From the NCBI GenBank assembly GCA_965223415.1, contig OZ245002.1, positions 1,696,001-1,760,000 on the forward strand: a DNA stretch of 64,000 bases, given 5' to 3'. Below the pieces are notes generated by a model, which was given only the letters and a program-made list of their open reading frames with translations, ran no database searches and was not told the DNA's origin. The stretch comes from Myxococcota bacterium (lineage in GTDB: Bacteria; Myxococcota_A; UBA9160; UBA6930). Below, piece by piece: positions 1 to 64,000 of the stretch. The number at the start of each line of letters is the position of its first letter. The first letter of the stretch is position 1. The translations under genes and the position numbers were made by a program.

Positions 1-170
1 AGGCCGGTCAGGCGGGCCAGGAGGGCTTCGTCGCCGATGCCGGAGGCCTCGGCAATCTCGCGGCGCGCCCGGGCCTCGTCCCCGGTCATCGAGTCGCGGA
101 TCGCGCCGGCCTCACCGGAATAGAAGGCGTCCTGGAGGGAAGCGCCGGTCTTCTCGAGGGAGTCGCTCAT
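1..170 (-). CDS. Hypothetical protein, 5' part only (runs off the window)
   Basis: ATG at 170 opens MSDSLEKTGASLQDAFYSGEAG...EIAEASGIGDEALLARL, with no stop before base 1 and GC3-rich codons; divergent from the next gene. Confidence 0.65.
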   Translation of the reverse strand, partial: MSDSLEKTGASLQDAFYSGEAGAIRDSMTGDEARARREIAEASGIGDEALLARLTG

Positions 171-260
171 GGCGTGTGGGTACCGCAGCCGCGGGCCCCG
201 CGCACCGCGTGGGTCAGCTATCGTCCCCGCGCTTCGAAGGCCAGAAGGAGGGAGCGCGCG

Positions 261-998
261 ATGGCGGTTCGGGCCGAGCGTGTCGAGTTGACGGTGGATG
301 GCGCCAGCATGGGCGGCTACCTGGCGCGGCCGGAAGGCGACGGCCCCTTCCCGGGTGTGATCGTCTGGATGGAGATCTTCGGCATCAACTCCCACATCCG
401 CGACGTGACCGAGCGGGTGGCGGCCGAGGGCTACGTGGCGCTGGCGCCGGACTTCTTCCATCGCTCGCTACCGGGCATCGAGCTGGGCTACGACGACGCC
501 GGCATGGAGCAGGGCATGGAGGGCCTGGGCGCACTCGATGCGGACGAGATGATCGCCGACGCCCGGGCGGCCCTCGCCTTCCTGCGCGACCGCTCGGACG
601 TGACCGGGAAGATCGGCGCCATGGGCTTCTGCATCGGCGGCCACATGACCTATCTCACCGCCTGCGAGACCGACGTGGCCGCGGCGGCCTCCTTCTACGG
701 AGGCGGCATCGCGGCGCCGGCGGGCCCCGGCGGCAAGGATTCCACCGTCTCGCGCAGCGCGAAGATCACCGGACGCATCCTGTGCCTGTTCGGAGGACAG
801 GATGGGATGATCCCCCAGGAGCAGGTCGGCGCCGTCCGTGACGCCCTTCGGGCGGCGGGCACGCGACACGAGGTGGTCGTCTACGATCCGGCCGACCACG
901 GCTTCTTCTGCGACCAGCGCGCGACCTATCATTCGGAATCGGCCGCCGACGCCTGGGAACGGGTCAGGGCACTGTTCGCCGCGGAGCTGGCGGGCTAA
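261..998 (+). CDS. Dienelactone hydrolase family protein
   Basis: Motifs EIFGIN, GYVALAPD, nucleophile elbow GFCIGG, HGFFCD; AAGGAGG upstream of ATG 261. Confidence 0.92.
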   Translation: MAVRAERVELTVDGASMGGYLARPEGDGPFPGVIVWMEIFGINSHIRDVTERVAAEGYVALAPDFFHRSLPGIELGYDDAGMEQGMEGLGALDADEMIADARAALAFLRDRSDVTGKIGAMGFCIGGHMTYLTACETDVAAAASFYGGGIAAPAGPGGKDSTVSRSAKITGRILCLFGGQDGMIPQEQVGAVRDALRAAGTRHEVVVYDPADHGFFCDQRATYHSESAADAWERVRALFAAELAG

Positions 999-1030
999 GG
1001 CCGCGCCGGCGGCCCACCGAGCCGGAAGCC

Positions 1031-1783
1031 ATGAGCATCGGCGACGAAGCGGATGTCCGGGGCCTCCAGGCGATCGGCCGGGTGGTGGCGCGCTGCGTTC
1101 GCGAGATGAGCGCGGCCCTCGAGCCGGGCATCACCACGGCGGAGCTGGACGGGATCGGCGCCGCGTTCCTCGCGCGACACGACGCGGAATCCGCGCCGCA
1201 GGTCACCTACGACTTCCCGGCCGCCACCTGCATCAGCGTCAACGAGGTCGTGGCCCACGGCATTCCGGGCGAACGGAGGGTGGAGGCCGGCGACCTGGTC
1301 CACATCGACGTGTCGGCCCGCAGCCGCGACGGCTACTTCGCGGATACCGGCGCCAGCTTCCCGGTGCCGCCGGCATCGGAGCGGGATCGGCGCCTCTGCG
1401 CCACGGCGAAGCTCGCCCTTCGGGAGGGCGTCAAGGCCGCCCGGCCGGGTCGGCGCATTGGACGTATCGGGCGGGCCTTCGAGAAGACGGCGCGGCGCGC
1501 GGGCTTCGCGACGATCCGGAACCTCTGCTCCCACGGCGTGGGGCGTGCCTTGCACGAGGAACCCACGGAGATCCTGGGCTACGACGAGCCGGCCGACGAC
1601 CGGCGCCTGACGGAGGGCCAGGTATTGGCGATCGAGCCCTTCGTCACCGACGGTGGGCCCTTCGTGACCGAGGCGGACGACGGCTGGTCCCTGCTCACGG
1701 AGCCGGACCGGCGGGCGGCCCAATTCGAACACACGGTCATCCTGACGCGAACGAAGCCGATCGTCGTGACGCTCCCCGCCTGA
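1031..1783 (+). CDS. map: Methionine aminopeptidase type I
   Basis: CISVNEVVAHGIP, DLVHIDVS, HGVGRALHEEP, AIEPF, AQFEHTV. Confidence 0.95.
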   Translation: MSIGDEADVRGLQAIGRVVARCVREMSAALEPGITTAELDGIGAAFLARHDAESAPQVTYDFPAATCISVNEVVAHGIPGERRVEAGDLVHIDVSARSRDGYFADTGASFPVPPASERDRRLCATAKLALREGVKAARPGRRIGRIGRAFEKTARRAGFATIRNLCSHGVGRALHEEPTEILGYDEPADDRRLTEGQVLAIEPFVTDGGPFVTEADDGWSLLTEPDRRAAQFEHTVILTRTKPIVVTLPA

Positions 1784-1878
1784 AGGGAAACGGACCCAGC
1801 CGCGGACGGCGGGGCGTGCGGGTCACGCGTCGTCTGAAGTAGGCTCGCGATGATGGGGGCGCCGAGGAGGAGGCGCCC

Positions 1879-3171
1879 GTGAGCGAAGTCGCGTGCGTGT
1901 TCGGACCGGTCCTCGAAGAGGTGCGGGCCCGCGGGGTCGCGCCGGAGACCTTCATCGAGGGAATCGGGTTCGACGCGGACCACCTCTGTGACCCGCGCCA
2001 GCGCATCCCGTGGGAGGCCTTCACGGAGCTGGCGCAGCGCGCCTCGGCCATCCTGGGCCCGGACGGACTCGCGGACGTCGCCGCCCGCTCCGCCGTGCGT
2101 TCGGTTCCGAGCCTGGTGCGACGGGTGCTGCACCACTTCGGCGACGCGCGTCCCATCTACCGCATCGGCGCCCGTTGGTGGGGGCCCCGGATCTTCCGCA
2201 CGACCCGAGCGACCTGCGAGGTGTTGGAGGACGGGCGCGTGCGCGAGGTGATCGAGATCCTCCCCGAGTACCGGGAATCGCCGGAGTTCTTCCGCGGCGT
2301 CCAGGCCCTGCTGCGGGTCATGCCGCTGCTGTTCGGCCTGCCCGAAGCGACGGTGGAGCTGCGACAGGACGGACGCCGCGGGGAGTTCCTCATCGCGCCG
2401 CCGCCCGGACGTCGTCCGGTGATCCGATCGCGCCGCAAGCGCGGCACCGCGGTGCTGGACGAGAAGCTGCGCGAGCACGCGCGCCGGAGCCGTGCCTCGG
2501 CGGCGCGACCAGCCGAGCAGCTGCGGCTGCTCGAAGACCTGGGCCTTCGCCTCGCACAGGTACACGACGTCTGCGGGCTCGTGCGGACGGTGGCGAGCCT
2601 GCTCGAGGAGCACCTGGACGTCCACGGCGTGCGGCTCTCCCGCGCGGGCGGGGGCGGCGCCGAGCACGCGACCAGCCTCCTGGCCGAGGCCGGCGACGTG
2701 GCGGGCCCGTCGACCTCCCGCCTGCCGCTTCGCACCGGGGGACGCGCCGTCGGTGAGCTGGAGCTGTGGGGCGAGCAGGGCAACGAGGAAGAACGGGTCG
2801 CGGCACTCGCGCCCTGGATCGCCCTCGCCCTCGCCAACCTCCCAGCGCCCGGGCTCTCTTCACCCGCCGACCTGGCGGCGCACCTCCACGAGCTGGGCCC
2901 GGAGGTTGCCGCACGAGTCGATTCGGAGACCCTGCTCCTCCTCGAAGACGACGAGCTCCTGCGCATGGTGGTGGGCTCGCTCTTCGAAGACGCCGGCTTC
3001 CAGGTGCTCGAGCATCGGGCCGATCCGACCGAGGTCCCTGACGACGATGCGGAGGCCGCCCTGCTGGTGGCCGATTGGAGCCGCTCCCTCGACCCGGCTT
3101 TCCTGAGCGGGATCGAGCGCCTCCGCCCCCACCTGCGCGGGATCCTCCTGCTGCCCCTGCGCGAGCTCTAG
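1879..3171 (+). CDS. Putative signalling protein: N-terminal ligand-binding-like region, GAF-like middle, degenerate C-terminal receiver domain
   Basis: GAGGAGG before GTG 1879; C-terminus LLLLEDDELLR...AGFQV...LLVAD resembles a REC domain; no kinase H-box or HTH seen. Confidence 0.55.
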   Translation: MSEVACVFGPVLEEVRARGVAPETFIEGIGFDADHLCDPRQRIPWEAFTELAQRASAILGPDGLADVAARSAVRSVPSLVRRVLHHFGDARPIYRIGARWWGPRIFRTTRATCEVLEDGRVREVIEILPEYRESPEFFRGVQALLRVMPLLFGLPEATVELRQDGRRGEFLIAPPPGRRPVIRSRRKRGTAVLDEKLREHARRSRASAARPAEQLRLLEDLGLRLAQVHDVCGLVRTVASLLEEHLDVHGVRLSRAGGGGAEHATSLLAEAGDVAGPSTSRLPLRTGGRAVGELELWGEQGNEEERVAALAPWIALALANLPAPGLSSPADLAAHLHELGPEVAARVDSETLLLLEDDELLRMVVGSLFEDAGFQVLEHRADPTEVPDDDAEAALLVADWSRSLDPAFLSGIERLRPHLRGILLLPLREL

Positions 3172-3252
3172 TGTGTCGCGCGCCACAGTGCGCGCCCCCT
3201 GAGCGGCCGATGGGTGGGGCTTGCCCTCTCGACGAGGGGGCGAGCTCCCCCC

Positions 3253-5673
3253 ATGTCCGCCTTCTCCGACCTGCTCGACGCCTGCGACGCCGTGGGCGAT
3301 CTCGCGACCGAGCTCGGCGTCGGGCTGCTGCACGCCGAGGACGACGCCTTCGACGGGCGTCACGTCTCCGTGGGCGGACGGCGGCTCCTCCAGTTCGTCT
3401 CCTGCAGCACCCTCGGTCTCGAGCTCGACCCGCGGCTGATCGAGGGCGCGGTCGACGCGGTCCGGCGCTTCGGTACCCAGCTCTCGGTCTCCCGGGCGTT
3501 CCTCTCCGCTCCGCCCTACGCCGGGCTCGAGGAGCGCCTGGCCGAGATCACCGGCGGGCCTGCCATCGTCACGCCGAACACCACCCTGGCCACGGCTTCG
3601 GCGCTTCCTTCGCTGATCGGCGAGGAGGATGCGGTCCTCCTCGACCATCAAGTCCACGCGACCGTTCACCTCGCGATGCCGCTGCTTCAGCGCATGGGCA
3701 TTCCAGTGGAGCTGGTGCGCCACGGCCGCCTCGATCGCCTCGAAGAGCGGGTGCGGGCGCTCTCCGAGCGACACCGCCGTGTGTGGTTCGGGATCGACGG
3801 CGTCTACAGCATGCACGGCGACCTGGCGCCGATCGAAGCCCTCGCCTGGCTGCTTTCCCGGCATGAGTCGCTGCACCTGTTCATCGACGACGCCCACGGT
3901 ATGTCGTGGACGGGAACGAACGGGCGCGGTCACGCCCTCGAGCACCTGCCCGAACGCGAGCGCGTCGTCGTGGCGCTCTCCCTCAACAAGAGCTTCGGTG
4001 CCGGCGGCGGGGCGCTGGTGCTGCCGGACGAGGCGACCCGTCGTCGCGTTCGCCAGACGGCCGGTCCGCTGCTCTTCACGGGCCCGCTCCAGCCGCCGGT
4101 CCTGGGCGCCGCCCTCGCCTCGGCTCGCATCCACCAGTCCGCCGAGATCGCCACGCTCCAGGCCGAGCTGCGCGAGCGGATCCGGCACGCCAACCACCGC
4201 GCCCGCGAGCTCGGTCTCCCGCTGCTTCACGATCGCCAGGAGGCTCCGATCCGCTTCGTCGGCCTGGGACCGCGCCTCGCATCGACGGCGATGGCCAGCC
4301 ACCTGAAGGAGCGCGGCCTGCTCCCGAGCTGCGCACTCTTCCCGGCGGTCCCGGCCCACCAGACGGGTATCCGCTTCACCGTCACCCGCCACCACACGTT
4401 GGAGGACATCGATCGCCTGCTGGAGGAGATGGCCGCGGCCCTGCCCCGCGCCCTGGCAGCGGGAGGGGTGAGCCGAGCGGACGTGGACCGGGCCTTCCAC
4501 CTGGGGGCCGGAACGCCGCCCCCGGCGGAGACCCGGGACCTGCGCTGTGAGCACCACACGGAGATCGACGGTCTGGATACCGAGGAGTGGGACCGGCTGA
4601 TGGGCGACCGCGGCTGCTTCGACGCCGCCTCGCTGCGCTTCCTGCAGGAGACCTTCTCTTCCCACCAGAAGCCCGAGAACCGTTGGCGCTTCCACTACCT
4701 GCGGGTCGCCGACACGGCGAACCGCACACTGGCCGCGACCTTCCTCACCGAAGCGTGGATGAAGGACGACATGTTCGCGGAGCCGCGGGTCTCCCGAGGG
4801 ATCGAGCGGACGCGAGAGCACCAGCCCTTTTTTCTGACCTCCCGCGTGCTGACGATGGGCTCGCCCCTGACTGAGGGCGACGCCCTCTTTCTCGACCGCG
4901 AACGCGGCTGGCGGAGCGCCCTCGAGCTACTCCTCGCTCGGGCGTCCCAGCTGGCGGAAGCGGCCGACGTGGAGCTGGTGGCCCTCCGCGACCTCCCGGC
5001 CGACGACCCGGAGCTCGCGCGCGCGCTGCTCGAGGCGGGCTTCACAAGGCTCGCGGCCCCGGAGAGCCTGGAGGTCACACGCACGTGGAGGACCCGCGAG
5101 GCGTACCTCGCCGGCCTCAGCAAGCGCGCCCGCCGCTTCCAGCGGCGCGAGGTGGAGCCCCACGACGACGAGTTCCGGGTGGCCGTGCTGCGATCCGGAG
5201 ACGAGATCTCCTCGGAGGTGTTCTTCCCGCGCCTCTACGAGCTCTACCAGAACGTCTGGAAACGGAACCTCCAGCTCAACACCTTCGCCCTGCCGCCGGA
5301 CCTGCTCCCGCGCATGCTCGACCACCCGGGCTTCGAGCTGGTGACGCTCACCCACCGGCAGGCGGCGAACCCGGCACTGCCCGACGCCTTCTTCGCCGCG
5401 CGCATCGCCGGCGACGCCTACACCCCGCTGCTGGTGGGGCTCGACTACCGGCTCGTGCGCGAGCACGGCGCCTATCGCCAGTGCCTGGCGTGGATGCTCC
5501 GACGCGCGGAGCAGCTCGACCTCCGGCAGATCCGGCTCGGCATGGGAGCTGCGCTCGAGAAGCGCCGCTTCGGTGCGCAGCCCGTGCAGCGGAGCGTCTG
5601 GGTGCAGGCCCGGGACCACTACCACGCGGACGTCCTAGCGGTGCTCTCGGGAGACGTGCGAACGCGAAGCTGA
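3253..5673 (+). CDS. Fusion of an alpha-oxoamine synthase (BioF/Spt-family PLP enzyme) and a GNAT/FemAB-like acyltransferase
   Basis: DHQVHA, DGVYSMHGD, DDAHG and SLNKSFG (PLP lysine); C-terminal half has YLAGLSKRARR, VGLDY and LEKRRFGA, typical of GNAT/FemAB-like domains. Confidence 0.85.
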   Translation: MSAFSDLLDACDAVGDLATELGVGLLHAEDDAFDGRHVSVGGRRLLQFVSCSTLGLELDPRLIEGAVDAVRRFGTQLSVSRAFLSAPPYAGLEERLAEITGGPAIVTPNTTLATASALPSLIGEEDAVLLDHQVHATVHLAMPLLQRMGIPVELVRHGRLDRLEERVRALSERHRRVWFGIDGVYSMHGDLAPIEALAWLLSRHESLHLFIDDAHGMSWTGTNGRGHALEHLPERERVVVALSLNKSFGAGGGALVLPDEATRRRVRQTAGPLLFTGPLQPPVLGAALASARIHQSAEIATLQAELRERIRHANHRARELGLPLLHDRQEAPIRFVGLGPRLASTAMASHLKERGLLPSCALFPAVPAHQTGIRFTVTRHHTLEDIDRLLEEMAAALPRALAAGGVSRADVDRAFHLGAGTPPPAETRDLRCEHHTEIDGLDTEEWDRLMGDRGCFDAASLRFLQETFSSHQKPENRWRFHYLRVADTANRTLAATFLTEAWMKDDMFAEPRVSRGIERTREHQPFFLTSRVLTMGSPLTEGDALFLDRERGWRSALELLLARASQLAEAADVELVALRDLPADDPELARALLEAGFTRLAAPESLEVTRTWRTREAYLAGLSKRARRFQRREVEPHDDEFRVAVLRSGDEISSEVFFPRLYELYQNVWKRNLQLNTFALPPDLLPRMLDHPGFELVTLTHRQAANPALPDAFFAARIAGDAYTPLLVGLDYRLVREHGAYRQCLAWMLRRAEQLDLRQIRLGMGAALEKRRFGAQPVQRSVWVQARDHYHADVLAVLSGDVRTRS

Positions 5674-5690
5674 GACGATCGCGCCAGTCC

Positions 5691-6458
5691 CTACAGCGGA
5701 CACCCCGCTTCGTTGAGCTCCGCGAAGGCGTCCTTCTGGGGCTCCACGTCCCCGCTGTCGTAGGCAGCCTGGAAGGCTGAGATGACGTCGCTCGTCGTGA
5801 GCGGGTAGGAAACACCCGGGTGAGAAGCGCTCAGGAGCGCCGCGACCGTGTGGCGCAACAAGGCGTCGAGGCCGCCGCCCCGAGCCCGGAGAGCCTCCCA
5901 TAGGCTCAGGCCGCCGACGTCGCGGCCGAACACCGCCGCGAAGTCGTCGCCGGGCGCGAAACCGATCCATGCACCGAAGTGGTGACGCTGCTTCCAGTAG
6001 CCGGGCGTACAGCCCTGGCCGCCGGCGGGCGGCTCTTCGACGGTGACCGTCGCGGTCGCCGTGTCCGAGCAGAGCAGCAGCCCGTTGATGGCCGAGCCGT
6101 CGGCCGTGGCGACGTTCGTGGTCGTGACGCCAATGGTCGCATTGGCCGTGAGGACCACGGACGGAGCGCCCACCGGGATGGGGCCGGTGTTGCCGATGGG
6201 TCCGAGGTGGTCGTCGCCGACGGTGACGTCATCGAGATCGAAGAACGGGTTCACGTTCGAGACGACGTACGTGTAGGTGACGTCGGTCCCGGCCGGAACG
6301 ACGCAGCTCACGGCCGCCGGAACGCCCGCCGCGGAGCAGGTCTTGCTGATCGACACCTCGCAGAAGTCCTGGGCTCCCTGGGCCCAGAGCGGTGCGGCGA
6401 GAAGAGAAGCGACGAGGGCAACAGCGATCGTGAGTGAGGTGCGGAACGGGGTACGCAT
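5691..6458 (-). CDS. Secreted protein with an Ig-like repeat and a C-terminal GCTPGYWK domain
   Basis: Signal peptide MRTPFRTSLTIAVALVASLLAAPLWA; VTYTYVVSN...VTVGDD beta-rich segment; GCTPGYWK...NEAGCPL. Confidence 0.7.
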   Translation of the reverse strand: MRTPFRTSLTIAVALVASLLAAPLWAQGAQDFCEVSISKTCSAAGVPAAVSCVVPAGTDVTYTYVVSNVNPFFDLDDVTVGDDHLGPIGNTGPIPVGAPSVVLTANATIGVTTTNVATADGSAINGLLLCSDTATATVTVEEPPAGGQGCTPGYWKQRHHFGAWIGFAPGDDFAAVFGRDVGGLSLWEALRARGGGLDALLRHTVAALLSASHPGVSYPLTTSDVISAFQAAYDSGDVEPQKDAFAELNEAGCPL

Positions 6459-6592
6459 GGGGGCTCCTTCGGAGATCAATCGGGGTTTCGAGACGATACG
6501 GCAGCTTCGAGATCCGCTCGATTCCTCATTTGGGGGGGGCAGGGGCCGCGGCCGTTGCACATCCCCGCGGGAATTGCTTCCCTTCCCCGGCC

Positions 6593-7873
6593 ATGCTGGA
6601 CCCCCGAAGCCTCGCCGAGCGGCGCGACGAGATCGAGGAGAGCTGCCGGAAGCGCGGCGTCGCCGGAGACGTGGCGGGCGCGGCGGCCCTCTACGAGCAG
6701 GTCGCGGCGCGACAGACCGAGCTGAACGAAGCCAACCGCCGCCGAAACGAGCACCAGAAGGCCGGCAAGAAGAAGCTCGACGACGAGGCGCGCGCCGCCC
6801 ACACCGCCGAGGGCCGAGCCCTCAAGGAGGCGGTGGCCCGCATCGAGACGGAGCTGTCCTCGGGCCGCGCCCGCCTCGAGGAGCTGCTCGGCGCGCTTCC
6901 GAACTTCGTCCACCCGGACGTCCCGGAAGGCGGCGAGGAGGACTTCCGCGAGCTGCGCCGCGTGGGCGAGCCAGCCGCCTTCGACTTCGAGGCCCGCGAC
7001 CACCTGGAGATCGGCGCGCACCTCGACCTGCTCGATTTCGAGGGCGGCGCCCGGGTGGCGGGCAACAAGTTCTACTACCTGAAGAACGGCGCCGTGCTGC
7101 TCGAGCTGGCGCTGCAGCGCTACGCGCTGGACGTGCTGCTCGAGGACGGCTTCGTCCCCTACGTCACGCCGGATCTCGCGCGTCCGGAGATCGTGGCCGG
7201 CATCGGCTACAACCCGCGCGGCGAGGAGACCCAGATCTACTCCCTGGCCAACGCGGACCTGTGTCTCGTCGGGACCGCGGAGATCACACTCGGCGGTCTC
7301 TACGCCGACACCATCCTCGAGGAGGAGGAGCTGCCGCTCAAGCTCGCGGGCATCTCCCACTGTTTCCGCACCGAGGCCGGCGCCGCGGGGCGCGAGAGCA
7401 AGGGGCTCTACCGGGTGCACCAGTTCACCAAGGTCGAGATGTTCGCCATCACGCGCCCCGAGGACTCGGAGGCGATGCACGACCACCTGCTGGCCCTGGA
7501 GGAGAAGATCTTCGGTGGGCTCGAGCTGCCCTACCGGGTGATCGACATCGCATCCGGCGATCTCGGTGCCCCGGCCTATCGCAAGTTCGACATCGAGGCG
7601 TGGATGCCCGGACGGGGGGACGACGGCTCCTACGGCGAGGTATCGAGCACCTCGAACTGCACCGACTACCAGGCGCGGCGGCTCAAGACCCGCTTCCGAC
7701 GCAAGGGCACGAAGAAGAACGAGCTCGTGCACATGCTGAACGGCACCGCCGTCGCCAACTCGCGGGCGATCCTGGCGCTGCTCGAGAACCACCAGCGCGC
7801 CGACGGGACCCTCTCCGTGCCGAAGGCCCTCCAGCCCTACGTCGGCCGGGAGACGATCGGCTCCGGCGCGTGA
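6593..7873 (+). CDS. serS: Serine--tRNA ligase
   Basis: MLD start, coiled-coil N-terminus, GTAEI, CFRTEAG, YRVHQFTKVEMF, SNCTDYQARR, HMLNGTA. Confidence 0.97.
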   Translation: MLDPRSLAERRDEIEESCRKRGVAGDVAGAAALYEQVAARQTELNEANRRRNEHQKAGKKKLDDEARAAHTAEGRALKEAVARIETELSSGRARLEELLGALPNFVHPDVPEGGEEDFRELRRVGEPAAFDFEARDHLEIGAHLDLLDFEGGARVAGNKFYYLKNGAVLLELALQRYALDVLLEDGFVPYVTPDLARPEIVAGIGYNPRGEETQIYSLANADLCLVGTAEITLGGLYADTILEEEELPLKLAGISHCFRTEAGAAGRESKGLYRVHQFTKVEMFAITRPEDSEAMHDHLLALEEKIFGGLELPYRVIDIASGDLGAPAYRKFDIEAWMPGRGDDGSYGEVSSTSNCTDYQARRLKTRFRRKGTKKNELVHMLNGTAVANSRAILALLENHQRADGTLSVPKALQPYVGRETIGSGA

Positions 7874-9825
7874 CCCGGGAGAGCGGGAAGGAGGCGGAGC
7901 GCCCTCCGCTCATCCTCGGAACCGCCGGGCACATCGACCACGGCAAGACCTCGCTGATCCAGGCCCTGACCGGTGTCGACACCGATCGGCTGCCGGAGGA
8001 GAAGGCGCGGGGCATCACCATCGAGCTGGGCTTCGCGCCCCTCGATCTCGACGCGGGGCTGCGCCTCGGCGTGGTGGACGTCCCGGGCCACGAGGGGCTC
8101 GTGCGCACCATGGTGGCGGGCGCGGCGGGCATCGACCTGGTGCTGATGGTGGTCGCTGCCGACGAAGGCGTGATGCCCCAGACCCGCGAGCACCTGGCGA
8201 TCTGCGACCTGCTGGGGCTCCGGCTCGGGGTGGTGGCGCTCACCAAGACCGATCTCGTCGACGAGGAGACCGTGGGCCTCGCCCGGGAGGAGGTGACGGA
8301 CCTGGTGGGCGAGACCTGCCTGGCCGGCGCCTCCGTGGTGCCAGTCTCCGCGCGCTCCGGCGAGGGCGTGCCCGAGCTGCGCGACGCGCTCCGCACCGCG
8401 GCCCGCGCCGCCGTAGCCCGCACGCCCCGCACCGGCCCGCCCCGCCTGTGGGTGGACCGACGTTTCGAGATGCGCGGCTTCGGCAGCGTCGTGACCGGCA
8501 CCCTCGTCGGTGCGCCGCTGGCGGTGGGCGACCCGGTGGAGCTGCATCCGACGGGGGCCGTCGGCCGCATCCGCGGCCTCCAGAGCTTCGGCGAGAAGGC
8601 GGAGCGCGTTCGGCCCGGCGCCCGGTGCGCGGTGAACGTGCAGGCCGTCCCCCTCGCCGAGCTCTCGCGGGGGCTGCTCCTCACCCGCCCCGGCGCCCTC
8701 GCACCGACGAGCTGCTTCGACGCGGAGCTGCACTGGCTCCCGGGAGCGCCGCCGCTCGGGGGCGACCCGACCTCGGTGGAGCTGCTGAGCGGCACCGCCG
8801 AGCGCCGCGCCCGCGTCGCGCCGATCGGCGCCGCCGTGATCGAGGCGGGAACGAAGTCCTTCGTCCGGGTCCACGTGGACGGCGAGCCGCTGGCGCTCCT
8901 GCCCGGCGACCGCTTCGTGCTGCGCGGCTTCCACCGCGCCGAGCAGGCGGGCGCGACCCTCGGTGGAGGAGGCGTGCTCGACGTCGCGCCGCCCCAGCGC
9001 CGACGCAGCGATCCCGCGCTGCGGGAGGAGCTCGAGCGGTTGGCCCGGGGCGACCGCGTGACCTCCCTGCTCGCGCGGGTCGAGCGCGCCGGCTTCGCCG
9101 GCGCCGAGACCGAGCGTCTCGCCCGCGAGACCGGCCTCGGCCCGGACGAGGTGCGCGAAGCCCTCGCCGGCCACGAGGACGCCGTGCTGCCTCTGGGGCC
9201 CGAGCGATGGCTGGCCGCCGCCGCCGAGCAGGAGCTCGCCCGCCGCTTGCGCGTCGCCCTCAGCGCCTTCCACGATCGCCGGCCCCTGGAACCGGGCATG
9301 CCCCGTGCGACGCTCGGCGGCGCGCTCCCGCCGAACGTGCCCGGCGCCGCCTTCGAGCGACTCCTGGAGCGACTCGCGTCCGACGGCCGCATCGAGCTGG
9401 AGGAGAAACTCGTGCGCGCCGGCGATTTCGTGCCGCGCCTGAGCCAGCGGCAAGAGGCCCTCGCCGCCCGCCTCCGCGCCGACGCCATGATCGCAGGCCT
9501 CGAGCCGCCGACCCTGGCCGAGTGGAGCACCGAGCTCGGCGCCAGCGAGGACGAGCTGCGCCCGGTCCTCGCCCACCTGGAGCGCGACGGCTCCCTCACC
9601 CGCGCCCCCGGCGAGCTGTGGTTCGACCGGGTGGCCGTGGACGAGCTGCGCGCGCAGGTCACGGCCCATCTCGAGGCCCACGGCCAGCTTCCGACCCCGG
9701 CCTACAAAGAGATGATCGGGACCACCCGCAAGTACGCCGTCCCCCTGATGGAGCTCTTCGACGCCGAGCACCTGACAGTGCGCCGGGGGGAGGCACGGGT
9801 GCTGCGCCGGAGGCCGTCCAGCTAG
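7870..9825 (+). CDS. selB: Selenocysteine-specific translation elongation factor
   Basis: GTAGHIDHGKT, TDRLPEEKARGITIELGF, DVPGHE, C-terminal winged helix with TRKYAVPLME; GTG overlaps the serS TGA. Confidence 0.95.
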   Translation: MTRESGKEAERPPLILGTAGHIDHGKTSLIQALTGVDTDRLPEEKARGITIELGFAPLDLDAGLRLGVVDVPGHEGLVRTMVAGAAGIDLVLMVVAADEGVMPQTREHLAICDLLGLRLGVVALTKTDLVDEETVGLAREEVTDLVGETCLAGASVVPVSARSGEGVPELRDALRTAARAAVARTPRTGPPRLWVDRRFEMRGFGSVVTGTLVGAPLAVGDPVELHPTGAVGRIRGLQSFGEKAERVRPGARCAVNVQAVPLAELSRGLLLTRPGALAPTSCFDAELHWLPGAPPLGGDPTSVELLSGTAERRARVAPIGAAVIEAGTKSFVRVHVDGEPLALLPGDRFVLRGFHRAEQAGATLGGGGVLDVAPPQRRRSDPALREELERLARGDRVTSLLARVERAGFAGAETERLARETGLGPDEVREALAGHEDAVLPLGPERWLAAAAEQELARRLRVALSAFHDRRPLEPGMPRATLGGALPPNVPGAAFERLLERLASDGRIELEEKLVRAGDFVPRLSQRQEALAARLRADAMIAGLEPPTLAEWSTELGASEDELRPVLAHLERDGSLTRAPGELWFDRVAVDELRAQVTAHLEAHGQLPTPAYKEMIGTTRKYAVPLMELFDAEHLTVRRGEARVLRRRPSS

Positions 9826-9861
9826 GCCCCCGACCCCACATGATTGTGGTATTCTCACCCC

Positions 9862-10305
9862 ATGCACACGTCAGCTCTTGCCGGGAGCCTGCTGGCCATC
9901 CTCCTGGCGAGCCCGAGCACCGCCCGCGCCGAGGGCGGCGACCCGGTCCTCGTCTGCGAGAGCACCACCTGTGAGATCGTCAGCGCGGCCAGCGTCCCGA
10001 AGGGCGGCTACAGCAACACGGGAGTGCGAACCCGCGCCCCCCGCGTCGACCGCCAGGTCTACGACCCGCCCCTGGCACCCTGGGGCGACCGCTCGAGCCC
10101 GGACTGGACCGCCTACCCGAACACCGGCTACCGCCGCCACCGCCGCGGCGTCCACGTGCACGTCCACCACCACCACCACGGCTGCGGCCACAGCTACGTC
10201 CACATCCCCGCCTACCGCCACCGCCTCCACCACGGCCGAAAGCACCACCGCGGCTACGGCGGCCACTTCCGCGCCCACCGCCGCCACCACCGCGATCGGT
10301 TCTAG
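9862..10305 (+). CDS. Secreted protein with a His/Arg-rich C-terminal tail
   Basis: Signal-like N-terminus ending ARA; tail VHVHVHHHHHGCGH...HRRHHRDRF. Confidence 0.6.
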   Translation: MHTSALAGSLLAILLASPSTARAEGGDPVLVCESTTCEIVSAASVPKGGYSNTGVRTRAPRVDRQVYDPPLAPWGDRSSPDWTAYPNTGYRRHRRGVHVHVHHHHHGCGHSYVHIPAYRHRLHHGRKHHRGYGGHFRAHRRHHRDRF

Positions 10306-10378
10306 GTGAGACAAAGGGACGTTCTTTTCTGTCTCACGGCGTCGCCGTGAGACAGAAAAGAACGTCCCCTTGTCTCAC
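10306..10378. mobile_element. 73-bp palindromic REPIN/MITE-like element (family B)
   Basis: 36-bp arms GTGAGACAAAGGGACGTTCTTTTCTGTCTCACGGCG with one mismatch around a central T; AT-richer than the flanks; lies between convergent genes and abuts CTAG 10302-10305. Confidence 0.75.
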
Positions 10379-10557
10379 GATCTCGCTTCGAGCTCCTGCC
10401 GGAGCTTGCAGTGGCGCGCCGCCAGCGGGCTGCACTGGCAGGCCTTCCCGGTGCCGCCGCAGCTCCCCTGGAGGCGCTTGCCCTGGACGAGCACACCCAG
10501 CGACATCGCGAGGATGACGATGCCGAAGACGACGAGGGTGGCGAGGAAGGTGGCCAT
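10375..10557 (-). CDS. nqrM: Na+-NQR maturation factor
   Basis: 60 aa, one TM helix, then KRLQGSCGG and further Cys; follows apbE at the end of the nqr operon. Confidence 0.85.
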   Translation of the reverse strand: MATFLATLVVFGIVILAMSLGVLVQGKRLQGSCGGTGKACQCSPLAARHCKLRQELEARS

Positions 10558-10566
10558 GGGGGGAGT

Positions 10567-11589
10567 CTACCGGATGGACGGGAAGCCGCGGGTGGCCCGG
10601 ATCTCGTAACGCCCGTCTCTACTCCGCACGACGAAGTACGCCGCGATCCCGTTCGCCTCCGCCGCCCGCGGCCCCTCCTCCGGCCCGAGCACCAGCAGCG
10701 CCGTCGCCCACGCGTCAGCCATCGCGCAGTCCCCCGCGACGACGCTCACCGAGGCAAGGCTGTGGGCCACGGGGCGGCCGACTCGCGGGTCCACGATGTG
10801 CGTGAGCCGCTCGCCTTCCTGCTCGTAGAAGGCGCGGTAGTCGCCGGAGGTGGCCATGGCCTGGTCGCGAAGCGGCACCACCGCGTGGACGGCGCGTCCG
10901 TCGGGCTCCGGGCGCTCGATGGCGAGGCGCCAGGGGCCGCCGGCCGGGCGCTCGCCGCGGGCGCGTACCTCGCCGCCGACCTCCACCAGGTAGTGCTCGT
11001 GGCCCCGGGCTTCGAGAGCCCGCGCCGCCTGGTCCACGCCGAAGCCCTTCGCCACAGCGGAGAGGTCGACCTCGAGGCCGGGATGCTGCTTGCTCGCGGT
11101 GCCGTCCGCCGGATCCAGCGCGAGCTTCGCGAAGCCGACCCGTTCGCGAAGCGACACCAGCTCCGCGTGGTCCGGCCCGGCACCGGGAACGCGCGCGCCC
11201 GCTCCGAAGCCCCACGCACCTACGAGCGGCCGTACGGTCACGTCGAAGGCGCCGCCGGTCGCCTCGCTCACGTCGCGCGCCAGGGCCATCACACCGAGGG
11301 TCTCGGCCGAGAGAGAGAAGGGCTCGCGGCTCGCGTGACCGTTGAAGTGCGACAGCTCGGAGGCCGGATCCCAGGTGGACATGGCGCCGTCCACCGCGTC
11401 GAGGGCGGCCTGCACGTCGGCCCGGGCGCCTGGGTCGGAACGCGCGAGGGTGACGGACCAGGTCGTCCCCATCGTCTCGCCGGCGAGCAGTGTGCGCGCC
11501 GGCGCCTGACACCACAGGGTGCGCAGGGTCAGCGCCGCGAGGACGAGCAGGAAGATCGGCAGCAGGAGCCGCGCGCGCGGCGTCAGCAC
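10567..11589 (-). CDS. apbE: FAD:protein FMN transferase
   Basis: TMGTTW, GAFDVTV, DLSAVAKGFGVD, VEVGGE, ATSGDYR, HIVDPR, ADAWATAL. Confidence 0.95.
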   Translation of the reverse strand: MLTPRARLLLPIFLLVLAALTLRTLWCQAPARTLLAGETMGTTWSVTLARSDPGARADVQAALDAVDGAMSTWDPASELSHFNGHASREPFSLSAETLGVMALARDVSEATGGAFDVTVRPLVGAWGFGAGARVPGAGPDHAELVSLRERVGFAKLALDPADGTASKQHPGLEVDLSAVAKGFGVDQAARALEARGHEHYLVEVGGEVRARGERPAGGPWRLAIERPEPDGRAVHAVVPLRDQAMATSGDYRAFYEQEGERLTHIVDPRVGRPVAHSLASVSVVAGDCAMADAWATALLVLGPEEGPRAAEANGIAAYFVVRSRDGRYEIRATRGFPSIR

Positions 11590-11608
11590 CTCGGGGCGGG
11601 GCGTCTGC

Positions 11609-12835
11609 CTAGCCTCCGAAATCGTCGAACATGACGTTCTCGGGCTCCACGCCGAGATCGTCCAGCATCTTCTTGCAGGCCTCGATCATCATCGGCGGGC
11701 CGCACAGGTAGTACTCGACCTCTTCCGGCTCCGGATGGTCCTTCAGGTAGTTGTCGTAGAGCACCTGGTGGATGAAGCCCGTGAGGCCGGTCCAGTTGTC
11801 CTCGGGCTGGGGCTCGGAGAGGGCCAGATGCCATTCGAAGTTCTCGTTCTCCGAGGCGATGGCGTCGAAGTCCTCGACGTAGAAGGCCTCGCGCAGGGAG
11901 CGGGCCCCGTACCAGAAGGTGACCTTGCGCGTCGCCGACAGGCGGCGGAACTGGTCGAAGATGTGGGAGCGCATCGGCGCCATGCCGGCGCCGCCGCCGA
12001 TGAAGCACATCTCGGCGCCGGTCTCCCGGGCGAAGAACTCGCCGTAAGGGCCGGAGATCACCACCTCGTCGCCGGGCTTCAGGTTGAAGATGTAGGAGGA
12101 CATCTGGCCGGGCGGCACGTCGGGCGCGTTCGGCGGCGGCGAGGCGATGCGGACGTTCAGCATGATGATGCCCTGCTCGCCCGGGTAGTTCGCCATCGAG
12201 TAGGCGCGCGACACCTCCTCGTCCACCTTCGACTCGTAGCGCCACAGGTTGAACTTGTCCCAGTCGTCCCGGTACTCCTCTTCCACGTCGAAGTCGCCGT
12301 ACTCGGCCACGTGGGGCGGGCACTCGATCTGGATGTAGCCCCCGGCGCGGAACGGAACCTCTTCGCCCTCCGGCAGCTCGAGGATCAGCTCCTTGATGAA
12401 GGTGGCGACGTTGTGGTTCGAACGGACCTGGCAGGTCCACTTGCGAACGTCGAAGACCTCCGCGGGCAGCTCGATCTCCATGTCCTCCTTCACCTTCACC
12501 TGGCAGGCCAGGCGCTCGCCGGCGCGGGCCTCCTTGGGGGTGATGTGGGAGGTCTCGGTGGGCAGGAGCGCCCCGCCGCCGCTCTCGACGTGGCAGCGGC
12601 AGACACCGCAGGTGCCCTTCCCGCCGCAGGCCGAGGGGATGAAGATGCCGGCGCTCGCGAGGGTGGAGAGGAGCGTCCCGCCGCCGTCCACTTCGAGGCT
12701 CTTCGACTCGTCGTGGTTGATGCCGATCTTCATCTTGCCGCCCGGGGTGAGCCGGCTCTTCACGATCAGCAGCACCACGGTCAGCAGGACGATGATGATC
12801 GTGAAGCCGGCCATGCCGAAGACGACGGTGTTCAC
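11609..12835 (-). CDS. nqrF: Na+-translocating NADH:quinone reductase subunit F
   Basis: [12 protein letters not shown] 2Fe-2[36 protein letters not shown]. Confidence 0.97.
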
Positions 12836-13446
12836 AGCTGGATCCCCGAGAAGGACATGAAGGCGATCGCCATCAGGCCGACGGTGATGAAGGTGATGCC
12901 GAGGCCCCGCAGAGGCGCCGGGATGTCGTTGTACCGCAGCCGCTCGCGGACGGCGGCCAGGGCCACGATCGCCAGCGCCCAGCCGATGCCGGAGCCGATT
13001 CCGAACACCGTGGCTTCGCCCAGGGTGTAGTCGCGTTCGACCATGAAGAGCGCGCCGCCGAGGATCGCGCAGTTCACGGCGATGAGCGGGAGGAATACGC
13101 CGAGCGAGCCGTAGAGCGCGGGCGCGAAGCGGTCGATCACCATCTCGACGATCTGCACCGTGGCGGCGATGGTGCCGATCAGCACCAGGAAGCTCAGGAA
13201 GGAGAGGTTCACGTCCGCGCCACCGGGCAGCCAGGCCAGGGCACCCTCCTCCAGGAAACCCTTGTAGAGGACCTGGTTGAGCGGCGTCGTGAGACCGAGC
13301 ACGAAGATCACCGCGACGCCGAGGCCGATGGCGGTCTCCACCTTGCGCGAAACGGCCAGGAAGGAGCACATGCCCAGGAAGAAGGCCAGGGCCATGTTCT
13401 CGACGAAGATCGCCTTCGTCGCCAGGCTGAGGTAGTGCTCGAGCAT
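12832..13446 (-). CDS. nqrE: Na+-NQR subunit E
   Basis: [29 protein letters not shown]. Confidence 0.96.
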
Positions 13447-14111
13447 CAGCGCAGCTCCGGATCCGGCGCGCCTTCGAGGAGCCCGACGTGGAACTCCTCC
13501 TCCACCTGCTCCGGCCGGAAGGCGCGCACGGCCCAGATGAAGCAGCCGATGAGGATGAAGGCGGCGGGCGCCAGCACCATCAAGCCGTTCGGGACGTACC
13601 AGCCGCCCTCGGAGACGGTCGGCAGGATGGTGACGCCGAAGAGCTTGCCGGCCCCGAAGAGCTCGCGGAGCGCGGCCACGACGATCAGCACCAGGGCGTA
13701 GCCACCGGCGTTGCCCACCGCGTCCAGAAAAGAGGGCCAGGGCTTGTTCTGCATCGCGAAGGCCTCCGCCCGACCCATGATGATGCAGTTGGTGATGATG
13801 AGACCGACGAAGACCGAGAGCTGGAGGCTGATCTCGTAGAGAAAGGCCTTCAGGAACTGGTCCGCGATCATCACCATCGAGGCGATGATCGTGAGCTGGG
13901 TGATGATGCGAACGCTCCCGGGGATGAGCGCCCGCAGCGCGCTCACCGCCACCGACGACGCGACCAGCACGAAGAGCACGGCGAAGCTCATCACGAGCGC
14001 CGTGTCCATCTTGGTCGTGACGGCCAGCGCCGAGCAGATGCCCAGCACCTGGAGACCGATCGGATTGTTGTCGACCAACGGGTCGAGCAGGATCTCCTGG
14101 GTCTTGCTCAT
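13446..14111 (-). CDS. nqrD: Na+-NQR subunit D
   Basis: [34 protein letters not shown]. Confidence 0.96.
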
Positions 14112-14890
14112 CCCATCTCTCCTTGCTTCCGCAGCTCGGCCAGGTAGGGCCCGAAGCCCGAGCGGCCCAGCCAGAACTGCAGCATGTTCGATACGCCGTT
14201 GGACGTGAGGGTCGCGCCCGAGAGGCCGTCTACCTGGAAGGGATCGGCTTCCGGGGTGCCCGCGGCGCCCTTCTTCACCCGCAGCTGGGGTTCGCCCCTC
14301 CCGTCGAACACCTGGCGCCCGGGCCAGCGGGCCTTCCAGCTGGGGTTGTCCACCTCGCCGCCGAGACCCGGCGTCTCCTTGTGCTCGTAGAAGGTGATGC
14401 CGCGAACGGTCTGGATGTCCGAGCCGATCGCGATGTAGCCGTAGAGGGTGCCCCACAGCCCGTAGCCCTCGATCGGCAGGACGTAGCCGGCGACTCCGTC
14501 ACCATCCTTGATCCGGTAGACCACCGCATGGTTCGGCACGCGCCGCACCTTCGAGAGGTTGTCCGGCGCGGGCCGGCTGCGGGCCGGGTCCTTCGCGGCC
14601 TTGCGCTGGTCGTAGGAGAGCGGGTCGATGCCGTCGACGAGCTGACCGGTCGAGAGCTCCACCACCACGGCTTCGAGACCGCTCTCGAAACGCGCGTTCA
14701 GCTCCTCGGCCGAGAGACTCTCGTCGTCCCCGGCCAGGCCGGCCACGCCGAGCACCTTCTTGATGCGGTCGAGGCGCTGGTTCTCCACCTGCCGGTCGTG
14801 CAGGCCCACGGCCACCGCCGAGACCATCACCGAGAACACGATGCACAGCACCGTCGTGAAGATCACTGTGTGGCGCGTACTATGCTCCAC
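14108..14890 (-). CDS. nqrC: Na+-NQR subunit C
   Basis: [17 protein letters not shown] attachment site [10 protein letters not shown]. Confidence 0.95.
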
Positions 14891-16097
14891 TGCGGGCCAC
14901 CCTTCGCGCGATGTTGCGCCGGATCACGAAGTGATCGATCAGCGGCGCGAACATGTTCATGAAGAGGATCGCCAGCATCATGCCCTCCGGATAGGCGGGG
15001 TTGATGCAGCGGATGATCACGCAAAGCGCGCCGATCCCGAAGCCGTAGACCAGCTTGCCGCTCTCGGTGTAGGCCGACGAGACCGGATCCGTGCACATGA
15101 ACACCGTGCCGATGGCCCAGCCGCCCAGCACCATGTGCCAGTACCACTGGACACCGAACATCGGGTTCGTTTCGGAGCCGACGAAGTTCAGGAAGACGGC
15201 CATGGCGATGGTGCCGAGGGCCGTGCCGAGCATCGTCCGCCAGGAGCCCACCCCGGTCTGGATGAGCAGGCCCGCGCCGATGAGGCACGCCAGCGCCGAG
15301 GTCTCGCCCATCGAGCCCGGGATCGTGCCGATGAAGGCCGACCACCAGCTCGCCGTGTGCAGCACGCCTTCCTGGGCGGCGGCCTGGGCCAGGAGCGTGG
15401 CACCGGTGAAGCCGTCCACGTCGAGGAAGTCCGCGGCGATCCAGGGCCTGTCGCCGGAGATGTAGGCCGGATAGGCGAAGAACAGGAACGCGCGGCACAC
15501 CAGCGCCGGATTCAGGAAGTTCATCCCGGTGCCGCCGAACACTTCCTTGCCGATGATCAGCCCGAAGGCGGTGCCCAGGGCCACCTGCCACAGGGGGATG
15601 GTCGGCGGGAGGATCAGCGGGAGGAGCGCGCCGGTGACGAGGAAGCCCTCCGTCACCTCGAGATCGCGGATCTGCGCCGTGATGATCTCGATGCCAAGGC
15701 CGACGACGTGCACGACGACGAAGATGGGGAAGAAGTAGAGGGCGCCGAAGAGCGCGCACCACAGCACGTTGCCCGAAGCGTACTGGCCGCCCAGGGCCTG
15801 GAAGAGCGCGTTCTGCCAGTCGGGAAGGGGCGTCGCACCGGCCTCGATGGCGAGGAATGCCTGGTAGCCGGTGTTGAGGACGGCCACGAGCAGGCAGGGC
15901 CCGAGCGCCATCACCACGAGGAACATCATCCGCTTGTAGTCGAGGCCGTCGCGGACGTGGGAGCCGGTGCGCGTCTGGAAGCCGGGGCTGAAGGCGAGCG
16001 TGTCGACCGCCTCGAACGCCGAACCGAGAGCCTGAAATCGCCCCCCCTTGCTGACGTGGGGCTCGATCTTGTCCAGCAGGTCCCGCAGGAACTGCAT
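14880..16097 (-). CDS. nqrB: Na+-NQR subunit B
   Basis: HVRDGLDYKRMM, KEVFGGTGMNFLNPAL, DGFTGAT, GSMGETS, YPEGMMLAILFMN. Confidence 0.96.
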   Translation of the reverse strand: MQFLRDLLDKIEPHVSKGGRFQALGSAFEAVDTLAFSPGFQTRTGSHVRDGLDYKRMMFLVVMALGPCLLVAVLNTGYQAFLAIEAGATPLPDWQNALFQALGGQYASGNVLWCALFGALYFFPIFVVVHVVGLGIEIITAQIRDLEVTEGFLVTGALLPLILPPTIPLWQVALGTAFGLIIGKEVFGGTGMNFLNPALVCRAFLFFAYPAYISGDRPWIAADFLDVDGFTGATLLAQAAAQEGVLHTASWWSAFIGTIPGSMGETSALACLIGAGLLIQTGVGSWRTMLGTALGTIAMAVFLNFVGSETNPMFGVQWYWHMVLGGWAIGTVFMCTDPVSSAYTESGKLVYGFGIGALCVIIRCINPAYPEGMMLAILFMNMFAPLIDHFVIRRNIARRVARSGA

Positions 16098-17479
16098 CAG
16101 CCCTCCTTCTCGATGCGCTCGAGGTTCTTGCGCAGGATGGGCCCGAACTCGGTCTTGCCCGGGCAGACGAAGGTGCAGAGCGCCAGGTCTTCCTCGTCGA
16201 GCTCGAGGGCGCCGAGTTGCTCGGCCTGCTCGATGTCGCCGACCATGAGCGAGCGCAGCAGGTAGGTGGCCAGGATGTCCATCGGCATCACCTTCTCGTA
16301 GGTGCCGAGGGGGAAGACCGGCCGGTAGCTGCCGTTCGTGTCGGTGGTCATGTCGAACTTCGTTCCCGGCAGGAGCCGAGAGAGGAAGACCGGCAGGATC
16401 GAGAACTTGCCGAAGCCCGGCTCGATCCAGCCCAGGAACTTGCGTCCGCCCTGGCGGACGGCGCTCACCTGCACGTGGTAGCGGCCCAGGTAGCCGAACT
16501 CGGGACCCATGGCCTTCTTGCCCGAGACGACCGAGCCCGAGATCACGCGAACTTCGCCCTCGCGCTCGTCGATCTCGCCATGGGTGAGCTCGTCGAGGTT
16601 GGCGCCGAGGCGCGTGCGGACGAGCCGCGGGTTCGGCACCGGTGGTCCGGCGAAAGAGACGACGCGCTCGACGGGCAGCACGCCGGTCTCCGCGAGGCGG
16701 CCGAGGGCGATCACGTCCTGGTAGCCGATGTGCCAGGACGTGCGGCTGCGGGAGACCGGTGCCAGCAGGTGCATGTGCAGACCGGGGTTGCCGGCCGGAT
16801 GCGGCCCCGCGAACACCTCCACCTGGGCGGGGGAGTCGACGCCGCCGCGCACGCTGGACTCGTCGCTGACACACAAGTAGGTCGGCCCGTCGCAGAGCTT
16901 GTCCACGAGGCGGAGCCCGAGCTGGAAGGCGGCGGTCGCCTCGTCGACGACGGTGCTGGGTGAAGGCGCCAACGGGTTCGTGTCGATCGCCGTGACGAAG
17001 AGCGCCTGGGCCTTGTCCTCGGGAAGCGGGACCTTGCTGTACGGGCGCCCGCGCACGGCCGTCCACAATCCGGACTCGACCATGAGCGCGCGCACGTCGT
17101 CGCCGCTCCAGGCGAGGGGATCGCCGCCGCGCCAGGACGCGAAGCGCTGGAGCTCCTCGTCACCGGGACGGCCGGCGCGCTCGGTGGGCGAGAGCTCGAT
17201 CACGAGGGAGCGGAGCACCCGGCGCGCGCCGCGGAAGACCGCCTGCACCCGCCCGGCACCCGGCGCCGTGTAGCGGATGCCCGGCCGCAGCCGGTCCTCG
17301 AAGAGGAGCTGGCCGCGCTGGACCGTGTCGCCCTCGGCGACGGCCAGGCGCGCCCGGACGCCCGGCGTGTCGTCGCCCATCACCGCCACCCGACCGATCT
17401 CCGGCCCGGCGTGGATCGCCTGTTCGGGGTCGCCCGCGATGGGCAGATCCAGACCCCTCCTGACCCGGTGCACCGCCAT
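16097..17479 (-). CDS. nqrA: Na+-NQR subunit A
   Basis: GLDLPIAG, GPHPAGN, LGALELDEEDLALCTFVCPGK. Confidence 0.96.
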   Translation of the reverse strand: MAVHRVRRGLDLPIAGDPEQAIHAGPEIGRVAVMGDDTPGVRARLAVAEGDTVQRGQLLFEDRLRPGIRYTAPGAGRVQAVFRGARRVLRSLVIELSPTERAGRPGDEELQRFASWRGGDPLAWSGDDVRALMVESGLWTAVRGRPYSKVPLPEDKAQALFVTAIDTNPLAPSPSTVVDEATAAFQLGLRLVDKLCDGPTYLCVSDESSVRGGVDSPAQVEVFAGPHPAGNPGLHMHLLAPVSRSRTSWHIGYQDVIALGRLAETGVLPVERVVSFAGPPVPNPRLVRTRLGANLDELTHGEIDEREGEVRVISGSVVSGKKAMGPEFGYLGRYHVQVSAVRQGGRKFLGWIEPGFGKFSILPVFLSRLLPGTKFDMTTDTNGSYRPVFPLGTYEKVMPMDILATYLLRSLMVGDIEQAEQLGALELDEEDLALCTFVCPGKTEFGPILRKNLERIEKEG

Positions 17480-17636
17480 GCGCGACGCTCCCCCTTGGCC
17501 CCGGGGGCACTGGGAGCCCCGGGCCTCGACGGGCGCGGATCCTAGCGTCCGCGATCGATTTCGCTAGCGGAAACAGCGGCTTGACCGGATCTGATATGCT
17601 GGGGACGTCGGGGGGGTGAACCGAGAGGAGGACCTC

Positions 17637-18125
17637 ATGGAGACGCCCCATGTGCCGCTGGCCCGGGAGATCATGACCCGGCGCCTGGTGACCCTGCGCC
17701 CGGAGATGCCGGCCCTCGAGGCCGCCGCCCTGCTGCTCAAGCACGGCATTTCCGGCGCCCCGGTGGTGGACGACGAGGGCCACCTCCTGGGCCTGGTGAG
17801 CGAGTACGACTGCCTGCGTGCGGTCGCCTCCGCCGACTACGAGATGGACGCCCACGACGCCATCGAGGCGGTCGAGGAGCTGATGAGCAAGGATTGCGTG
17901 ACGGTCGGCCCCGAGATGGAGCTGTTCGCCATCGCCCATGAGTTCGTGGTCCGGCGCATGCGGCGCTTCCCGGTGATCGAGAACGGCAAGCTGATCGGCC
18001 AGGTGAGCCGCCGCGACGCTCTCAAGGCCGCGGTCGCCCTGCGCAAGAAGATGGCCGGCAGCCGCCACCACTACCCCGACTACCCTCGAGGCCGAGAGCC
18101 CATCCGCAACTACCCCGGCCGCTGA
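17637..18125 (+). CDS. CBS-domain pair protein
   Basis: ISGAPVVD...LGLVSEYD and RRFPVIENGKLIGQVSRRD; GAGGAGG RBS. Confidence 0.9.
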   Translation: METPHVPLAREIMTRRLVTLRPEMPALEAAALLLKHGISGAPVVDDEGHLLGLVSEYDCLRAVASADYEMDAHDAIEAVEELMSKDCVTVGPEMELFAIAHEFVVRRMRRFPVIENGKLIGQVSRRDALKAAVALRKKMAGSRHHYPDYPRGREPIRNYPGR

Positions 18126-18136
18126 CCCCCGGGGAC

Positions 18137-18167
18137 AAGAAACGGGGCCAGAGTTTAGAATTCAGTT
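18137..18167. repeat. Left inverted repeat of the Y1-transposase locus (family A)
   Basis: AAGAAACGGGGCCAGAGTTTAGAATTCAGTT; 29/31 match to the reverse complement of 19099-19129; contains the transposase stop codon. Confidence 0.9.
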
Positions 18168-19028
18168 GTCGGCGAGTTCGACGTCGGCGGCGAGCCGGCG
18201 CCCCCGCTCCACGGCCTGACTGATCGCCGATGGTGTGGCACCGAGGGCCGCTGCCACCAGCCGCCCGGGGATCCCGAGCTCCCGCACGGCGAGGTAGGCG
18301 GCGATCGCGCGGGCCCGCGAGGAGGCGCGGTCCCTCGCTCCGTGGGCCACCGCCTCGGGCGTGGCCCCTGCGCCGCGGCAGACCCGCCCGAGCAGCTCCT
18401 CCAGAGACGGCTCGTCCGTCAGCCGAACGACCCGGGCCCGGGGATCCGGGGTCCATCCGGCCGCCGAGGGATCCGGGGCTCGCGCGACCCGCTCGCGAAG
18501 GGCGTCGCGTGCGGCAAGCGACTCGGGGCCGGCCAGAGCCAGCGCATCCTCGATGCGCTCGAACGCCCGCGGCTCCCGCTTCCCCACCAGCGCCGAGTAG
18601 CTGCTCCACGGCCAGTCGGCGAGCTCCTCGACGGACGTGACGATGCCCGCCTCGAGCGGGTTGCGGCAGACGTAGGCGATCACCCCGAGAAGATCGGCGT
18701 CGTCCTCGATCCCGCGCGACTTGTATCGGCCCTGATTGACGTAGCCCACCCGGTCGTGCCGCCGGTTGAAGGCGCTGGCGTAGCCACCGTTCAGCCGAGC
18801 CATGAAGCGCGAGAGCGGAACCGGCCCGGTGCGCAGCACCAGATGGAAGTGGTTCGCCATCAGGACGAACGCGAAGCAGAGGAAGCCCAGCTCCTGAATC
18901 AGGCGATCGAGCCGCTCGAGGAGGTCGAGCCGGTCCACGTCCGAGTGGAAGATGGCGCGGCGCTCGAGGCCCCGGACCATCACGTGGTGAGCGGTTCCAG
19001 GAGCGTCCCAGCGAGGAGAACGTGCCAT
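18162..19028 (-). CDS. HUH/Y1 tyrosine transposase (RAYT/TnpA-Y1-like) with a C-terminal HTH
   Basis: HHVMVRG...IF, AFVLMANHFHL (HUH), YASAFNRRHDRVG, GRYKS, catalytic YVCRNP, WPWSSY; C-terminal ARAIAAYLA...VAAALGATPSAISQAV resembles a DnaA-C-type HTH. Confidence 0.9.
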   Translation of the reverse strand: MARSPRWDAPGTAHHVMVRGLERRAIFHSDVDRLDLLERLDRLIQELGFLCFAFVLMANHFHLVLRTGPVPLSRFMARLNGGYASAFNRRHDRVGYVNQGRYKSRGIEDDADLLGVIAYVCRNPLEAGIVTSVEELADWPWSSYSALVGKREPRAFERIEDALALAGPESLAARDALRERVARAPDPSAAGWTPDPRARVVRLTDEPSLEELLGRVCRGAGATPEAVAHGARDRASSRARAIAAYLAVRELGIPGRLVAAALGATPSAISQAVERGRRLAADVELADN

Positions 19029-19098
19029 GACGTGCCTCGGGACCGGGGACCGCGAGGCTAGCGGCCCGCGAGGATGCAAGCGAGCTCCCCGCCGCCGT

Positions 19099-19129
19099 AA
19101 CTGAATTCTTGACTCTGGCCCCGTTTCTT
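19099..19129. repeat. Right inverted repeat of the Y1-transposase locus (family A)
   Basis: AACTGAATTCTTGACTCTGGCCCCGTTTCTT; its last base is part of the nuoN TAA. Confidence 0.9.
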
Positions 19130-20613
19130 TATCTGGCGAGGGCGGCGATGGATTGGTGGGTCCAGTCGAGGAGGGGGAGCCAGGTGAAGGTGCCGGGGGC
19201 GAGGCCCAGGAGGAGCACGCCGGCGGCGCAGCTGGTGAGCACGGCCAGCTCGAGGAAGTCGAGCTCGCGGCGGTGGGGGCGCTCGCGGCGCGGGCGCATG
19301 TACATCGCGATCGGCAGGCGCAGGTAGTAGTAGGCGGAGACGACGCTCGTCACCGCCAGCAGCAGGGCCAGGGGCAGCTGGCCCGCGCTCACGGCGGCCA
19401 GGAAGATCTGGAGCTTGCCCATGAACCCGGCGGTGCCGGGAATGCCGGCGAGGGACAGCATGAAGAGCACCATCAGCGCCGCCAGCCCGGGGCGCCGCTT
19501 CGCCAGGCCGTCGTAGTCCTCGAAGCGGTCGGCCTCCTCGCCACGATGGGTGAGCGAGATCATCACGGCGAAGGCGCCGAGGGTCCCGAACACGTAGGCG
19601 GCCAGGGTGAAGAGGAGCGCCGCGCGGCCGTCGGCGGTGCCGCCGGCCAGGGGAACGAGCAGGTAGCCCGCATGCGCCACCGCCGACCAGGCGAGCATGC
19701 GCTTCACGTTGGCCTGGATCACGGCCATCATGTTGCCGACGATCATGCTCGCCACCGCGAGGGCCGCGAGCACTGCGTCGAGATCCGCCACGCCGCCGAA
19801 CGCCTGGGCCAGCACCCGTAGCAACGCCGCGAAGGCGGCGACCTTCACGGTGACGGCCATGAACGCCGTCACCGCCGTCGGCGCGCCTTCATAGACATCC
19901 GGCGTCCACTGATGGAAGGGCACCGAGGAGGTCTTGAAGGCGAAGCCCACCAGCACGAGCGCCACACCCGCCACCCCCAGCGGATCGCCGGGGGTGAGGC
20001 GCTGCGCGAGCGCGTCGTAGTGCGTGGCACCGGTCGCGCCGTAGACCAGGGCCATCCCGTAGAGCAGGAGCGCCGTCGCGAAGGACCCGGTGACGAAGTA
20101 CTTGAGGGCGGACTCGTTGCTGCGCAGCTTGCCCCGGTCGAAGCCGGCCAGCACATAGAGGGGAATCGACGCGAGCTCGATGCCGAGAAAGACGCCCAGC
20201 AAGTCGACCGCCGAGACGAGCAGCGCCATACCCGCCGTCGAGAGGAGCAGCAGCGCGTAGAACTCGCCGTTGTGGATGCGCAGCTCCTGCAGGTAGCCAT
20301 TCGCCAGGAGACAGGCGAGCAGGGCCGCCAACGCGACCAGGGCGATAGCGAAGTTGGAGAAGCGGTCGAGCCGCAGGAGCGGGTGAGCCGGGTTGAAGGT
20401 CTGCGCCTCGCCGACGGCGAAGCCCTGGGCGGCAATCACCACCACGAGCAGCAGGGTGATGCCAGACACCCCGACCAGCACGCTCCCCGCCCCGCTCTTC
20501 CCCGTGCCTCGCGCGTTCAGGAAGAGCTCTGCGAGCAGTACCGCGAAGGCCCCGATCGCCAGGAACAGCACCGGCAGCACCGCGCCGAGGTCGAGGGACG
20601 GAGTGGGGATCAT
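19129..20613 (-). CDS. nuoN: NADH-quinone oxidoreductase subunit N
   Basis: ESALKYF, FKTSSVPFHQWTPDVYEGAPT, KRMLAWS, SLAGIP. Confidence 0.93.
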   Translation of the reverse strand: MIPTPSLDLGAVLPVLFLAIGAFAVLLAELFLNARGTGKSGAGSVLVGVSGITLLLVVVIAAQGFAVGEAQTFNPAHPLLRLDRFSNFAIALVALAALLACLLANGYLQELRIHNGEFYALLLLSTAGMALLVSAVDLLGVFLGIELASIPLYVLAGFDRGKLRSNESALKYFVTGSFATALLLYGMALVYGATGATHYDALAQRLTPGDPLGVAGVALVLVGFAFKTSSVPFHQWTPDVYEGAPTAVTAFMAVTVKVAAFAALLRVLAQAFGGVADLDAVLAALAVASMIVGNMMAVIQANVKRMLAWSAVAHAGYLLVPLAGGTADGRAALLFTLAAYVFGTLGAFAVMISLTHRGEEADRFEDYDGLAKRRPGLAALMVLFMLSLAGIPGTAGFMGKLQIFLAAVSAGQLPLALLLAVTSVVSAYYYLRLPIAMYMRPRRERPHRRELDFLELAVLTSCAAGVLLLGLAPGTFTWLPLLDWTHQSIAALAR

Positions 20614-22229
20614 CGCCGCTCCAGGGCGGTCTGGATCCCGGGCGTCGCCGGGGGCTCGGCGGTGAGCGCCATCCGCACATCCATCACCCGCAGCGTCTCG
20701 CGCACCGAGGGGTGAATGCGCTTCAGGAAGGTCTCGGGATGAACGCCGATCCAGAAGATGGGGACGAGAAGCGCGACGAGCACCGCTTTCTCGCGGCCAC
20801 CGAGGTCGATCAACCCCCGATTCTCCGCCACCTCGACCGGGCCGAAGAGGACGCGCCGCATCATCCACAGCATGTAGACGGCGGCGAGCACCACTCCGGC
20901 GGTCGCCGCCGCCCCGACGGCGGCGTTCACGCGGAACGTACCCAGCAGGATCAAGAACTCGCCGACGAAGCCGTTCAGCATCGGAAGGCCGATGCTCGAG
21001 AAGACCACCACACCGAAGATCGCTGCGAAGACCGGCATCGGCTTCGCGATGCCGCCGAACTCGGCGATCTCCCGGGTGTGCCGGCGCTCGTAGAGCATGC
21101 CGACCATCAGGAAGGCGGCGCCGGTGCTGATGCCGTGGTTCACCATCTGGAGCACGCTGCCTTCGAGGCCTTCGACGTTCAGGGCGAAGATCCCAAGCAT
21201 CACGAAGCCCAGGTGCGCGACGGACGAGTAGGCCACGAGCCGCTTGACGTCGCTCTGCACCATCGCGACCAGCGCCCCGTAGAGGATGCCCGCCAGGGCG
21301 AGGCCGAAGAAGAGGGGCACGGCCTCCGTCGCCGCGACGGGGAAGAGCGGCAGCGCGAAGCGCAGGAATCCATAGCCGCCCATCTTGAGGAGCACGCCCG
21401 CCAGAAGCACCGAACCTGCGGTGGGTGCCTCGGTGTGGGCGTCGGGCAGCCAGGTGTGCAGGGGCACGAGCGGCACCTTGATCGCGAAGGCCAGGGCGAA
21501 GGCGCCGAAGAGCCAGCCCTGGGTCTGCCACCAGGGCACGCCCGCGAGAGGGACGATCGTGTCGAGCAGCGCCGGAGCCTGGCTCCCGGGCGGCGCCATC
21601 AGGTCGAAGCTCCAGGTGCCGAACTGCTGGGCGTGCATCCAGGCCAGGACGACCAGTGCCACCAGCATGAGGAGCGACCCGAGCATCGTGAACAGGAAGA
21701 ACTTCACCGCCGCGTACACGCGATGAGCACCGCCCCAGATGCCGATCAGGAAGACCATCGGCACGAGCATCAGCTCCCAGAAGACGTAGAACTGCAGCAC
21801 GTTCAGCGACGCGAAGGTGCCGAGCATGCCCGTCTCCAGGAACAGGAGGAAGAAGACGTAGCCGCGCAGCGAGCGCAGGACCTCGTTCCAGGAAGCGATC
21901 AGCACGAGGGGAACCAGGAAGGCGGTGAGCAGGACGAGCATCAGACTGATGCCGTCGAGGCCGACGTACCAGCTGATGCCCAGCGCCGGAATCCACGTCG
22001 TGTGCTCGACGAACTGCATCTCCAGGAGCGTCGGGTCGTAGCGGATCCAGAGCAGCGCTCCGAGCACCAGCGTGGCCAACGAGGCGCCGAGCCCGAGCCC
22101 CCGCCACACCTGGACCGGCACGCTTCCTCCCGCCGCGCGAGCCACGCCGTCGAGGGCGAGGAGCAGGAGGGCCGCCGCGAGCGGAAGGAAGATCACCCAG
22201 GCCAGCAGGTTGGGGAGCTCGGTCACCAC
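20610..22229 (-). CDS. nuoM: NADH-quinone oxidoreductase subunit M
   Basis: FYVFWE, IKVPLVPLHTWLPDAHTEAPTAGS, LLKMGGYG, GFVGEF. Confidence 0.95.
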   Translation of the reverse strand: MVTELPNLLAWVIFLPLAAALLLLALDGVARAAGGSVPVQVWRGLGLGASLATLVLGALLWIRYDPTLLEMQFVEHTTWIPALGISWYVGLDGISLMLVLLTAFLVPLVLIASWNEVLRSLRGYVFFLLFLETGMLGTFASLNVLQFYVFWELMLVPMVFLIGIWGGAHRVYAAVKFFLFTMLGSLLMLVALVVLAWMHAQQFGTWSFDLMAPPGSQAPALLDTIVPLAGVPWWQTQGWLFGAFALAFAIKVPLVPLHTWLPDAHTEAPTAGSVLLAGVLLKMGGYGFLRFALPLFPVAATEAVPLFFGLALAGILYGALVAMVQSDVKRLVAYSSVAHLGFVMLGIFALNVEGLEGSVLQMVNHGISTGAAFLMVGMLYERRHTREIAEFGGIAKPMPVFAAIFGVVVFSSIGLPMLNGFVGEFLILLGTFRVNAAVGAAATAGVVLAAVYMLWMMRRVLFGPVEVAENRGLIDLGGREKAVLVALLVPIFWIGVHPETFLKRIHPSVRETLRVMDVRMALTAEPPATPGIQTALERR

Positions 22230-22236
22230 CGCCCCC

Positions 22237-24255
22237 TCACGCCACCAGGTAGCCGACGATCGCCAGGGTTCCGGCGAGCATCACGAAGAGGTACCCCTGG
22301 GCGAGCCCGGACTGGGCGTGCCGGAGCATGTCGGTAGCCAGGGCCCGCACGCTGCGAGCGCTGCCGTCGACGAGCACGCGGTCGATCAGTCCCGCGTCGA
22401 TGGCGCGATGCAGCACGCGATCCGAGAAGACGAGGAGCGGGCGCACCAGCACGCGGTCGTAGAGCTCGTCGACCCAGAAGCGCGCCTCGACGAGCCGATG
22501 CAGAGGGGCCACGACCCGACGCGCCCTCTCGGGAACGCCGGGAGCCGTCACGTAGAGCAGGTAGGCGAGGCCTGCGCCGGCTGCCGCCACCAGCGTGGCC
22601 ATGCCCGCCAGCCGCCACTCGACGGCCCGATCTACTCCGTGGGCGACCGACGGGAGGGTGGGTGCCAGGAAGTTGGCGAAGCTGTTGGCGTCCTCGATCG
22701 GAATGAAGGCCTCGGAAGGCCCGAACACGACGCCCCCCGCGATCGCGAACAGAGAGAGCACCACCAGCGGAATGGTGACGGTGCGGGGCGATTCCTGGAT
22801 GTTCGCCTGCAGCTCGCGCGGCACCCGGCACTCGCCGAGGAAGATACGGAAGTAGAGGCGGAACACGTAGAACGCGGTCAGGCCGGACGTCGCGATGCCG
22901 ATGCCGTAGAGGGTCGCGTGCCCGGGCACGTGGTGGGCGAGGTACACCGAGAGCAGGATCTCGTCCTTGGAGAAGAAGCCGGAGAAGTAGGGCGCACCGG
23001 TGATGGCGAGGGCGCCCGCCAGGAACGCGAGGCGCGTCCACAGGAGGTAGCGGTGCAGCCCGCCCATCCTGTCCATGTCCTGCTCGTGGTGCATCGCCAG
23101 GATGACCGAGCCCGCCGCCAGGAAGAGCAGCGCCTTGAACCAGGCATGGGTCGTGAGATGCCAGATCGCGGCGGTGTAGGCGCCACAGCCCGCCGCCAGG
23201 AACATGAAGCCGAGCTGGCTCACGGTCGAGTACGCCAGCACCTTCTTGATGTCGCTCTGGGCCGTGGCGATCATGGCCGCGAAGATCGCCGTCAGCGCGC
23301 CGGTCCACGCAATCACCGCGGAGGCCCCCGGCGCCGCCGCGTAGAGGAAGTCCAGCCGGCACACGAGGTAGACCCCGGCGGTCACCATCGTGGCCGCGTG
23401 GATCAGGGCGGAGACCGGAGTGGGCCCCGCCATCGCGTCGGGCAGCCAGACGTAGAGGGGCAGCTGGGCGGACTTCCCGACCGCCCCCAGGAAGAAGCAC
23501 AGCCCGATGAGCGTGGCGAGCCTCAACTGCCCGGCCCCGAGCCAGGCCGGGAGCTGGACGGTCTGCTCGGCGATGGCGGGGAACGCCGCCTGGATGTCGG
23601 GGAAGGCGATGGCGCCGCGCCCGGCCTCGTAGAGCGCCCAAAAGAGCAGCAGCATGCCGACGAGGAAGCCGAAGTCCCCGATCCGGTTCACGACGAAGGC
23701 CTTGGTTCCGCAGTGCGCGTTCCACTCGTCGCTGTACCAGAAGCCGATCAGCAGGTAGGAGCAGAGGCCGACGCCCTCCCAGCCGAGGAAGACGAGGAGC
23801 AGGTTGTCGGCCAACACCAGCACCAGCATCGAGAAGGTGAAAAGGTTCAGGTAGGCGAAAAAGCGCTGGAAGCCCTTGTCGTCCCGGTCGTCGTCGTCCA
23901 TGTAGCCGATGGAGTAGACGTGGATGAGGAAGCCGACTCCAGTGACGATCAGGATCATCACGGCGGAGAGCGGATCGAGCAGGAGCGCGACCTCGGCGCT
24001 GAAGGGGCCGGCGCCGATCCAGGTGTAGAGGCCGTCCCGGAGCACCCGGCCTTCCGGCGGCAGACTGGTGAGCGCGAGCAGCGCGAAGAACGAGAGCACG
24101 AAAGAGAGGCCGACGGCGCCGCAGGAGAGGCCGATGGTGACGAGGCGCGAAAGGGGCTGGCGCAGCAGCCCGAGGCACACGCCGTGGATCACCGCAGCGA
24201 TCAGCGGCAGGGCCGGGATCCAGTGCAGCAGCTCGTAGTCGTCGGTGCCCGTCAT
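22237..24255 (-). CDS. nuoL: NADH-quinone oxidoreductase subunit L
   Basis: GWEGVG, NRIGD, KSAQLPLYVWLPDAMAGPTPVSALIHAATMV, GFFSKDEI. Confidence 0.96.
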   Translation of the reverse strand: MTGTDDYELLHWIPALPLIAAVIHGVCLGLLRQPLSRLVTIGLSCGAVGLSFVLSFFALLALTSLPPEGRVLRDGLYTWIGAGPFSAEVALLLDPLSAVMILIVTGVGFLIHVYSIGYMDDDDRDDKGFQRFFAYLNLFTFSMLVLVLADNLLLVFLGWEGVGLCSYLLIGFWYSDEWNAHCGTKAFVVNRIGDFGFLVGMLLLFWALYEAGRGAIAFPDIQAAFPAIAEQTVQLPAWLGAGQLRLATLIGLCFFLGAVGKSAQLPLYVWLPDAMAGPTPVSALIHAATMVTAGVYLVCRLDFLYAAAPGASAVIAWTGALTAIFAAMIATAQSDIKKVLAYSTVSQLGFMFLAAGCGAYTAAIWHLTTHAWFKALLFLAAGSVILAMHHEQDMDRMGGLHRYLLWTRLAFLAGALAITGAPYFSGFFSKDEILLSVYLAHHVPGHATLYGIGIATSGLTAFYVFRLYFRIFLGECRVPRELQANIQESPRTVTIPLVVLSLFAIAGGVVFGPSEAFIPIEDANSFANFLAPTLPSVAHGVDRAVEWRLAGMATLVAAAGAGLAYLLYVTAPGVPERARRVVAPLHRLVEARFWVDELYDRVLVRPLLVFSDRVLHRAIDAGLIDRVLVDGSARSVRALATDMLRHAQSGLAQGYLFVMLAGTLAIVGYLVA

Positions 24256-24258
24256 CCC

Positions 24259-24555
24259 CTACCCCTCGAGGAGGCTCGCGTCCTCGACGTTCACCGTCTC
24301 GCGGTTCCGGAAGAGGGCTATTACGATCCCGAGACCCACCGCCACCTCGGCGGCGGCGACCACGACGACCATCAGGACCAGCACCTGGCCCGTGTGGTCC
24401 GCCCATTGCCGGGAGAAGGCCACCAGCGCCAGGTTCGCGGCGTTCAGCATCAGCTCGATCGACATCAGCACCACGACGACGTTGCGCCGCACCAGCGCGC
24501 CGACCGCCCCGATGGCGAAGAGGATCGCCGAGAGGGCGACAGCTTCCGCCACCAT
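24259..24555 (-). CDS. nuoK: NADH-quinone oxidoreductase subunit K
   Basis: RRNVVVVLMSIELMLNAAN, AAAEVAVGL. Confidence 0.93.
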   Translation of the reverse strand: MVAEAVALSAILFAIGAVGALVRRNVVVVLMSIELMLNAANLALVAFSRQWADHTGQVLVLMVVVVAAAEVAVGLGIVIALFRNRETVNVEDASLLEG

Positions 24556-25052
24556 CAGTCCGCGCTCCGGCGGGCGAGGATGACCGCGCCGACCATGGCG
24601 GCCAGGAGCAGCAGCGAGCTCGCCTCGAAGGCCAGCACGTAGTCCGTGAAGAGCAGCGCCCCGAAGGCGCGGTAGCCGCCGAAGCCCTCGGGCAGGGCGA
24701 CCGGCTCCGGGAGCCTCGCCGGGAGCAGGCCCAGGAGCGCGACGGCTCCCGCGACGCCCAGGGCGGCCGCGATCGCCTTCGTCGCCCACTGGCGCCCGGG
24801 CCGGAAGGCGTCCCGCCGCAGGTTCAGCAGCATCACGACGAACAGGAACACCACGACAATGGCGCCGGCGTAGACCAGGATCTGCAGCACGCCGATCAGG
24901 TAGGCTTCCAGCAGCACGTAGATGCCGCCGAGCGAGACCATCGTCGCCACGAGCGAGAGGGCGCCGGCCACCGTGTTGCGCACGTTCAGCACCATGCCGA
25001 GGGCGCCGGCCACCGCGATCGCGGCGAAGGCGTGGAAGATCCATTCGCTCAC
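24555..25052 (-). CDS. nuoJ: NADH-quinone oxidoreductase subunit J
   Basis: QILVYAGAIVVVFLFVVMLL, FEASSLLLLAAMVGA. Confidence 0.92.
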   Translation of the reverse strand: MSEWIFHAFAAIAVAGALGMVLNVRNTVAGALSLVATMVSLGGIYVLLEAYLIGVLQILVYAGAIVVVFLFVVMLLNLRRDAFRPGRQWATKAIAAALGVAGAVALLGLLPARLPEPVALPEGFGGYRAFGALLFTDYVLAFEASSLLLLAAMVGAVILARRSAD

Positions 25053-26197
25053 GGGAAGAGCGCCTCGATCCACAGGATCACGGCGCCGGTCACGAACACG
25101 TTGGCGATGGAGAGGGGCAGGATGACCTTCCAGCACAGGTCCATCACCTGGTCGTAGCGGAAGCGAGGCAAGGTCCAGCGCAGGGCCATCTGCAGCCAGA
25201 TCATGAACACGACCTTAGCCAGGAAGCAGAGGACGTGGAGCACGAGGCACAGGCCGGTGGCGAAGCCCTCGCCGAAGCCGCCGGCCACGAAGGCCACCAG
25301 GGTCTCCTGGGGAAGGAAGGGAATCGACCAGCCGCCCAGGAAGAGCGTGGTGACGATGCAGCCGATCACCGGCACCTCGAGGAACTCGGCGGTGTAGAAG
25401 AGGCCGAAGCGCATCCCCGAATACTCGACGTGGTAGCCGGCGACGATCTCGCTCTCCCCCTCCGGCGCGTCGAAGGGCGGGCGCTTGTTCTCGGCCATGA
25501 TGCAGGTGAGGAAGAGCACGAAGCCCAGGGGCTGGACGAAGACGCCCCACGTCGGCACGCGAATCCAGTCGAGGAACCACGGGAGGCTCACGCCCAGGGC
25601 CTCGACGAAACCGAGCAGCCGGAAGCTGCCGTCCTGCCAGACGGCCATCTCGGGCAGGCGCAGGGTCTCGTAGACCATGAACAGGCCCACGATCGAGAGG
25701 CCCATCGTCACTTCGTAGGAGATCATCTGCGCCGCGGCGCGCATCGAGCCGAGCAGGCCCCAGTTGCTGGCGCTCGACCAACCGGCCATCACGGCGCCGT
25801 AGGTGGCGATGGACCCGGCTGCGAAGACGAAGAGGATGCCCCAATCGACGTCGGCGACGACCAGGCTCAGCGTCGTCGTGCCGAAGGTGTAGACACCGCC
25901 GAAGGGAATGACGGCGAGGGTCGCGATGGCGGGCACGATCGCGACGACGGGCGCGAGCAGGTGCAGGATGCGGTTCGCGCCAGCGGGAACCACGTCCTCT
26001 TTGGAGAAGAGCTTCAGTACGTCCGCGGCCGGGTGCAGCAGGCCCAGCGCGGTGACGCCATGGAGATCGGCACGGTTCGCGCCGATGCGATCCTGCATCA
26101 CCGCGCTCTGCTTGCGCTCCACCCAGGTGATGAGCGGCAGCATGCCCCCGACGATCACCAACACGATGAAGAGCAGCTCGAGGACGACTTCGAGCAC
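25049..26197 (-). CDS. nuoH: NADH-quinone oxidoreductase subunit H
   Basis: ERK...QDRIG, ADVLKL, AQMISYE, PFDAPEGESE, TLPRFRYDQ. Confidence 0.95.
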   Translation of the reverse strand: MLEVVLELLFIVLVIVGGMLPLITWVERKQSAVMQDRIGANRADLHGVTALGLLHPAADVLKLFSKEDVVPAGANRILHLLAPVVAIVPAIATLAVIPFGGVYTFGTTTLSLVVADVDWGILFVFAAGSIATYGAVMAGWSSASNWGLLGSMRAAAQMISYEVTMGLSIVGLFMVYETLRLPEMAVWQDGSFRLLGFVEALGVSLPWFLDWIRVPTWGVFVQPLGFVLFLTCIMAENKRPPFDAPEGESEIVAGYHVEYSGMRFGLFYTAEFLEVPVIGCIVTTLFLGGWSIPFLPQETLVAFVAGGFGEGFATGLCLVLHVLCFLAKVVFMIWLQMALRWTLPRFRYDQVMDLCWKVILPLSIANVFVTGAVILWIEALFP

Positions 26198-26200
26198 GGC

Positions 26201-27669
<1,469 letters not shown>

Positions 27670-27670
<1 letters not shown>

Positions 27671-28968
27671 CAGAGCGCAAAGCTCTCGGGGAAGGGACAC
27701 TTCTGCGCGCGCACGTGCTCCCGGAGCTCGCCCTCGAAGTGGCGCAGCAGGCCCTGCACGGGCCAGGCAGCGGCGTCGGCGAAGGCGCAGATCGTCGCCC
27801 CCTCCATCGTTCGGGCCACGTCGCCGAGCACGCCGAGCTCCGCCTCCGTCGCCGCGCCCCGCTCGACCCGCAGCAGCAGCTTGTGCATCCAACCCGTGCC
27901 CTCGCGGCACTGGGTGCACTGGCCGCAGGATTCGTCCCGGAAGAAGCCCGAGACGACGCATCCCACCCGCACCATACAAGTGGTCTCGTCCATCACGACC
28001 ACTCCGCCGGTGCCGAGGGCGGTGCCGTGCTTGCGAAGGGACTCGTTCGCCATCGGCACGTCGAGACGGCTCGCGGGCAGCACCGGCATGGAGACGCCGC
28101 CCGGGATGACCGCCTTGAGCTTCCGGCCCCCCGGCACGCCGCCGGCGTGCTCGAACACGATCTCGTCGAGACGGGTCCCGAGGGGCAGCTCGTAGAGACC
28201 CGGTCGTTCGACGTGGCCGGAGACGCCGAAGAGGGTCGTGCCCGGGCTTCGCTCCGTGCCGATGCCACGGAACCACTCGACGCCCCGCGCGAAGATGTGG
28301 GGCACGTGGCAGAAGGTCTCGACGTTGTTCACCGTCGTCGGTCGACCGAAGGCTCCGCGCTCGGCAGGGTAGGGAGGCTTGCGCCGCGGCTGCCCCTTCT
28401 TCCCTTCCAGGGACTCGAGGAGTCCGGTCTCCTCGCCGCAGATGTAGGCGCCCGCGCCGCGCACCAGCACCACCTCGTGGGAGAACCCGCTGCCGAGCAC
28501 CCGCGGGCCGAGCACGCCGGCAGCGCGCGCCTCTTCGATGGCCCGACCGAGGATGCGCGCGGGCTTCGCGTACTCGCCGCGGACGTAGACGAAGGTGGTC
28601 TCGGCGCCGGTGGCGAAGGCGGGGATGAGGATGCCCTCGAGGAGCTGGTGGGGCCCCCGCTCGATCAGCATGCGGTCCTTGAAGGAGCCGGGCTCGCTCT
28701 CGTCCGCGTTGCACACCAGGTAGCTCGGCCCGTCCCGCTCCGTCGGCATGAACGACCACTTGGTGCCCGCGTCGAAGCCGGCGCCGCCGCGCCCCTGCAG
28801 GCCGGCGCGCTTCAGGGTATCGATCACCTCACTCGGACTACGCCCGTTGAGCACCCGGCGCGCCGTCTCGTAGCCGCCATTGGCCCGGTAGCCCGGGAGC
28901 GTCGCGAAGCCGTCATCGCCGAAGTGCTCGCTCAGGTAGCCGGTGACGTGGGGCGCGGGATGGGCCAT
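27670..28968 (-). CDS. nuoF: NADH-quinone oxidoreductase subunit F
   Basis: GRGGAGF, NADESEPGSFKDR, GAGAYICGEET, ESCGQCTQCREG. Confidence 0.96.
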
Positions 28969-28976
28969 GTCGCGGG

Positions 28977-29441
28977 CTACTCCAGCCCGTCCAGGAGCTC
29001 TCGCACCCGCGCCCAGTCGAGGTCTTCGTGATAGGCCTCGTCGACCCGCAGCATCGGCGCGTAGCCGCAGGCACCGAGGCACTCCTCGTGGCCGAGGCTG
29101 ACGCGGCCATCGCCGGTGGTGGCGCCGGCCCGCACCCCCAGGTGCGCTTCGATGCTGCGCAGCAGATCCCGACCGCCGCGCAGCGAGCAGGAGAGGCTCG
29201 TACAGACGTTCACCTGGTGGCGCCCTCGGGGCCGGTCGTGGAATTCGTTGTAGAAGCTGATCACCTCCATCACCTCGGCCGGATGCAGGTCGAATAGCGC
29301 CGCCACCTCCCGCGCCGTCTCGTCCGAGAGATGGCCCAGCTCGTCCTGGACGAGCCGGAGCGCGGCCAGGAGGGCGCCACGCTTCTCCGGCATCTTCGCG
29401 ATCTCCGCGTCGATCGCGGCTCGCGTGGCTGCGCTCACCAT
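28977..29441 (-). CDS. nuoE: NADH-quinone oxidoreductase subunit E
   Basis: VCTSLSC...ECLGACGYAP 2Fe-2S ligands; start overlaps the nuoA stop. Confidence 0.92.
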   Translation of the reverse strand: MVSAATRAAIDAEIAKMPEKRGALLAALRLVQDELGHLSDETAREVAALFDLHPAEVMEVISFYNEFHDRPRGRHQVNVCTSLSCSLRGGRDLLRSIEAHLGVRAGATTGDGRVSLGHEECLGACGYAPMLRVDEAYHEDLDWARVRELLDGLE

Positions 29442-29788
29442 TCGAGCGCGCCCTTCTTCCACTCGTAGAGCAGACCGATCACGAGGGGCACGCTGAACAC
29501 CGCCATCACCGCGAGACCGTAGGCGCCGAGGTCGCGGAAAAGGGCGCCCCAGGGATAGAAGAACACCGCCTCCAGGTCGAAGAGCACGAATAACATCGCG
29601 ACGAGGTAGAACTTCACCGAGAAGCGCTGGTTCGGCGAGACGATCTGCGACTCGCCGCACTCGAAGGGCTCGAGCTTCTCGGCAAACTCGCGCCGCGGCG
29701 AGAGCAGCCGGTGCAGCACGAGGAAGACGGCGGCGATCAGCAGAGCCAGCGCGAGGATCAGCAGAATGCCGACGAACTCGGCGAGCAT
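29435..29788 (-). CDS. nuoA: NADH-quinone oxidoreductase subunit A
   Basis: PFECG, FYLVAMLFVLFDLEAVFFYPW, YEWKKGALEW. Confidence 0.95.
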   Translation of the reverse strand: MLAEFVGILLILALALLIAAVFLVLHRLLSPRREFAEKLEPFECGESQIVSPNQRFSVKFYLVAMLFVLFDLEAVFFYPWGALFRDLGAYGLAVMAVFSVPLVIGLLYEWKKGALEW

Positions 29789-29899
29789 GGTGCGCGGCCC
29801 CCCCTACCGCGAAGTTCCGCTAACTACCCGTCCCAGAAGCGGAAATTCGCGCGGAACCTAGCCGTGTGGAGAGCGCCCGTCAATGTACACTCGCCGGCC

Positions 29900-30904
29900 A
29901 TGCCCACCCCCCTGGCCGTGCTCGGCGCCGGAAGCTTCGGCACCTGCCTGGCCGTGCTGGCCGCGCGCGAGCACGACGTCACGATCTGGGCGCGAGACGC
30001 GGGCACCGCCGAGACCATTCAACGCGACCGCCGCAACCCGCGCTACCTGAGCCACATCGAGCTGCCCGAGAGCATCACGGCCACCGCCGATCTTGCCGAG
30101 GCGCTGACCGACCGGGAGATCGTCGTCTGCGCGGTGCCCAGCCACGGCGTGCGCGACGTGATGGGGCGCGCCGGCAAGGTGATGGACCCGGGCGCGATCC
30201 TGGTCTCGACCGTGAAGGGCATCGAAGTCGAGACCGGCATGACCATGCACAAGGTGCTGGAGGACGTCCTGCCCGAGGCCCTGCACCCGCGCATCGTCTG
30301 CCTCTCGGGGCCGTCCTTCGCGCGGGAGGTGGCCGAGCAAAAGCCCACGGCGGTCACCCTGGCGTGCCGCGAGGAGGGCTACGCGATCGCCGTGCAGACC
30401 GCCCTCTCCTGCCCCTGGTTTCGCTGCTACACCCACGACGACGTGGTGGGCGTCGAGATCGGCGGCGCGCTCAAGAACGTCGTCGCCATCGCGGTCGGCA
30501 TCTGCGACGGCCTCGAGGCCGGCCTCAACGCCCGGGCCGGTCTGATGACGCGCGGGCTGCGCGAGATCACCCGGCTGGGAGAGGCGCTCGGCGCCCATCC
30601 CCTTACCTTCCTGGGGCTCTCCGGAATGGGCGACCTGATCCTCACCTGCACCGGGGATCTCTCCCGCAACCGGACCGTCGGCATCGAGATCGGTCGCGGC
30701 CGGCGCCTCGATGAGATCGTCGCCGGGATGGACCAGGTGGCGGAGGGCGTGCGTACCACCTACGCCGTCTGCGACCTCGCGACCCGCCTGGGCGTGGAGA
30801 TGCCCATCGCCTTCGGGGTGCGGCAGATCCTGAACGGCGAGATCGAGCCGGCAGCCGGCGGGCTGGCGCTGATGACGCGACAGCTGCGGTCGGAGACCGA
30901 GTAG
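29900..30904 (+). CDS. gpsA: NAD(P)H-dependent glycerol-3-phosphate dehydrogenase
   Basis: GAGSFGT, KGIE, SGPSFA, GALKNVVAI, GDLILTC, SRN, EGV. Confidence 0.95.
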   Translation: MPTPLAVLGAGSFGTCLAVLAAREHDVTIWARDAGTAETIQRDRRNPRYLSHIELPESITATADLAEALTDREIVVCAVPSHGVRDVMGRAGKVMDPGAILVSTVKGIEVETGMTMHKVLEDVLPEALHPRIVCLSGPSFAREVAEQKPTAVTLACREEGYAIAVQTALSCPWFRCYTHDDVVGVEIGGALKNVVAIAVGICDGLEAGLNARAGLMTRGLREITRLGEALGAHPLTFLGLSGMGDLILTCTGDLSRNRTVGIEIGRGRRLDEIVAGMDQVAEGVRTTYAVCDLATRLGVEMPIAFGVRQILNGEIEPAAGGLALMTRQLRSETE

Positions 30905-30959
30905 GCCGGGGTCCGCGAACACGTTCTCGCTTCTGGGATTTCGCTGCGGGGACGGGCGG

Positions 30960-30988
30960 TTGACGCCCCGCCACGAGGCGCGTAGCCT
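30960..30988 (+). promoter_or_regulatory. Sigma70-type promoter for feoAB
   Basis: TTGACG-17 bp-TAGCCT upstream of feoA. Confidence 0.6.
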
Positions 30989-31003
30989 GATCGTCCTCCA
31001 AGA

Positions 31004-31024
31004 AATCGAAATTCATTTTCAGTT
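31004..31024. promoter_or_regulatory. Putative Fur box
   Basis: AT-rich imperfect palindrome AATCGAAATTCATTTTCAGTT (minus strand TGAAAATGAATTTCG) between the promoter and the feoA start. Confidence 0.6.
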
Positions 31025-31260
31025 TGACCGACGACCTCCTCTCCCAGCTGCCCGTCGGCGCTTCCGGCACCGTGACCGGGATCGACGCGCCCGAGCCCCT
31101 CGCCACACGGCTTCGGGATCTCGGGCTGCATCCGGGCACGCGGGTCCACTGCCTGCGGCGGGCGCCCCTCGGGGACCCGCGGGTCTACGAGCTGCGCGGT
31201 GTGCAGCTGTGTCTGCGGCACAGCGAGGCGGGCCGAGTGCGGGTGAGCGCCGATGGCTGA
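31024..31260 (+). CDS. feoA: Ferrous iron transport protein A
   Basis: RLRDLGLHPGT, APLGDP; directly upstream of feoB. Confidence 0.9.
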   Translation: MTDDLLSQLPVGASGTVTGIDAPEPLATRLRDLGLHPGTRVHCLRRAPLGDPRVYELRGVQLCLRHSEAGRVRVSADG

Positions 31261-33154
31261 GGCACCGGCTCCCGCCCTGCGCCCGATGCGCCTAGGGCTG
31301 GTGGGCAGCCCGAACTCGGGCAAGACGACGCTCTTCAACGCCCTGACCGGCCTGCGCGCCAAGGTCGGCAACTACCCGGGCGTCACGGTCGAGCGCCGTG
31401 AGGGCACGGTACGGATCGACGGCCGCGAGCTGCAGGTGATCGACCTGCCCGGCACCTACGGGCTCGAACCCATGAGCCCGGACGAGGCGGTGGTGAGCCG
31501 GGTCCTCGCCGGGAAGGTGGCGGAGGTCGCGCCGCCGGACGCGCTCATCGTCACGGTCGACGCCTGCGCCCTGGCGCGCTCCCTGGGCTTCGTCGCCGAG
31601 CTCGTCCGGATGGGCCTGCCCACGTGCCTGGTGCTCACCATGACCGACGAGCTCCGGGCGCGCGGCGGCGAGCTCGACCTCCCGCGCCTGCGGGACGCCC
31701 TCGGCATCCCGGTGTTGGGCGTGGTGGGCCACCGCGGCATCGGCCTGGACGCGCTCCGTCAGCTCCTGGCCGAGCCCCTGGCCTGGGACCGGCCGCCGGT
31801 TCCGCCGCCTGCCGATCCGGAGGAGCGCCACGGCTGGTGCGAATCGGTCCTGGAACGGGTGGTGCAGCGGGCGCCGGGGCGCGATCCGCGGACCGCGGGC
31901 ATCGACCGCGTCGTGCTGCACCCGGTGGCCGGCAGCCTGCTCTTCCTCGTGGTGATGGTGCTCTTCTTCCAGCTCATCTTCGCCTGGGCCTCTCCCGCCA
32001 TGGACGTCATCGATGCGGGCGTGGGGGCCCTGGGCAGCGGCGCCCGCGCCGCCCTGCCCGAGGGCCTGCTGGCGGATTTCGTCAGCGACGGCCTGATCGC
32101 CGGCGTGGGCTCGGTCGTGATCTTCCTGCCCCAGATCGTGCTCCTGTTCGGCCTGCTCTACCTGCTCGAGGACGTGGGCTACATGGCGCGGGCTGCCTTC
32201 GTGGTCGACCGGGCGATGGGACGCATCGGGCTCGAGGGTCGGGCCTTCGTCGCGCTGCTCTCGTCCTACGCCTGCGCGGTGCCGGGCATCATGGCCACCC
32301 GCACCGTTCCCTCGCCGCGCCACCGGCTCGTGACCATCCTGGTCGCGCCGCTGATGACCTGCTCCGCGCGCCTGCCGGTCTACGCGCTTCTGATCGGCGC
32401 GTTCGTCCCGCCCACCACAATGTGGGGCGGGCTCGGCCTCCAGGGGCTGGTGCTGCTGGGCCTCTACCTGCTCGGCGCCGCGACGGCCCTGGTGGCAGCG
32501 GCGGTGCTGAACCGCTTCGTGGTGGAGCCCGCGGCGTTGCCCTTCGTGCTCGAGCTGCCGCCCTACCGGATGCCGCCGCCGAAGCTGTGGGCCTCCCAGG
32601 TTTGGGGCGCCGCCAGCGCCTTCCTGCGCCGGGCGGGCACGATCATCCTGTGCGTGTCGATCGTCCTGTGGGCGCTCCTCACCTTTCCGCGAGCCGAGGC
32701 CCCGGCCGGTACGAGCGCCCCGGAGGCGGCCCGCTACGCCGTCGAGCACAGCGCGGCGGGGCGCATCGGGCGCGCCATCGAGCCGGCGATCGCCCCCCTG
32801 GGCTTCGACTGGAAGATCGGCGTGGGACTGGTGGCCAGCCTCGCGGCGCGCGAGGTGATCGTCGCCACCCTGGCCCAGGTGTACGCGGCCTCGGAGGAGG
32901 ACGAGGTCTCGCTGCGGGCGGCGGTGATCGCCGACGTGGACCCGCGCACCGGCGAGCGCGTCTTCACGCCCGCCACCGTGGCCTCGCTGCTGATCTTCTT
33001 CGTGTTCGCGCTCCAGTGCATGTCGACCCTGGCGGTGATGCGGCGGGAGACCAACTCCTGGCGCTGGCCCGCCTTCGCCTTCGGGTACCTTCTCGCCCTC
33101 GCCTACGGAGCGAGCTTCCTCACCTACCGGATCGTCGATGCCCTCACGACCTGA
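31253..33154 (+). CDS. feoB: Ferrous iron transport protein B
   Basis: GSPNSGKTT, NYPGVTVE, DLPGTY, EDVGYMAR, CSARLPVY, ELPPYR. Confidence 0.96.
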   Translation: MAEAPAPALRPMRLGLVGSPNSGKTTLFNALTGLRAKVGNYPGVTVERREGTVRIDGRELQVIDLPGTYGLEPMSPDEAVVSRVLAGKVAEVAPPDALIVTVDACALARSLGFVAELVRMGLPTCLVLTMTDELRARGGELDLPRLRDALGIPVLGVVGHRGIGLDALRQLLAEPLAWDRPPVPPPADPEERHGWCESVLERVVQRAPGRDPRTAGIDRVVLHPVAGSLLFLVVMVLFFQLIFAWASPAMDVIDAGVGALGSGARAALPEGLLADFVSDGLIAGVGSVVIFLPQIVLLFGLLYLLEDVGYMARAAFVVDRAMGRIGLEGRAFVALLSSYACAVPGIMATRTVPSPRHRLVTILVAPLMTCSARLPVYALLIGAFVPPTTMWGGLGLQGLVLLGLYLLGAATALVAAAVLNRFVVEPAALPFVLELPPYRMPPPKLWASQVWGAASAFLRRAGTIILCVSIVLWALLTFPRAEAPAGTSAPEAARYAVEHSAAGRIGRAIEPAIAPLGFDWKIGVGLVASLAAREVIVATLAQVYAASEEDEVSLRAAVIADVDPRTGERVFTPATVASLLIFFVFALQCMSTLAVMRRETNSWRWPAFAFGYLLALAYGASFLTYRIVDALTT

Positions 33155-34028
33155 GCTCCTCACCTGGCTCGCCTTCGGGCTGCTTCTGCTTCCCTTCCTG
33201 GGCTGCGGAACGAAGTACGCGCGCCAGACGATCCGGGACGACGGCGAGGTCCGGGTCGTCCTGCGCGCGGAGATCAGCGGCGACGCGCGGGTCGAGCAGC
33301 ACTTCCGGCACCCGGCCACCATCTCCAACATCCGCCTGGCCCACATCCTGTCGCGCATCGACGTGCGCAGCGCGGTGGACGACGACGGGGGCCAGCGCAA
33401 GCCGGCCATCGACACCGCGCTCCTGTACGGCCTGGGCGACGTGCTGAGCGAGGCGTTCGCGAAGGCGAAGAGCGACCAGGAGATCGTCGTCGAGGCCACC
33501 CGCAAGGAGAAGCGCCTCGGCATCTTCCACCAGGCCTACATGACGAGCTTCGTCGCCTACGTCGGCGGTGACGACCTGCTCTACCTGCACCTGAACCGGG
33601 TCGACTGGCCGGTTCCAAAGAGCGAGAACACCGAGACCAAGGAGCCCGCCGTAGGCCGCGAGGTCATGCGCTTCAAGGTCATCGCCTCCAACGCCATCGA
33701 GGCCGTCGGCCACCAGGCCGTCGCGGTCGAGTGGCGCGACCCGATCTTCCGCAAGGCCTCCAACATCCGCGTGGGCCCCACCGGCCGCGTCATGCGCCGC
33801 ACCATCCTGATGGGTGAGCCCGAGGAGGCACCGGAAGACGCCCCAGAGCTCCCCGCCGAAGTCATCCCCAGCGACCCGGCGGCTCTCCGCGCCCTCGCCG
33901 AACTCGAAGAGGCCCGCCGAGCCGGCGAGATCACCGAAGCCGAGTACCGCAGACGCCGCCGCGAGCTGCTGAATGAAGAAACGGGGCCGGAGTTAAGAAT
34001 TCAGTTACGCCCCAAGGGGCGTAACTGA
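33138..34028 (+). CDS. Lipoprotein with a C-terminal SHOCT-like helix pair
   Basis: Lipobox FLGC; ELEEARRAGEITEAEYRRRRRELL; the last ~17 codons are read from the palindromic element. Confidence 0.75.
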   Translation: MPSRPELLTWLAFGLLLLPFLGCGTKYARQTIRDDGEVRVVLRAEISGDARVEQHFRHPATISNIRLAHILSRIDVRSAVDDDGGQRKPAIDTALLYGLGDVLSEAFAKAKSDQEIVVEATRKEKRLGIFHQAYMTSFVAYVGGDDLLYLHLNRVDWPVPKSENTETKEPAVGREVMRFKVIASNAIEAVGHQAVAVEWRDPIFRKASNIRVGPTGRVMRRTILMGEPEEAPEDAPELPAEVIPSDPAALRALAELEEARRAGEITEAEYRRRRRELLNEETGPELRIQLRPKGRN

Positions 34029-34055
34029 ATTCTTAACTCCGGCCCCGTTTCTTCA
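33974..34055. mobile_element. 82-bp perfect palindrome; non-autonomous REPIN/MITE-like derivative of the family-A repeat
   Basis: 40-bp arms TGAAGAAACGGGGCCGGAGTTAAGAATTCAGTTACGCCCC with an AA loop; 32/34 match to the extended right repeat of the transposase locus; abuts CTAG 34056-34059. Confidence 0.85.
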
Positions 34056-34811
34056 CTAGAGGTTGCCCTTGTGCTGGCCGCCGTCCACCGCGAGGGTCAC
34101 GCCGGTGATCCAGCTGGCGGGGGCGGAGGCGAGGAAGACGACGGCGGCAGCCACTTCCTCGGCGGTGCCGAGGCGCCCGAAGGGGATCGAGGTGCGGATG
34201 GCCTCGTAGGCCGGCTCGTTGACCTTCTTGATCGTCTCCCACATGCCGCCGGGGAACTCGATGGAGCCCGGGGCGACGGTGTTCACGCGAATGCCCTGGG
34301 GTGCCAGGTTGATGGCCAGCGTCTTCGAGTGGCTCATCAGCGCCGCCTTCACCGCGGCGTAGGCGGGAGGCGAGCCGGCCTCCAGGCCCGAGGTCGACGA
34401 GATGTGGATCACGGCACCGCCACCCGCCTCCTTCATCCACGGCACCACCTTCCAGGTGGCGCGCACCGACGCCATCACGTCCACGTCGAAGCCGGCGGAC
34501 CAGCCGGCCTCGTCGTCGCTCACGCCGAAGCCGGAGGCGTTGTTCACGAGCACGTCGACGCCGCCCAGGGCATCACGGGCGGCGTCGAGAAAGCCGCCGA
34601 GAGCGTCGGCGTCCACCACGTCGCAGGGAGCGGCGTAGGCGCGGACGCCGCGGGACTCGAGCTCCTTGGCCGTCGACTCGAGGGGTCCCTCGCTGCGCGC
34701 GCAGATCGCGACGTTCGCTCCCTCGTCGGCGAACGCCAGGGCCGTCGCCCGCCCGATGCCCTTGCTGCCGCCGGTGATCACCACGTTCCTGCCCGCGAGC
34801 CCGAGATCCAT
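34056..34811 (-). CDS. SDR family oxidoreductase
   Basis: TGGSKGIG, VLVNNA, YAAVK, IRVNTVAPG, VDGG. Confidence 0.93.
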   Translation of the reverse strand: MDLGLAGRNVVITGGSKGIGRATALAFADEGANVAICARSEGPLESTAKELESRGVRAYAAPCDVVDADALGGFLDAARDALGGVDVLVNNASGFGVSDDEAGWSAGFDVDVMASVRATWKVVPWMKEAGGGAVIHISSTSGLEAGSPPAYAAVKAALMSHSKTLAINLAPQGIRVNTVAPGSIEFPGGMWETIKKVNEPAYEAIRTSIPFGRLGTAEEVAAAVVFLASAPASWITGVTLAVDGGQHKGNL

Positions 34812-35083
34812 GTCGTCCTCCTCGATCCGGGCATGCTATCGCGAACCGGCAGCCTCGCCTCAGCCCACGGGCTGGAGCGTCCGATGAGCGGATATGGCGT
34901 CACGGGACTCCAGTCGCGCCTACCACTGCGATCGCTGTGGCTCCGAGGCCGGGCGCCCCGGCGGATTCGTGATTGCCATGCCTCCCGAGTCGCCGGGCTG
35001 GGGAGCGCTGTACCCGGTCGCCTCCTTGCTGGCCAACGTCTTCGTCTTCCCGGCCTTGCTCCTCCGACCGCTCGCTCGACCGG

Positions 35084-35557
35084 CTACCAGTACCGGACCG
35101 GCTCGACCCCCTGGGCGTCGACCAGCTCGGCCTTGACGGCGGCCACGTCGTAGCAGTTCAGCTCGAAGCGGTTGTCCCAGGGATCCAGGAAGTCGAACGC
35201 GTAGCAGAGGTCGAAGTCGATCACGTCGTCGGGGCGGAGGGGCGCACCGCGGGGGCTGCGGATGTCACTCCCCTCGAGTTGGCCGGCGAAGGCCAGGAAG
35301 GCCGCGGCATCGACCCGGAAGGCGGCCCCCATCTCGAGGGTGGTGCGCTCGTGACCGCCGCCCGCCTGGAAGAGCGCGATGGCGCTGCGGCCGCCGTCCG
35401 CGGAGAGGTGGAGCGGCCCGCCCTCGATCTTCGTCCAGGGCTCGGCCTCCGGTACCGGGCGAAAGCCGAGGCGCTCCTCGTACCAACGTGCGGCGGCGGC
35501 GCGATCGGGTACGACGACGTGCACATGATCGAGAGAACCCATCGCGAACGAGCTCAT
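35084..35557 (-). CDS. VOC (glyoxalase-like) family protein
   Basis: LDHVHVVV...WYEERLGF and FLDPWDNRFEL. Confidence 0.8.
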   Translation of the reverse strand: MSSFAMGSLDHVHVVVPDRAAAARWYEERLGFRPVPEAEPWTKIEGGPLHLSADGGRSAIALFQAGGGHERTTLEMGAAFRVDAAAFLAFAGQLEGSDIRSPRGAPLRPDDVIDFDLCYAFDFLDPWDNRFELNCYDVAAVKAELVDAQGVEPVRYW

Positions 35558-36381
35558 GACGTCGGTCCCTTCTCCGCGAGGCGCTTCATGAAGCCCCACT
35601 GGTAGCCCTCCGGGTCGGCGACGGTAAGCATCCGGACGCCGTAGGGCTGGTCTTCGGGCGGCCTGGCCTCCACGCCGGCCGCCTTCACCCGAGTGTAGAC
35701 CGCGTCGACGTCGTCGACCCAGACGCCGACCCAGAGCGGCAGCGGCTTGCCGTCGGGGTCGCAGATGCGACGGCCGCCGCCGTCGAGCCACAGCTCGGTG
35801 GCACCGACGCGCATCTCCGCGTTCTGGACCGTGCCGTCGGGGTTCGACCAGCGGCCCTTCTCGACGAAGCCGAAGACCCGCGCGTACCACTTGAGCATCG
35901 CCGCCGCGTCCTCGTAGAACAGGTAGGGGACGAGGCCGGTCACGGTCATGTCAGGGGTCCGGGCGAGGTGCGCTTCGAACCAGCGCGTGACGATGTGCCA
36001 GCCGTGGCGGGACACCCGCTTCGCCTCTTCCGGGTCGAGCTGGTCGAGGCCGCGGGTCTCGATCGAGACCCGGGTTCCCCCGGCGATCGGATCGAAGAGG
36101 ACGTCGATCTCGCAGTCCTTCTCGTCGCGGAACACGAGCCGCCGACCGGGCTCCCAGACGGTGATCGTCCCGATGGTCGGGCCCTCGCCGGTCGCTGCAT
36201 CGTGGACCTCGACGAGGCGTCCGCCGACGCCGGGCTCGACGCGCATGGCGACCGCACGCCGGGCGTCCTTCACGGTGTGCCGGCCGATCCGGTACCAATC
36301 GCCGAACTCCTCCGTGAAGACCCGGAACGCCTCGGCCGGCGCCGCCCGGACCTCGACCGCCAGTCGCACCGAAGCCTCCAT
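35554..36381 (-). CDS. SRPBCC (AHSA1-like) plus VOC fusion protein
   Basis: AFRVFTE...WEPGRRLVF...HGW, then LVPYLFYED...WYARVFGF...DPEGYQW. Confidence 0.8.
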   Translation of the reverse strand: MEASVRLAVEVRAAPAEAFRVFTEEFGDWYRIGRHTVKDARRAVAMRVEPGVGGRLVEVHDAATGEGPTIGTITVWEPGRRLVFRDEKDCEIDVLFDPIAGGTRVSIETRGLDQLDPEEAKRVSRHGWHIVTRWFEAHLARTPDMTVTGLVPYLFYEDAAAMLKWYARVFGFVEKGRWSNPDGTVQNAEMRVGATELWLDGGGRRICDPDGKPLPLWVGVWVDDVDAVYTRVKAAGVEARPPEDQPYGVRMLTVADPEGYQWGFMKRLAEKGPTS

Positions 36382-36704
36382 CAGCGGACCCTGCCTTCCA
36401 CGTGCCTCTGGAAGCGCGTCAGCTGCTCGGACCAATGCGCCCGCACCTCGGCGAGCCATCGCTGGAGATCGTCGATGCGGTCTCCGCGGAGCCGGTAGAT
36501 CCGGGCCCGGGCGTCGTCGTCGGGGGTCTCCGCCTCGACCACGCCGTGCTGCCGCAGCACCCGCAGATGGCGGCTCATGGCCGGGCGTCCGACGCCGACC
36601 CGGTGAGCGAGCTCGCCGGCCCGGTGGGGCCGATCCCCGAGGAGCTCGACGACCCGCCGGCGGGCCGGATCGGCGAGCGAGGCGAGGATGGGATCGACGG
36701 CCAT
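36381..36704 (-). CDS. ArsR/SmtB family transcriptional regulator
   Basis: LADPARRRVVELL, AMSRHLRVLRQHGVV, RIYRL. Confidence 0.9.
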   Translation of the reverse strand: MAVDPILASLADPARRRVVELLGDRPHRAGELAHRVGVGRPAMSRHLRVLRQHGVVEAETPDDDARARIYRLRGDRIDDLQRWLAEVRAHWSEQLTRFQRHVEGRVR

Positions 36705-36728
36705 ATAATTTCGATAATGCGCAATCAT
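36705..36728. promoter_or_regulatory. Putative ArsR autoregulatory operator
   Basis: 9-6-9 imperfect inverted repeat ATAATTTCG-ATAATG-CGCAATCAT directly against the ArsR start codon; no SD, so possibly leaderless. Confidence 0.55.
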
Positions 36729-36870
36729 TCATGAATTCGCAACAGAAGAATGTGCCCCTGGGGGACGGACACCAATCTGGCCGGCTTTCCGTAACCTCCT
36801 GCGTTCGCCTGCCGACACACCTCCCGGGGCCCCCTGCCCCGAGCCCCATCCCCGTCTCTGCGGAGCGCCC

Positions 36871-39800
36871 ATGAACATCCTGCTCGAGATCCTCCTCGTC
36901 GCCCTCTTCGCCGTCGCTGTCTCCCGGCTGACGACCGATCCCTGGAAGGGACGACTGTTCTCGGCGCTCAAGCTGTGGCTGACCGTGCGCATGGTGTGGC
37001 TGCTCTCGGTCTGGCCGGTGACGCTCGAGGACGGAACGACGGCGCCGATCTGGCGGGTCGTGATGGACACGGCGGCGGCCATCGACCCGAGTGTGTTCTG
37101 GTCCTTCGTGGCCCTCGCCGTCGGCGTGAAGCTCATCGGGATCTTCTCCTCGATGTACCGCTGGCAGCTGATCCTGCGCGGCCAGGGCATCGAGTTCACC
37201 TTCCGCCACATCTTCGGGACGTTCCTGATCGGGCGCGCGATCGGCTTCTTCTTGCCGAGCACCGTCGGCCTCGACGCCTACATGCTCTACGACGCCGCCA
37301 AGCTCTCCGGGCGGACCGTCGAGGTGACGGCGGGCAAGTTCCTCGAGAAGGTGATCGGCTTCAGCGGCATCTTCATCTCGTTCCTCGTCGCCCTGCCCTT
37401 CGGCGTGGCCATCTTCGGCGAGCACGGCACGACCGTCGCGATGGTCACCATCCCCATCGCGAGCGGTGTGATCGTCGCGCTGATGATGCTGCTCTGGTTC
37501 CCGGGCATCGTGCAGTGGTTCCTCGAGAACGTGCCGATCCCCGCGAAGGCGCGACTGCAAGGCCTGTTGACCCGCGCCTCCAACGCGTCGGCAGCCTATC
37601 GGGACAAGAAGGGCCTCGTCGTCCTGCTCTTCTTCCTGAGCTTCCTGGTGCACTTCACCACCGCGGCCATGTACTACTTCACGGCCATCGCTGTGGGTGT
37701 CGGCGACCGCGCCGAGTTCTGGCCGATCGCCTTCGGCTCCTCGATCCAGATCTTCGCGACGGTCGTCGGCCCGACGATCGGCGGCATTGGCATCCGCGAG
37801 GCAGCCCAGTACGCGCTCCTCGGCAACCTGCTCGGGCCCGGCGGCGCGATCCTCTCGGCCAGTCTGGGCTTCCTGGCCGCCGAGGCGCCGACGGTGCTCG
37901 GTTTCGTGATCTGGCTCGTGCGCGGCGACGGCTATCGCCCCGCGGTCTGCAAGGTGGACGGCGTACAGGTGGACTACGACGAGGCCGCCAAGGCGGCGCT
38001 CGCCCTCGAGACCGAAGAGGAGCGCGAGGCCTGGAAGGACTCGCCCCACGTCTCGGTGCCCCTGGCCAGCCGCATGCGCGACGGCGCCGCCTACGGCCTC
38101 GGCGCGGGCATCCTCGCCGGCCTGCTCGTGGGCCTGCCGGAGACCCTCGCCATCGCGGCGGGCGGGTTCGGCACCGAGGCCCAGGTGCTCTGGTACGGCC
38201 CGCTCGCCTACGCGGCGTTCTTCGGCGCCCTGTGTCTCGCCGGCGGCCTGGTGCTTGCGGTGCTGCCCATGAGCCGGGAGGAGATCCGCGGCTGGACGCC
38301 CTCGCTGGCGATCCTCGCGACGGCGGTGCCGATCGGCCTGGCGGTGACGGTGTTCCGCCTGCGCCGTGACCTGTACGCGGAGCAGATGCCCCCGCTGCCC
38401 GTGCTGCTCGCGGTGGTGGCCGGCTTCGGCGTCCTTGCGCTGCTGCTCTTCTTCGTCGGCCCGCGGCTCTTCCGCGGCGGCCTCGGCACCCTCGCGAAGC
38501 CGCTGCCGGCGCTGGGACTCGCGGGTCTCCTCGGCGTGATCGGCGCCCTCGGCACGGGTGCCGTGAACCTGGTCGAGACCGGCGGCGCCGCACCGAGCGT
38601 GGTGCCGGTGCAGCTCGCCGAGCGCCCGAACCTCATCCTCGTGATGGTCGACACCCTGCGCGCCGACCACCTTTCCTGCTACGGCGGCCCGGTGGAGACG
38701 CCGAACCTGTGTCGCGTCGCCACGGACGGCGGCACGATCTACGACGGCTTCAGCCACTCCTCCTGGACCAAGCCAGCGACGGCGACGCTGCTGACCTCCC
38801 TCGTGCCCACCAGCCACCGGGCGATGTCGAAGCCCGCGGCCCTGGGCCCCGAGATCGACACTCTCGCCGAGGAGCTCCAGAGCCACGGCTACGCCACCGG
38901 CGGCTTCGTCTCGAACACGAACCTGACCGAGAGCTTCGGCTTCGCTCAGGGCTTCGACGAGTACCACTACCTGGGCCCGGACTACCTGTTCGGCGCCCAG
39001 GAGTCGTCGTCGAAGCTGGTGATGTACCAGATCCTGCGGCGGGTCTGGTTCGCGCTGCCCCAGGGCCTGCGCTTCGGCGATTTCTACCAGGATTCGGAGG
39101 TCGTGAACGGCCACGCGATGCCGTGGCTCGAGCGGCACAAGGACGCCCGCTTCTTCCTCTTCCTCCACTACATGGATCCGCACGATCCCTACTTCGAGCA
39201 CCCGTACAACGGCTACGGCATCGCGCGGGCATCGAATCAACATCCGCCGGCTTCGATGGCGGAGGAGATGCAGCGGCTCTACCGGCAGGAGATCGCCTAT
39301 CTGGACGACCACTTCGGCCGGCTCCTGAATCACCTCGAGGACCTGGGCGTCTACGAGAACACGGTGATCGCCCTGGTCTCGGACCACGGCGAGGAGTTCC
39401 ACGAGCACGGCGGCTTCTGGCACGGGCTCACGCTCTACGACGAGCAGATCCGCGTGCCTCTCCTGGTGAAGTGGCCGAAGGACCGGCGCGGCGCGGTGCC
39501 CGACGCTCGCGGCGAGGTGGCGCGGCTGATCGACGTGGCGCCCACCCTGCTGGCCCAGGCCGGTGCGCCGCCGGCGGACGCCATGCAGGGCCGCGACCTG
39601 GCAATGGACCTGTCGCTGCGAAGCGAAGCCGAGCGCATGGTGTTCGCCGAGGAGGACCACGAGGGCAACGTGCTGCGCGCGATCCGCACCCGCTCCTGGA
39701 AGTGGATCGAAGCGAACGAGGGCAACCCGCGCGGCCTGCCCGGGAACGAGCTCTTCGACATGGTGTCCGATGCAGGGGAAACGCGAAATCTCCACGACCA

Positions 39801-39975
39801 GAAGACGAGCGTGGCTGCCGAGCTGCGGGCGCACGCCGAGGGCCAGCAACGGCTCGCCGAGAGCGGCCAGGTGGGCGAGGCCCACCAGGCCCAGATCTCT
39901 GCGGCGGAGTGCGAAGCCCTGATGGCGCTGGGCTACGTCGAGAGCTGCGACGAGGACGAGACCGCGACGCCCTGA
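36871..39975 (+). CDS. Membrane protein: LPG-synthase-TM/UPF0104 (flippase-like) domain fused to a sulfatase-fold hydrolase/transferase
   Basis: YRWQLIL, FLPSTVGLD, TIGGIGIRE in the TM part; RPNLILVMVDTLRAD, WTKPATATLLT, HYMDPHDPY, SDHGEEF, HG in the soluble part. Confidence 0.85.
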   Translation: MNILLEILLVALFAVAVSRLTTDPWKGRLFSALKLWLTVRMVWLLSVWPVTLEDGTTAPIWRVVMDTAAAIDPSVFWSFVALAVGVKLIGIFSSMYRWQLILRGQGIEFTFRHIFGTFLIGRAIGFFLPSTVGLDAYMLYDAAKLSGRTVEVTAGKFLEKVIGFSGIFISFLVALPFGVAIFGEHGTTVAMVTIPIASGVIVALMMLLWFPGIVQWFLENVPIPAKARLQGLLTRASNASAAYRDKKGLVVLLFFLSFLVHFTTAAMYYFTAIAVGVGDRAEFWPIAFGSSIQIFATVVGPTIGGIGIREAAQYALLGNLLGPGGAILSASLGFLAAEAPTVLGFVIWLVRGDGYRPAVCKVDGVQVDYDEAAKAALALETEEEREAWKDSPHVSVPLASRMRDGAAYGLGAGILAGLLVGLPETLAIAAGGFGTEAQVLWYGPLAYAAFFGALCLAGGLVLAVLPMSREEIRGWTPSLAILATAVPIGLAVTVFRLRRDLYAEQMPPLPVLLAVVAGFGVLALLLFFVGPRLFRGGLGTLAKPLPALGLAGLLGVIGALGTGAVNLVETGGAAPSVVPVQLAERPNLILVMVDTLRADHLSCYGGPVETPNLCRVATDGGTIYDGFSHSSWTKPATATLLTSLVPTSHRAMSKPAALGPEIDTLAEELQSHGYATGGFVSNTNLTESFGFAQGFDEYHYLGPDYLFGAQESSSKLVMYQILRRVWFALPQGLRFGDFYQDSEVVNGHAMPWLERHKDARFFLFLHYMDPHDPYFEHPYNGYGIARASNQHPPASMAEEMQRLYRQEIAYLDDHFGRLLNHLEDLGVYENTVIALVSDHGEEFHEHGGFWHGLTLYDEQIRVPLLVKWPKDRRGAVPDARGEVARLIDVAPTLLAQAGAPPADAMQGRDLAMDLSLRSEAERMVFAEEDHEGNVLRAIRTRSWKWIEANEGNPRGLPGNELFDMVSDAGETRNLHDQKTSVAAELRAHAEGQQRLAESGQVGEAHQAQISAAECEALMALGYVESCDEDETATP

Positions 39976-40041
39976 ACCCCGCCGGGACGGGCCTGCTACC
40001 TTCCCGCGCGGTGGCGATCTGATCCGAGGGACCCCAACCAC

Positions 40042-41346
40042 ATGCGCGCCCTTCTCCTCCTCGCGCTCCTCGCGAGCGCCTTCTCTACGGCTGTGTCCAG
40101 CGAGCCCGGTGCCGTCTCCGCGGCGGCGCGAGTGCCCGGCAAGATGCAGCTCGCGATCACGAGCCCGGGCTCCGGCAGCCGCGTGGAGTCGAAGATGCAC
40201 ATGGCCGAGATCCGCGGCACGGCGACGGCCGGCACCGACGGCCCGCGCGGCTTCGACGTGATGCTCGTGTTGGACATCTCGAGGTCGACCCAGACCGCCA
40301 GCGGGGCCGACGTGGACGGCGACGGCGAGATCGGCGAGGACCCGCACCAGGGCCTCTACGCGCCGGGCGAGTTCCCGGACGACGTCTACTCGACGGATCC
40401 CGAGGACACGGTCCTCCACGCCGAAGTGCTGGCGGCGCGAACGCTGATCGAGGGCCTCGACCCGGAGCGGGTGCGCGTCGGCCTGATCACCTTCTCGGGG
40501 GAGGTCGATCCGGAGACCGGACAGCGCCGCGCCCCGGAGCAGCGGGACGCCACCCTGAAGGTGCCCCTCACCCGCGATCACGCGCTGCTGCAGCGCGCCC
40601 TCGACGGCGTCCTCACCGAGGGCCCCCATGGCGCGACCAACTTCGCCGCCGGCATCCGGCTCGCCACCCAGGAGCTGGCTGGCATGTCCGGCGCCCGCAG
40701 CCGCCCGGCCGAGCGACACAAGAAGGTGATGCTGTTCCTGACCGACGGCATCCCGAGCTTCCCCTCAGGACGCGCCGACACCCAGGACCCGGAGGACGTC
40801 GAGGCCGCGGTGCGCGCCGCGCGGGTCTCCCAGGCCGCGGGCATCCGCATCAACAGCTTCGCCCTTGGCACCGACGCCCTGGCCCGCCCGAAGGCCGCCA
40901 CCGAGATCGCGGCAGTCACCCTCGGCACCTTCACCCCGGTGATCGAGCCCGGCGGCGTCGTCGCAGCGCTCCAGTCCGTCTCCTTCGCCAACGTGGAAGA
41001 CGTGGGCGTCGTCAACGTCACGACCCAGGAGCACGCGTCCGACGTGCATCTGAACCCGGACGGCAGCTTCGTCGCCTTCGTGCCGGTGAAGGAGGGCCGC
41101 AACCGCGTCATCGTCAACGCCATCGCCTCTGACGGCGGCGAGGTGAACCGAGAGCTCGTCTTCGACTTCGCCATCAAGGAAGCGGAAGACGCGGAGAAGC
41201 TCCGCGAGCTCGAGCGGCTGCGAAAGCTGACGGACGAGCTGAAGCGGTATCACCTGGCGAAGCAGATGGAGCGGGAGCGACTGCGGAAGCGGCGGATGAA
41301 GCAGGTGCTGGACATCGAGGTCCGGGACGGGACCTCCGGCGAGTAG
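40042..41346 (+). CDS. Exported VWA-domain protein
   Basis: Signal peptide; MIDAS DISRS, VGLITF, TNFAAGI, FLTDG. Confidence 0.85.
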   Translation: MRALLLLALLASAFSTAVSSEPGAVSAAARVPGKMQLAITSPGSGSRVESKMHMAEIRGTATAGTDGPRGFDVMLVLDISRSTQTASGADVDGDGEIGEDPHQGLYAPGEFPDDVYSTDPEDTVLHAEVLAARTLIEGLDPERVRVGLITFSGEVDPETGQRRAPEQRDATLKVPLTRDHALLQRALDGVLTEGPHGATNFAAGIRLATQELAGMSGARSRPAERHKKVMLFLTDGIPSFPSGRADTQDPEDVEAAVRAARVSQAAGIRINSFALGTDALARPKAATEIAAVTLGTFTPVIEPGGVVAALQSVSFANVEDVGVVNVTTQEHASDVHLNPDGSFVAFVPVKEGRNRVIVNAIASDGGEVNRELVFDFAIKEAEDAEKLRELERLRKLTDELKRYHLAKQMERERLRKRRMKQVLDIEVRDGTSGE

Positions 41347-41350
41347 GGAC

Positions 41351-41540
41351 GGGGCCGCTTCGCTTCTTGGTGCGCGATCGCGGGGCGGCGGGTGGGGGCG
41401 GCGAGAGAAGGAAATGGTGGAGGCAACGCGAACCGCACCTTGCTGCCCAGCCGCGAGACGGCTCCACCCCTTCCTCTTCTTGGCAGTTCGGCGCCCACCC
41501 CCGGCGACTCCCGAGCCCGCAGAAGGAGCGAAGCGGCCCC
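41351..41540. other. About 190-nt long imperfect hairpin (candidate structured RNA or repeat element)
   Basis: GGGGCCGCTTCGCTTCTT pairs with AAGGAGCGAAGCGGCCCC; inner pairs GGGTGGG/CCCACCC, AGGAA/TTCCT, GGTGGAG/CTCCACC. Confidence 0.45.
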
Positions 41541-41543
41541 AGC

Positions 41544-41572
41544 TTGACCACCCCCCCAACCCCCCGTACCCT
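41544..41572 (+). promoter_or_regulatory. Putative sigma70 promoter upstream of the Met-pathway gene
   Basis: TTGACC-17 bp-TACCCT. Confidence 0.45.
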
Positions 41573-41599
41573 CAAACATTCGAGCACCTCTTTAAACAC

Positions 41600-41672
41600 G
41601 GGTTGATTTCAGGCGCTTGCAGGACCCTCGGCTCGGCCCCACCGGGACCCGCACCCGAATCTGCTAAGTGCC
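41600..41672 (+). ncRNA. Candidate SAM-II-like riboswitch pseudoknot
   Basis: GGGUU-GAUUU...GGCGCUUGCAG-GACCC...CUGCUAAGUGCC, in the SAM-II order, upstream of a transsulfuration gene. Confidence 0.35.
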
Positions 41673-41698
41673 CTCCGCCCTAGAAAGCGGGAAGCCTC

Positions 41699-42886
41699 AT
41701 GGCGAAGCGTCCGGAACGGCCGGGTCCCTCCACCAGGGCCGTCCATGCGGGACAGCGGGAGCGCGGCGAGAGCCACGCCCTCACCCCTCCCATCCACCAG
41801 ACCTCCACCTTCTGGTTCCAGGATTCGGCGGAGCTGCGCGAGTACGCGGAGGGCCGACTCGATCGCGACGAGTACGGCCGCTACAGCAATCCCACCTGGC
41901 GGGTGGTGCAGGACAAGCTCTCGGAGCTGGAGGGTGCTGACGAGACGGTGCTGTTCAGCTCGGGGATGAGCGCGGCGACGAGCACCTTCCTCGCGCTGCT
42001 CCCCCGCGGCGGGCACATCGTCGTCACCAACGATTGCTACCGGCGCACGCGGCAGTTCATCCAGCAGTATCTCTCGAAGCTCGACGTCACCGCGACGGTC
42101 ATCGAGCCTGCCGACACCGCGGCGCTGAAGGACGCGCTGCGCGACGAGACCGTCTTCTTCTTCACCGAGAGCCCGACCAACCCGTACCTGCGAGTGATCG
42201 ACCTGCCGGAAGCCGCGCGCATCTGCCACGAGCGCAGCGTGAAGGTGATCATCGACGGCACCTTCGCCACACCGGTGAACCACCGACCCCTCGAGCAGGG
42301 CGCCGACCTGGTCGTCCACAGCGCGACCAAGTACCTGGCGGGCCACAACGACCTGATCGCCGGAACGGTCTCCGGGCCAGCGGAAGAGATCGCGCCGGTG
42401 CGCGAGGCCTGCGGCGTGCTCGGCGGCATCCTGGATCCCCACGCGTCGTACCTGCTGCTGCGCGGCATGAAGACCCTGGCCCTGCGCATGGAGCGCCACA
42501 ACGCGAACGGCCTGGCGGTGGCCCGCTGGCTCGAAGGGCAGCCCGAGGTGCGGCGCGTGTGGTATCCGGGGCTCGAGAGCCACCCGGACCACGCCGTCGC
42601 CACGCGACTGATGCAGGGCTTCGCGGGCGTCGTCACCTTCGAGATCGAAGGCGACCTCGAGGCGGCCGTCCGCTTCACCGACGCCTGCCGTCTGCCCTAC
42701 ATCGCCCCGAGCCTGGGCGGCGTCGACTCCCTCGTGGAGATGCCCGTGCTGATGTCCTACTGGGACTATCCGGCCGAGGAGCGTCAGGCCTACGGCATCA
42801 CCGATTCGCTGATTCGCCTCGCCTGCGGCATCGAGGACCCGGACGACCTGATCGCGGATCTCGAGCAGGCCCTCGGCACCGTCTAG
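41699..42886 (+). CDS. metB: Cystathionine gamma-synthase-like PLP enzyme (plant-type motifs)
   Basis: YGRYSNPT, FSSGMSA, DCYRRTR, ESPTNP, HSATKYLAGHND, IAPSLGG. Confidence 0.8.
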   Translation: MAKRPERPGPSTRAVHAGQRERGESHALTPPIHQTSTFWFQDSAELREYAEGRLDRDEYGRYSNPTWRVVQDKLSELEGADETVLFSSGMSAATSTFLALLPRGGHIVVTNDCYRRTRQFIQQYLSKLDVTATVIEPADTAALKDALRDETVFFFTESPTNPYLRVIDLPEAARICHERSVKVIIDGTFATPVNHRPLEQGADLVVHSATKYLAGHNDLIAGTVSGPAEEIAPVREACGVLGGILDPHASYLLLRGMKTLALRMERHNANGLAVARWLEGQPEVRRVWYPGLESHPDHAVATRLMQGFAGVVTFEIEGDLEAAVRFTDACRLPYIAPSLGGVDSLVEMPVLMSYWDYPAEERQAYGITDSLIRLACGIEDPDDLIADLEQALGTV

Positions 42887-43407
42887 AGCAGGTCGCCGTC
42901 GAGCGGGGTGGCGTGCTCCATGGCCAGGAGCTTCTTCTTCATGGGCAGGCCGCCCGCATAGCCGCCGAGCTTGCCGCCGGCGGCGACGACGCGGTGGCAG
43001 GGCACGACCAAGGAGATCGGGTTCGCGCCGTTGGCCGTGCCGACGGCCCGCACCGCCTGGGGCTGGCCGATGTCGCGCGCGATGTCCGTGTACGTGCGGG
43101 TCTCGCCGTACGGGACCCTTTGCAGCGCCTCGTAGACGAGGTGTTGGAAGGGCGTCGCGCGGAGATCGAGGGGCAGCTCGAACGCCCTGCGCTTGCCCGC
43201 CAGGTACTCGGTGATCTGCTGGATCGCCCGGCGATTCGGCTCCCAGGCGACGGCCGCCTCCGCCTCCGGCGCGTGGCGGCGGCGCCAGCCCTCCAGGCCG
43301 CGCCCGCCGGCCCGCGGCAGGTGGACGTAGGCCAGGCCCTGCTCGGTGGAGGCGCAGCGCATGACGCCGAAGCGGGTCTCGAACTCCGCGACGTGGAGCT
43401 TCTCCAT
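42883..43407 (-). CDS. ogt: Methylated-DNA--protein-cysteine methyltransferase
   Basis: VPYGETRTY, AVRAVG, NPISLVVPCHRV, LGGYAGG. Confidence 0.93.
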   Translation of the reverse strand: MEKLHVAEFETRFGVMRCASTEQGLAYVHLPRAGGRGLEGWRRRHAPEAEAAVAWEPNRRAIQQITEYLAGKRRAFELPLDLRATPFQHLVYEALQRVPYGETRTYTDIARDIGQPQAVRAVGTANGANPISLVVPCHRVVAAGGKLGGYAGGLPMKKKLLAMEHATPLDGDLL

Positions 43408-43444
43408 CGGGGCGTCACAATAGCAGGGGAACCCGGGAGGAACC

Positions 43445-44428
43445 TTGCCCCATCTACTCGTTTCCGGCGGTGCCGGCTACATCGGCAGCCACACCCTGCG
43501 CGCGCTGCGCAAGGCCGGCCACACGGCGGTGGTGGTCGACGATCTGCGCAGCGGCCGGACCTCCGCGGTCGAGGATGCACCGCTGGTCCGCTGTGACATC
43601 GGCGACCGGGACGGGCTGGATCGCCTCCTCGCGCGCTACGGCCCCTTCGAGGGCGTGCTGCACTTCGCGGCCTCGATCCAAGTCGGTGAGTCCGTGGCCG
43701 ACCCGCTGGCGTACTACCGGAACAACGTTCTGGGAGCGACCCAGCTGATCGAGCGCTCCCTCCACCACGGCGCTCGCGCGTTCGTGCTCTCCTCCACCGC
43801 GGCCGTATACGGGCACCCGGAGCAGCAGCCGATCCCGGAGACCGCGCCTCTCGCGCCGATCAATCCCTACGGGGCCGGGAAGGCCATGGTCGAGCGGATC
43901 CTCGCCGACGTGGAGGCCGCCCACGGCTTGCGCTGGGCCGCCTTGCGCTACTTCAACGCCTGCGGCGCCGACCCGGGCGGCGGCATCGGCGAGTGCCACG
44001 AGCCGGAGACCCATCTGATCCCCCTGGCGCTGGAGGCCGCCGCCGGCCTGCGCCCGGCGCTCCAGCTGTTCGGCACCGACTACCCCACGCCGGACGGCAC
44101 CTGCATTCGCGACTACGTCCACGTGACCGATCTCGCCACCGCCCACGTGGCGGCGATGGAGGGGCTCCTCAGCGGGGGCCCCGGCGGGGCCTTCAACCTC
44201 GGAAGCGGGACCGGGCTCAGCAACCGCGAGGTGCTGGAGGGCATCGGCCGGGTCCTGGGCCTCCCGGTTCCCGTCGAGGACGCGCCGCGGCGCCCGGGCG
44301 ATCCGCCGATCCTCGTCGCCGACGCGACGCGCTTCCGCAACGCCTTCGGCTGGGCGCCGCGCCACTCGGATCTCGACACGATCGTGCGTACGGCGTGGGA
44401 GTGGCTGCGCATCTGGCGAGGGCTCTGA
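43445..44428 (+). CDS. galE: UDP-glucose 4-epimerase
   Basis: GGAGYIGSH, HFAASIQVGES, SSTAAVYG, YGAGK, LRYFN, DGTCIRDYVHV. Confidence 0.95.
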   Translation: MPHLLVSGGAGYIGSHTLRALRKAGHTAVVVDDLRSGRTSAVEDAPLVRCDIGDRDGLDRLLARYGPFEGVLHFAASIQVGESVADPLAYYRNNVLGATQLIERSLHHGARAFVLSSTAAVYGHPEQQPIPETAPLAPINPYGAGKAMVERILADVEAAHGLRWAALRYFNACGADPGGGIGECHEPETHLIPLALEAAAGLRPALQLFGTDYPTPDGTCIRDYVHVTDLATAHVAAMEGLLSGGPGGAFNLGSGTGLSNREVLEGIGRVLGLPVPVEDAPRRPGDPPILVADATRFRNAFGWAPRHSDLDTIVRTAWEWLRIWRGL

Positions 44429-44491
44429 CCGCGCGGAAAGTGCCCTGACCCGGCCCCCACCGTACACTCCGCGGGAGCGGTAGGGGGGACC

Positions 44492-46114
44492 GTGGGCTGG
44501 GACCTGGGGCTGCTGCTGTCGACCGGCCTCTGCGTCGGGATCGCGATCGACAGCCTGGCGCGCCCGCGGCGCCCGGGCCTGACGTCCGTGCTGCTCCTCG
44601 CCGTCTGCGGCGCCCTGTGGAGCGGGGGAGAGCTTCTGCTCCACCACGCGGGCTCGGCGGAGGAGATGCTGGCCCCTCGGCGCATCCTGTTCGCGGGCGT
44701 GTGCGCGCTGGGCCCGGTGCTGCTCTGGACGGCGGGGCACCTCCACGGCCCCAGCCTCCGAAGGCTATGCACCGGGATCGCCGTCGCGGGCGGGATCCTC
44801 GAGCTCGGGCTCTACACATCCTTCTACGGCAGCGACCACGACCTCTTCATCTCCGGCGAACCGGCGAATCCCGCGCGCGGTCCACTCTTCTTCGTCCACG
44901 GCGCCACCCAGTGGGGATTGCTGTCGCTCGGTCTGCTGCTCTTCGCCGCGGCGGCGCAACGGGTTCGGACACGCCGGAGAGCGACAGGCTGGATCGTCGT
45001 CGCGGGAATCTGCTTGCCCCTCCTCGTGAACTGGCTCTACGTGGGCCTCGATCTCGCGCCGCGGGATCCGACTCCGCTGGCCATGGGCGTGACGGCGGCG
45101 ACCCTGCGGTGGGGCGTGCTCGAGATGGTGGGTGCACCGTTCCTCGCGAGCCTCGCGCGCTCCGAGCTCCTCGACCAGCTCGACGCCGCCGTCCTGGTCG
45201 CAGACGGTCGTGGACGCGTCCTGGAGCTGAATCACACGGGACATGAGCTGCTCGGAGGGAGCGACCCGACCGGCGCGGAGCTGGGCTTCCTTCTCGAGCC
45301 CTTCGAGCGGGACCCGGGCTACGACGTGCGCCGCTTCCCGTTGGAGCGCCACGGGCTGCGGGTCGGCGAGGGCGTGATCGTCACCGATCGGCGGCAGGCT
45401 CGAGAGGCGGAACGCCGCACGGACGTGGCGACCCGTCTCGAGGCGCTGGGCCTGCTCTCCCAGGGCCTCGCCCACGAGATCAACAATCCGCTCACCTCCG
45501 TGCTGGTGAGCACCGACTTCCTCGGCGAGCACGTCCGTCGCAGCGTCCGCGACCCCCACCGATGGGAGGAAATGGAGGCCCTGCTGGACACGATCGCCAG
45601 CGAGAGCATGCGCATCGCCGAGATCGTGCGACGGCTCGAGAAGCTCGCCGTCCTGCCTCCGAACGACGGAGCACCGGGTCGTGCGGACGTGTCCGCGGTC
45701 GCCCACCGCGTCGTGGGGCTCACACGCATCGGCAAGGACCGGCGGCGGATCCGGATGGAGCTGCCGAACCCGCCCGTCGAGGCCGCGATCCGGCCCGAGG
45801 AGCTCCTACAGGTGCTCCTGCAGCTGGTCTCGAACGCACTCGAGTCCGACGAGCGCGGGCACCCCGTCGAGGTGCAGGTCGACCCGGACGACGTCCAGGT
45901 CGTCGTCGAGGTTCAGGACCGGGGAACGGGCTTCGCCGACGTCGACCCATCGCGGATCTTCGACCCGTTCTACACGACGAAGCGTCCCGATCGGGGCGTG
46001 GGCCTGGGCCTCTCGCTCTGCTGGGAGATCGCCCGGCAGAACGGCGGCCGGCTGGAGGCCCTCGCGCGAGAAGGCGGCGGCGCCCGCCTCCGCCTGACCC
46101 TCCCCCGAGCCTGA
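44492..46114 (+). CDS. Sensor histidine kinase with a multi-TM (HisKA_7TM-like) input and PAS
   Basis: About 7 hydrophobic segments, LAHEINNPL, DRGTG, FDPFYTTK, GLGL. Confidence 0.9.
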   Translation: MGWDLGLLLSTGLCVGIAIDSLARPRRPGLTSVLLLAVCGALWSGGELLLHHAGSAEEMLAPRRILFAGVCALGPVLLWTAGHLHGPSLRRLCTGIAVAGGILELGLYTSFYGSDHDLFISGEPANPARGPLFFVHGATQWGLLSLGLLLFAAAAQRVRTRRRATGWIVVAGICLPLLVNWLYVGLDLAPRDPTPLAMGVTAATLRWGVLEMVGAPFLASLARSELLDQLDAAVLVADGRGRVLELNHTGHELLGGSDPTGAELGFLLEPFERDPGYDVRRFPLERHGLRVGEGVIVTDRRQAREAERRTDVATRLEALGLLSQGLAHEINNPLTSVLVSTDFLGEHVRRSVRDPHRWEEMEALLDTIASESMRIAEIVRRLEKLAVLPPNDGAPGRADVSAVAHRVVGLTRIGKDRRRIRMELPNPPVEAAIRPEELLQVLLQLVSNALESDERGHPVEVQVDPDDVQVVVEVQDRGTGFADVDPSRIFDPFYTTKRPDRGVGLGLSLCWEIARQNGGRLEALAREGGGARLRLTLPRA

Positions 46115-46149
46115 ACGCAGCAGGGGGACGGCGCCTCCGTTGCGTTCAG
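46111..46149. repeat. Short inverted repeat CTGAACGCA...TGCGTTCAG (family C), possible bidirectional terminator
   Basis: Both convergent TGA stops lie within its arms; the same arms recur at 52009-52036. Confidence 0.55.
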
Positions 46150-47627
46150 TCCATCTCCAGGCGCTTCATCATCTTCTGGAGCGACTGGCGTGGGATGCCG
46201 AGGCGTTCGGCGGCGCGGGTCTTGCTGCCGGCGTCCTCGATCGCCTGGGCGATCATCTGGCGCTTGAGCGTGTCGACGGCGCGGTTCAGGTCGCGCTCCT
46301 GCGGCAGCTGGATGCCGCCGCCTTCGGCTTGCGGCGCCGCCGCCCGCAGGTGCTCCGAGAGCATGCTCTCGGAGATCATCTCCTCCTCGCCGGCGAGAGC
46401 CACCGCCCGCTGGATCTCGTTCTCCAGCTCGCGGACGTTGCCGCTCCAGGCGTGATTCGTGAGCCGGTCCATGGCGGCGTTGGTGAAGCCGGCCAGGTGG
46501 CGGCCCATGCGTTCGTTGGTGACGTCGAGGAAGTGATGGGCGAGGGTCGGGATGTCCTCCCGGCGCTCTCGCAGCGGAGGGAGCTCCACTTCGACCACCC
46601 GCAGCCGGTAGTACAGATCCTCGCGGAAGCGGCCCTCCTGCACCTCGGCGCGCAGGTCACGGTTGGTGGCTGCGATGATGCGCACGTCCACCTTGCGGGT
46701 CTCCGACGAGCCGAGCGGGCGGATCTCGCCGTCCTGCAGCACGCGAAGCAGGCGCACCTGCATGCCCGGCTCGGTCTCGCCGATCTCGTCGAGGAAGATC
46801 GTGCCGCCGTCGGCCAGCTCGAAGAGGCCCTTCTTGTCCTGGTGCGCCCCGGTGAACGCGCCGCGCTTGTGTCCGAAGAGCTCGCTCTCGAGTAGGGTGT
46901 CCGGCAGCGCACCGCAGTTCTGGGCGACGAAGCGATGCTCCTTGCGGGCCCCGGCGTAGTGGATGGCGCGGGCCACCATGTCCTTGCCGGTGCCGGTCTC
47001 ACCGGAGAGGAGAACCGTCGCGTCGGTCTGGGCGACCTTCTCCATCACGTCGAAGACCCGCTGCATGGCCGGGCTCGCCCCGATGATCTGGTCGAAGGCG
47101 TACTGCCGCTCCACCTCGCGGCGCAGGTAGAGGTTCTCGGCGCGCAGCTGCTCGTTGGCGTGGGCCAGGGCCGCGGCGAGCTGGGTGTTCTCGGCGTTGA
47201 GCCGATAGGCCTCGAGGGCGCGCTTCACGTCGAGGCGCAGGTCGTCGGGCTCCCAGGGCTTCTGGATGTACCGATAGATGCGGCCGTCGTTGATGGCACG
47301 GACGATGGAGCTGATGTCCGCATAGCCCGTGAGCATCATGCGGACGCAGGAGGGCCGGATGTCGACGACCCTCTCCAGGAACTCGACGCCGCTCATCTCC
47401 GGCATCACCTGGTCGACGATGACCAGATCGATCTCCTCGTCCCGCATGATGCGAAGGCCGTCCCGCCCATTGTCGACGGCGAAGACGGTGTAGTCCTCGG
47501 AGAGGGTCAGCTCGAGGGACTCGAGGATCGCCACCTCGTCGTCGACGAGCAGCACCTGGAAGGGCTGCTCGTCCTCGCCGGCGCCCTGGCGGGCGCCCTC
47601 GATGCTGGTCGGGGGTTCCGGGACCAC
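46146..47627 (-). CDS. Sigma54-dependent (NtrC-family) response regulator
   Basis: REC (VDDE, D-QVMP), GETGTGK, GAFTGA, FLDEIGE, C-terminal Fis HTH; start codon uncertain. Confidence 0.93.
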
Positions 47628-47675
47628 TGCAGCGCACCCTAGCGGTCCGACCGGGGTGCAGCAAAACGCGGCACC

Positions 47676-47746
47676 CCGAAACGAAAACACCCCGAGGGGC
47701 GTTCCTTCACGCACGAAGGCGGCCGGCCCGAGGGCCGACCGCCTTC
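47676..47746 (-). terminator. Terminator-like hairpins downstream of the histone-like gene
   Basis: GAAGGCGG..CCGCCTTC stem at 47715-47746, then AACGCCCC-TC-GGGGTGTT followed by TTCGTTT on the minus strand. Confidence 0.55.
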
Positions 47747-47768
47747 TCACGGCTGCCGGTGCCGGGTG

Positions 47769-48275
47769 CTAGCGCCGGCGGGCCGTCTTGCGTCGCGCGG
47801 TCTTCCGCGCCGTCTTGCGCCGAGCGGTCTTGCGAGCCGGCTTGCGGGCCGTCTTCTTCCGCGCGGTCTTCCTGCGGGTGGTCTTCTTCCGCGCCGTCTT
47901 CCGGGCGGTCTTCCGCTTGGGCGCCGCCTTGCGCCGGGCGGTCTTCTTGCGGGTCGTCTTCTTGCGCGCCGTCTTCCGCGCCGGCTTGCGGGCGGTCTTG
48001 CGGCGAGCCGTGGTCTTGCGCTTGGCCGTCTTCCGACGGGTCGGGCGCCCGCGCCGCGCCATCTTCGTGCGGGCCACGTCGCCCTGCTTGTCGATGAAGT
48101 ACAGGAAGCCGTCTTCCCGCTCGACGCCGACCTTCACGACCAGCTGCGGCTTGACCCGGGAGGGCTTGCCGCCACCCCGCGCCATCTTGGCCCGGCTCAC
48201 GTGCCCCTTCTTGTCGAGGTAGTAGAGCCAGCCCTTCTCACGCTTGATTCCGGTCCTCGCGACCTTGGTGGCCAT
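47769..48275 (-). CDS. Histone H1-like basic protein with a duplicated N-terminal module and a (K/R)KTAR pentapeptide tail
   Basis: AAGGAGG RBS; GIKREKGWLYYLDKKGHVSRAKMAR and GVEREDGFLYFIDKQGDVARTKMAR; tail RKTARKPARKTARKKTTRK... Confidence 0.8.
   Translation of the reverse strand: MATKVARTGIKREKGWLYYLDKKGHVSRAKMARGGGKPSRVKPQLVVKVGVEREDGFLYFIDKQGDVARTKMARRGRPTRRKTAKRKTTARRKTARKPARKTARKKTTRKKTARRKAAPKRKTARKTARKKTTRRKTARKKTARKPARKTARRKTARKTARRKTARRR
47772..48040 (-). repeat. Degenerate ~15-bp coding repeats (KTARK/KPARK/KTTRK)
   Basis: Recurrent GCGGTCTT/GCCGTCTT units on the plus strand. Confidence 0.75.
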
Positions 48276-48375
48276 GGACCCCTCCTTGTTGGTGTGGTTC
48301 GGATGCCCGCCCGGGGAGAGCGGGGCTCTGGAGGAACCGCACCGCGGCAGGGGGAAGACCGGCGGTACACCGCAG

Positions 48376-48404
48376 AGGATCGGGAGCGCCACCGACGGTG
48401 TCAA
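48376..48404 (-). promoter_or_regulatory. Putative sigma70 promoter of the histone-like gene
   Basis: TTGACA-17 bp-GATCCT on the minus strand. Confidence 0.45.
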
Positions 48405-48483
48405 TAGCGAAATCGAGGGTTTATCGACGGAGTTGCGAGTCGCCCGAGCCCCCCCCCCGGCGAGGGGGTCGGCCCGGATGCGC

Positions 48484-49446
48484 CTACCGCGACTCCGCCA
48501 GCCGCTCCTCGACCCGCTCGATCACCGCCACCTCGTAGCGCGCCCCGTCCAGGGCGTTCATCTCCTGGATGCCCGTCGGGCTGGTGACGTTGATCTCGGT
48601 GAGCTTGCCGCCGATCACGTCGAGACCGACGAAGAACAGGCCGTCGCGCCGGATCCAGGGGGCGACCCGCTCGATGATGGCGCGGTCCGTCGCGTCGAGG
48701 GCGCTCTTTCTGGCCTTGCCGCCGACGTGGAGGTTCGCCCGGATCTCGCCCTCCGGCGGCACGCGCAGCACGGCGCCGAGGGGCTCGCCCTCGAGCATCA
48801 GGATGCGCTTGTCGCCGGTGCGTACGTCGACCAAGAAGCGCTGGCCCATCACGCGGCGGGTACCGAAACGGGTGATCTGCTCGAGGATCGAGTGCAGGTT
48901 CGGATCGCTCCGCGAGACGCGGAAGATGCCCTCGCCGCCTCGGCCGTCCAGGGGCTTCACGATCATCTCGCCGCCGAGCGAATCCATGAATTCGAGCAGC
49001 CACGGGATCTCGTGGGTGACGAGGGTCTCGGCCATCAGGTCGGGGAAGTTCAGCGCGTAGAGCTTCTCGTTGGCCGCGAGGATGCCGGCCGGCCGGTTCA
49101 GCACGGTGGCCTTGCGGCACAGGCCCAGGATCTGGGTGGCGACGATGAACTCGTCGTCCACCGGTGGGTCCTTGCGCTGCCAGACCACGTCGAAAGCCTC
49201 GTCGAGGGCGACGTGCTCAGGCGCACCGGCGCGGAAGTGGTTGCCCCGCTCCCGCCGCATCGTGACGGGCCTCACGGTGGCGACGGCCCCCCGGGCGTCC
49301 ACCCCCAGATCCGCCGGGTCGACGAAGGAGAGGCCGTGGCCCCGTTCCTGGGCGGCCAGCATCAGGGCGAAGGTGGTGTCGCCGTCGATGTCGATGGATT
49401 CCAGGGGATCCATCACGAAGGCCATGCGCAGGGAGGATACAGCCAC
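48484..49446 (-). CDS. gshB: Glutathione synthetase
   Basis: FVMDP, DTTFALM, RKDPP, NEK, KPLDGRGG, GDKRI, RANLHVGG, EINVTSPTG; the start may be ATG 49425. Confidence 0.95.
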   Translation of the reverse strand: MAVSSLRMAFVMDPLESIDIDGDTTFALMLAAQERGHGLSFVDPADLGVDARGAVATVRPVTMRRERGNHFRAGAPEHVALDEAFDVVWQRKDPPVDDEFIVATQILGLCRKATVLNRPAGILAANEKLYALNFPDLMAETLVTHEIPWLLEFMDSLGGEMIVKPLDGRGGEGIFRVSRSDPNLHSILEQITRFGTRRVMGQRFLVDVRTGDKRILMLEGEPLGAVLRVPPEGEIRANLHVGGKARKSALDATDRAIIERVAPWIRRDGLFFVGLDVIGGKLTEINVTSPTGIQEMNALDGARYEVAVIERVEERLAESR

Positions 49447-49563
49447 TCAGGAAGTCCTCAGCAAAGCAGGAGGGGAACCCGAAACACGGGGAAGGGGTCT
49501 GGTTAGCGCAGGGCCTGCACCGTCGGCTACGGTGCGGTCCGAGATCCGGGGGGCCAAGGGCGT

Positions 49564-49619
49564 TGAGCCGCTTCCGCATCCTGCCGACGGCCGGGCCGTG
49601 AGCCGGTTCCGCATCCTGC
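49564..49619 (+). repeat. 21-bp direct repeat duplicating the PBP1A start region
   Basis: TGAGCCGCTTCCGCATCCTGC (49564-49584) vs TGAGCCGGTTCCGCATCCTGC (49599-49619), 20/21. Confidence 0.8.
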
Positions 49620-52012
49620 TCGCGGCCGTCGTGCTGCTGGGCGTCGCCGCCGGGGCCGCCGGCAGCGCCTTCTACCTGAAGTTCGTCCGCGATCTGCCGA
49701 GCTTCGAGACCCTGGCGGACTACCGCCCCCCGCTGACCAGCACGGTCGTCGATCGCCACGGCCAGCCCATCGGCGAGTTCTACGAGCACCGGCGCCAGCT
49801 GACGCCTCTGGAGGAGGTGCCGGGTGTCGTCATCGACGCCTTCCTGGCGGCGGAGGACGACACCTTCTTCGAGCACGACGGCGTGGACTACGTGTCCATC
49901 CTGCGTGCGGCCTGGGCGAACCTGCGGGCCGGCGGCGAGACGGTGCAGGGCGCGAGCACCATCACCCAGCAGACCGTGAAGCAGCTGCTGCTGACGCCGG
50001 AGCAGACCTACGAGCGCAAGATCCGCGAGCTGATCCTGGCGCGGCGGATCGAGCAGCGCTTCAGCAAGGACGAGATCCTCTACCTCTACCTGAACCAGAT
50101 CTACTTCGGCGCTGGTGCGTATGGCGTCGGCGAGGCGGCGCGCACCTACTTCGGCAAGGCGATCGGCGAGGTGGACGCGTCGGAGGCGGCGCTGCTGGCC
50201 GGGCTGCCGAAGGCCCCCGGGCGCAACTCGCCCTACCTGAACGCGGAGCGCGCCGAGGAGCGGCGGGTGTACGTGCTGCAGCGCATGCACGAGGAGGGCT
50301 TCCTCGACGCGGAGAGTTTCGGCGCGGCGCTCGCGAGCCCGCCGGCGCTGGCCAACCGTGAGCTGCCGGAAGCCTACGAGGTGGCCTCCTACGTCACCGA
50401 GGACGTGCGACGGTCGCTGGTGGCGGCGCTGGGCAACGACGTGGTGCTGCGCGGTGGGCTGCGGATCGAGACGAGCGTCGATCTCGAGCTGCAGCGGGCG
50501 GCGGTGACCGCCGTGCAGACCGGTCTCGAGGCCCTCGATCGGCGGCGCGGCTACCGCGGGCCGCTCCGGCGCGTCGAGGATCCGGAGAACGCATGGACCG
50601 GGCTCGTCCCGGAAGAGGGAGAGGCGGACGCGCCCCGTCCGGATCGGCTGCAGGCGGTGGTGCTCGAGGTCGAGAAGGGACGCGCCCGGGTGGCCGTGGG
50701 GCCGGACCGGGAGGCGGAGCTTCGCCTGGAGGATCTCACCTGGGCGCGCCGGGAGGATGCACCGCGTCGCGAGGTGAAGGACCTGAACCGGGTGCTGGCC
50801 GTCGGCGACGTGGTGCCGGTGCGAATCGGCGAGGACGGCCAGGCCGTACTCGCCCAGCGTCCCCAGGCCCAGGGCGCGCTGCTCTCCTTCGACGTCGAGA
50901 GCGGTGACGTGCTCGCCATGGTCGGGGGCTACGACTTCGAGGACAGCGAGTTCAACCGTGCGACCCAGGCCAGCCGCCAGCCCGGCTCCGCCTTCAAGCC
51001 GATCGTCTACGCCGCCGCCCTCGGGCGGGGCTATACGCCGGCGTCGATGCTCTACGACCGGCCGGTCGTGATCGAGAGCGAGGGCTTCACCTGGCGTCCC
51101 GAGAACTACGGTCGCAAGTTCCTGGGCCCGATCCTGTTCGGCGAAGCGCTCGCCCGCTCGGTGAACAACGCCACGATCCACCTGCTCCGGGACGTCGGCA
51201 TCGACTACGTGATGGACTTCACGCGGCGGCTCGGGATCGAGGCGGAGCTCGAGCGCAACCTCGGGCTCGCCCTTGGATCCAATCCGGTGACGCTACTCGA
51301 GCTCACGCGGGCCTACGGCGTGTTCGCGGCCGGCGGGCGCCGGGTGGAGCCGCGCCTGATCCACCGGGTGCTGGACCGGGACGGCGTGGTGCTGCTCGAG
51401 GCGGTGCCGCTGGCCCCGGTGCCGGAGGAAGACGAGGCACCGGAGGTGGCGGCCCGCCCGCCGGAGCCCCTGCGACCGGTGCTGCCGGAGCTCGCGGGCA
51501 GCGAAGGGGACGGGGCTCGGCCCGAGGACCAGCTCATTACGCCGCAGCACGCCTACCTGGCGAGCTCGGTGCTGCGTCTGGTGGTCGAGCATCCGCGGGG
51601 AACCGGGCGCCGGGCCGCGAGCCTCGGGCGTCCTCTGGCGGCGAAGACCGGCACGACCAATGATCAGGCCGACGCCTGGTTCGTCGGCTACTCGCCGGAC
51701 GTGGCGACCGGTGTGTGGGTCGGCTTCGACGAGAAGCGGGTGCTAGGCCGCGGCGAGACCGGCAGCCGCGCCGCCGCGCCGATCTGGATCGAGTACATGG
51801 GCACCGCCCTGGCGGAGCGCCCCGTGCGCGACTTCCCCGTGCCCGAGGGCATCGTCTTCGCCCGCATCGACGGATCGAGCGGCCTGCTCGCCTCCAGCGC
51901 CAGCGAGCAGACCGTCTTCCAGGCCTTCGCCGAGGGCACCGAGCCGACCGAACGCGCCGACGCCGCCGTCACCGCCGCAAAGGAACGCCGCCGCCTGCAG
52001 CTCGACTTCTGA
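49598..52012 (+). CDS. mrcA: Class A penicillin-binding protein 1A
   Basis: AEDDTFFEH, GASTITQQ, RKIRE, YLNQIYFG; transpeptidase SAFK, SVN, KTG. Confidence 0.92.
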   Translation: MSRFRILLAAVVLLGVAAGAAGSAFYLKFVRDLPSFETLADYRPPLTSTVVDRHGQPIGEFYEHRRQLTPLEEVPGVVIDAFLAAEDDTFFEHDGVDYVSILRAAWANLRAGGETVQGASTITQQTVKQLLLTPEQTYERKIRELILARRIEQRFSKDEILYLYLNQIYFGAGAYGVGEAARTYFGKAIGEVDASEAALLAGLPKAPGRNSPYLNAERAEERRVYVLQRMHEEGFLDAESFGAALASPPALANRELPEAYEVASYVTEDVRRSLVAALGNDVVLRGGLRIETSVDLELQRAAVTAVQTGLEALDRRRGYRGPLRRVEDPENAWTGLVPEEGEADAPRPDRLQAVVLEVEKGRARVAVGPDREAELRLEDLTWARREDAPRREVKDLNRVLAVGDVVPVRIGEDGQAVLAQRPQAQGALLSFDVESGDVLAMVGGYDFEDSEFNRATQASRQPGSAFKPIVYAAALGRGYTPASMLYDRPVVIESEGFTWRPENYGRKFLGPILFGEALARSVNNATIHLLRDVGIDYVMDFTRRLGIEAELERNLGLALGSNPVTLLELTRAYGVFAAGGRRVEPRLIHRVLDRDGVVLLEAVPLAPVPEEDEAPEVAARPPEPLRPVLPELAGSEGDGARPEDQLITPQHAYLASSVLRLVVEHPRGTGRRAASLGRPLAAKTGTTNDQADAWFVGYSPDVATGVWVGFDEKRVLGRGETGSRAAAPIWIEYMGTALAERPVRDFPVPEGIVFARIDGSSGLLASSASEQTVFQAFAEGTEPTERADAAVTAAKERRRLQLDF

Positions 52013-52036
52013 ACGCAACGCCCGGGTTGCGTTCAG
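52009..52036. repeat. Inverted repeat CTGAACGCAAC-6-GTTGCGTTCAG (family C)
   Basis: Perfect 11-bp arms, each carrying the TGA of one convergent gene. Confidence 0.6.
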
Positions 52037-52716
52037 GAGCGTTCCCCCTGCTGCGTCAGGGCGAGGAGGTCGGCGGGAGTGGAGGCGAGGTGGTGGGCGC
52101 CGGCTTCGCGGAGCTCGGCAGGGCCCCCGATGCCCCAGGTAGCGCCGATGGTGAGCAGGCCGTGGGCCTGGCCCGCTCGGATGTCGAGGTGGCGATCGCC
52201 GACCATCGCGGCGGAGGGCGACTCCGGGCCTCCGCCCAGGGCCGCGAGGGTCCGGCCGACCGTGGCCGTCTTGTCCTCGTGGTGGGTGCCTTCGAGGGGC
52301 GCGCCGACGATCGCCTCGAAGTGGCCGGCGAGCCCCAGGCTCTCAAGGATCGGAACCGCGAAGTCCGCCGGCTTCGAGGTCGCCACGGCCAGCCGATGCC
52401 GCGACGCCAGCGTCTCGAGACACGCCGGAATGCCCTCGAAGGCCGGCGTCTCCCGGGGCGCGACCACGGTGTAGCGCTCCCGGTAGTGGTCGATGGCCGT
52501 GGGGATCGACGCCGGATCGGCGTCCCGGGCCGCCAGCAGGGCGGAGAAGACCTGGTGGAGGGAGACCCCGATCCAGCCGTGCAGGGCGTGCTCGGGCTCC
52601 CGCTCGAGGCCCAGCGCTTCCAGTGCGTGGTTGATGCAGAGGCTGATCGGATGCCGGGAATCGACCAGCACGCCGTCCAGGTCGAAGAGGATCGCCTCGA
52701 GGGGGTGCATTGACAT
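52033..52716 (-). CDS. HAD-family hydrolase (phosphoglycolate phosphatase/nucleotidase-like)
   Basis: FDLDGVLVDS, ATSK, MVGDRHLDI. Confidence 0.9.
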   Translation of the reverse strand: MSMHPLEAILFDLDGVLVDSRHPISLCINHALEALGLEREPEHALHGWIGVSLHQVFSALLAARDADPASIPTAIDHYRERYTVVAPRETPAFEGIPACLETLASRHRLAVATSKPADFAVPILESLGLAGHFEAIVGAPLEGTHHEDKTATVGRTLAALGGGPESPSAAMVGDRHLDIRAGQAHGLLTIGATWGIGGPAELREAGAHHLASTPADLLALTQQGERS

Positions 52717-52844
52717 GACGGCGCCCCGCACGTTAGCAACCGGGGTGGGGGGAACGTCCGATCGAGAGCTCGGCCCGGCCGCCGCTGCTTGCGACGCGCG
52801 AGAACGCGCTGGAGGGCGACCTCCAGACGCTGCTCGGTCGCGCC

Positions 52845-53942
52845 GTGGAGCGCCTCGCCGGCGCGACGCGCTGCACCCGCATCGCCGCCTGGGGACGTGG
52901 CCCGGACGGCGCACCGCAGGTGCTGGCGGCGCGGATCGAGGGCGCGGCGCTGACCGAGCCGCCGCCGGGGGCCCTCGAGGCCGCGACCCGTCTCGCCGGC
53001 GCTTGGGACCTGGGGGCGAGCGACACACCGCCCCCCCTCCAGGCGCTCGCCGATCAGGGCTTCAGCGCCGTAGCGCCAATCCGAACGGCGGAGCACGAGG
53101 GCGCGGTGGGCCTCCTCCTCCTCGGCGGGCCGGCGGAGCCGCTGGGCCGGGTGCGGCCGCGCACCCTGGCCGCCCTCGGCGCGGCGGCCGAAAGGCTTCG
53201 CGGCCCGTTCCTGGCCGCCGCCTCTGCCGCTCGGCTCGCCCGCCTCGACCTGGAGGTCCAACGGCTCGATCGCCTGGCCGCCCTCGGCGGACTGGTCGCC
53301 GAAATCGTCCACGAGATCCGCAATCCGCTGGTCTCCGTGAAGACCTTCCTCCAGCTGCTGCCCGAGCGGGAATCGGATCCGGAGTTCACCGAGAGCTTCC
53401 TGGCGGTGGCCCGCGAGGAGCTGCAACGCATCGAGCGGCTCCTGGGCGTCGTCCTCCAGCACGGCCGCCCGCCGCGGGCGGACCGGGCGCCGGCCCGCGG
53501 CGATCTGGCCGAGGCCCTGGAGAGCGTGACCCAGCTGGTGCGCTTCCGGGCCGACGACCAGGAGCTCACCCTGGAGGCCGAGCTCCCGGGCCGCCTGCCG
53601 CCCGTCACCCTCGGCCCCGACGCGCTCCGCCAGGTGCTGCTGAACCTCGCGCTGAACGCCATCGAGGCCTCCCCGCGCTCCGGCACCGTTCGGGTCACCG
53701 CCGCGCGCTCCGGAGGGCGCCTGCGCATCCGCGTGGAGGACGAGGGGGATGGCATCCCGCCGGCGTTGCGCCCGCACCTGTTCACCCCGTTCTTCTCCAC
53801 CAAGACGGAGCGCCCCGGCGGCCTCGGGCTGGCGATCACGGCCCGCATCCTGGAGGAGGCCGGCGGCGGCATCCGGGCCGCCGATCGACCTGGCGGCGGG
53901 ACACGGATGGAGGTGACGCTCCCGCTGGCTCCGAGGCGCTAG
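52845..53942 (+). CDS. Cytoplasmic sensor histidine kinase
   Basis: VHEIRNPL, NLALNAIEA, DEGDGI, FTPFFSTK, GLGL; start uncertain. Confidence 0.88.
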   Translation: MERLAGATRCTRIAAWGRGPDGAPQVLAARIEGAALTEPPPGALEAATRLAGAWDLGASDTPPPLQALADQGFSAVAPIRTAEHEGAVGLLLLGGPAEPLGRVRPRTLAALGAAAERLRGPFLAAASAARLARLDLEVQRLDRLAALGGLVAEIVHEIRNPLVSVKTFLQLLPERESDPEFTESFLAVAREELQRIERLLGVVLQHGRPPRADRAPARGDLAEALESVTQLVRFRADDQELTLEAELPGRLPPVTLGPDALRQVLLNLALNAIEASPRSGTVRVTAARSGGRLRIRVEDEGDGIPPALRPHLFTPFFSTKTERPGGLGLAITARILEEAGGGIRAADRPGGGTRMEVTLPLAPRR

Positions 53943-54571
53943 TCGCCCAGCCAGCCCGCCGCGCAGCGCGCCAGCTCGGCAAGACCCGTGGCGAAGAAGT
54001 GATCCGTCTCGGGGATCACCTTCAGCTCCACCTGGGGGACCGAAGCGAAGGCGGCCTCCAGCTCGGCGGCCGGCGCCAGGTGATCGAGGGCACCGGTCAG
54101 CACCAGCACGGGCATTCCGGAGGCAGCGACGGCCCCCGGCTCGACGAGGGCCGGCGGCGGCGCCACCAGGATCAGCCGCTCCACCCGCGGGTGGGCCGCC
54201 GCGACCCGCACCGCCGCCGCGGAGCCGAAGGAGTAGCCGCAGGCCGTCAGCTTGCCGGGCACGGTCTCGGCCAGGTGCTCGAGGGCGGAGCCGTAGTCGA
54301 TGTCCGCGTCGGCGGCGTCCCCGCTCGGCCTACCGGAGCTGGCTCCGACTCCCCGCCAGTTGAAGCGAACCGTATCGAGGCCGGCCTTGAAGCAGGCGTA
54401 GGCCACCTCGTTCACTACCGGGGAGTCCATACTGCCGCCGTAGAGGGGGTGCGGCGGCGCCACCACCGCGCCCTTGGCCGCGTCCGGTCCGGCAGCGACG
54501 TAGATCGCCTCGAGGCTCTCCTCCGGCGCATCCCCGCGGGCCACCACCACCGCCTTCTCGACCCACTTCAT
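53939..54571 (-). CDS. Alpha/beta-fold hydrolase
   Basis: PHPLYGGSM, RFNWRGVG, GYSFG, D and DHFF. Confidence 0.88.
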   Translation of the reverse strand: MKWVEKAVVVARGDAPEESLEAIYVAAGPDAAKGAVVAPPHPLYGGSMDSPVVNEVAYACFKAGLDTVRFNWRGVGASSGRPSGDAADADIDYGSALEHLAETVPGKLTACGYSFGSAAAVRVAAAHPRVERLILVAPPPALVEPGAVAASGMPVLVLTGALDHLAPAAELEAAFASVPQVELKVIPETDHFFATGLAELARCAAGWLGD

Positions 54572-54671
54572 GGGCGGGAGAATGGGCGACGGCGGCCCCA
54601 GCGGCCAGTAGGGTGCTGAGCGCACCTATCTTCCGGGGGTCGTCGTTCGTCTTGTTTCTCGAGGAGACCCC

Positions 54672-55658
54672 ATGGCCGAGATCCCCGAACCGAGCGACCT
54701 GCGAAACGACCTGCACGCGAGCTGGGAGGCCTATCTGGATCTGCTGGTGCCGATCCGTCCCGACCTCTACGCCTACTGCCGGCGGCTCACCGCCAGCGTC
54801 TGGGATGCGGAGGACCTGGTGCAGGACACTCTCCTGCGGGGCTTCGGGCACCTGGGGTTCCTCGGCCAGGAGGTCGGCAGCGTGCGCGCCTACATGCTGC
54901 GCGCCGCATCCAACGCCTGGATCGACCGGCAGCGTCGGCGGGCTACGGAGGCCCGGATTCCCGACGATCGCCTCCCGACCCCGGATGCGGTGGCGCGACC
55001 GGACCAGCGCACCGCAGTGCGCGATGCCGGCGCCAGGCTCCTGCATCGGCTCGCGCCGCAGGAGCGGGCCGCGATCGTCCTGAAGGAGGCCTTCGAGCTC
55101 CCGATCCGCGAGATCGCCGAGATCCTCGCCACGACGGAGGGCGCCGTGAAGAACGCGCTACACCGGGGACGCGATCGCCTTCGAGCGCCCGACGATGCGC
55201 AGGAGCGCCGCCCGGCTCCTCCGGACGCACTGGTCGATCGCTTCATCGAGCTCTGGGAAGCGAGAGACGTGGGCGGACTCGTCGACCTGCTGGCCCCCGG
55301 CGGCTCGGCCGAGAACGTGGGCTTCGGTCTCCAGTACGGGCGCGACGCCTTCGAAGGAACCGAGAACTTCCTCTACAAGGCGGTGCATGGCCACGAGGAG
55401 TGGCCCGAGTGGTTCCAGCCGGAGTCGGTGCGCCTGGCTCCGGGCCGCTTCGAGGGCGTCCCTATCGTGCTCTGCTTCGCGACCCGGAGCGGAGAGGAGG
55501 CCCTCGAACAGGTGCTGCGCCTCGATGGCGTCGACGGGCGGATCGCGCGCCTGCGGGGCTACGGTTTCTGCCCCGAGACCATGCGGGAGGTCGGCGCCGC
55601 CCTCGGCTTGGAGGTGCGGACGGGCCTGTACCGCGTTCCCAGCTTCGACGCGCCCTGA
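54672..55658 (+). CDS. ECF sigma factor with a SnoaL-like C-terminal extension
   Basis: DAEDLVQDT, ERAAIVLKE...EIAEIL...AVKNALHRGR; extension LVDRFIELWEARDVGGLVDLL. Confidence 0.88.
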   Translation: MAEIPEPSDLRNDLHASWEAYLDLLVPIRPDLYAYCRRLTASVWDAEDLVQDTLLRGFGHLGFLGQEVGSVRAYMLRAASNAWIDRQRRRATEARIPDDRLPTPDAVARPDQRTAVRDAGARLLHRLAPQERAAIVLKEAFELPIREIAEILATTEGAVKNALHRGRDRLRAPDDAQERRPAPPDALVDRFIELWEARDVGGLVDLLAPGGSAENVGFGLQYGRDAFEGTENFLYKAVHGHEEWPEWFQPESVRLAPGRFEGVPIVLCFATRSGEEALEQVLRLDGVDGRIARLRGYGFCPETMREVGAALGLEVRTGLYRVPSFDAP

Positions 55659-55679
55659 TCCGGGCCGGGCAGAGCAGCC

Positions 55680-56027
55680 ATGCAGTACCTGATCACGATG
55701 ACCGACATCGAGGGCACCTGGGACGCGCTGACCCCGGAAGAGCAGGAGCGCGTGCTGGAACGCCACGACGAGTTCCGGGCGGCGCTGGAAGCGGAGGGCC
55801 GCTTCGTCCTCTCCCTGCACCTCCGTCCGCGCGAGGAAGCGAGAACCGTGCGCAGGGATGCCGCGGGCGCCTTCACCCGCGAGGAGGGCCCGTTCTCGCG
55901 GGCACCGGAAGGTGCGGGCGGCTTTTGCGTGATCGAGGCGGAGTCGATGGACGAAGCCCTCACGTGGGCGGAGCGCGGCCGCTTCATCGAGGGTGCGAAC
56001 GAGGTCCGGCCGATCCACGACGAGTGA
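55680..56027 (+). CDS. YciI/DGPF-family protein
   Basis: ARTVR, EGPF, GGFCVIEAESMDEA, EVRPI. Confidence 0.85.
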   Translation: MQYLITMTDIEGTWDALTPEEQERVLERHDEFRAALEAEGRFVLSLHLRPREEARTVRRDAAGAFTREEGPFSRAPEGAGGFCVIEAESMDEALTWAERGRFIEGANEVRPIHDE

Positions 56028-56062
56028 GCACAGGCGGAGGATTGGCTCTAGATTCGTCGCCC

Positions 56063-56701
56063 ATGCCCCGCGAGAGCGCCGCCGATCGCAAGAAGCGGGC
56101 CGGCCGGATCGGCCGCAAGCTGGCCCGCGCCTATCCGGACGCCGAGTGCGCGCTCCACCACGAGAACGCCTTCCAGCTGCTGATCGCGACGATCCTGTCG
56201 GCCCAGTGCACGGACCACATGGTGAACCAGGTGACGGCCGGGCTGTTCCCGAAGTACGGCACGCCGGTGGCGCTGGCGGACGCGGATCCGGCGGAGATCG
56301 AGACGCTGATCCGTCGCACGGGCTTCTACCGGCAGAAGACGAAGTCGATCCAGTCGGCGTCGCGGGACCTGTGCGAGAAGTTCGACGGCGAGGTGCCGCG
56401 CACCCTCGAGGAGCTGGTCACCCTGCGCGGCGTCGCGCGAAAGACGGCCAACGTGGTGCTGGGCAACTGCTTCGGCGTGCCGGGGCTCACCGTCGATACC
56501 CACATGAAGCGGGTGAACCGTCGGCTGGGCCTCACCCGGGAGGAGGATCCGGTGAAGATCGAGCGCGACCTCATGGCGCTCATCCCCGAGAAGGAATGGA
56601 CCGTCTACTCCCATCGGGTGATCACCCACGGGCGGGAGTGCTGCGACGCGAGGCGCCCCCAGTGCACGGCCTGCCCGCTGCGCGAGGAGTGCCCCCATTG
56701 A
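56063..56701 (+). CDS. nth: Endonuclease III
   Basis: LIATILSAQCTD, GVARKTANVV, VDTH, C-x6-C-x2-C-x5-C. Confidence 0.95.
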   Translation: MPRESAADRKKRAGRIGRKLARAYPDAECALHHENAFQLLIATILSAQCTDHMVNQVTAGLFPKYGTPVALADADPAEIETLIRRTGFYRQKTKSIQSASRDLCEKFDGEVPRTLEELVTLRGVARKTANVVLGNCFGVPGLTVDTHMKRVNRRLGLTREEDPVKIERDLMALIPEKEWTVYSHRVITHGRECCDARRPQCTACPLREECPH

Positions 56702-57213
56702 GCCGCATCGTGTACGAGGGACGATCGATCACCGTGCGGATGGAGGAGGCCCACCTCCCCGGCGGCCGCACGGTGGAGCTGGACGTGGTGCGGCATCCGG
56801 GCGCCTCGGCGGTCGTGCCCTTCGAGAGTGAGGACGTGGTGCTGCTGATCCACCAGTACCGGCACTGCGCCGACGGCATGATCTGGGAGGTGCCGGCGGG
56901 CAAGCTCGACGGCGACACGCCGGAGGTGTGTGCCGCGAAGGAGCTGGAGGAGGAGGCGGGACGCCGCGCGGGACGGTTCGAGAAGCTCGGCTCCGTGTGG
57001 ACGACGCCGGGCTTCACCGACGAGGTGATCCACCTGTTCGCGGCCTTCGACCTGGAGGAGGTGCCGGCGCGGCCCGAGGACGACGAGGTGATCGAGGTCG
57101 TCCCGACCCCGCTCGGCCGCGCCCTCGAGATGGTCTGGAACGGCGAGCTGCGCGACGGCAAGAGCGCCCTCGCGCTCCTCCACGCCGCGCGGCGCCTGGG
57201 AAGGCTGGCTTGA
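56698..57213 (+). CDS. NUDIX hydrolase (ADP-ribose pyrophosphatase-like)
   Basis: HPGA, QYR, EVPAG...AAKELEEEAG, PGFTDE, DGKS. Confidence 0.9.
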   Translation: MSRIVYEGRSITVRMEEAHLPGGRTVELDVVRHPGASAVVPFESEDVVLLIHQYRHCADGMIWEVPAGKLDGDTPEVCAAKELEEEAGRRAGRFEKLGSVWTTPGFTDEVIHLFAAFDLEEVPARPEDDEVIEVVPTPLGRALEMVWNGELRDGKSALALLHAARRLGRLA

Positions 57214-58193
57214 GCCAGGGCGCTTCGGGCCTGGGCCTGGTGCTGGCCTGGCAACACCAGCCGTGGGAGACGCTGCTCGAGCTGGTGCGCCACGCAGAGG
57301 CCTGTCGCTACGACGTGGTGTACGTCGACGGCGACGTCAGCATGATCCCGAGCCGCGGTGACGGAGACGTGCTGGACGGCGCCAGCCTTACGACGGCGCT
57401 GCTCGCTTCGACGACACGCATTGGTGTCGGATCGATCCGGCTCGTCCACTTCTGGAGCCCGGCGCGCCTGGCCCAGTGGGCGGCGACCCAGGAGCGGATC
57501 TTCCCGGGCCGGCTGCACCTGCTGCTCGGAATCGGCGGCCAGCCGAGCGACCGGCGCTTCGGCCTGCCCTGGGCGCCGCCGGCGGAGCGCGCGGCGTGGC
57601 TGGAAGAGACCATCACCGCCTGCCGCGCCCTGTGGCGCGGGGAAGAGGTGAGCACCGCGGGCCCATGGGCTCGCTTGGACCGGGCGCGGGTGCGTCCGGT
57701 CCTGCCGGAAGGCCGCCCGGTGCTCGAGATCGGCTGCGGCGCTGGCTCGCCGGTGCTGCCCCTCGTGGCCCGGTTCGCGGACCGCTGGGACCTGAACGTG
57801 CCGCCGACACCGCAGCGGATCGCGGCGGCCCTGGCGGCGCTGGAGGCGGCCTGCGCGCGGGAGGAACGGGATGCGGCGTCGATCGGCCGGCAGCTCTGGA
57901 TCATGACGCGGCCCCAGGGGGGCGGCAGCTCCTGGAGGCCCGAGGCGCTGCGGCAGGCCTTCCGACGCTGGTACCCGTGGTTCTCGTGGCTGCCCGACGC
58001 AGAGGTTCCGGACGCGATCGTCGCCGGGAGCCCGGAGGCGTGCCGCGAGCGGCTGGCCCGGCTGCGCGAGGCGGGCATCGATCGACCGCTTCTCGATCTC
58101 AGCGGGCTCGATCGTGACGCAGCGCATCAGACGATTGACGCGCTCGCCCCCCGCGCCGAAAGCTTTGTTGACCCGCGGAGTTACACGCCGTAG
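57210..58193 (+). CDS. LLM-class flavin-dependent oxidoreductase
   Basis: TTRIGVG, GRLHLLLGIG, ARFADRW, AGSPEAC. Confidence 0.8.
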   Translation: MSQGASGLGLVLAWQHQPWETLLELVRHAEACRYDVVYVDGDVSMIPSRGDGDVLDGASLTTALLASTTRIGVGSIRLVHFWSPARLAQWAATQERIFPGRLHLLLGIGGQPSDRRFGLPWAPPAERAAWLEETITACRALWRGEEVSTAGPWARLDRARVRPVLPEGRPVLEIGCGAGSPVLPLVARFADRWDLNVPPTPQRIAAALAALEAACAREERDAASIGRQLWIMTRPQGGGSSWRPEALRQAFRRWYPWFSWLPDAEVPDAIVAGSPEACRERLARLREAGIDRPLLDLSGLDRDAAHQTIDALAPRAESFVDPRSYTP

Positions 58194-58196
58194 TCT
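58168..58196 (+). promoter_or_regulatory. Sigma70-type promoter for rhomboid-sirtuin-DUF4097
   Basis: TTGACC-17 bp-TAGTCT. Confidence 0.6.
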
Positions 58197-58352
58197 GGCT
58201 CGAGAACGCGGGAATCGCGCCCTCCCGCCTGTCTTCGCCGCTCTTCGGGGTTGCGGGGGGTCACACTGGGGGTGGCCCGTCGCGCCGAAGCGCGGCAAAC
58301 ACCCCGCGGTGTCACATCGAGTGGCACACCGAATGGGGGAGGCAAGCGAGCT

Positions 58353-59108
58353 TTGCAGGGACGCGGCTACCAGGTGGGCTTCGGCCCGCCCCACACACCC
58401 GACATCATCAAGTACCTGATGATCGCGAACGTCGGGGTGTACATCCTGCAGCACCTGACGTCGAACCCCGGTGAGTACGGGCTGATCGACCGGCTCTTCG
58501 CGGTCTGGCCCCAGCTCGTCTGGCAGGGCGGCTACTTCTGGCAGCCGGCCACCTACATGTGGCTGCACTCGACCGCGAGCGTGTTCCACCTGCTGTTCAA
58601 CATGTTCGCCTTGTGGATGTTCGGCTCGCCGGTGGCGAGCTACTGGGGCGACCGGCGCTTCCTGCGCTTCTACCTCGTGTGCGGCATCGGCGCCGGGTTG
58701 ATCATCGCTGCCTGGCCTGCGCTGCTGGTCCTGTTCGGGAGTCACCCGGCGGCGTACACGATCCCGACCCTCGGCGCTTCCGGCGCCGTGTTCGGCGTGC
58801 TGCTGGCCTACTCGCTCACCTGGCCGGATCGCACGATCATGCTGCTCTTCCCGCCGATCCCGATCAAGGCGATCTGGTTCATCCCGTTCCTCTTCTTCAT
58901 GGAGTTCTTCAGCAGCGCCAACGTGAGCCACGTGGGCCACCTCGGCGGCGTGCTCGTCGGCTGGATCCTCCTCCAGCGGATGGGCGTGGGTGGACGCTTC
59001 GGCCTCGGCCAGATCAAGTACCGCTACCGACGCTGGAAGATGCGCCGCAACCTCCGCGCGGTGCAGAGCGAGGAGCGCCGGCGCGACGACCACAGGACGT
59101 TCCACTGA
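58353..59108 (+). CDS. Rhomboid intramembrane serine protease
   Basis: HLLFNM, GASGAVFG, HVGHLGG; GGAGG about 10 nt before TTG 58353. Confidence 0.9.
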   Translation: MQGRGYQVGFGPPHTPDIIKYLMIANVGVYILQHLTSNPGEYGLIDRLFAVWPQLVWQGGYFWQPATYMWLHSTASVFHLLFNMFALWMFGSPVASYWGDRRFLRFYLVCGIGAGLIIAAWPALLVLFGSHPAAYTIPTLGASGAVFGVLLAYSLTWPDRTIMLLFPPIPIKAIWFIPFLFFMEFFSSANVSHVGHLGGVLVGWILLQRMGVGGRFGLGQIKYRYRRWKMRRNLRAVQSEERRRDDHRTFH

Positions 59109-59109
59109 T

Positions 59110-59931
59110 ATGTCCGACGACTTCGTCCTGAACGCCACTCTCGACGCCGAGATCGCCTCGGCGGCCGACCTGCTCAGCGGAGCGGCTCGGGTGGTGGCGC
59201 TGACCGGCGCCGGCCTCTCGGTGGAGAGCGGTATCCCGCCCTTCCGCGGGCCCGGGGGCCTCTGGACGAAGTACGGCGAGCCGCCGATGGACGGCTACCA
59301 GCGCTTCCTGGCCGATCCGGCCAAGGCCTGGCGCGAGCGGCTGAACCCGACCGAGAGCTGGGCCAGGGGGCTACACGAAACCCTGGGCCGAGCCAAGCCG
59401 AACCTGGGACACGTCTCGATGGCGGGCCTCGAGGAGCTCGGCGTGCTGACGGCGACGATCACCCAGAACGTCGACGACCTGCATCGTCAGGCGGGCAGCC
59501 GTTCGCTCCTCGAGATCCACGGCAACCACGTGCTGCTGCGCTGCATGGAGTGCCACCACCGCTACGAGCCGGGGAAGGTCCGGGTCGATCCCGAGGCGCT
59601 GCCCCCGCTCTGCGTGCGCTGCGGCGGCATCCTCAAGGGCGATACCGTGCAGTTCGGCGAGCCGATCCCGCCGGACGTGCTGCGCGGGTGCTACGAGGCG
59701 GTCTCCGGTTGCGACTGCATGCTCGTGGTCGGCACCTCGGCGACGGTGTATCCGGCGGCCGAGTTTCCGATGGAGGTGCTGCGCCGCGGCGGCGCCATCG
59801 TCGAGGTGAATCCCTACGAGAGCGAGCTCACGCCCGTCGCCACCGTCTCGTTGCGGGGGCCGGGCGGCGCGATCCTCGAGCGACTGCTCCACCATGCCCG
59901 GGCGCGCCAGCCACGCGAGGCAACCGCATGA
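59110..59931 (+). CDS. NAD-dependent protein deacylase (CobB-like sirtuin)
   Basis: GAGLSVESGIPPFRG, TQNVDDLH, HG, two CxxC, FGE, GTS..VYPA. Confidence 0.92.
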   Translation: MSDDFVLNATLDAEIASAADLLSGAARVVALTGAGLSVESGIPPFRGPGGLWTKYGEPPMDGYQRFLADPAKAWRERLNPTESWARGLHETLGRAKPNLGHVSMAGLEELGVLTATITQNVDDLHRQAGSRSLLEIHGNHVLLRCMECHHRYEPGKVRVDPEALPPLCVRCGGILKGDTVQFGEPIPPDVLRGCYEAVSGCDCMLVVGTSATVYPAAEFPMEVLRRGGAIVEVNPYESELTPVATVSLRGPGGAILERLLHHARARQPREATA

Positions 59932-60812
59932 GTCGAGACGGCTTCGACGACGAGCCGACCCGCGGGCGGGGAATCGGCGGCTTCATCCGGAGCCTGCTCT
60001 CGGGGATCCCGTGGAGCGAGCGGGCCGAGGAGAGCGAGACGCTCCGCTTGGAAACGCCCCCGCTGATGCGCCTGCGGGTGGACAACGCCAACGGTCGCAC
60101 CCAGGTGATCGGGGAGGATCGGGGCGACCTCGAGATCGAGGTGACCAAGACGGCCCGCGCCGATTCCGAGGCCGGCGCGCGGAAGCTGGTGGAGGACATC
60201 CGGCTGGTCACGCGAGAGGACGCCCAGGGCGTGCTCGAGATCGAGGTGGACATCCCGGGCCGCTGGAACCGCCAGGGGCGCGCGGACCTGAAGCTGCGCG
60301 TGCCGCGGGAGCTGTGGGTGGCGGTGCAAGCGGCGAACGGCCGTATCTGCCTCGAGGGCCTGCGCGCCAAGGTGCGAGCGCGCTCCAGCAACGGCCCGGT
60401 CCGCGCCAGCGACATGGTGGGCGACATGGACCTCCAGGCCATGAACGCCAAGGTGCAGACCCGCTGCACCTGCGGGCGGCTCCTGGCACGCTCGAGCAAT
60501 GGCAAGATCCAGGTCGAGGAGCACAAGGGCACCGTCGACGCCTCGACCACGAACGGCACGGTGACCTGCGAGATCGAGGAGCTCGGCAAGGAGGGCGTCA
60601 CCCTCGTGACGAGCAACGGACGCATCTCCCTCGATCTGCCGGAGAACGCGGACGGCGACCTCGACGTGCGGGTCGACAACGGCTTGATCCGCACCTCCCG
60701 CGATCTCCCCGGCACGAGCCCCGAACGCAGCGGCCGCCTCAAGGCCACCCTCGGCCAGGGCGGCACCCCCATCCGCCTCCGCGCCAGCAACGGAACCATC
60801 ACCGTCCGCTAA
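59928..60812 (+). CDS. DUF4097-like beta-strand-repeat protein
   Basis: Repeated (S/T)xNG units: NANG, AANG, SSNG, TTNG, TSNG, ASNG. Confidence 0.8.
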   Translation: MSRDGFDDEPTRGRGIGGFIRSLLSGIPWSERAEESETLRLETPPLMRLRVDNANGRTQVIGEDRGDLEIEVTKTARADSEAGARKLVEDIRLVTREDAQGVLEIEVDIPGRWNRQGRADLKLRVPRELWVAVQAANGRICLEGLRAKVRARSSNGPVRASDMVGDMDLQAMNAKVQTRCTCGRLLARSSNGKIQVEEHKGTVDASTTNGTVTCEIEELGKEGVTLVTSNGRISLDLPENADGDLDVRVDNGLIRTSRDLPGTSPERSGRLKATLGQGGTPIRLRASNGTITVR

Positions 60813-60813
60813 C

Positions 60814-60855
60814 CGTTGCGTCGGGGCCGGTTCAACCGGCCGCTAACGCAATACG
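60814..60855. terminator. Hairpin at a convergent gene junction
   Basis: TTGCGT...GGCCGGTT-C-AACCGGCC...ACGCAA. Confidence 0.4.
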
Positions 60856-61331
60856 TGGATCTCGGGCTCGAGGTGGGTGCCGGTGACGGTCAGGTGGCCG
60901 ACGGAGCGGGTGCGACCGGGAGCGGGGGGGCCGGCGTAGCCGGGGTTGAAGTGGAGGCGGTCGCCGTGGCGTTCGACCAGCGCTTCGTGGGTGTGGCCGT
61001 AGACGAGGGCGTGGGGGCGCCAGGTGTCCAGCTCGGCGGCGACGCGAGGATGGATGCGACCGAAGTTGTCGTACCAGTGGCAGAGGAGGATGCGCGCCGG
61101 GCCCAGCTCGACCCGTTGCTCCCACGGGTAGCGGTGGGTGAGCTCCGGATCGCCGTTGCCGACGACGGCGACGACCGGGGCCAGGGCGCGCAGTGCCTCG
61201 AGCAGGGCCTCATCCCCGACGTCGCCCGCGTGGAGGATGACGTCGGAGCCCTCCAGGGCCGCGCACACGTCGGGAGCGAGCACGCCGTGGGTATCGGCGA
61301 CGATGCCCACCCGGGGCGAAGGCCCGCTCAT
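60843..61331 (-). CDS. YfcE/Vps29-like metallophosphoesterase
   Basis: ADTHG, HAGD, GNGD, GHTH, NPG. Confidence 0.9.
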   Translation of the reverse strand: MSGPSPRVGIVADTHGVLAPDVCAALEGSDVILHAGDVGDEALLEALRALAPVVAVVGNGDPELTHRYPWEQRVELGPARILLCHWYDNFGRIHPRVAAELDTWRPHALVYGHTHEALVERHGDRLHFNPGYAGPPAPGRTRSVGHLTVTGTHLEPEIHVLR

Positions 61332-62371
61332 CGCCCGACGGGTCGTCGCAGGCGCGCGCCCCCGTGCAGGAAGACGACGGCAGAGGGCTGGATCTCGCCG
61401 ACCACGAGCACGCCCACGGCGTCGCCCTCCTGCAGCTCGAGCGGCTCCGGAAAGCCCTCCACCTCGACGCGAGCGCTGCGCCGCGCCGGATCCGGATGCC
61501 AGACAGTGCGCTCGACGGTCACCCGGGGTGCAGGCGGCACGCTCGCGACCCGCTTCGGCGACGGCTTCGGCTTCGCCTTGGGGGGTGCCGGAGCGGCGGG
61601 CTGCGGAGCCGGCGGCGCGGGACGCGCGAGCACCTCGGGCTCGGGCTGCGACTCCGCCACGGGAGGCCGTGTGGCAACGCTTGGCGGGGGCGCAGGCCGG
61701 GCAAGGGGTTCCGCCTCCGCGACGGGCGGGGGCGCAGGCCGGGCAAGGGGCTCCGCCTCCGCGACGGGCGGGGGCGCAGGCCGGGCAAGGGGCTCCGCCT
61801 CCACGACGGGCGGGGGCGCAGGCCGGGCGAGGGGCTCCGCCTCCGCGGCCGGAGGCGGCCCAGGCCGCGCGAGGGGCTCCCGCTCGGCGACCGGAGGCGG
61901 GGGCAACAGGTCGCTGGCGAGCGCGAGATCGTCGGCGGCCTCGCGCGAGGGCCCGGGCGAAGGAGCCGGTCTGGCCAGGGGCTCCGACGGCGGCTGGCCG
62001 GGAGCCGCTCCGGGCGGCGGCACGACGGGACCGGCCGTGGCCAGCTCCTCTTCCGGCTGGACCGCAGAGGCCGGCGGCCCCGCCGGCGGCTCGACGGGAC
62101 CCGCCGCCTCGGCCGGCTCCACCGCTACCTCCGGCTCGCCTCCGGTCGGGGTCCACAGCCAGGCGAGGAGCAGGGTGAGGGCCACGGCGGCGGCCCCAGC
62201 CAGGGCGCCGCGCCACGGCAGGCGGCGCCGGATGCCGGCTGCCGGGACGCGGTCGCCGGGCTCTCGCGGCGGCCCGCCTTCGCTGGGCGTCCCCGGCTCC
62301 GCCGGTGCATCGGAGCGGCCATGTCGCTCGTCCTCTTCGACCTTCTGGAGCGCCTTCAGGATCGTGCTCAC
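61328..62371 (-). CDS. GspB/ExeB-like protein (single TM, Pro-rich linker)
   Basis: STILKALQKVE start, TM segment, Pro-rich repeats, C-terminal LQEGD...VGEIQPSAVVF; downstream of exeA. Confidence 0.75.
   Translation of the reverse strand: MSTILKALQKVEEDERHGRSDAPAEPGTPSEGGPPREPGDRVPAAGIRRRLPWRGALAGAAAVALTLLLAWLWTPTGGEPEVAVEPAEAAGPVEPPAGPPASAVQPEEELATAGPVVPPPGAAPGQPPSEPLARPAPSPGPSREAADDLALASDLLPPPPVAEREPLARPGPPPAAEAEPLARPAPPPVVEAEPLARPAPPPVAEAEPLARPAPPPVAEAEPLARPAPPPSVATRPPVAESQPEPEVLARPAPPAPQPAAPAPPKAKPKPSPKRVASVPPAPRVTVERTVWHPDPARRSARVEVEGFPEPLELQEGDAVGVLVVGEIQPSAVVFLHGGARLRRPVGR
61683..61902 (-). repeat. About five tandem 42-bp coding repeats (AEAEPLARPAPPPV)
   Basis: Direct repeats visible in both DNA and protein. 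Confidence 0.85.
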
Positions 62372-64000
62372 GAGGAGCCTTTCGGAGCCTCGGGCGCCAG
62401 GCCTGGGACCGCATAGCCGGGCAGCTCCCGATAGAGCTGGATCTTCGTGACCGGACCGACGGTGCCATCGACACCTAGCTCCAGGCGCTCCTGCAATGCG
62501 CGGACGCCGGCGATGGTGTTCGCGTCATAGTGCCCGGACGTCGCGTCGCTGAGCAGGCCCAGGTGGGTGAGCGCCCACTGAAGCCAGCGAACCGGCTCGC
62601 CCTGGGCGCCAGGGCGCATCACCGACGGAAGGCCTTCGAAGTCCCGCCAGGGAACGAAGGCCTCGCCCGTCCAGTGGGCGAGGATCTCCTCGTCGGTAAC
62701 GACCAGAGGGGCCGCGGCCACGCCGTGGAGCCGCGCACCTTCGCCGTCGAGCCCGGTGAGCGCCGCATAACGAGGTGCTCCGTCCAGCGCTTCGAGCACG
62801 AGCAGGGCCGGCAGGTCCAGGGCGCGGAGGGTGGAGAGGCGGGCCTCCCGCAGGTTCAGCAGTGAGAAGCCCTGGGCCCGCAGCGCCTCCACGAGCTCGG
62901 GGAGGGAAAGGACGCCGGCGCCGATCGGCACCTCCTCCCACTGCTCGAGCAGGGCATCCAGGGAGCTGGCCATCGTCACGGCCGGCGAGCTGCGCGCGAG
63001 GGCGCGCCCCATGTCCTGGGCCGGCGGCGGAAGCTCCCCGGGATCGGGGAGGTCGCCCTCCTCCAGCGCCGCGAGCTCGTCCAGCGCAGCCGGGAGCTCC
63101 GCCGGCGGCGCCGACGCGACGGGAGGCAGCGCGTCCGCGGACGGCCCCGGCACTTCGGCCGTGACCTCGGCGGCAGGCGGTGAGGACACCTCCGGCAGGG
63201 CACCGCCGCCGCTGGCCGGCGCGAAGGCGAGCCAGCCGCCGATGGCGATGGTCACGAGCCCCACGCCGGCGGCCACGGGCAGGGCGCCGTCCCGGATCCA
63301 GGTCGGGATGCGCAGCCCCGACAGGCTGGGCAGGCTCGGCAGCCGCGCGGCCGTGCGGCGCGGCTTCGAGCCGGCGCTGGCGCGCACCTCCCGGTCGGTC
63401 TGGGTCACCAGCCCGAGGCCGATCGCCTTGGCCTCGGCGGCGTAGCCGGCCAGCAGGGCACGATCGCACAGCAGGTTGATCACCCGCGGAATACCCCCCG
63501 AGCGGCGGTGGATCTCGCGAAGCGCCAGATCCGTGAACAGCTCCCGGGGCGCGCCGGCGGCGATGCGCAGCCGGTGGCGCACGTAGTCCCGGGTGTCCGT
63601 CGCCGAGAGCGGCTCGAGCCGCCAGCGCACGCTGATGCGCTGACGCAGCTGGCGCAGATCCGGCGATTCGAGCAGCGTGTCCAGCTCGGGCTGCCCGATC
63701 AGCACGATCTGGATCAGCTTGGCGGTGTTCGTCTCCAGGTTCGAGAGCAGCCGCACCTGCTCGAGGGCGTCCCGCTCCATCACCTGGGCCTCGTCGATGA
63801 TCAGCAGCACCTTGCGACCGTCGCGGCGCTTCGCGAGGAGGAAGCGGTTCAGCTGCTCATGGAGCTGACGGCGGTCGAGCCCTTCGAGGGGCAGGCCCAG
63901 CTCGGCGTTGATCGCCTGGAGCAGCTCCAGGCCCGAGAGCTGGGGGTTGAAGATGAAGGCGACCTCGGTGCCCGCCTCCAGGCGGCCGAGCAGGGTCCGG
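62368..64000 (-). CDS. exeA: GspA/ExeA AAA ATPase with a peptidoglycan-binding domain; 5' end outside the window
   Basis: LIIDEAQ, LEQVRLLSNLET, GQPEL, LRQRI, GIPRVINLLCD; C-terminal VRWLQ...VDGTVGPVT. Confidence 0.88.
   Translation of the reverse strand, partial: RTLLGRLEAGTEVAFIFNPQLSGLELLQAINAELGLPLEGLDRRQLHEQLNRFLLAKRRDGRKVLLIIDEAQVMERDALEQVRLLSNLETNTAKLIQIVLIGQPELDTLLESPDLRQLRQRISVRWRLEPLSATDTRDYVRHRLRIAAGAPRELFTDLALREIHRRSGGIPRVINLLCDRALLAGYAAEAKAIGLGLVTQTDREVRASAGSKPRRTAARLPSLPSLSGLRIPTWIRDGALPVAAGVGLVTIAIGGWLAFAPASGGGALPEVSSPPAAEVTAEVPGPSADALPPVASAPPAELPAALDELAALEEGDLPDPGELPPPAQDMGRALARSSPAVTMASSLDALLEQWEEVPIGAGVLSLPELVEALRAQGFSLLNLREARLSTLRALDLPALLVLEALDGAPRYAALTGLDGEGARLHGVAAAPLVVTDEEILAHWTGEAFVPWRDFEGLPSVMRPGAQGEPVRWLQWALTHLGLLSDATSGHYDANTIAGVRALQERLELGVDGTVGPVTKIQLYRELPGYAVPGLAPEAPKGSS

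Follow-up and report, generated by a model that had tools for sequence, protein, structure and literature searches.

Gene ends occupied by the dispersed palindromic repeats described here carry a strand-polarised halo: the strand that runs inward to the repeat is C-rich and G-poor and the outward strand is G-rich, outside the TIR, and the bias fades over approximately 300-450 nt. Sequence comparison identified the palindromes as non-autonomous head-to-head TIR dimers of HTH-bearing HUH/Y1 nucleases (TIRtrons); since they are TIR dimers of two different tyrosine transposases, they belong to the known TIRtron/TIRYT kind. Whereas that repeat type is already known, the occupancy-dependent polarised halo is apparently new, an undescribed footprint that domesticated transposases may leave in the DNA of their host. 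The explanation we favour, to which we assign a probability of about one half, is that TIRtron dimers reside at gene ends and that the halo results from nick-primed local mutagenesis.

Two such palindromes, unrelated to each other in arm sequence, are present in the window, i.e. the whole 64-kb stretch of DNA that was analysed:

9862..10305, + strand: His-rich ORF, with its TAG stop in the CTAG at 10302-10305 that adjoins element A
10306..10378, no strand: element A, a family-A TIR dimer; a 73-nt palindrome whose two arms each form a small hairpin of their own
10375..10557, - strand: 60-aa membrane ORF, whose stop is the terminal TGA of element A
33138..34028, + strand: gene encoding a SHOCT-like domain at its C-terminus (scoring below the Pfam cut-off), which reads 55 nt into element B
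33974..34055, no strand: element B, a family-B TIR dimer; an 82-nt perfect palindrome
34056..34811, - strand: short-chain dehydrogenase, whose TAG stop adjoins element B

The inverted repeats of element A (10306-10341/10343-10378) are 97% complementary and those of element B (33974-34013/34016-34055) 100%, with folding z-scores of -13 and -18, respectively. A second CTAG, at 34056-34059, adjoins element B, and the description in the earlier note of two unrelated palindromes, each beside a CTAG, was thus confirmed in its coordinates and inverted repeats. In some copies the outer end of family B may reach approximately 3 nt further. Rfam returned no match across the 64-kb window, none of 13 distant plasmid records reached 80% coverage, and a search of E. 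coli with the dehydrogenase gene found nothing.

The genome contains four Y1 genes, all single-copy and each flanked by its own TIRs; the corresponding repeat families number 45, 66, 62 and 80 loci. Family A comprises 37 dimers and family B 43, and there are further families C and D; the two arms within a dimer are identical in 28/37 (A) and 38/43 (B) cases, though the copies differ among themselves. In the relatives G001-G005, whose genomes are 82-97% complete, family A (at no more than 2 mismatches) was absent except for 2 partial hits and family B was found in G005 only, while exact-match scans of metagenome contigs with the B arm and of genome contigs with the A arm gave 0 matches each. 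A strain-level empty allele of element B, sought in all contigs of 4 of 7 runs, was not among the 15 joints listed, beside which there were 607 others.

The palindromes could be linked to Y1 genes, one of which lies in the window:

18135..18167, + strand: family-B TIR on the 3' side of the transposase gene; a single TIR (z 0.15), unfolded by itself
18162..19028, - strand: TIRYT, an HUH/Y1 nuclease with a helical C-terminal domain, bearing H60, H62 and Y119-xxx-NP; the family-B cognate
19099..19131, - strand: family-B TIR on the 5' side of the transposase gene, the inverted partner of 18135..18167

The TIRs of this gene are 31 nt long and 94% complementary (18137-18167 and 19099-19129), and such an inverted TIR pair is present at 67/78 scored related loci. 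Its protein matches PF01797 (E 1.4e-7), and has the class-2 (Y-xxx-NP) catalytic motif YVCRNP; H60, H62 and Y119 are invariant in 15/15 aligned proteins, and its structural model, in which the helical C-terminal domain is seen, best matches E. coli TnpA-REP 4ER8. HTH_23 and Bac_DnaA_C were detected in 6/15 and 3/15 homologues, respectively, and neither in the window protein, which scored 60.8 against NF047646 (cut-off 80). The gene occupies the same locus in G004 and G005, its position thus being kept in three species. The TIRs cognate to element A flank another, frameshifted Y1 gene (G000:C1:3235821-3236765): element A gave a local score of 27 against the TIR at G000:C1:3235897 versus 4-5 against those of the window gene. 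The link to a RAYT-like Y1 enzyme that the earlier note had drawn therefore stands, whereas its single enzyme for both families was rejected, since A matches the TIR of the frameshifted gene and B that of the window gene.

That note had further proposed that the one enzyme places palindromes exactly next to convergent-gene stops that overlap in a CTAG, which would have constituted a new targeting system; the data do not support it and we consider it most improbable. In silico, deletion of either element does produce a CTAG stop overlap, with genes ending ...DRF*/...EARS* (element A) and ...ELLN*/...GNL* (element B), as it does for a third A copy (G000:C1:1794252); in 6 A dimers a CTAG overlaps the element's own last base, and a 4-nt stop overlap (CTAG, TTAG) exists in two empty relatives at a single A site (C1:1370623). 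The two element-free overlaps that had been held up as empty sites are also real:

42883..42886, no strand: CTAG stop overlap of convergent genes, ordinary and without an element; 1 of 89 in the genome
53939..53942, no strand: CTAG stop overlap of convergent genes, ordinary, without an element and without a halo (flanks of 21 G/21 C and 21 G/19 C)

In relatives, however, the 'restored' state was observed at neither window site. Four element-free relatives with both genes of site A keep the two TAG stops apart, separated by 7-31 nt, the orthologues of the membrane ORF using their own TAG, while at site B the SHOCT orthologues are 2-4 residues longer than the 'restored' protein and other repeats often occupy the spot. 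Precise deletion restored a CTAG overlap in 2/18 A and 2/28 B convergent copies, where mismatched flanks would give 0.76 and 0.78; the total, 4/46 versus 1.5 expected, lies below the base rate of 4-nt overlaps (112/699), and the association with CTAG was judged to be no stronger than chance. In one of the two restored B cases the overlap is 24 nt from the element. None of 64 combinations of alternative cut points rescued the rule. A CTAG adjoins 3/37 A and 1/43 B dimers, i.e. only 4/80, in a genome in which 89/848 convergent pairs have a CTAG overlap and 1098/1891 TAG-ending genes end in CTAG, and 32/80 dimers lie in tandem gaps. Position counts in the flanks of all A and B copies revealed no conserved motif; the proposal had been staked on CTAG or YTAG enrichment beside other copies, of which there was essentially none, and a CTAG/YTAG target was accordingly rejected as a general rule. 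The reported lack of a target duplication, on the other hand, holds generally: with 8 end offsets considered, direct repeats of at least 3 nt were found at any offset in at most 2/37 A and at most 3/43 B dimers. A MITE that forms target-site duplications was rejected, such duplication not being general.

Persistence of the elements is associated with gene 3' ends and not with CTAG. The preference for convergent gene ends that had been claimed was upheld (46/80 dimers), and 116/124 stop-facing ends lie no more than 2 nt from, or over, a stop of any type, whereas start-facing ends (n = 34) lie 5-301 nt from the gene. The stop falls in or over the element at 90/124 stop-facing ends, in line with the suggested remodelling of C-termini. 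The base A is enriched just outside family-A ends at stop-facing ends only (26/53 versus 3/19), and the third frame reads through in 9/15 arms with an internal TGA as opposed to 2/38 without. Insertion or later processing deletes spacer DNA of the host and, in some cases, terminal codons, and selection probably retains those copies whose ends supply a stop and which spare the ribosome-binding region of start-facing genes.

The halo is apparent in the window itself. Within the 200 nt before element A the 4-fold sites of the His-rich ORF comprise 3 G and 29 C, those of the SHOCT-like gene before element B 5 G and 32 C, and the last 150 nt of the dehydrogenase contain G at 5/30 4-fold sites compared to 14/30 in the element-free orthologue of G001. 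The right flank of element A displays little halo (13 G of 38). A halo was also observed at a further site:

52009..52036, no strand: short stop-to-stop hairpin with a family-D-like motif and a halo on both flanks

In G005 a family-B element is present at this position, and the hairpin is probably a decayed element.

Genome-wide, silent sites on the strand entering a repeat have a G frequency of 0.12 versus 0.41 for approximately 300 nt, in both gene orientations. At 4-fold sites of the last 10 codons it is 0.117 in 286 adjacent genes and 0.40-0.42 in 3280 controls, and G is lower near the gene end than far from it in 270/286 adjacent genes versus 1639/3280 controls. Start-facing genes exhibit the halo in 50/57 cases, their shift (-0.37 to -0.40) being approximately 60-80% of that of end-facing genes (-0.51 to -0.60), a difference that may point to a component acting at the RNA level or depending on the transcribed strand. 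Non-coding flanks and all codon boxes are affected. Chromosome-wide skew in this genome is weak and far below the halo, and in TIRtrons of other genomes 52/66 facing genes have a halo as against 86/165 other genes at those loci.

Skew at the same sites was -0.80 in the genome under study (G000) and -0.17 in element-free relatives (96 pairs; 37/40 genes), while in occupied relatives it was -0.68 (41 pairs); in the reverse comparison, at sites filled in G005 and empty in G000, G was 0.21 versus 0.38 (24 flanks). The p-values of such comparisons overstate, since the compared genomes are kin. It could be argued that the skew came first and is the cause, with elements inserting into or surviving at already skewed sites, given that sites are reused by different families across genomes (22/54 genes have an occupied relative, a figure inflated by loci that were picked for carrying elements) and that empty relatives have a skew of -0.17 to -0.24 near the end compared with -0.10 to -0.13 far from it. 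We nevertheless view this as highly implausible, as element-free orthologues are without the halo at identical codon positions in both directions.

A mutational halo might also arise without catalysis, if a TIR-bound protein or an extruded hairpin stalled forks or RNA polymerase and repair or restart synthesis were biased. The dimers do fold very stably, and family A keeps its halo (44/50 genes) despite a cognate gene that is frameshifted in the assembly, perhaps through an assembly error; yet that halo is the weakest (-0.45 versus -0.62 to -0.73 in the other families). A halo is missing at non-TIR hairpins and present at single family-D arms: no halo was found at 46 non-TIR hairpins with stems of 11-14 bp, those with stems of at least 15 numbering only 8, one of which was actually an overlooked family-D element. 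A generic hairpin effect was rejected on these grounds. The halo moreover lies outside TIRs and not within TIRtrons, the interiors of 31 transposase genes being free of it, and stalling appears an improbable cause.

Quasi-palindrome extension of the flanks was rejected for want of position-specific complementarity (16.6 vs 16.7 matches in 55 nt), as was context-specific deamination, because 8/8 codon boxes and 4/4 next bases shift. A is not raised at 4-fold sites, and plain cytosine deamination is therefore no explanation.

The halo may instead be selected, such that C-rich, G-poor RNA before the hairpin serves as a Rho-loading tract and element and halo together terminate transcription in both directions, sense and antisense; the terminator idea of the earlier note is similar. 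In B. subtilis long tracts of high C over G are reported to mark Rho-terminated fragments (PMC13323073, in passages of that text), the polarity of the halo suits transcripts reaching the element from either side, and the shift is larger in end-facing genes. A two-state model is compatible with selection, as it required either a 4-8 fold increase in mutation or a selection strength of approximately 3-4, one distance bin favouring mutation and the next selection. Against this, the tract occupies translated sequence as far as 100 codons ahead of the stop, and loading of Rho there would be liable to end transcription prematurely; at two-fold sites near elements T falls but A rises; and amino-acid composition shifts along with the halo (Glu from 8.3 to 7.0%, Asp from 5.3 to 6.2%, Gly from 9.0 to 7.7%). 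Other gene-end hairpins, furthermore, have no halo, and single family-D arms have one though they form no long hairpin. On balance we judge selection for Rho loading to be unlikely, albeit a serious contender.

Under the favoured explanation of nick-primed mutagenesis, the nuclease would bind the TIR and, time and again in the course of evolution, nick it or the DNA next to it. The resulting 3'-OH may prime outward strand-displacement or nick-translation synthesis, which would expose single-stranded DNA and evade normal mismatch repair, a polymerase with the needed bias being putative; unidirectional G-to-C change would thereby rise roughly 4-8 fold on the inward strand. Tentatively, HTH-bearing domesticated HUH nucleases could thus be site-specific nickases that start outward low-fidelity synthesis at TIRs, giving approximately 250 local mutators that affect approximately 5% of genes.

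In the portions of the literature examined no biochemistry was found for the HTH-bearing TIRYT branch of the RAYT-type domesticated transposases. The halo offers a measurable trace of activity, namely the TIR side that is processed, the tract length (approximately 300 nt) and the direction of substitution, and could expose lost elements; it can also locally mislead analyses of codon usage and skew. If nick-primed mutagenesis is correct, the repeats rewrite codon usage and C-terminal residues and erode gene ends, and the halo would be the first genome-scale record of the in vivo action of these enzymes. In the mostly open-access literature that was covered, on RAYT, REPIN and TIRYT systems as well as on skew, local mutation rates and asymmetry between strands, no description of a flank halo was found.

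The closest known systems are the TIRtrons/TIRYTs of Di Nocera, De Gregorio and Rocco (2013), in which, as sections of PMC3733652 describe, a Y1 gene lies between long TIRs, the TIRs are dispersed as singles or dimers (some self-complementary), and one genome may hold several TIRYT genes with different TIRs. The gene/TIR layout, the dispersal and the several families are the same here, whereas the GGGGWSAS motif described for some TIRs is only partly matched by the cores GGGGAC-GT and GGGGCC-AG (by inspection, B fits at 7/8 positions and A at 6/8). The same sections note that TAG stops frequently come from REP termini and that convergent REPs lie no more than 20 bp from both stops; the words 'skew', 'duplication' and 'empty' are absent from the main text, in which no target rule, stop-replacement statistics or flank halo was seen. 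TnpA-Y1 subclass 2.1, equivalent to RAYT Group 1, includes 20/26 TIRYTs and shares the HUH, Y-xxx-NP core and a C-terminal HTH of Bac_DnaA_C, HTH_23 and HTH_28 types (Quentin et al. 2018, PMC6006769, in part). REP-like sequences were reportedly not found near subclass 2.1 genes in that work, and passages of Bertels and Rainey (bioRxiv 2021.07.10.451892) confine REPINs to Groups 2 and 3; in the present genome, unlike in published Group 1, every one of four such genes is accompanied by a repeat population of 45-80 loci.

REPIN-RAYT systems of Groups 2/3, as portrayed in parts of PMC3116915, PMC8266576 and bioRxiv 2024.10.14.618302, likewise have hairpin doublets, a single-copy nuclease and coexisting families, and one site may be held by different repeat types in relatives, as here. 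The canonical combination of a GTAG hairpin unit and no HTH tail was not found, in that neither the A nor the B arm has a GTAG tag, the B arm lacks an internal hairpin and the nuclease has an extra C-terminal domain. Genes adjacent to E. coli REPs, repeats that are likewise linked to an HUH nuclease, in a 500-kb sample, unlike those beside the TIRtrons here, showed no C-rich halo and leaned in the opposite direction (11/33, p 0.08). With IS200/IS605 elements (IS608, ISDra2) the catalytic fold and the lack of a general target duplication are shared, whereas precise insertion at a fixed 4-5 nt target and a multi-copy gene were not observed: there is no fixed target motif, host DNA is lost at junctions, and the nuclease genes are single-copy, that of the window keeping its position in three species.

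The leading strand at a replication origin is G-rich (see also PMC3174206). The outward G-rich strand of the halo matches this polarity, and replication-linked GC skew (PMC6263442) and nickase-polymerase mutagenesis (PMC9358013) similarly involve strand-asymmetric change that accompanies single-stranded DNA or nick translation. Unlike replication skew or engineered mutagenesis, the halo is natural, local (approximately 300 nt) and anchored on approximately 250 repeats.

The window features to which this analysis refers are as follows, in order of position:

9862-10305, small ORF, the long C-terminal half of which is rich in His and Arg; no match in Pfam or NCBIfam; 33% identical orthologue at the same place in the relative G003
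10306-10378, palindrome (element A); arms 97% complementary, folding z-score -13
18162-19028, ORF for an HUH/Y1 protein (PF01797 match; H60, H62, Y119-xxx-NP)
33974-34055, palindrome (element B); arms 100% complementary, folding z-score -18
47774-48035, minus strand, Lys/Arg-rich coding repeat
61641-61934, 42-nt tandem array, at least six overlapping copies listed

The inverted repeats and strong folding z-scores confirm both palindromes reported in the earlier note, which proposed that a RAYT-like enzyme places them at CTAG-overlapped stops of convergent genes. Its local observations are correct: each palindrome adjoins one CTAG, in silico deletion of either leaves a convergent gene pair with that CTAG in common, and element-free CTAG overlaps are present at 42883 and 53939. 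In the host genome G000 (5.83 Mb, 71% GC; 5191 gene calls from a purpose-built dicodon model, single calls of which can be wrong), CTAG is scarce (2126 versus 7166 expected) and 1009 occurrences are called stops, so that a CTAG near a gene end is to be expected. The anticipated enrichment is lacking, as CTAG adjoins only 3 of 37 family-A and 1 of 43 family-B dimers, with the last base of six family-A dimers common to a CTAG. Precise deletion restores a CTAG overlap in 2/18 A and 2/28 B convergent copies (mismatched flank pairs: 0.76 and 0.78), and any of 64 cut-point combinations yielded at most four overlaps per family, the base rate of 4-base overlaps being 112/699 in convergent pairs without an element. 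The relatives, at approximately 80% identity bounding the ancestral state only loosely, do not display the restored state: at site A, the two TAG stops in G002-G005 are separate, at a distance of 7-31 nt, while at site B the SHOCT orthologues exceed the 'restored' protein by 2-4 residues and other repeats occupy the site in G001, G003 and G005. Counting against rejection of the CTAG rule, CTAG is also restored at a third family-A copy, and two relatives that are empty at one family-A site have a 4-nt overlap there. Neither the joints listed for element B in four sequencing runs nor exact-match arm scans of contigs revealed a strain-level empty allele. With few dimers adjoining CTAG, restoration rare and no restored state in relatives at sites A and B, CTAG targeting as proposed is not supported.

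Four Y1 genes were identified in G000, each within its own pair of terminal inverted repeats (TIRs). Element B is the TIR dimer of the window gene 18162-19028, while element A is that of another Y1 gene at C1:3235897 (alignment scores 27 versus 4-10), and the single enzyme previously envisaged for both must be abandoned. E. coli TnpA-REP (4ER8) is the nearest structure to the window protein, whose helical C-terminal domain matches HTH profiles in several homologues. Related records carry the labels Myxococcota or Deltaproteobacteria. The window gene lies at the same position in G004 and G005, the latter also having the TIR and repeat family in common. The genome contains 37 full dimers of family A and 43 of family B, and by core motif the four families number 45, 66, 62 and 80 loci. 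Both arms are identical within 28/37 A and 38/43 B dimers while sequences vary between copies, suggesting that one arm was probably copied from the other. Most TIRs (L002-L017, L260-L339) comprise a GGGGAC- or GGGGCC-type core and an adjoining family-specific motif of 8-9 nt in one or two copies, direct in families B and D and inverted in A and C; the C-terminal domain may bind at this motif. Desulfosarcina alkanivorans (L317, L318, L320, L321) carries four related Y1 genes within approximately 40 kb, their TIRs nearly identical, a pattern suggesting that the whole unit was recently duplicated or moved. Separately, 16-mer counts revealed a long sequence in approximately 20 identical copies in G000, probably an active insertion sequence.

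Of the 80 dimers, 46 are flanked by convergent genes, 32 by tandem genes and one by divergent genes, and one is called intragenic; in 76, an end touches or covers a stop. Stop-facing ends contain a stop or sit within 2 nt of it in 116 of 124 cases (90 overlap it), and the 34 start-facing ends lie 5-301 nt from the start codon. Base bias outside family-A ends occurs only where a stop faces the element (26/53 versus 3/19), and third-frame read-through is seen in 9/15 arms with an internal TGA versus 2/38 without. Where G005 is filled and G000 empty, inspection by eye indicated that native stops are retained in about half of the flanks, with the last 1-7 codons replaced in several others. We infer that elements were inserted imprecisely or eroded later, selection then filtering for a usable stop and ribosome-binding site; stops supplied by REP ends are already described (PMC3733652). 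At sites occupied in G000, other species and genera have different TIR families or a TIRtron (L008 in G013, L007 in G012, L071 in G001), so that occupancy of some sites persists through a change of family; for REPINs, too, different repeat types are reported to use one site (bioRxiv 2024.10.14.618302).

The strand running into an element is G-poor and C-rich, a composition here termed the halo. Over the last 10 host codons of 286 genes with their 3' end at an element, the G and C fractions at four-fold sites are 0.117 and 0.827, versus 0.40-0.42 and 0.46 in 3280 control genes, and near values fall below far values in 270/286 versus 1639/3280. The inward-strand (G-C)/(G+C) shift fades with distance, from -0.60 (10-60 nt) through -0.33 (120-200 nt) to -0.04 (300-450 nt), and genes starting at an element display the mirror image (-0.37, -0.22 and +0.01; 50/57 genes with a halo, control 1134/2226). 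At two-fold sites near elements, A gains over G and C over T, and non-coding flanks and amino acids shift in the same direction, with no context preference. Single arms of family D have a halo on both sides and those of family C mainly on the outer side, while none was found inside 31 transposase genes. Non-TIR hairpins likewise lack a halo, and its origin in nuclease-independent stalling appears improbable. Family A, whose nuclease gene outside the window (G000:C1:3235897-3236697) carries a frameshift near codon 95 that may be an assembly error, has the weakest halo.

Occupancy was compared using 54 element-adjacent genes with an orthologue among the loci retrieved, drawn from six dense regions, the two window sites and incidental hits rather than the whole set, excluding pairs below 65% identity or interrupted by a contig end. 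At homologous four-fold sites of the last 15 codons, skew is -0.80 in G000, -0.68 in relatives with a repeat (41 pairs) and -0.17 in those without a recognisable one (96 pairs; 37/40 genes), 'empty' being called from a motif list and stem test which decayed elements can escape; one G001 locus at site B was scored empty despite a TIR visible by eye. Five start-facing genes concur (+0.39 versus +0.05), as does the reverse case of G005 filled and G000 empty (G 0.21 versus 0.38 within 50 nt; 24 flanks). In G003 (C153; L030, L023), the SHOCT and dehydrogenase orthologues are separated by an unrelated 80-nt palindrome that has a TAA stop at each end and a strong halo, with 3 G of 28 on the side of the dehydrogenase. 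A short stop-to-stop hairpin at 52009-52036 of the window has a halo on both sides, and the same site in G005 is occupied by a family-B element; lost elements may be recognisable by their halos. Among 80 TIRtron-like loci of other genomes, mostly GC-rich kin, an inverted pair is present in 67 of 78 scored, and 52/66 facing genes are C-shifted near the TIR versus 86/165 other genes of the same loci; loci below 64% GC contribute only 12 facing genes, 10 of them shifted. A 500-kb sample of E. coli K-12 (L340-L349) shows no such halo in 33 REP-adjacent genes (11/33), the ends of which lean to G (skew 0.29 near versus 0.16 far; 22/33 genes, p 0.08), the opposite polarity.

Cognate TIRs are dispersed through G000 in contact with stop codons, with a polarised halo tied to their occupancy. 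In a two-state model, the observed composition is reached either by G-to-C change raised 4-8 fold or by selection of strength approximately 3-4, with neither preferred. The main rival, selection for Rho-loading RNA, draws on C-over-G tracts as marks of Rho targets (PMC13323073) and is regarded as possible but rather unlikely. Nick-linked mutagenesis, to which we assign a probability of about 0.5, would begin with repeated nicking at the TIR by the nuclease. Cleavage by HUH enzymes yields a 3'-OH and a 5'-phosphotyrosine (PMC8266576), and the 3'-OH could prime outward synthesis, which engineered nickase-polymerase fusions perform over tens of bases (PMC9358013).

No description of the flank halo was found in the openly accessible literature searched, and the locus represents a TIRtron system with a well-supported compositional footprint that is apparently so far undescribed. 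The element class itself is already known: the four-family system of G000 matches the TIRtrons, with Y1 transposases (TIRYTs) between TIRs, of PMC3733652 and subclass 2.1 of PMC6006769. Moderate TIR families were reported in the former, and the large repeat populations of the present subclass sit awkwardly with the statement, in bioRxiv 2021.07.10.451892 and bioRxiv 119735, that REPINs are confined to Groups 2 and 3.

Follow-up and report, generated by a model that had tools for sequence, protein, structure and literature searches.

TIRtrons are described as genes for a RAYT-like Y1 transposase located between long terminal inverted repeats, not between REP hairpins (PMC3733652). The enzymes (TIRYTs) are longer than their E. 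coli counterpart and carry a C-terminal Bac_DnaA_C/HTH_23-like domain. The repeats start GGGG-rich, dimeric repeats are dispersed in moderate abundance, and a genome can harbor several genes, each with repeats of its own. TIRtron transposases have been equated with the TnpA-REP subclass 2.1, for which no REP-like sequences were found near the genes (PMC6006769). In the literature considered here, TIRYT/subclass 2.1 transposases are not credited with REPIN populations. REPINs of Pseudomonas fluorescens SBW25 are inverted doublets in long hairpins with stem-compensated changes and a variable middle, and a short REP palindrome is present in each half. Their RAYT, a flanked tyrosine transposase in single copy, is inherited vertically together with repeats numbering tens to hundreds (PMC3116915, available part). 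In the E. coli REP/BIME system, REPs are imperfect palindromes of ~35 nt with a GTAG tag, and the cognate TnpA-REP has 165 residues and lacks an HTH domain. REP termini often give a stop codon to flanking ORFs (PMC3733652). Structure 4ER8 (PMC3479197) represents the E. coli enzyme bound to a REP hairpin.

The hairpins analyzed here appear to belong to a system of the TIRtron/TIRYT type. The window, the whole analyzed stretch of 64,000 nucleotides from a Myxococcota bacterium, contains an 82-nt palindrome (33974..34055), which is very probably a REPIN-type, non-autonomous mobile element. It is a head-to-head pair of the ~35-nt terminal inverted repeat that flanks a single-copy RAYT-like Y1/HUH transposase gene at a distance of 15 kb. 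All TIRtron features listed above recur, from the long transposase to the co-resident genes with own repeats. The motif GGGGCCAG fits seven of the eight positions of the published GGGG[AT][CG]A[CG] (GGGGWSAS). Repeats of relatives read GGGGACGT or GGGGACGG (7/8 each), and one repeat of locus L062 reads GGGGACAC (8/8). In contrast to the report on subclass 2.1, three hairpin families with 43, 44 and 4 hairpins reside together in this genome. The SBW25 features apply as well, apart from the REP palindromes: the halves here are plain inverted repeats with 0-5 unpaired nucleotides between them, and the transposase represents the long, HTH-bearing class, unlike the SBW25 RAYTs. With the E. coli enzyme it shares the N-terminal fold and the conserved HUH/Tyr residues, while the sequence similarity is marginal. 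Stop codons supplied to neighboring genes are common to both systems.

The palindrome comprises two arms of 40 nt (33974-34013 and 34016-34055) with 100% complementarity, separated by the 2-nt loop AA, in agreement with the first-pass annotation. Beyond these two sites, the 40-mer occurs nowhere in the window at up to three mismatches, and none of 100 shuffles gave a match. The predicted folding energy is -51.2 kcal/mol as single-stranded DNA (z -16.7) and -81.9 kcal/mol as RNA (z -16.8); equal folding was reached in 0/200 shuffles in both cases. Read directly against the repeat to the right of the transposase gene (19096-19129), the arm matches at 32/34 positions over a distance of 14.8 kb, as had been noticed before. 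The earlier description of the hairpin as the two element ends with the gene removed was borne out, as it is built from the repeats flanking the transposase gene. No inverted repeat exists inside one arm (seed 9, minimum length 12), and neither a GTAG nor a CGTC tag was read at the arm ends. Because the arms lack the small REP hairpin and these tags, the palindrome is on its sequence features REPIN-like and not a classical REP doublet. A direct target duplication was not found at 33974-34055 (left flank ...GCTGAA, right flank CTAGAG...). The mobile unit may be 76 nt (33977..34052, AGAAAC...GTTTCT) rather than 82 nt, since the arm symmetry of the family ends 3 nt inside each palindrome end and the outer TGA/TCA vary independently per side. 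Every reading frame through the element meets a stop on both strands: a TGA at the edge, a TAA ~20 nt inside or a TGA in the far arm.

The transposase gene (18162..19028, minus strand) encodes a predicted RAYT-like Y1 (HUH) tyrosine transposase of 288 aa with an N-terminal Y1 domain and a C-terminal HTH similar to DnaA domain IV, based on Pfam, NCBIfam and fold. The length is counted from the ATG common to the orthologs; the open frame extends to 19079. On its 3′ side an inverted repeat (AAGAAACGGGGCCAGAGTTTAGAATTCAGTT) is located at 18137..18167 (plus strand). The repeat on the 5′ side (19096..19129, minus strand) is the one compared above with the hairpin arm. It is abutted by the stop codon TAA (19129-19131 on the plus strand) of a long minus-strand ORF (19129-22107), a putative nuoN-like gene according to its membrane-protein sequence. 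Pfam Y1_Tnp matches the transposase with 32.1 bits (cut-off 23) and is found in 13/13 homologs. The HUH and tyrosine residues (H61, H63, Y120 and N124, numbered on the first row of alignment A1, which has one extra residue before the Met) are invariant in all 13. The best NCBIfam match is REP_Tyr_transpos (E 1.3e-16), with 60.8 bits below the curated cut-off of 80. An AlphaFold model (pLDDT 86.6) yielded 4ER8 as best fold match (E 2.8e-6, TM 0.73 on the target) over the N-terminal ~160 residues, ahead of the IS200, IS608 and ISDra2 transposases. By sequence alone, 4ER8 was matched weakly (profile E 0.011), and a single-sequence PDB search gave no match at E up to 1. From sequence and modeled fold the enzyme is assigned to the RAYT type, with the NCBIfam RAYT model matched only below its cut-off. 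The C-terminal HTH was detected at E up to 1 as HTH_23 in nine, Bac_DnaA_C in eight and HTH_28 in four of the 13 homologs. In the window transposase alone, Bac_DnaA_C scored 15.2 bits (cut-off 31.5), and the profile reached DnaA domain IV (2Z4R) with E 0.0018. These matches make the HTH assignment weak but consistent. Flanking repeat pairs (seeds 10-31 nt) exist at 13/14 homolog loci, the exception being L051, which is truncated by a contig end. A contig search with the transposase retrieved 16 distant loci that share 27-39% identity with it in the Y1 region, and a short segment with 54%. They originate from MAGs labelled Spartobacteria, Nitrospirota, Kiritimatiellae, Victivallales and Bdellovibrionota and from one Paenarthrobacter; none is close.

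A genome-wide search revealed 43 complete hairpins of the family, 72-86 nt long when counted with 8-nt termini, besides a few half or degenerate copies. The host genome is a single contig of 5.83 Mb with 71% GC. The hairpin is one of these 43 and not a singular event. Core matches were paired as tight hairpins in 43/45 cases on the left and 43/45 on the right. The element halves are joined head to head via a short, variable, GC-rich tip. Of the 16-mers beside the transposase gene, the commonest has 56 genome-wide occurrences; corresponding counts are 57 for the Group 2 RAYTs, which are associated with REPINs, and about 5 for the flanks of housekeeping genes (PMC5581495). Arms are free of mismatches from position 8 inward in 37/43 copies and perfect to the very ends in 13/43. 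At the three outermost positions, 10, 20 and 15 variants are confined to one arm, compared with 2, 1, 1, 0 and 0 at the next five. From position 8 inward, 48 symmetric variant cells face 17 asymmetric ones. Because of this symmetry and the 37 internally mismatch-free copies, the hairpin is, by sequence comparison, the foldable unit of the family. Perfect arms had been read as a sign of recent insertion; this argument fails, because internal perfection is the norm in the family. The variants described earlier as absent from the master repeats are likewise not new in this copy. TTAAG is the family consensus, and the two master repeats at the transposase flanks have a private change each. As for the CCGG variant, seven of the 43 copies have it symmetrically, and it occurs in both repeats flanking the orthologous transposase of genome G005.

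Arm perfection could arise if the transposase recognizes and multiplies foldable copies only. The alternative, which the first-pass annotation had also raised, is hairpin-templated copying, in which template switching in the quasi-palindrome during replication or repair erases differences between the arms. Quasi-palindrome correction is a known mutational process. The prevalence of symmetric variants agrees with such copying (position 7: 10 symmetric and 0 one-sided; position 15: 7 and 2). The same tip type is combined with A/A and with G/G arm variants, indicating recurrent paired changes or exchange between copies, and two mixed A/G copies (G000, 258194 and 589085) could have been caught midway. 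Compensatory changes are, however, common in REPINs and have been attributed to selection on the replicating hairpin (PMC3116915, as far as the available text goes). In addition, the G/G variant is present in both transposase repeats of G005, about 900 nt apart, which fits inheritance within a sub-lineage better. Hairpin-templated copying is thus considered possible, though rather doubtful, as the source of the perfect arms. It does not exclude selection for a foldable substrate.

In G005, an orthologous transposase with 61% identity occupies the same junction between a CBS-domain gene and the nuoN-like gene and is flanked by near-identical repeats. This genome harbors the transposase and the lipoprotein ortholog on one contig and contains about 20 copies of the hairpin family. 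The ortholog in G004 (57% identity) lies at the same junction, with diverged flanking repeats. In G003, a solo repeat of the G004 type is found there. The transposase is syntenic in three genomes of the genus with divergence of the flanking repeats, and on these comparisons appears as vertically inherited together with its repeat population. The 82-mer was present in 2/40 relatives searched.

Public contigs of run X1, which may be the source sample, lead from both flanks into the arms (33650-33997 and 34027-34400) without a single difference. With 24 and 29 nt inside the element, they stay below the 31 letters set by the bridging rule. Runs X5 and X6, with small shares, contributed only incomplete flanks or one arm, and their loose ends resemble other copies. 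The assembly check proposed earlier was thereby answered in part: the flanks were entered cleanly, while no public contig spans or skips the hairpin, as the contigs break inside the repeat. Transposition, an excision intermediate or an insertion polymorphism was not seen in these contigs. A fold-back artefact of the assembly, which would agree with the absence of a spanning contig, is hardly credible. Similar copies occur in 43 different contexts of a single-contig genome, contigs of two samples pass from unique flanks into the arms without any difference, and the same family was assembled independently in G005.

With two terminal inverted repeats and no gene in between, the palindrome resembles a MITE in its general appearance, and a DDE-type insertion sequence would then be its source. 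A direct duplication was detected neither at this locus nor next to any of the 43 copies, which speaks against this origin. Moreover, only one gene carries the repeats of the hairpin family, and it encodes a Y1 transposase with a RAYT as best fold match. An inactive IS200/IS605 relic is the related proposal. IS200/IS605 ends are subterminal hairpins, not long inverted repeats. The available part of PMC6006769 is consistent with this. A canonical IS200-like gene does exist in the genome (G000, 5490263-5490616; 140.7 bits). The transposase of the hairpin family is, however, a single-copy gene, and its closest paralog shares 48% identity. Both origins, MITE or relic, are regarded as very improbable.

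The palindrome, read as a REPIN-type element, is located at the 3′ end of a putative lipoprotein gene (33138..34028, plus strand), which encodes 296 aa with a C-terminal SHOCT-like helix. The SHOCT match reaches 25.2 bits, under the Pfam cut-off of 27, and was judged real. The ORF crosses the left arm and the loop and stops at a TGA of the right arm (34026-34028), ending in ...ELLNEETGPELRIQLRPKGRN. The first-pass annotation had the lipoprotein reading through the hairpin, and indeed its last 17 codons are supplied by the element (residues 280-296, EETGPELRIQLRPKGRN). This tail is predicted from the reading frame. A convergent gene for an SDR-family oxidoreductase (34056..34811, minus strand) abuts the element end with its TAG stop (CTA at 34056-34058 on the plus strand). 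Its product terminates in KGNL, compared with KGN in G003 and G004. Excision of 33974-34055 (82 nt) in silico restores an end ...ELLN with a TAG at 34057..34059 (plus strand), which overlaps the SDR stop by 2 nt and is the probable former lipoprotein stop. Excision of 76 nt leads in frame to the same TAG and yields ...ELLNDH. The latter resembles the ortholog ends ...TPH and ...TVH, and its CAC-stop matches the CAC TAA of G003 and G004. The deletion result given earlier was reproduced, while the ancestral end ELLN proposed from it is one of two in-frame options. In place of the tail, the native protein would have had an end of 0-2 residues (...ELLN or ...ELLNDH).

Lipoprotein orthologs were matched in 34/40 relatives. 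The 17-aa tail is missing from all 19 orthologous loci read, including those of all five genomes of the same genus. In 18/19 the protein stops 2-10 residues past the SHOCT-like helix (RRxLL), in one 21 residues past it. The expected termination of orthologs near the helix was confirmed by these data. At the lipoprotein/SDR locus, the palindrome 33974-34055 is, among the loci read, limited to the present genome. Because the tail length past the helix varies among orthologs, the extension is probably tolerated rather than adaptive.

The position between two convergent genes permits another reading, according to which a host function (two-way transcription stop, stabilizer of RNA 3′ ends or insulator) is the main reason why the hairpin is retained, and mobility is incidental. 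Incoming genes are found on both sides of 28/43 copies by a crude gene call and hand count, and the RNA hairpin would be very stable at the -81.9 kcal/mol given above. Four genomes of the same genus were compared at this junction: G003 has a different palindrome there, G005 an element that is related yet distinct, and G001 a tract resembling a repeat, while G004 is bare. Transcription termination and mRNA stabilization are hypothesized roles of REPs (PMC3733652, available part). Against this, the stem is followed by CTAGAGG without a T-run, and a terminator scan of 33700-34300 gave 0 sites; promoter and terminator scans around the hairpin found nothing. No Rfam family exceeded its threshold within 33500-34500, where generic hairpin matches stayed below it (MIR1437, 55.2 bits vs. 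168; mir-H20, 33.5 vs. 99; isrG, 25.4 vs. 100). A host function would also require neither a flanked transposase of its own nor lineage-specific turnover of families. It is an unlikely main reason for the presence of the hairpin.

For the mobile element, the relation to host gene ends was investigated with crude gene calls (ORFs with 60 or more codons, a GC3 of 0.8 or higher and a GC2 below 0.65), some of which may be spurious antisense frames. By this GC3-based call, an incoming gene was assigned to 69/86 element ends. Stops lie within the terminal 8 nt in 40 of these genes, 3-5 nt upstream of the element in 10, at the internal +12 stop in 12, deep inside (+38 to +46) in five, this lipoprotein included, and beyond the element in two. 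About 17 of the 69 genes end on element-encoded residues, again by the crude call. At most copies, the incoming host genes end at the edge of the element, with a terminal triplet that tracks the gene frame (17/21 vs. 18/48, Fisher p 0.0014, with crude gene calls). The canonical TGA is present at 45/86 ends. A one-sided target as in IS608, where one flank is the variable target and the opposite end is constant, left no sign, because TGA on both, one or neither end (13/19/11 copies by hand count) is close to the expectation under independence (about 12/21/10). A model in which the outer triplet is always the stop of the host fits poorly as well: frame-2 ends have TA+A in 14 and TG+A in 5 cases by hand count, although TGA prevails among the other edge stops. 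The host gene at the L004 copy has lost one codon relative to its orthologs, also against this model.

Ortholog comparison at other copies confirmed one stop-to-stop case and one rewritten tail of 7 aa. At a second copy, the element takes the place of the whole stop-to-stop spacer of the relatives and is not a simple addition; plain cut-and-paste insertion leaves this replacement unexplained. An insertion shared by G000 and G005 did not emerge at three further copies, and two readable G005 junctions contain related but distinct elements. In relatives that are about 75% identical, the corresponding junctions contain repeats of other families or spacers that differ. As these offer no empty site, the exact boundary may be either 76 or 82 nt.

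On the model of IS200/IS605 and RAYT enzymes, a mechanism can be proposed in which the element folds as a hairpin in single-stranded DNA, e.g. at the replication fork. The Y1 transposase would cut and rejoin the folded hairpin and paste it elsewhere without target duplication. Mobilization by the transposase encoded at 18162-19028, the single-strand route and the exact boundaries are parts of this proposal. Copies would persist where harm is small, mostly at gene 3′ ends and between convergent genes. Here, the element appears to have landed on the overlapping stops of the lipoprotein and SDR genes. Because the lipoprotein frame misses both the edge TGA and the internal TAA, translation would continue over 17 codons to the TGA in the far arm. 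A more far-reaching view can be put forward only tentatively. Long HTH-bearing RAYT-like transposases (TIRYT/subclass 2.1) might run vertically inherited, co-diverging hairpin populations, with three co-resident systems in the present genome. Selection, or a preference for certain insertion points, might have shaped the hairpin edges such that the outer triplet forms a stop in the incoming frame. The hairpins would then serve as stop-to-stop gene-end modules at convergent junctions. The 17-aa tail would be one of few untuned cases.

On its own, the hairpin is an ordinary selfish repeat, and the change in the protein is probably neutral. It belongs, however, to a clean and populous hairpin family that is linked with the long RAYT class, which has received little study. 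The syntenic transposase with diverged repeats makes the genus a natural system for the co-evolution of transposases and their repeats. Edge stops matched to the gene frame illustrate how repeats coexist with tightly packed genes and sometimes rewrite C-termini. Genome annotators should expect element-encoded tails like those of about 17/69 incoming genes in the crude call.

The lipoprotein gene (33138-34028, plus strand) and the convergent SDR gene (34056-34811, minus strand) meet at an 82-nt palindrome at 33974-34055. Its arms (33974-34013 and 34016-34055) comprise 40 nt each, are perfectly complementary and enclose 2 nt. Folding of the 102-nt region gives a single hairpin, with -51.2 kcal/mol for DNA and -81.9 kcal/mol for RNA; either value lies about 17 standard deviations below that of shuffled sequences. 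The lipoprotein ORF crosses the left arm and the loop and terminates at a TGA of the right arm, while the SDR gene ends on the base adjoining that arm. The arm matches a transposase-flanking repeat (19096-19129) at 32 of 34 positions. Arms, loop, read-through and repeat match had all been described correctly in the first-pass annotation. Further matches to the 40-mer arm with up to three mismatches were found neither in the window nor in 100 shuffles.

The genome under study (G000) is a single contig of 5.83 Mb with 71% GC, in which the window occupies G000:C1:1696001-1760000. Short-word BLAST and a core-motif scan identified 43 complete hairpins of 72-86 nt, counting 8-nt termini, besides a degenerate copy, another with an internal deletion and a single split pair. 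The hairpin had been regarded as a singular event, which the genome-wide BLAST search contradicts. The split pair (18137-18167 and 19096-19129) brackets a minus-strand ORF, the RAYT-like transposase gene (18162-19028). The proposed origin of the element from transposase-flanking repeats is thereby substantiated, the same repeat bracketing this gene and forming the 43 hairpins.

Orthologues place the transposase start at the ATG at 19028, yielding 288 amino acids. The protein matches Pfam Y1_Tnp with 32.1 bits (cut-off 23). In NCBIfam, the top match is to the model for REP-associated tyrosine transposases (E 1.3e-16), at 60.8 bits and so below the cut-off of 80. An alignment of 13 homologues shows no variation in the HUH histidines or in the Y..NP tyrosine. 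A structure model from this alignment (pLDDT 86.6) has its best solved match in 4ER8, the E. coli RAYT-REP hairpin complex (E 2.8e-6, TM 0.73 on target), which outranks the IS200, IS608 and ISDra2 transposases. The C-terminal third is an HTH weakly resembling DnaA domain IV (2Z4R, E 0.0018); HTH_23 is matched by nine of the 13 homologues and Bac_DnaA_C by eight (E up to 1).

Variants within the hairpin family are nearly always identical on both arms. The A/G variation at arm position 7 is symmetric in 10 copies and one-sided in none; at position 15 (CCAG to CCGG) it is symmetric in seven and one-sided in two. The CCGG form also occurs in both repeats flanking the transposase of the same-genus relative G005. 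Of the 43 copies, 13 are perfect out to the terminal base, and 37 lack any mismatch from arm position 8 inward. With arm symmetry being family-wide, the perfection of the window copy says nothing about its age, and the recent insertion offered as one reading of it is not demonstrable. The variants presumed absent from the master repeats are not private either: TTAAG is the family consensus, and each transposase-side repeat carries its own single change. The window copy has the commonest tip (5/43) and differs from the other four copies with this tip only by one compensated pair (CCAG/CCGG) and orientation. Tips are otherwise hypervariable in length and sequence, with 34 different ones among the 43 copies and 0-5 unpaired nt, and despite this variability almost always palindromic and GC-rich. 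Selection, hairpin-tip processing and slippage are candidate causes. In the copies at G000:C1 258194, 589085, 2314889 and 3826317, the inner arm segment TCAGTT is replaced by a GAAGAAAC-like sequence. The element's own end motif is thus reused inside the stem, and nested insertion or internal rearrangement may account for these variants.

Symmetry ends abruptly at the outermost three bases: across the 43 copies, positions 0-2 show 10, 20 and 15 one-sided variants, compared with 2, 1, 1, 0 and 0 for positions 3-7. The copied unit may therefore be AGAAAC...GTTTCT (33977-34052, 76 nt) and not the 82-nt palindrome. Removal of 82 nt in silico gives ...ELLN*, removal of 76 nt ...ELLNDH*; both stop at the TAG at 34057, which shares 2 nt with the SDR stop. 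In two orthologues from the same genus that have retained the SDR neighbor, the protein ends in ...TPH* and ...TVH*, with CAC TAA. This mildly favors the 76-nt model, since chance could produce the His codon in about one case in three. For the ancestral end ...ELLN* proposed in the first-pass annotation, the in-frame TAG that overlaps the SDR stop holds; the last residues may be better given by the shorter excision.

Of the 40 relatives searched, 34 have a lipoprotein orthologue. The 17-residue extension occurs in none of the 19 orthologous loci read, where the protein ends 2-10 residues (18 loci) or 21 residues (one locus) after the RRxLL of the SHOCT-like helix. This comparison upholds the view that the element rewrites the lipoprotein end. 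From the earlier interpretation, the derivation from transposase repeats and the altered C-terminus are retained, its singular and demonstrably recent character is not. The extension is presumably tolerated, as orthologues differ in the tail that follows the helix.

An assembly artefact as the source of the hairpin is very unlikely. The public run X1, which may be the source sample, has contigs that match 33650-33997 and 34027-34400 without differences, and contigs of a second run (X4) likewise cover 34027-34250. Both flanks thus enter the element, but no public-run contig spans or skips the hairpin, as expected for a dispersed repeat in short-read unitigs. In addition, 43 copies lie in distinct contexts, and the same family is present in an independently assembled relative.

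The element closes all three frames on both strands by an edge TGA, a TAA about 20 nt in and a far-arm TGA. Under a crude rule (ORF of at least 60 codons, GC3 at least 0.8, GC2 below 0.65), 69 of 86 element ends receive an incoming gene, with about equal frame usage (21, 23 and 25). The stop lies in the terminal 8 nt of the element at 40 ends, 3-5 nt upstream at 10, at internal position +12 (tail of about 7 aa) at 12, deep inside at +38 to +46 at five, including the lipoprotein, and beyond the element at two. The canonical edge TGA is kept at 17 of 21 ends when in frame versus 18 of 48 when out of frame (Fisher p 0.0014, indicative only, since the ends are mutually related and gene calls rough). 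Out-of-frame edge variants (xTAAGAAA, xxTAGAAA, xTGAGAAA) for the most part supply a stop codon to the frame that the gene uses. This tuning may reflect post-insertion selection, loss of all but the well-phased insertions, or preferential insertion at stop codons. A one-sided target model and a pure host-stop model of the edges both fitted the edge-stop data poorly. Orthologue comparison confirmed element-defined gene ends in two cases. At G000 2795447 the element fills exactly the interval between the two stops, and the gene upstream of it lacks one codon relative to G004, G001 and G003. At 578788 a minus-strand gene ends ...VKKRGQS* on element codons, compared with ...VRRA* in G001 and ...EPAS* in G002. 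The two genes at G000:C1:578788 are separated only by the hairpin copy, in G003 by a 101-nt spacer, and in G001 (L098/L101, G001:C388) and G002 (L097/L102, G002:C160) by an extra gene of about 1 kb. On sequence comparison, this is a case of gene loss or gain at a repeat-occupied site.

The 82-mer family was found in two of the 40 relatives: G005, with 46 match rows corresponding to about 20 or more places (each palindrome counts twice), many at contig ends, and G013, at one place. G005 harbors a transposase orthologue (61% identity) at the same junction, where a CBS-domain gene meets a nuoN-like gene. Collinearity extends over 3.7 kb, and the lipoprotein orthologue lies on the same contig. In G005 (L079, G005:C412) the TAA stop of the CBS-domain gene lies within the flanking-repeat end (CCGT TAA GAATCGGGGCC), unlike in G000, where it lies 11 nt upstream of the repeat. 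The G004 orthologue (57% identity) occupies the same junction, and its flanking repeats have diverged to CGGGGACGGGGTTTACAATTGAC...; a full hairpin copy adjoins the nuoN-like gene beside it (L084, L081). G003 carries a solo repeat of the G004 type there (L080) and no transposase gene, suggesting that the gene was lost and the repeat left behind. G001 has a hairpin of another family at this junction. Homologues elsewhere in the order lie between inverted repeats of their own, which mostly start with GGGG[A/C]C; flanking repeats were present at 13 of 14 homologue loci examined, the exception being cut by a contig end. In four of the five same-genus genomes, the lipoprotein/SDR junction reads as follows: it holds a different palindrome of about 80 nt between both stops in G003 (L022, G003:C153; GAGCCCATCCCAAAACC ... 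GGTTTTGGGATGGGCTC), a distinct though related element in G005 and a tract resembling a repeat in G001, and is bare (16 nt) in G004. Given these varied occupants, convergent junctions in the genus are sites where such elements recur.

G000 also encodes paralogues of the transposase. Those at L040 (G000:C1:859139-859996, 48% identity) and L038 (G000:C1:3528118-3528912, 40% identity) are intact, and each has its own inverted repeats on either side (GGGGACGTTCCTTGCATCTTGC and GTTAGGGGCCGGTTCCGTTTGTTGC, respectively). Across the genome these repeats amount to 48/52 and 22/20 single arms, which pair into 44 and 4 hairpins. A fourth paralogue (L043, G000:C1:3235891-3236672) is apparently frameshifted, residues 16-116 and 112-286 matching in separate frames, and still bears a short flanking inverted repeat. 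Three near-alike copies of an ORF weakly matching Y1_Tnp (about 26 bits; L041, L042 and L044, at G000:C1:4075689, 5825888 and 13756) yielded no flanking inverted repeat in a repeat scan and may represent another type of insertion sequence, present in several copies.

RAYT-like genes with long terminal inverted repeats have been described as TIRtrons and their enzymes as TIRYTs. Some TIRtron repeats share GGGGWSAS, families are moderately abundant with a dimer arrangement, and flanking ORFs often take their stop codon from REP termini (Di Nocera et al., 2013; PMC3733652). TnpA-REP subclass 2.1, defined by a C-terminal Bac_DnaA_C/HTH_23/HTH_28-like domain, has been equated with TIRYTs, and REP-like sequences near those genes are absent in that account (Quentin et al., 2018; PMC6006769). 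REPINs are inverted doublets forming hairpins, in which compensatory changes are common and excision products leave about 6 bp behind (Bertels and Rainey, 2011; PMC3116915). The commonest transposase-flanking 16-mer occurs 56 times in G000, compared with 57 for Group 2 RAYTs, for which this genome-wide count serves as a criterion (Bertels et al., 2017; PMC5581495). In contrast to classical REPs, neither arm is a small palindrome by itself or carries a GTAG or CGTC tag; the element is accordingly classed as a REPIN-like repeat dimer belonging to a TIRYT-type system. The hairpin is an additional member of this known kind. Worth keeping are the three co-resident transposase/repeat systems in G000, the syntenic transposase whose repeats diverge along with it, and the element-edge stop codons matched to the gene frame.
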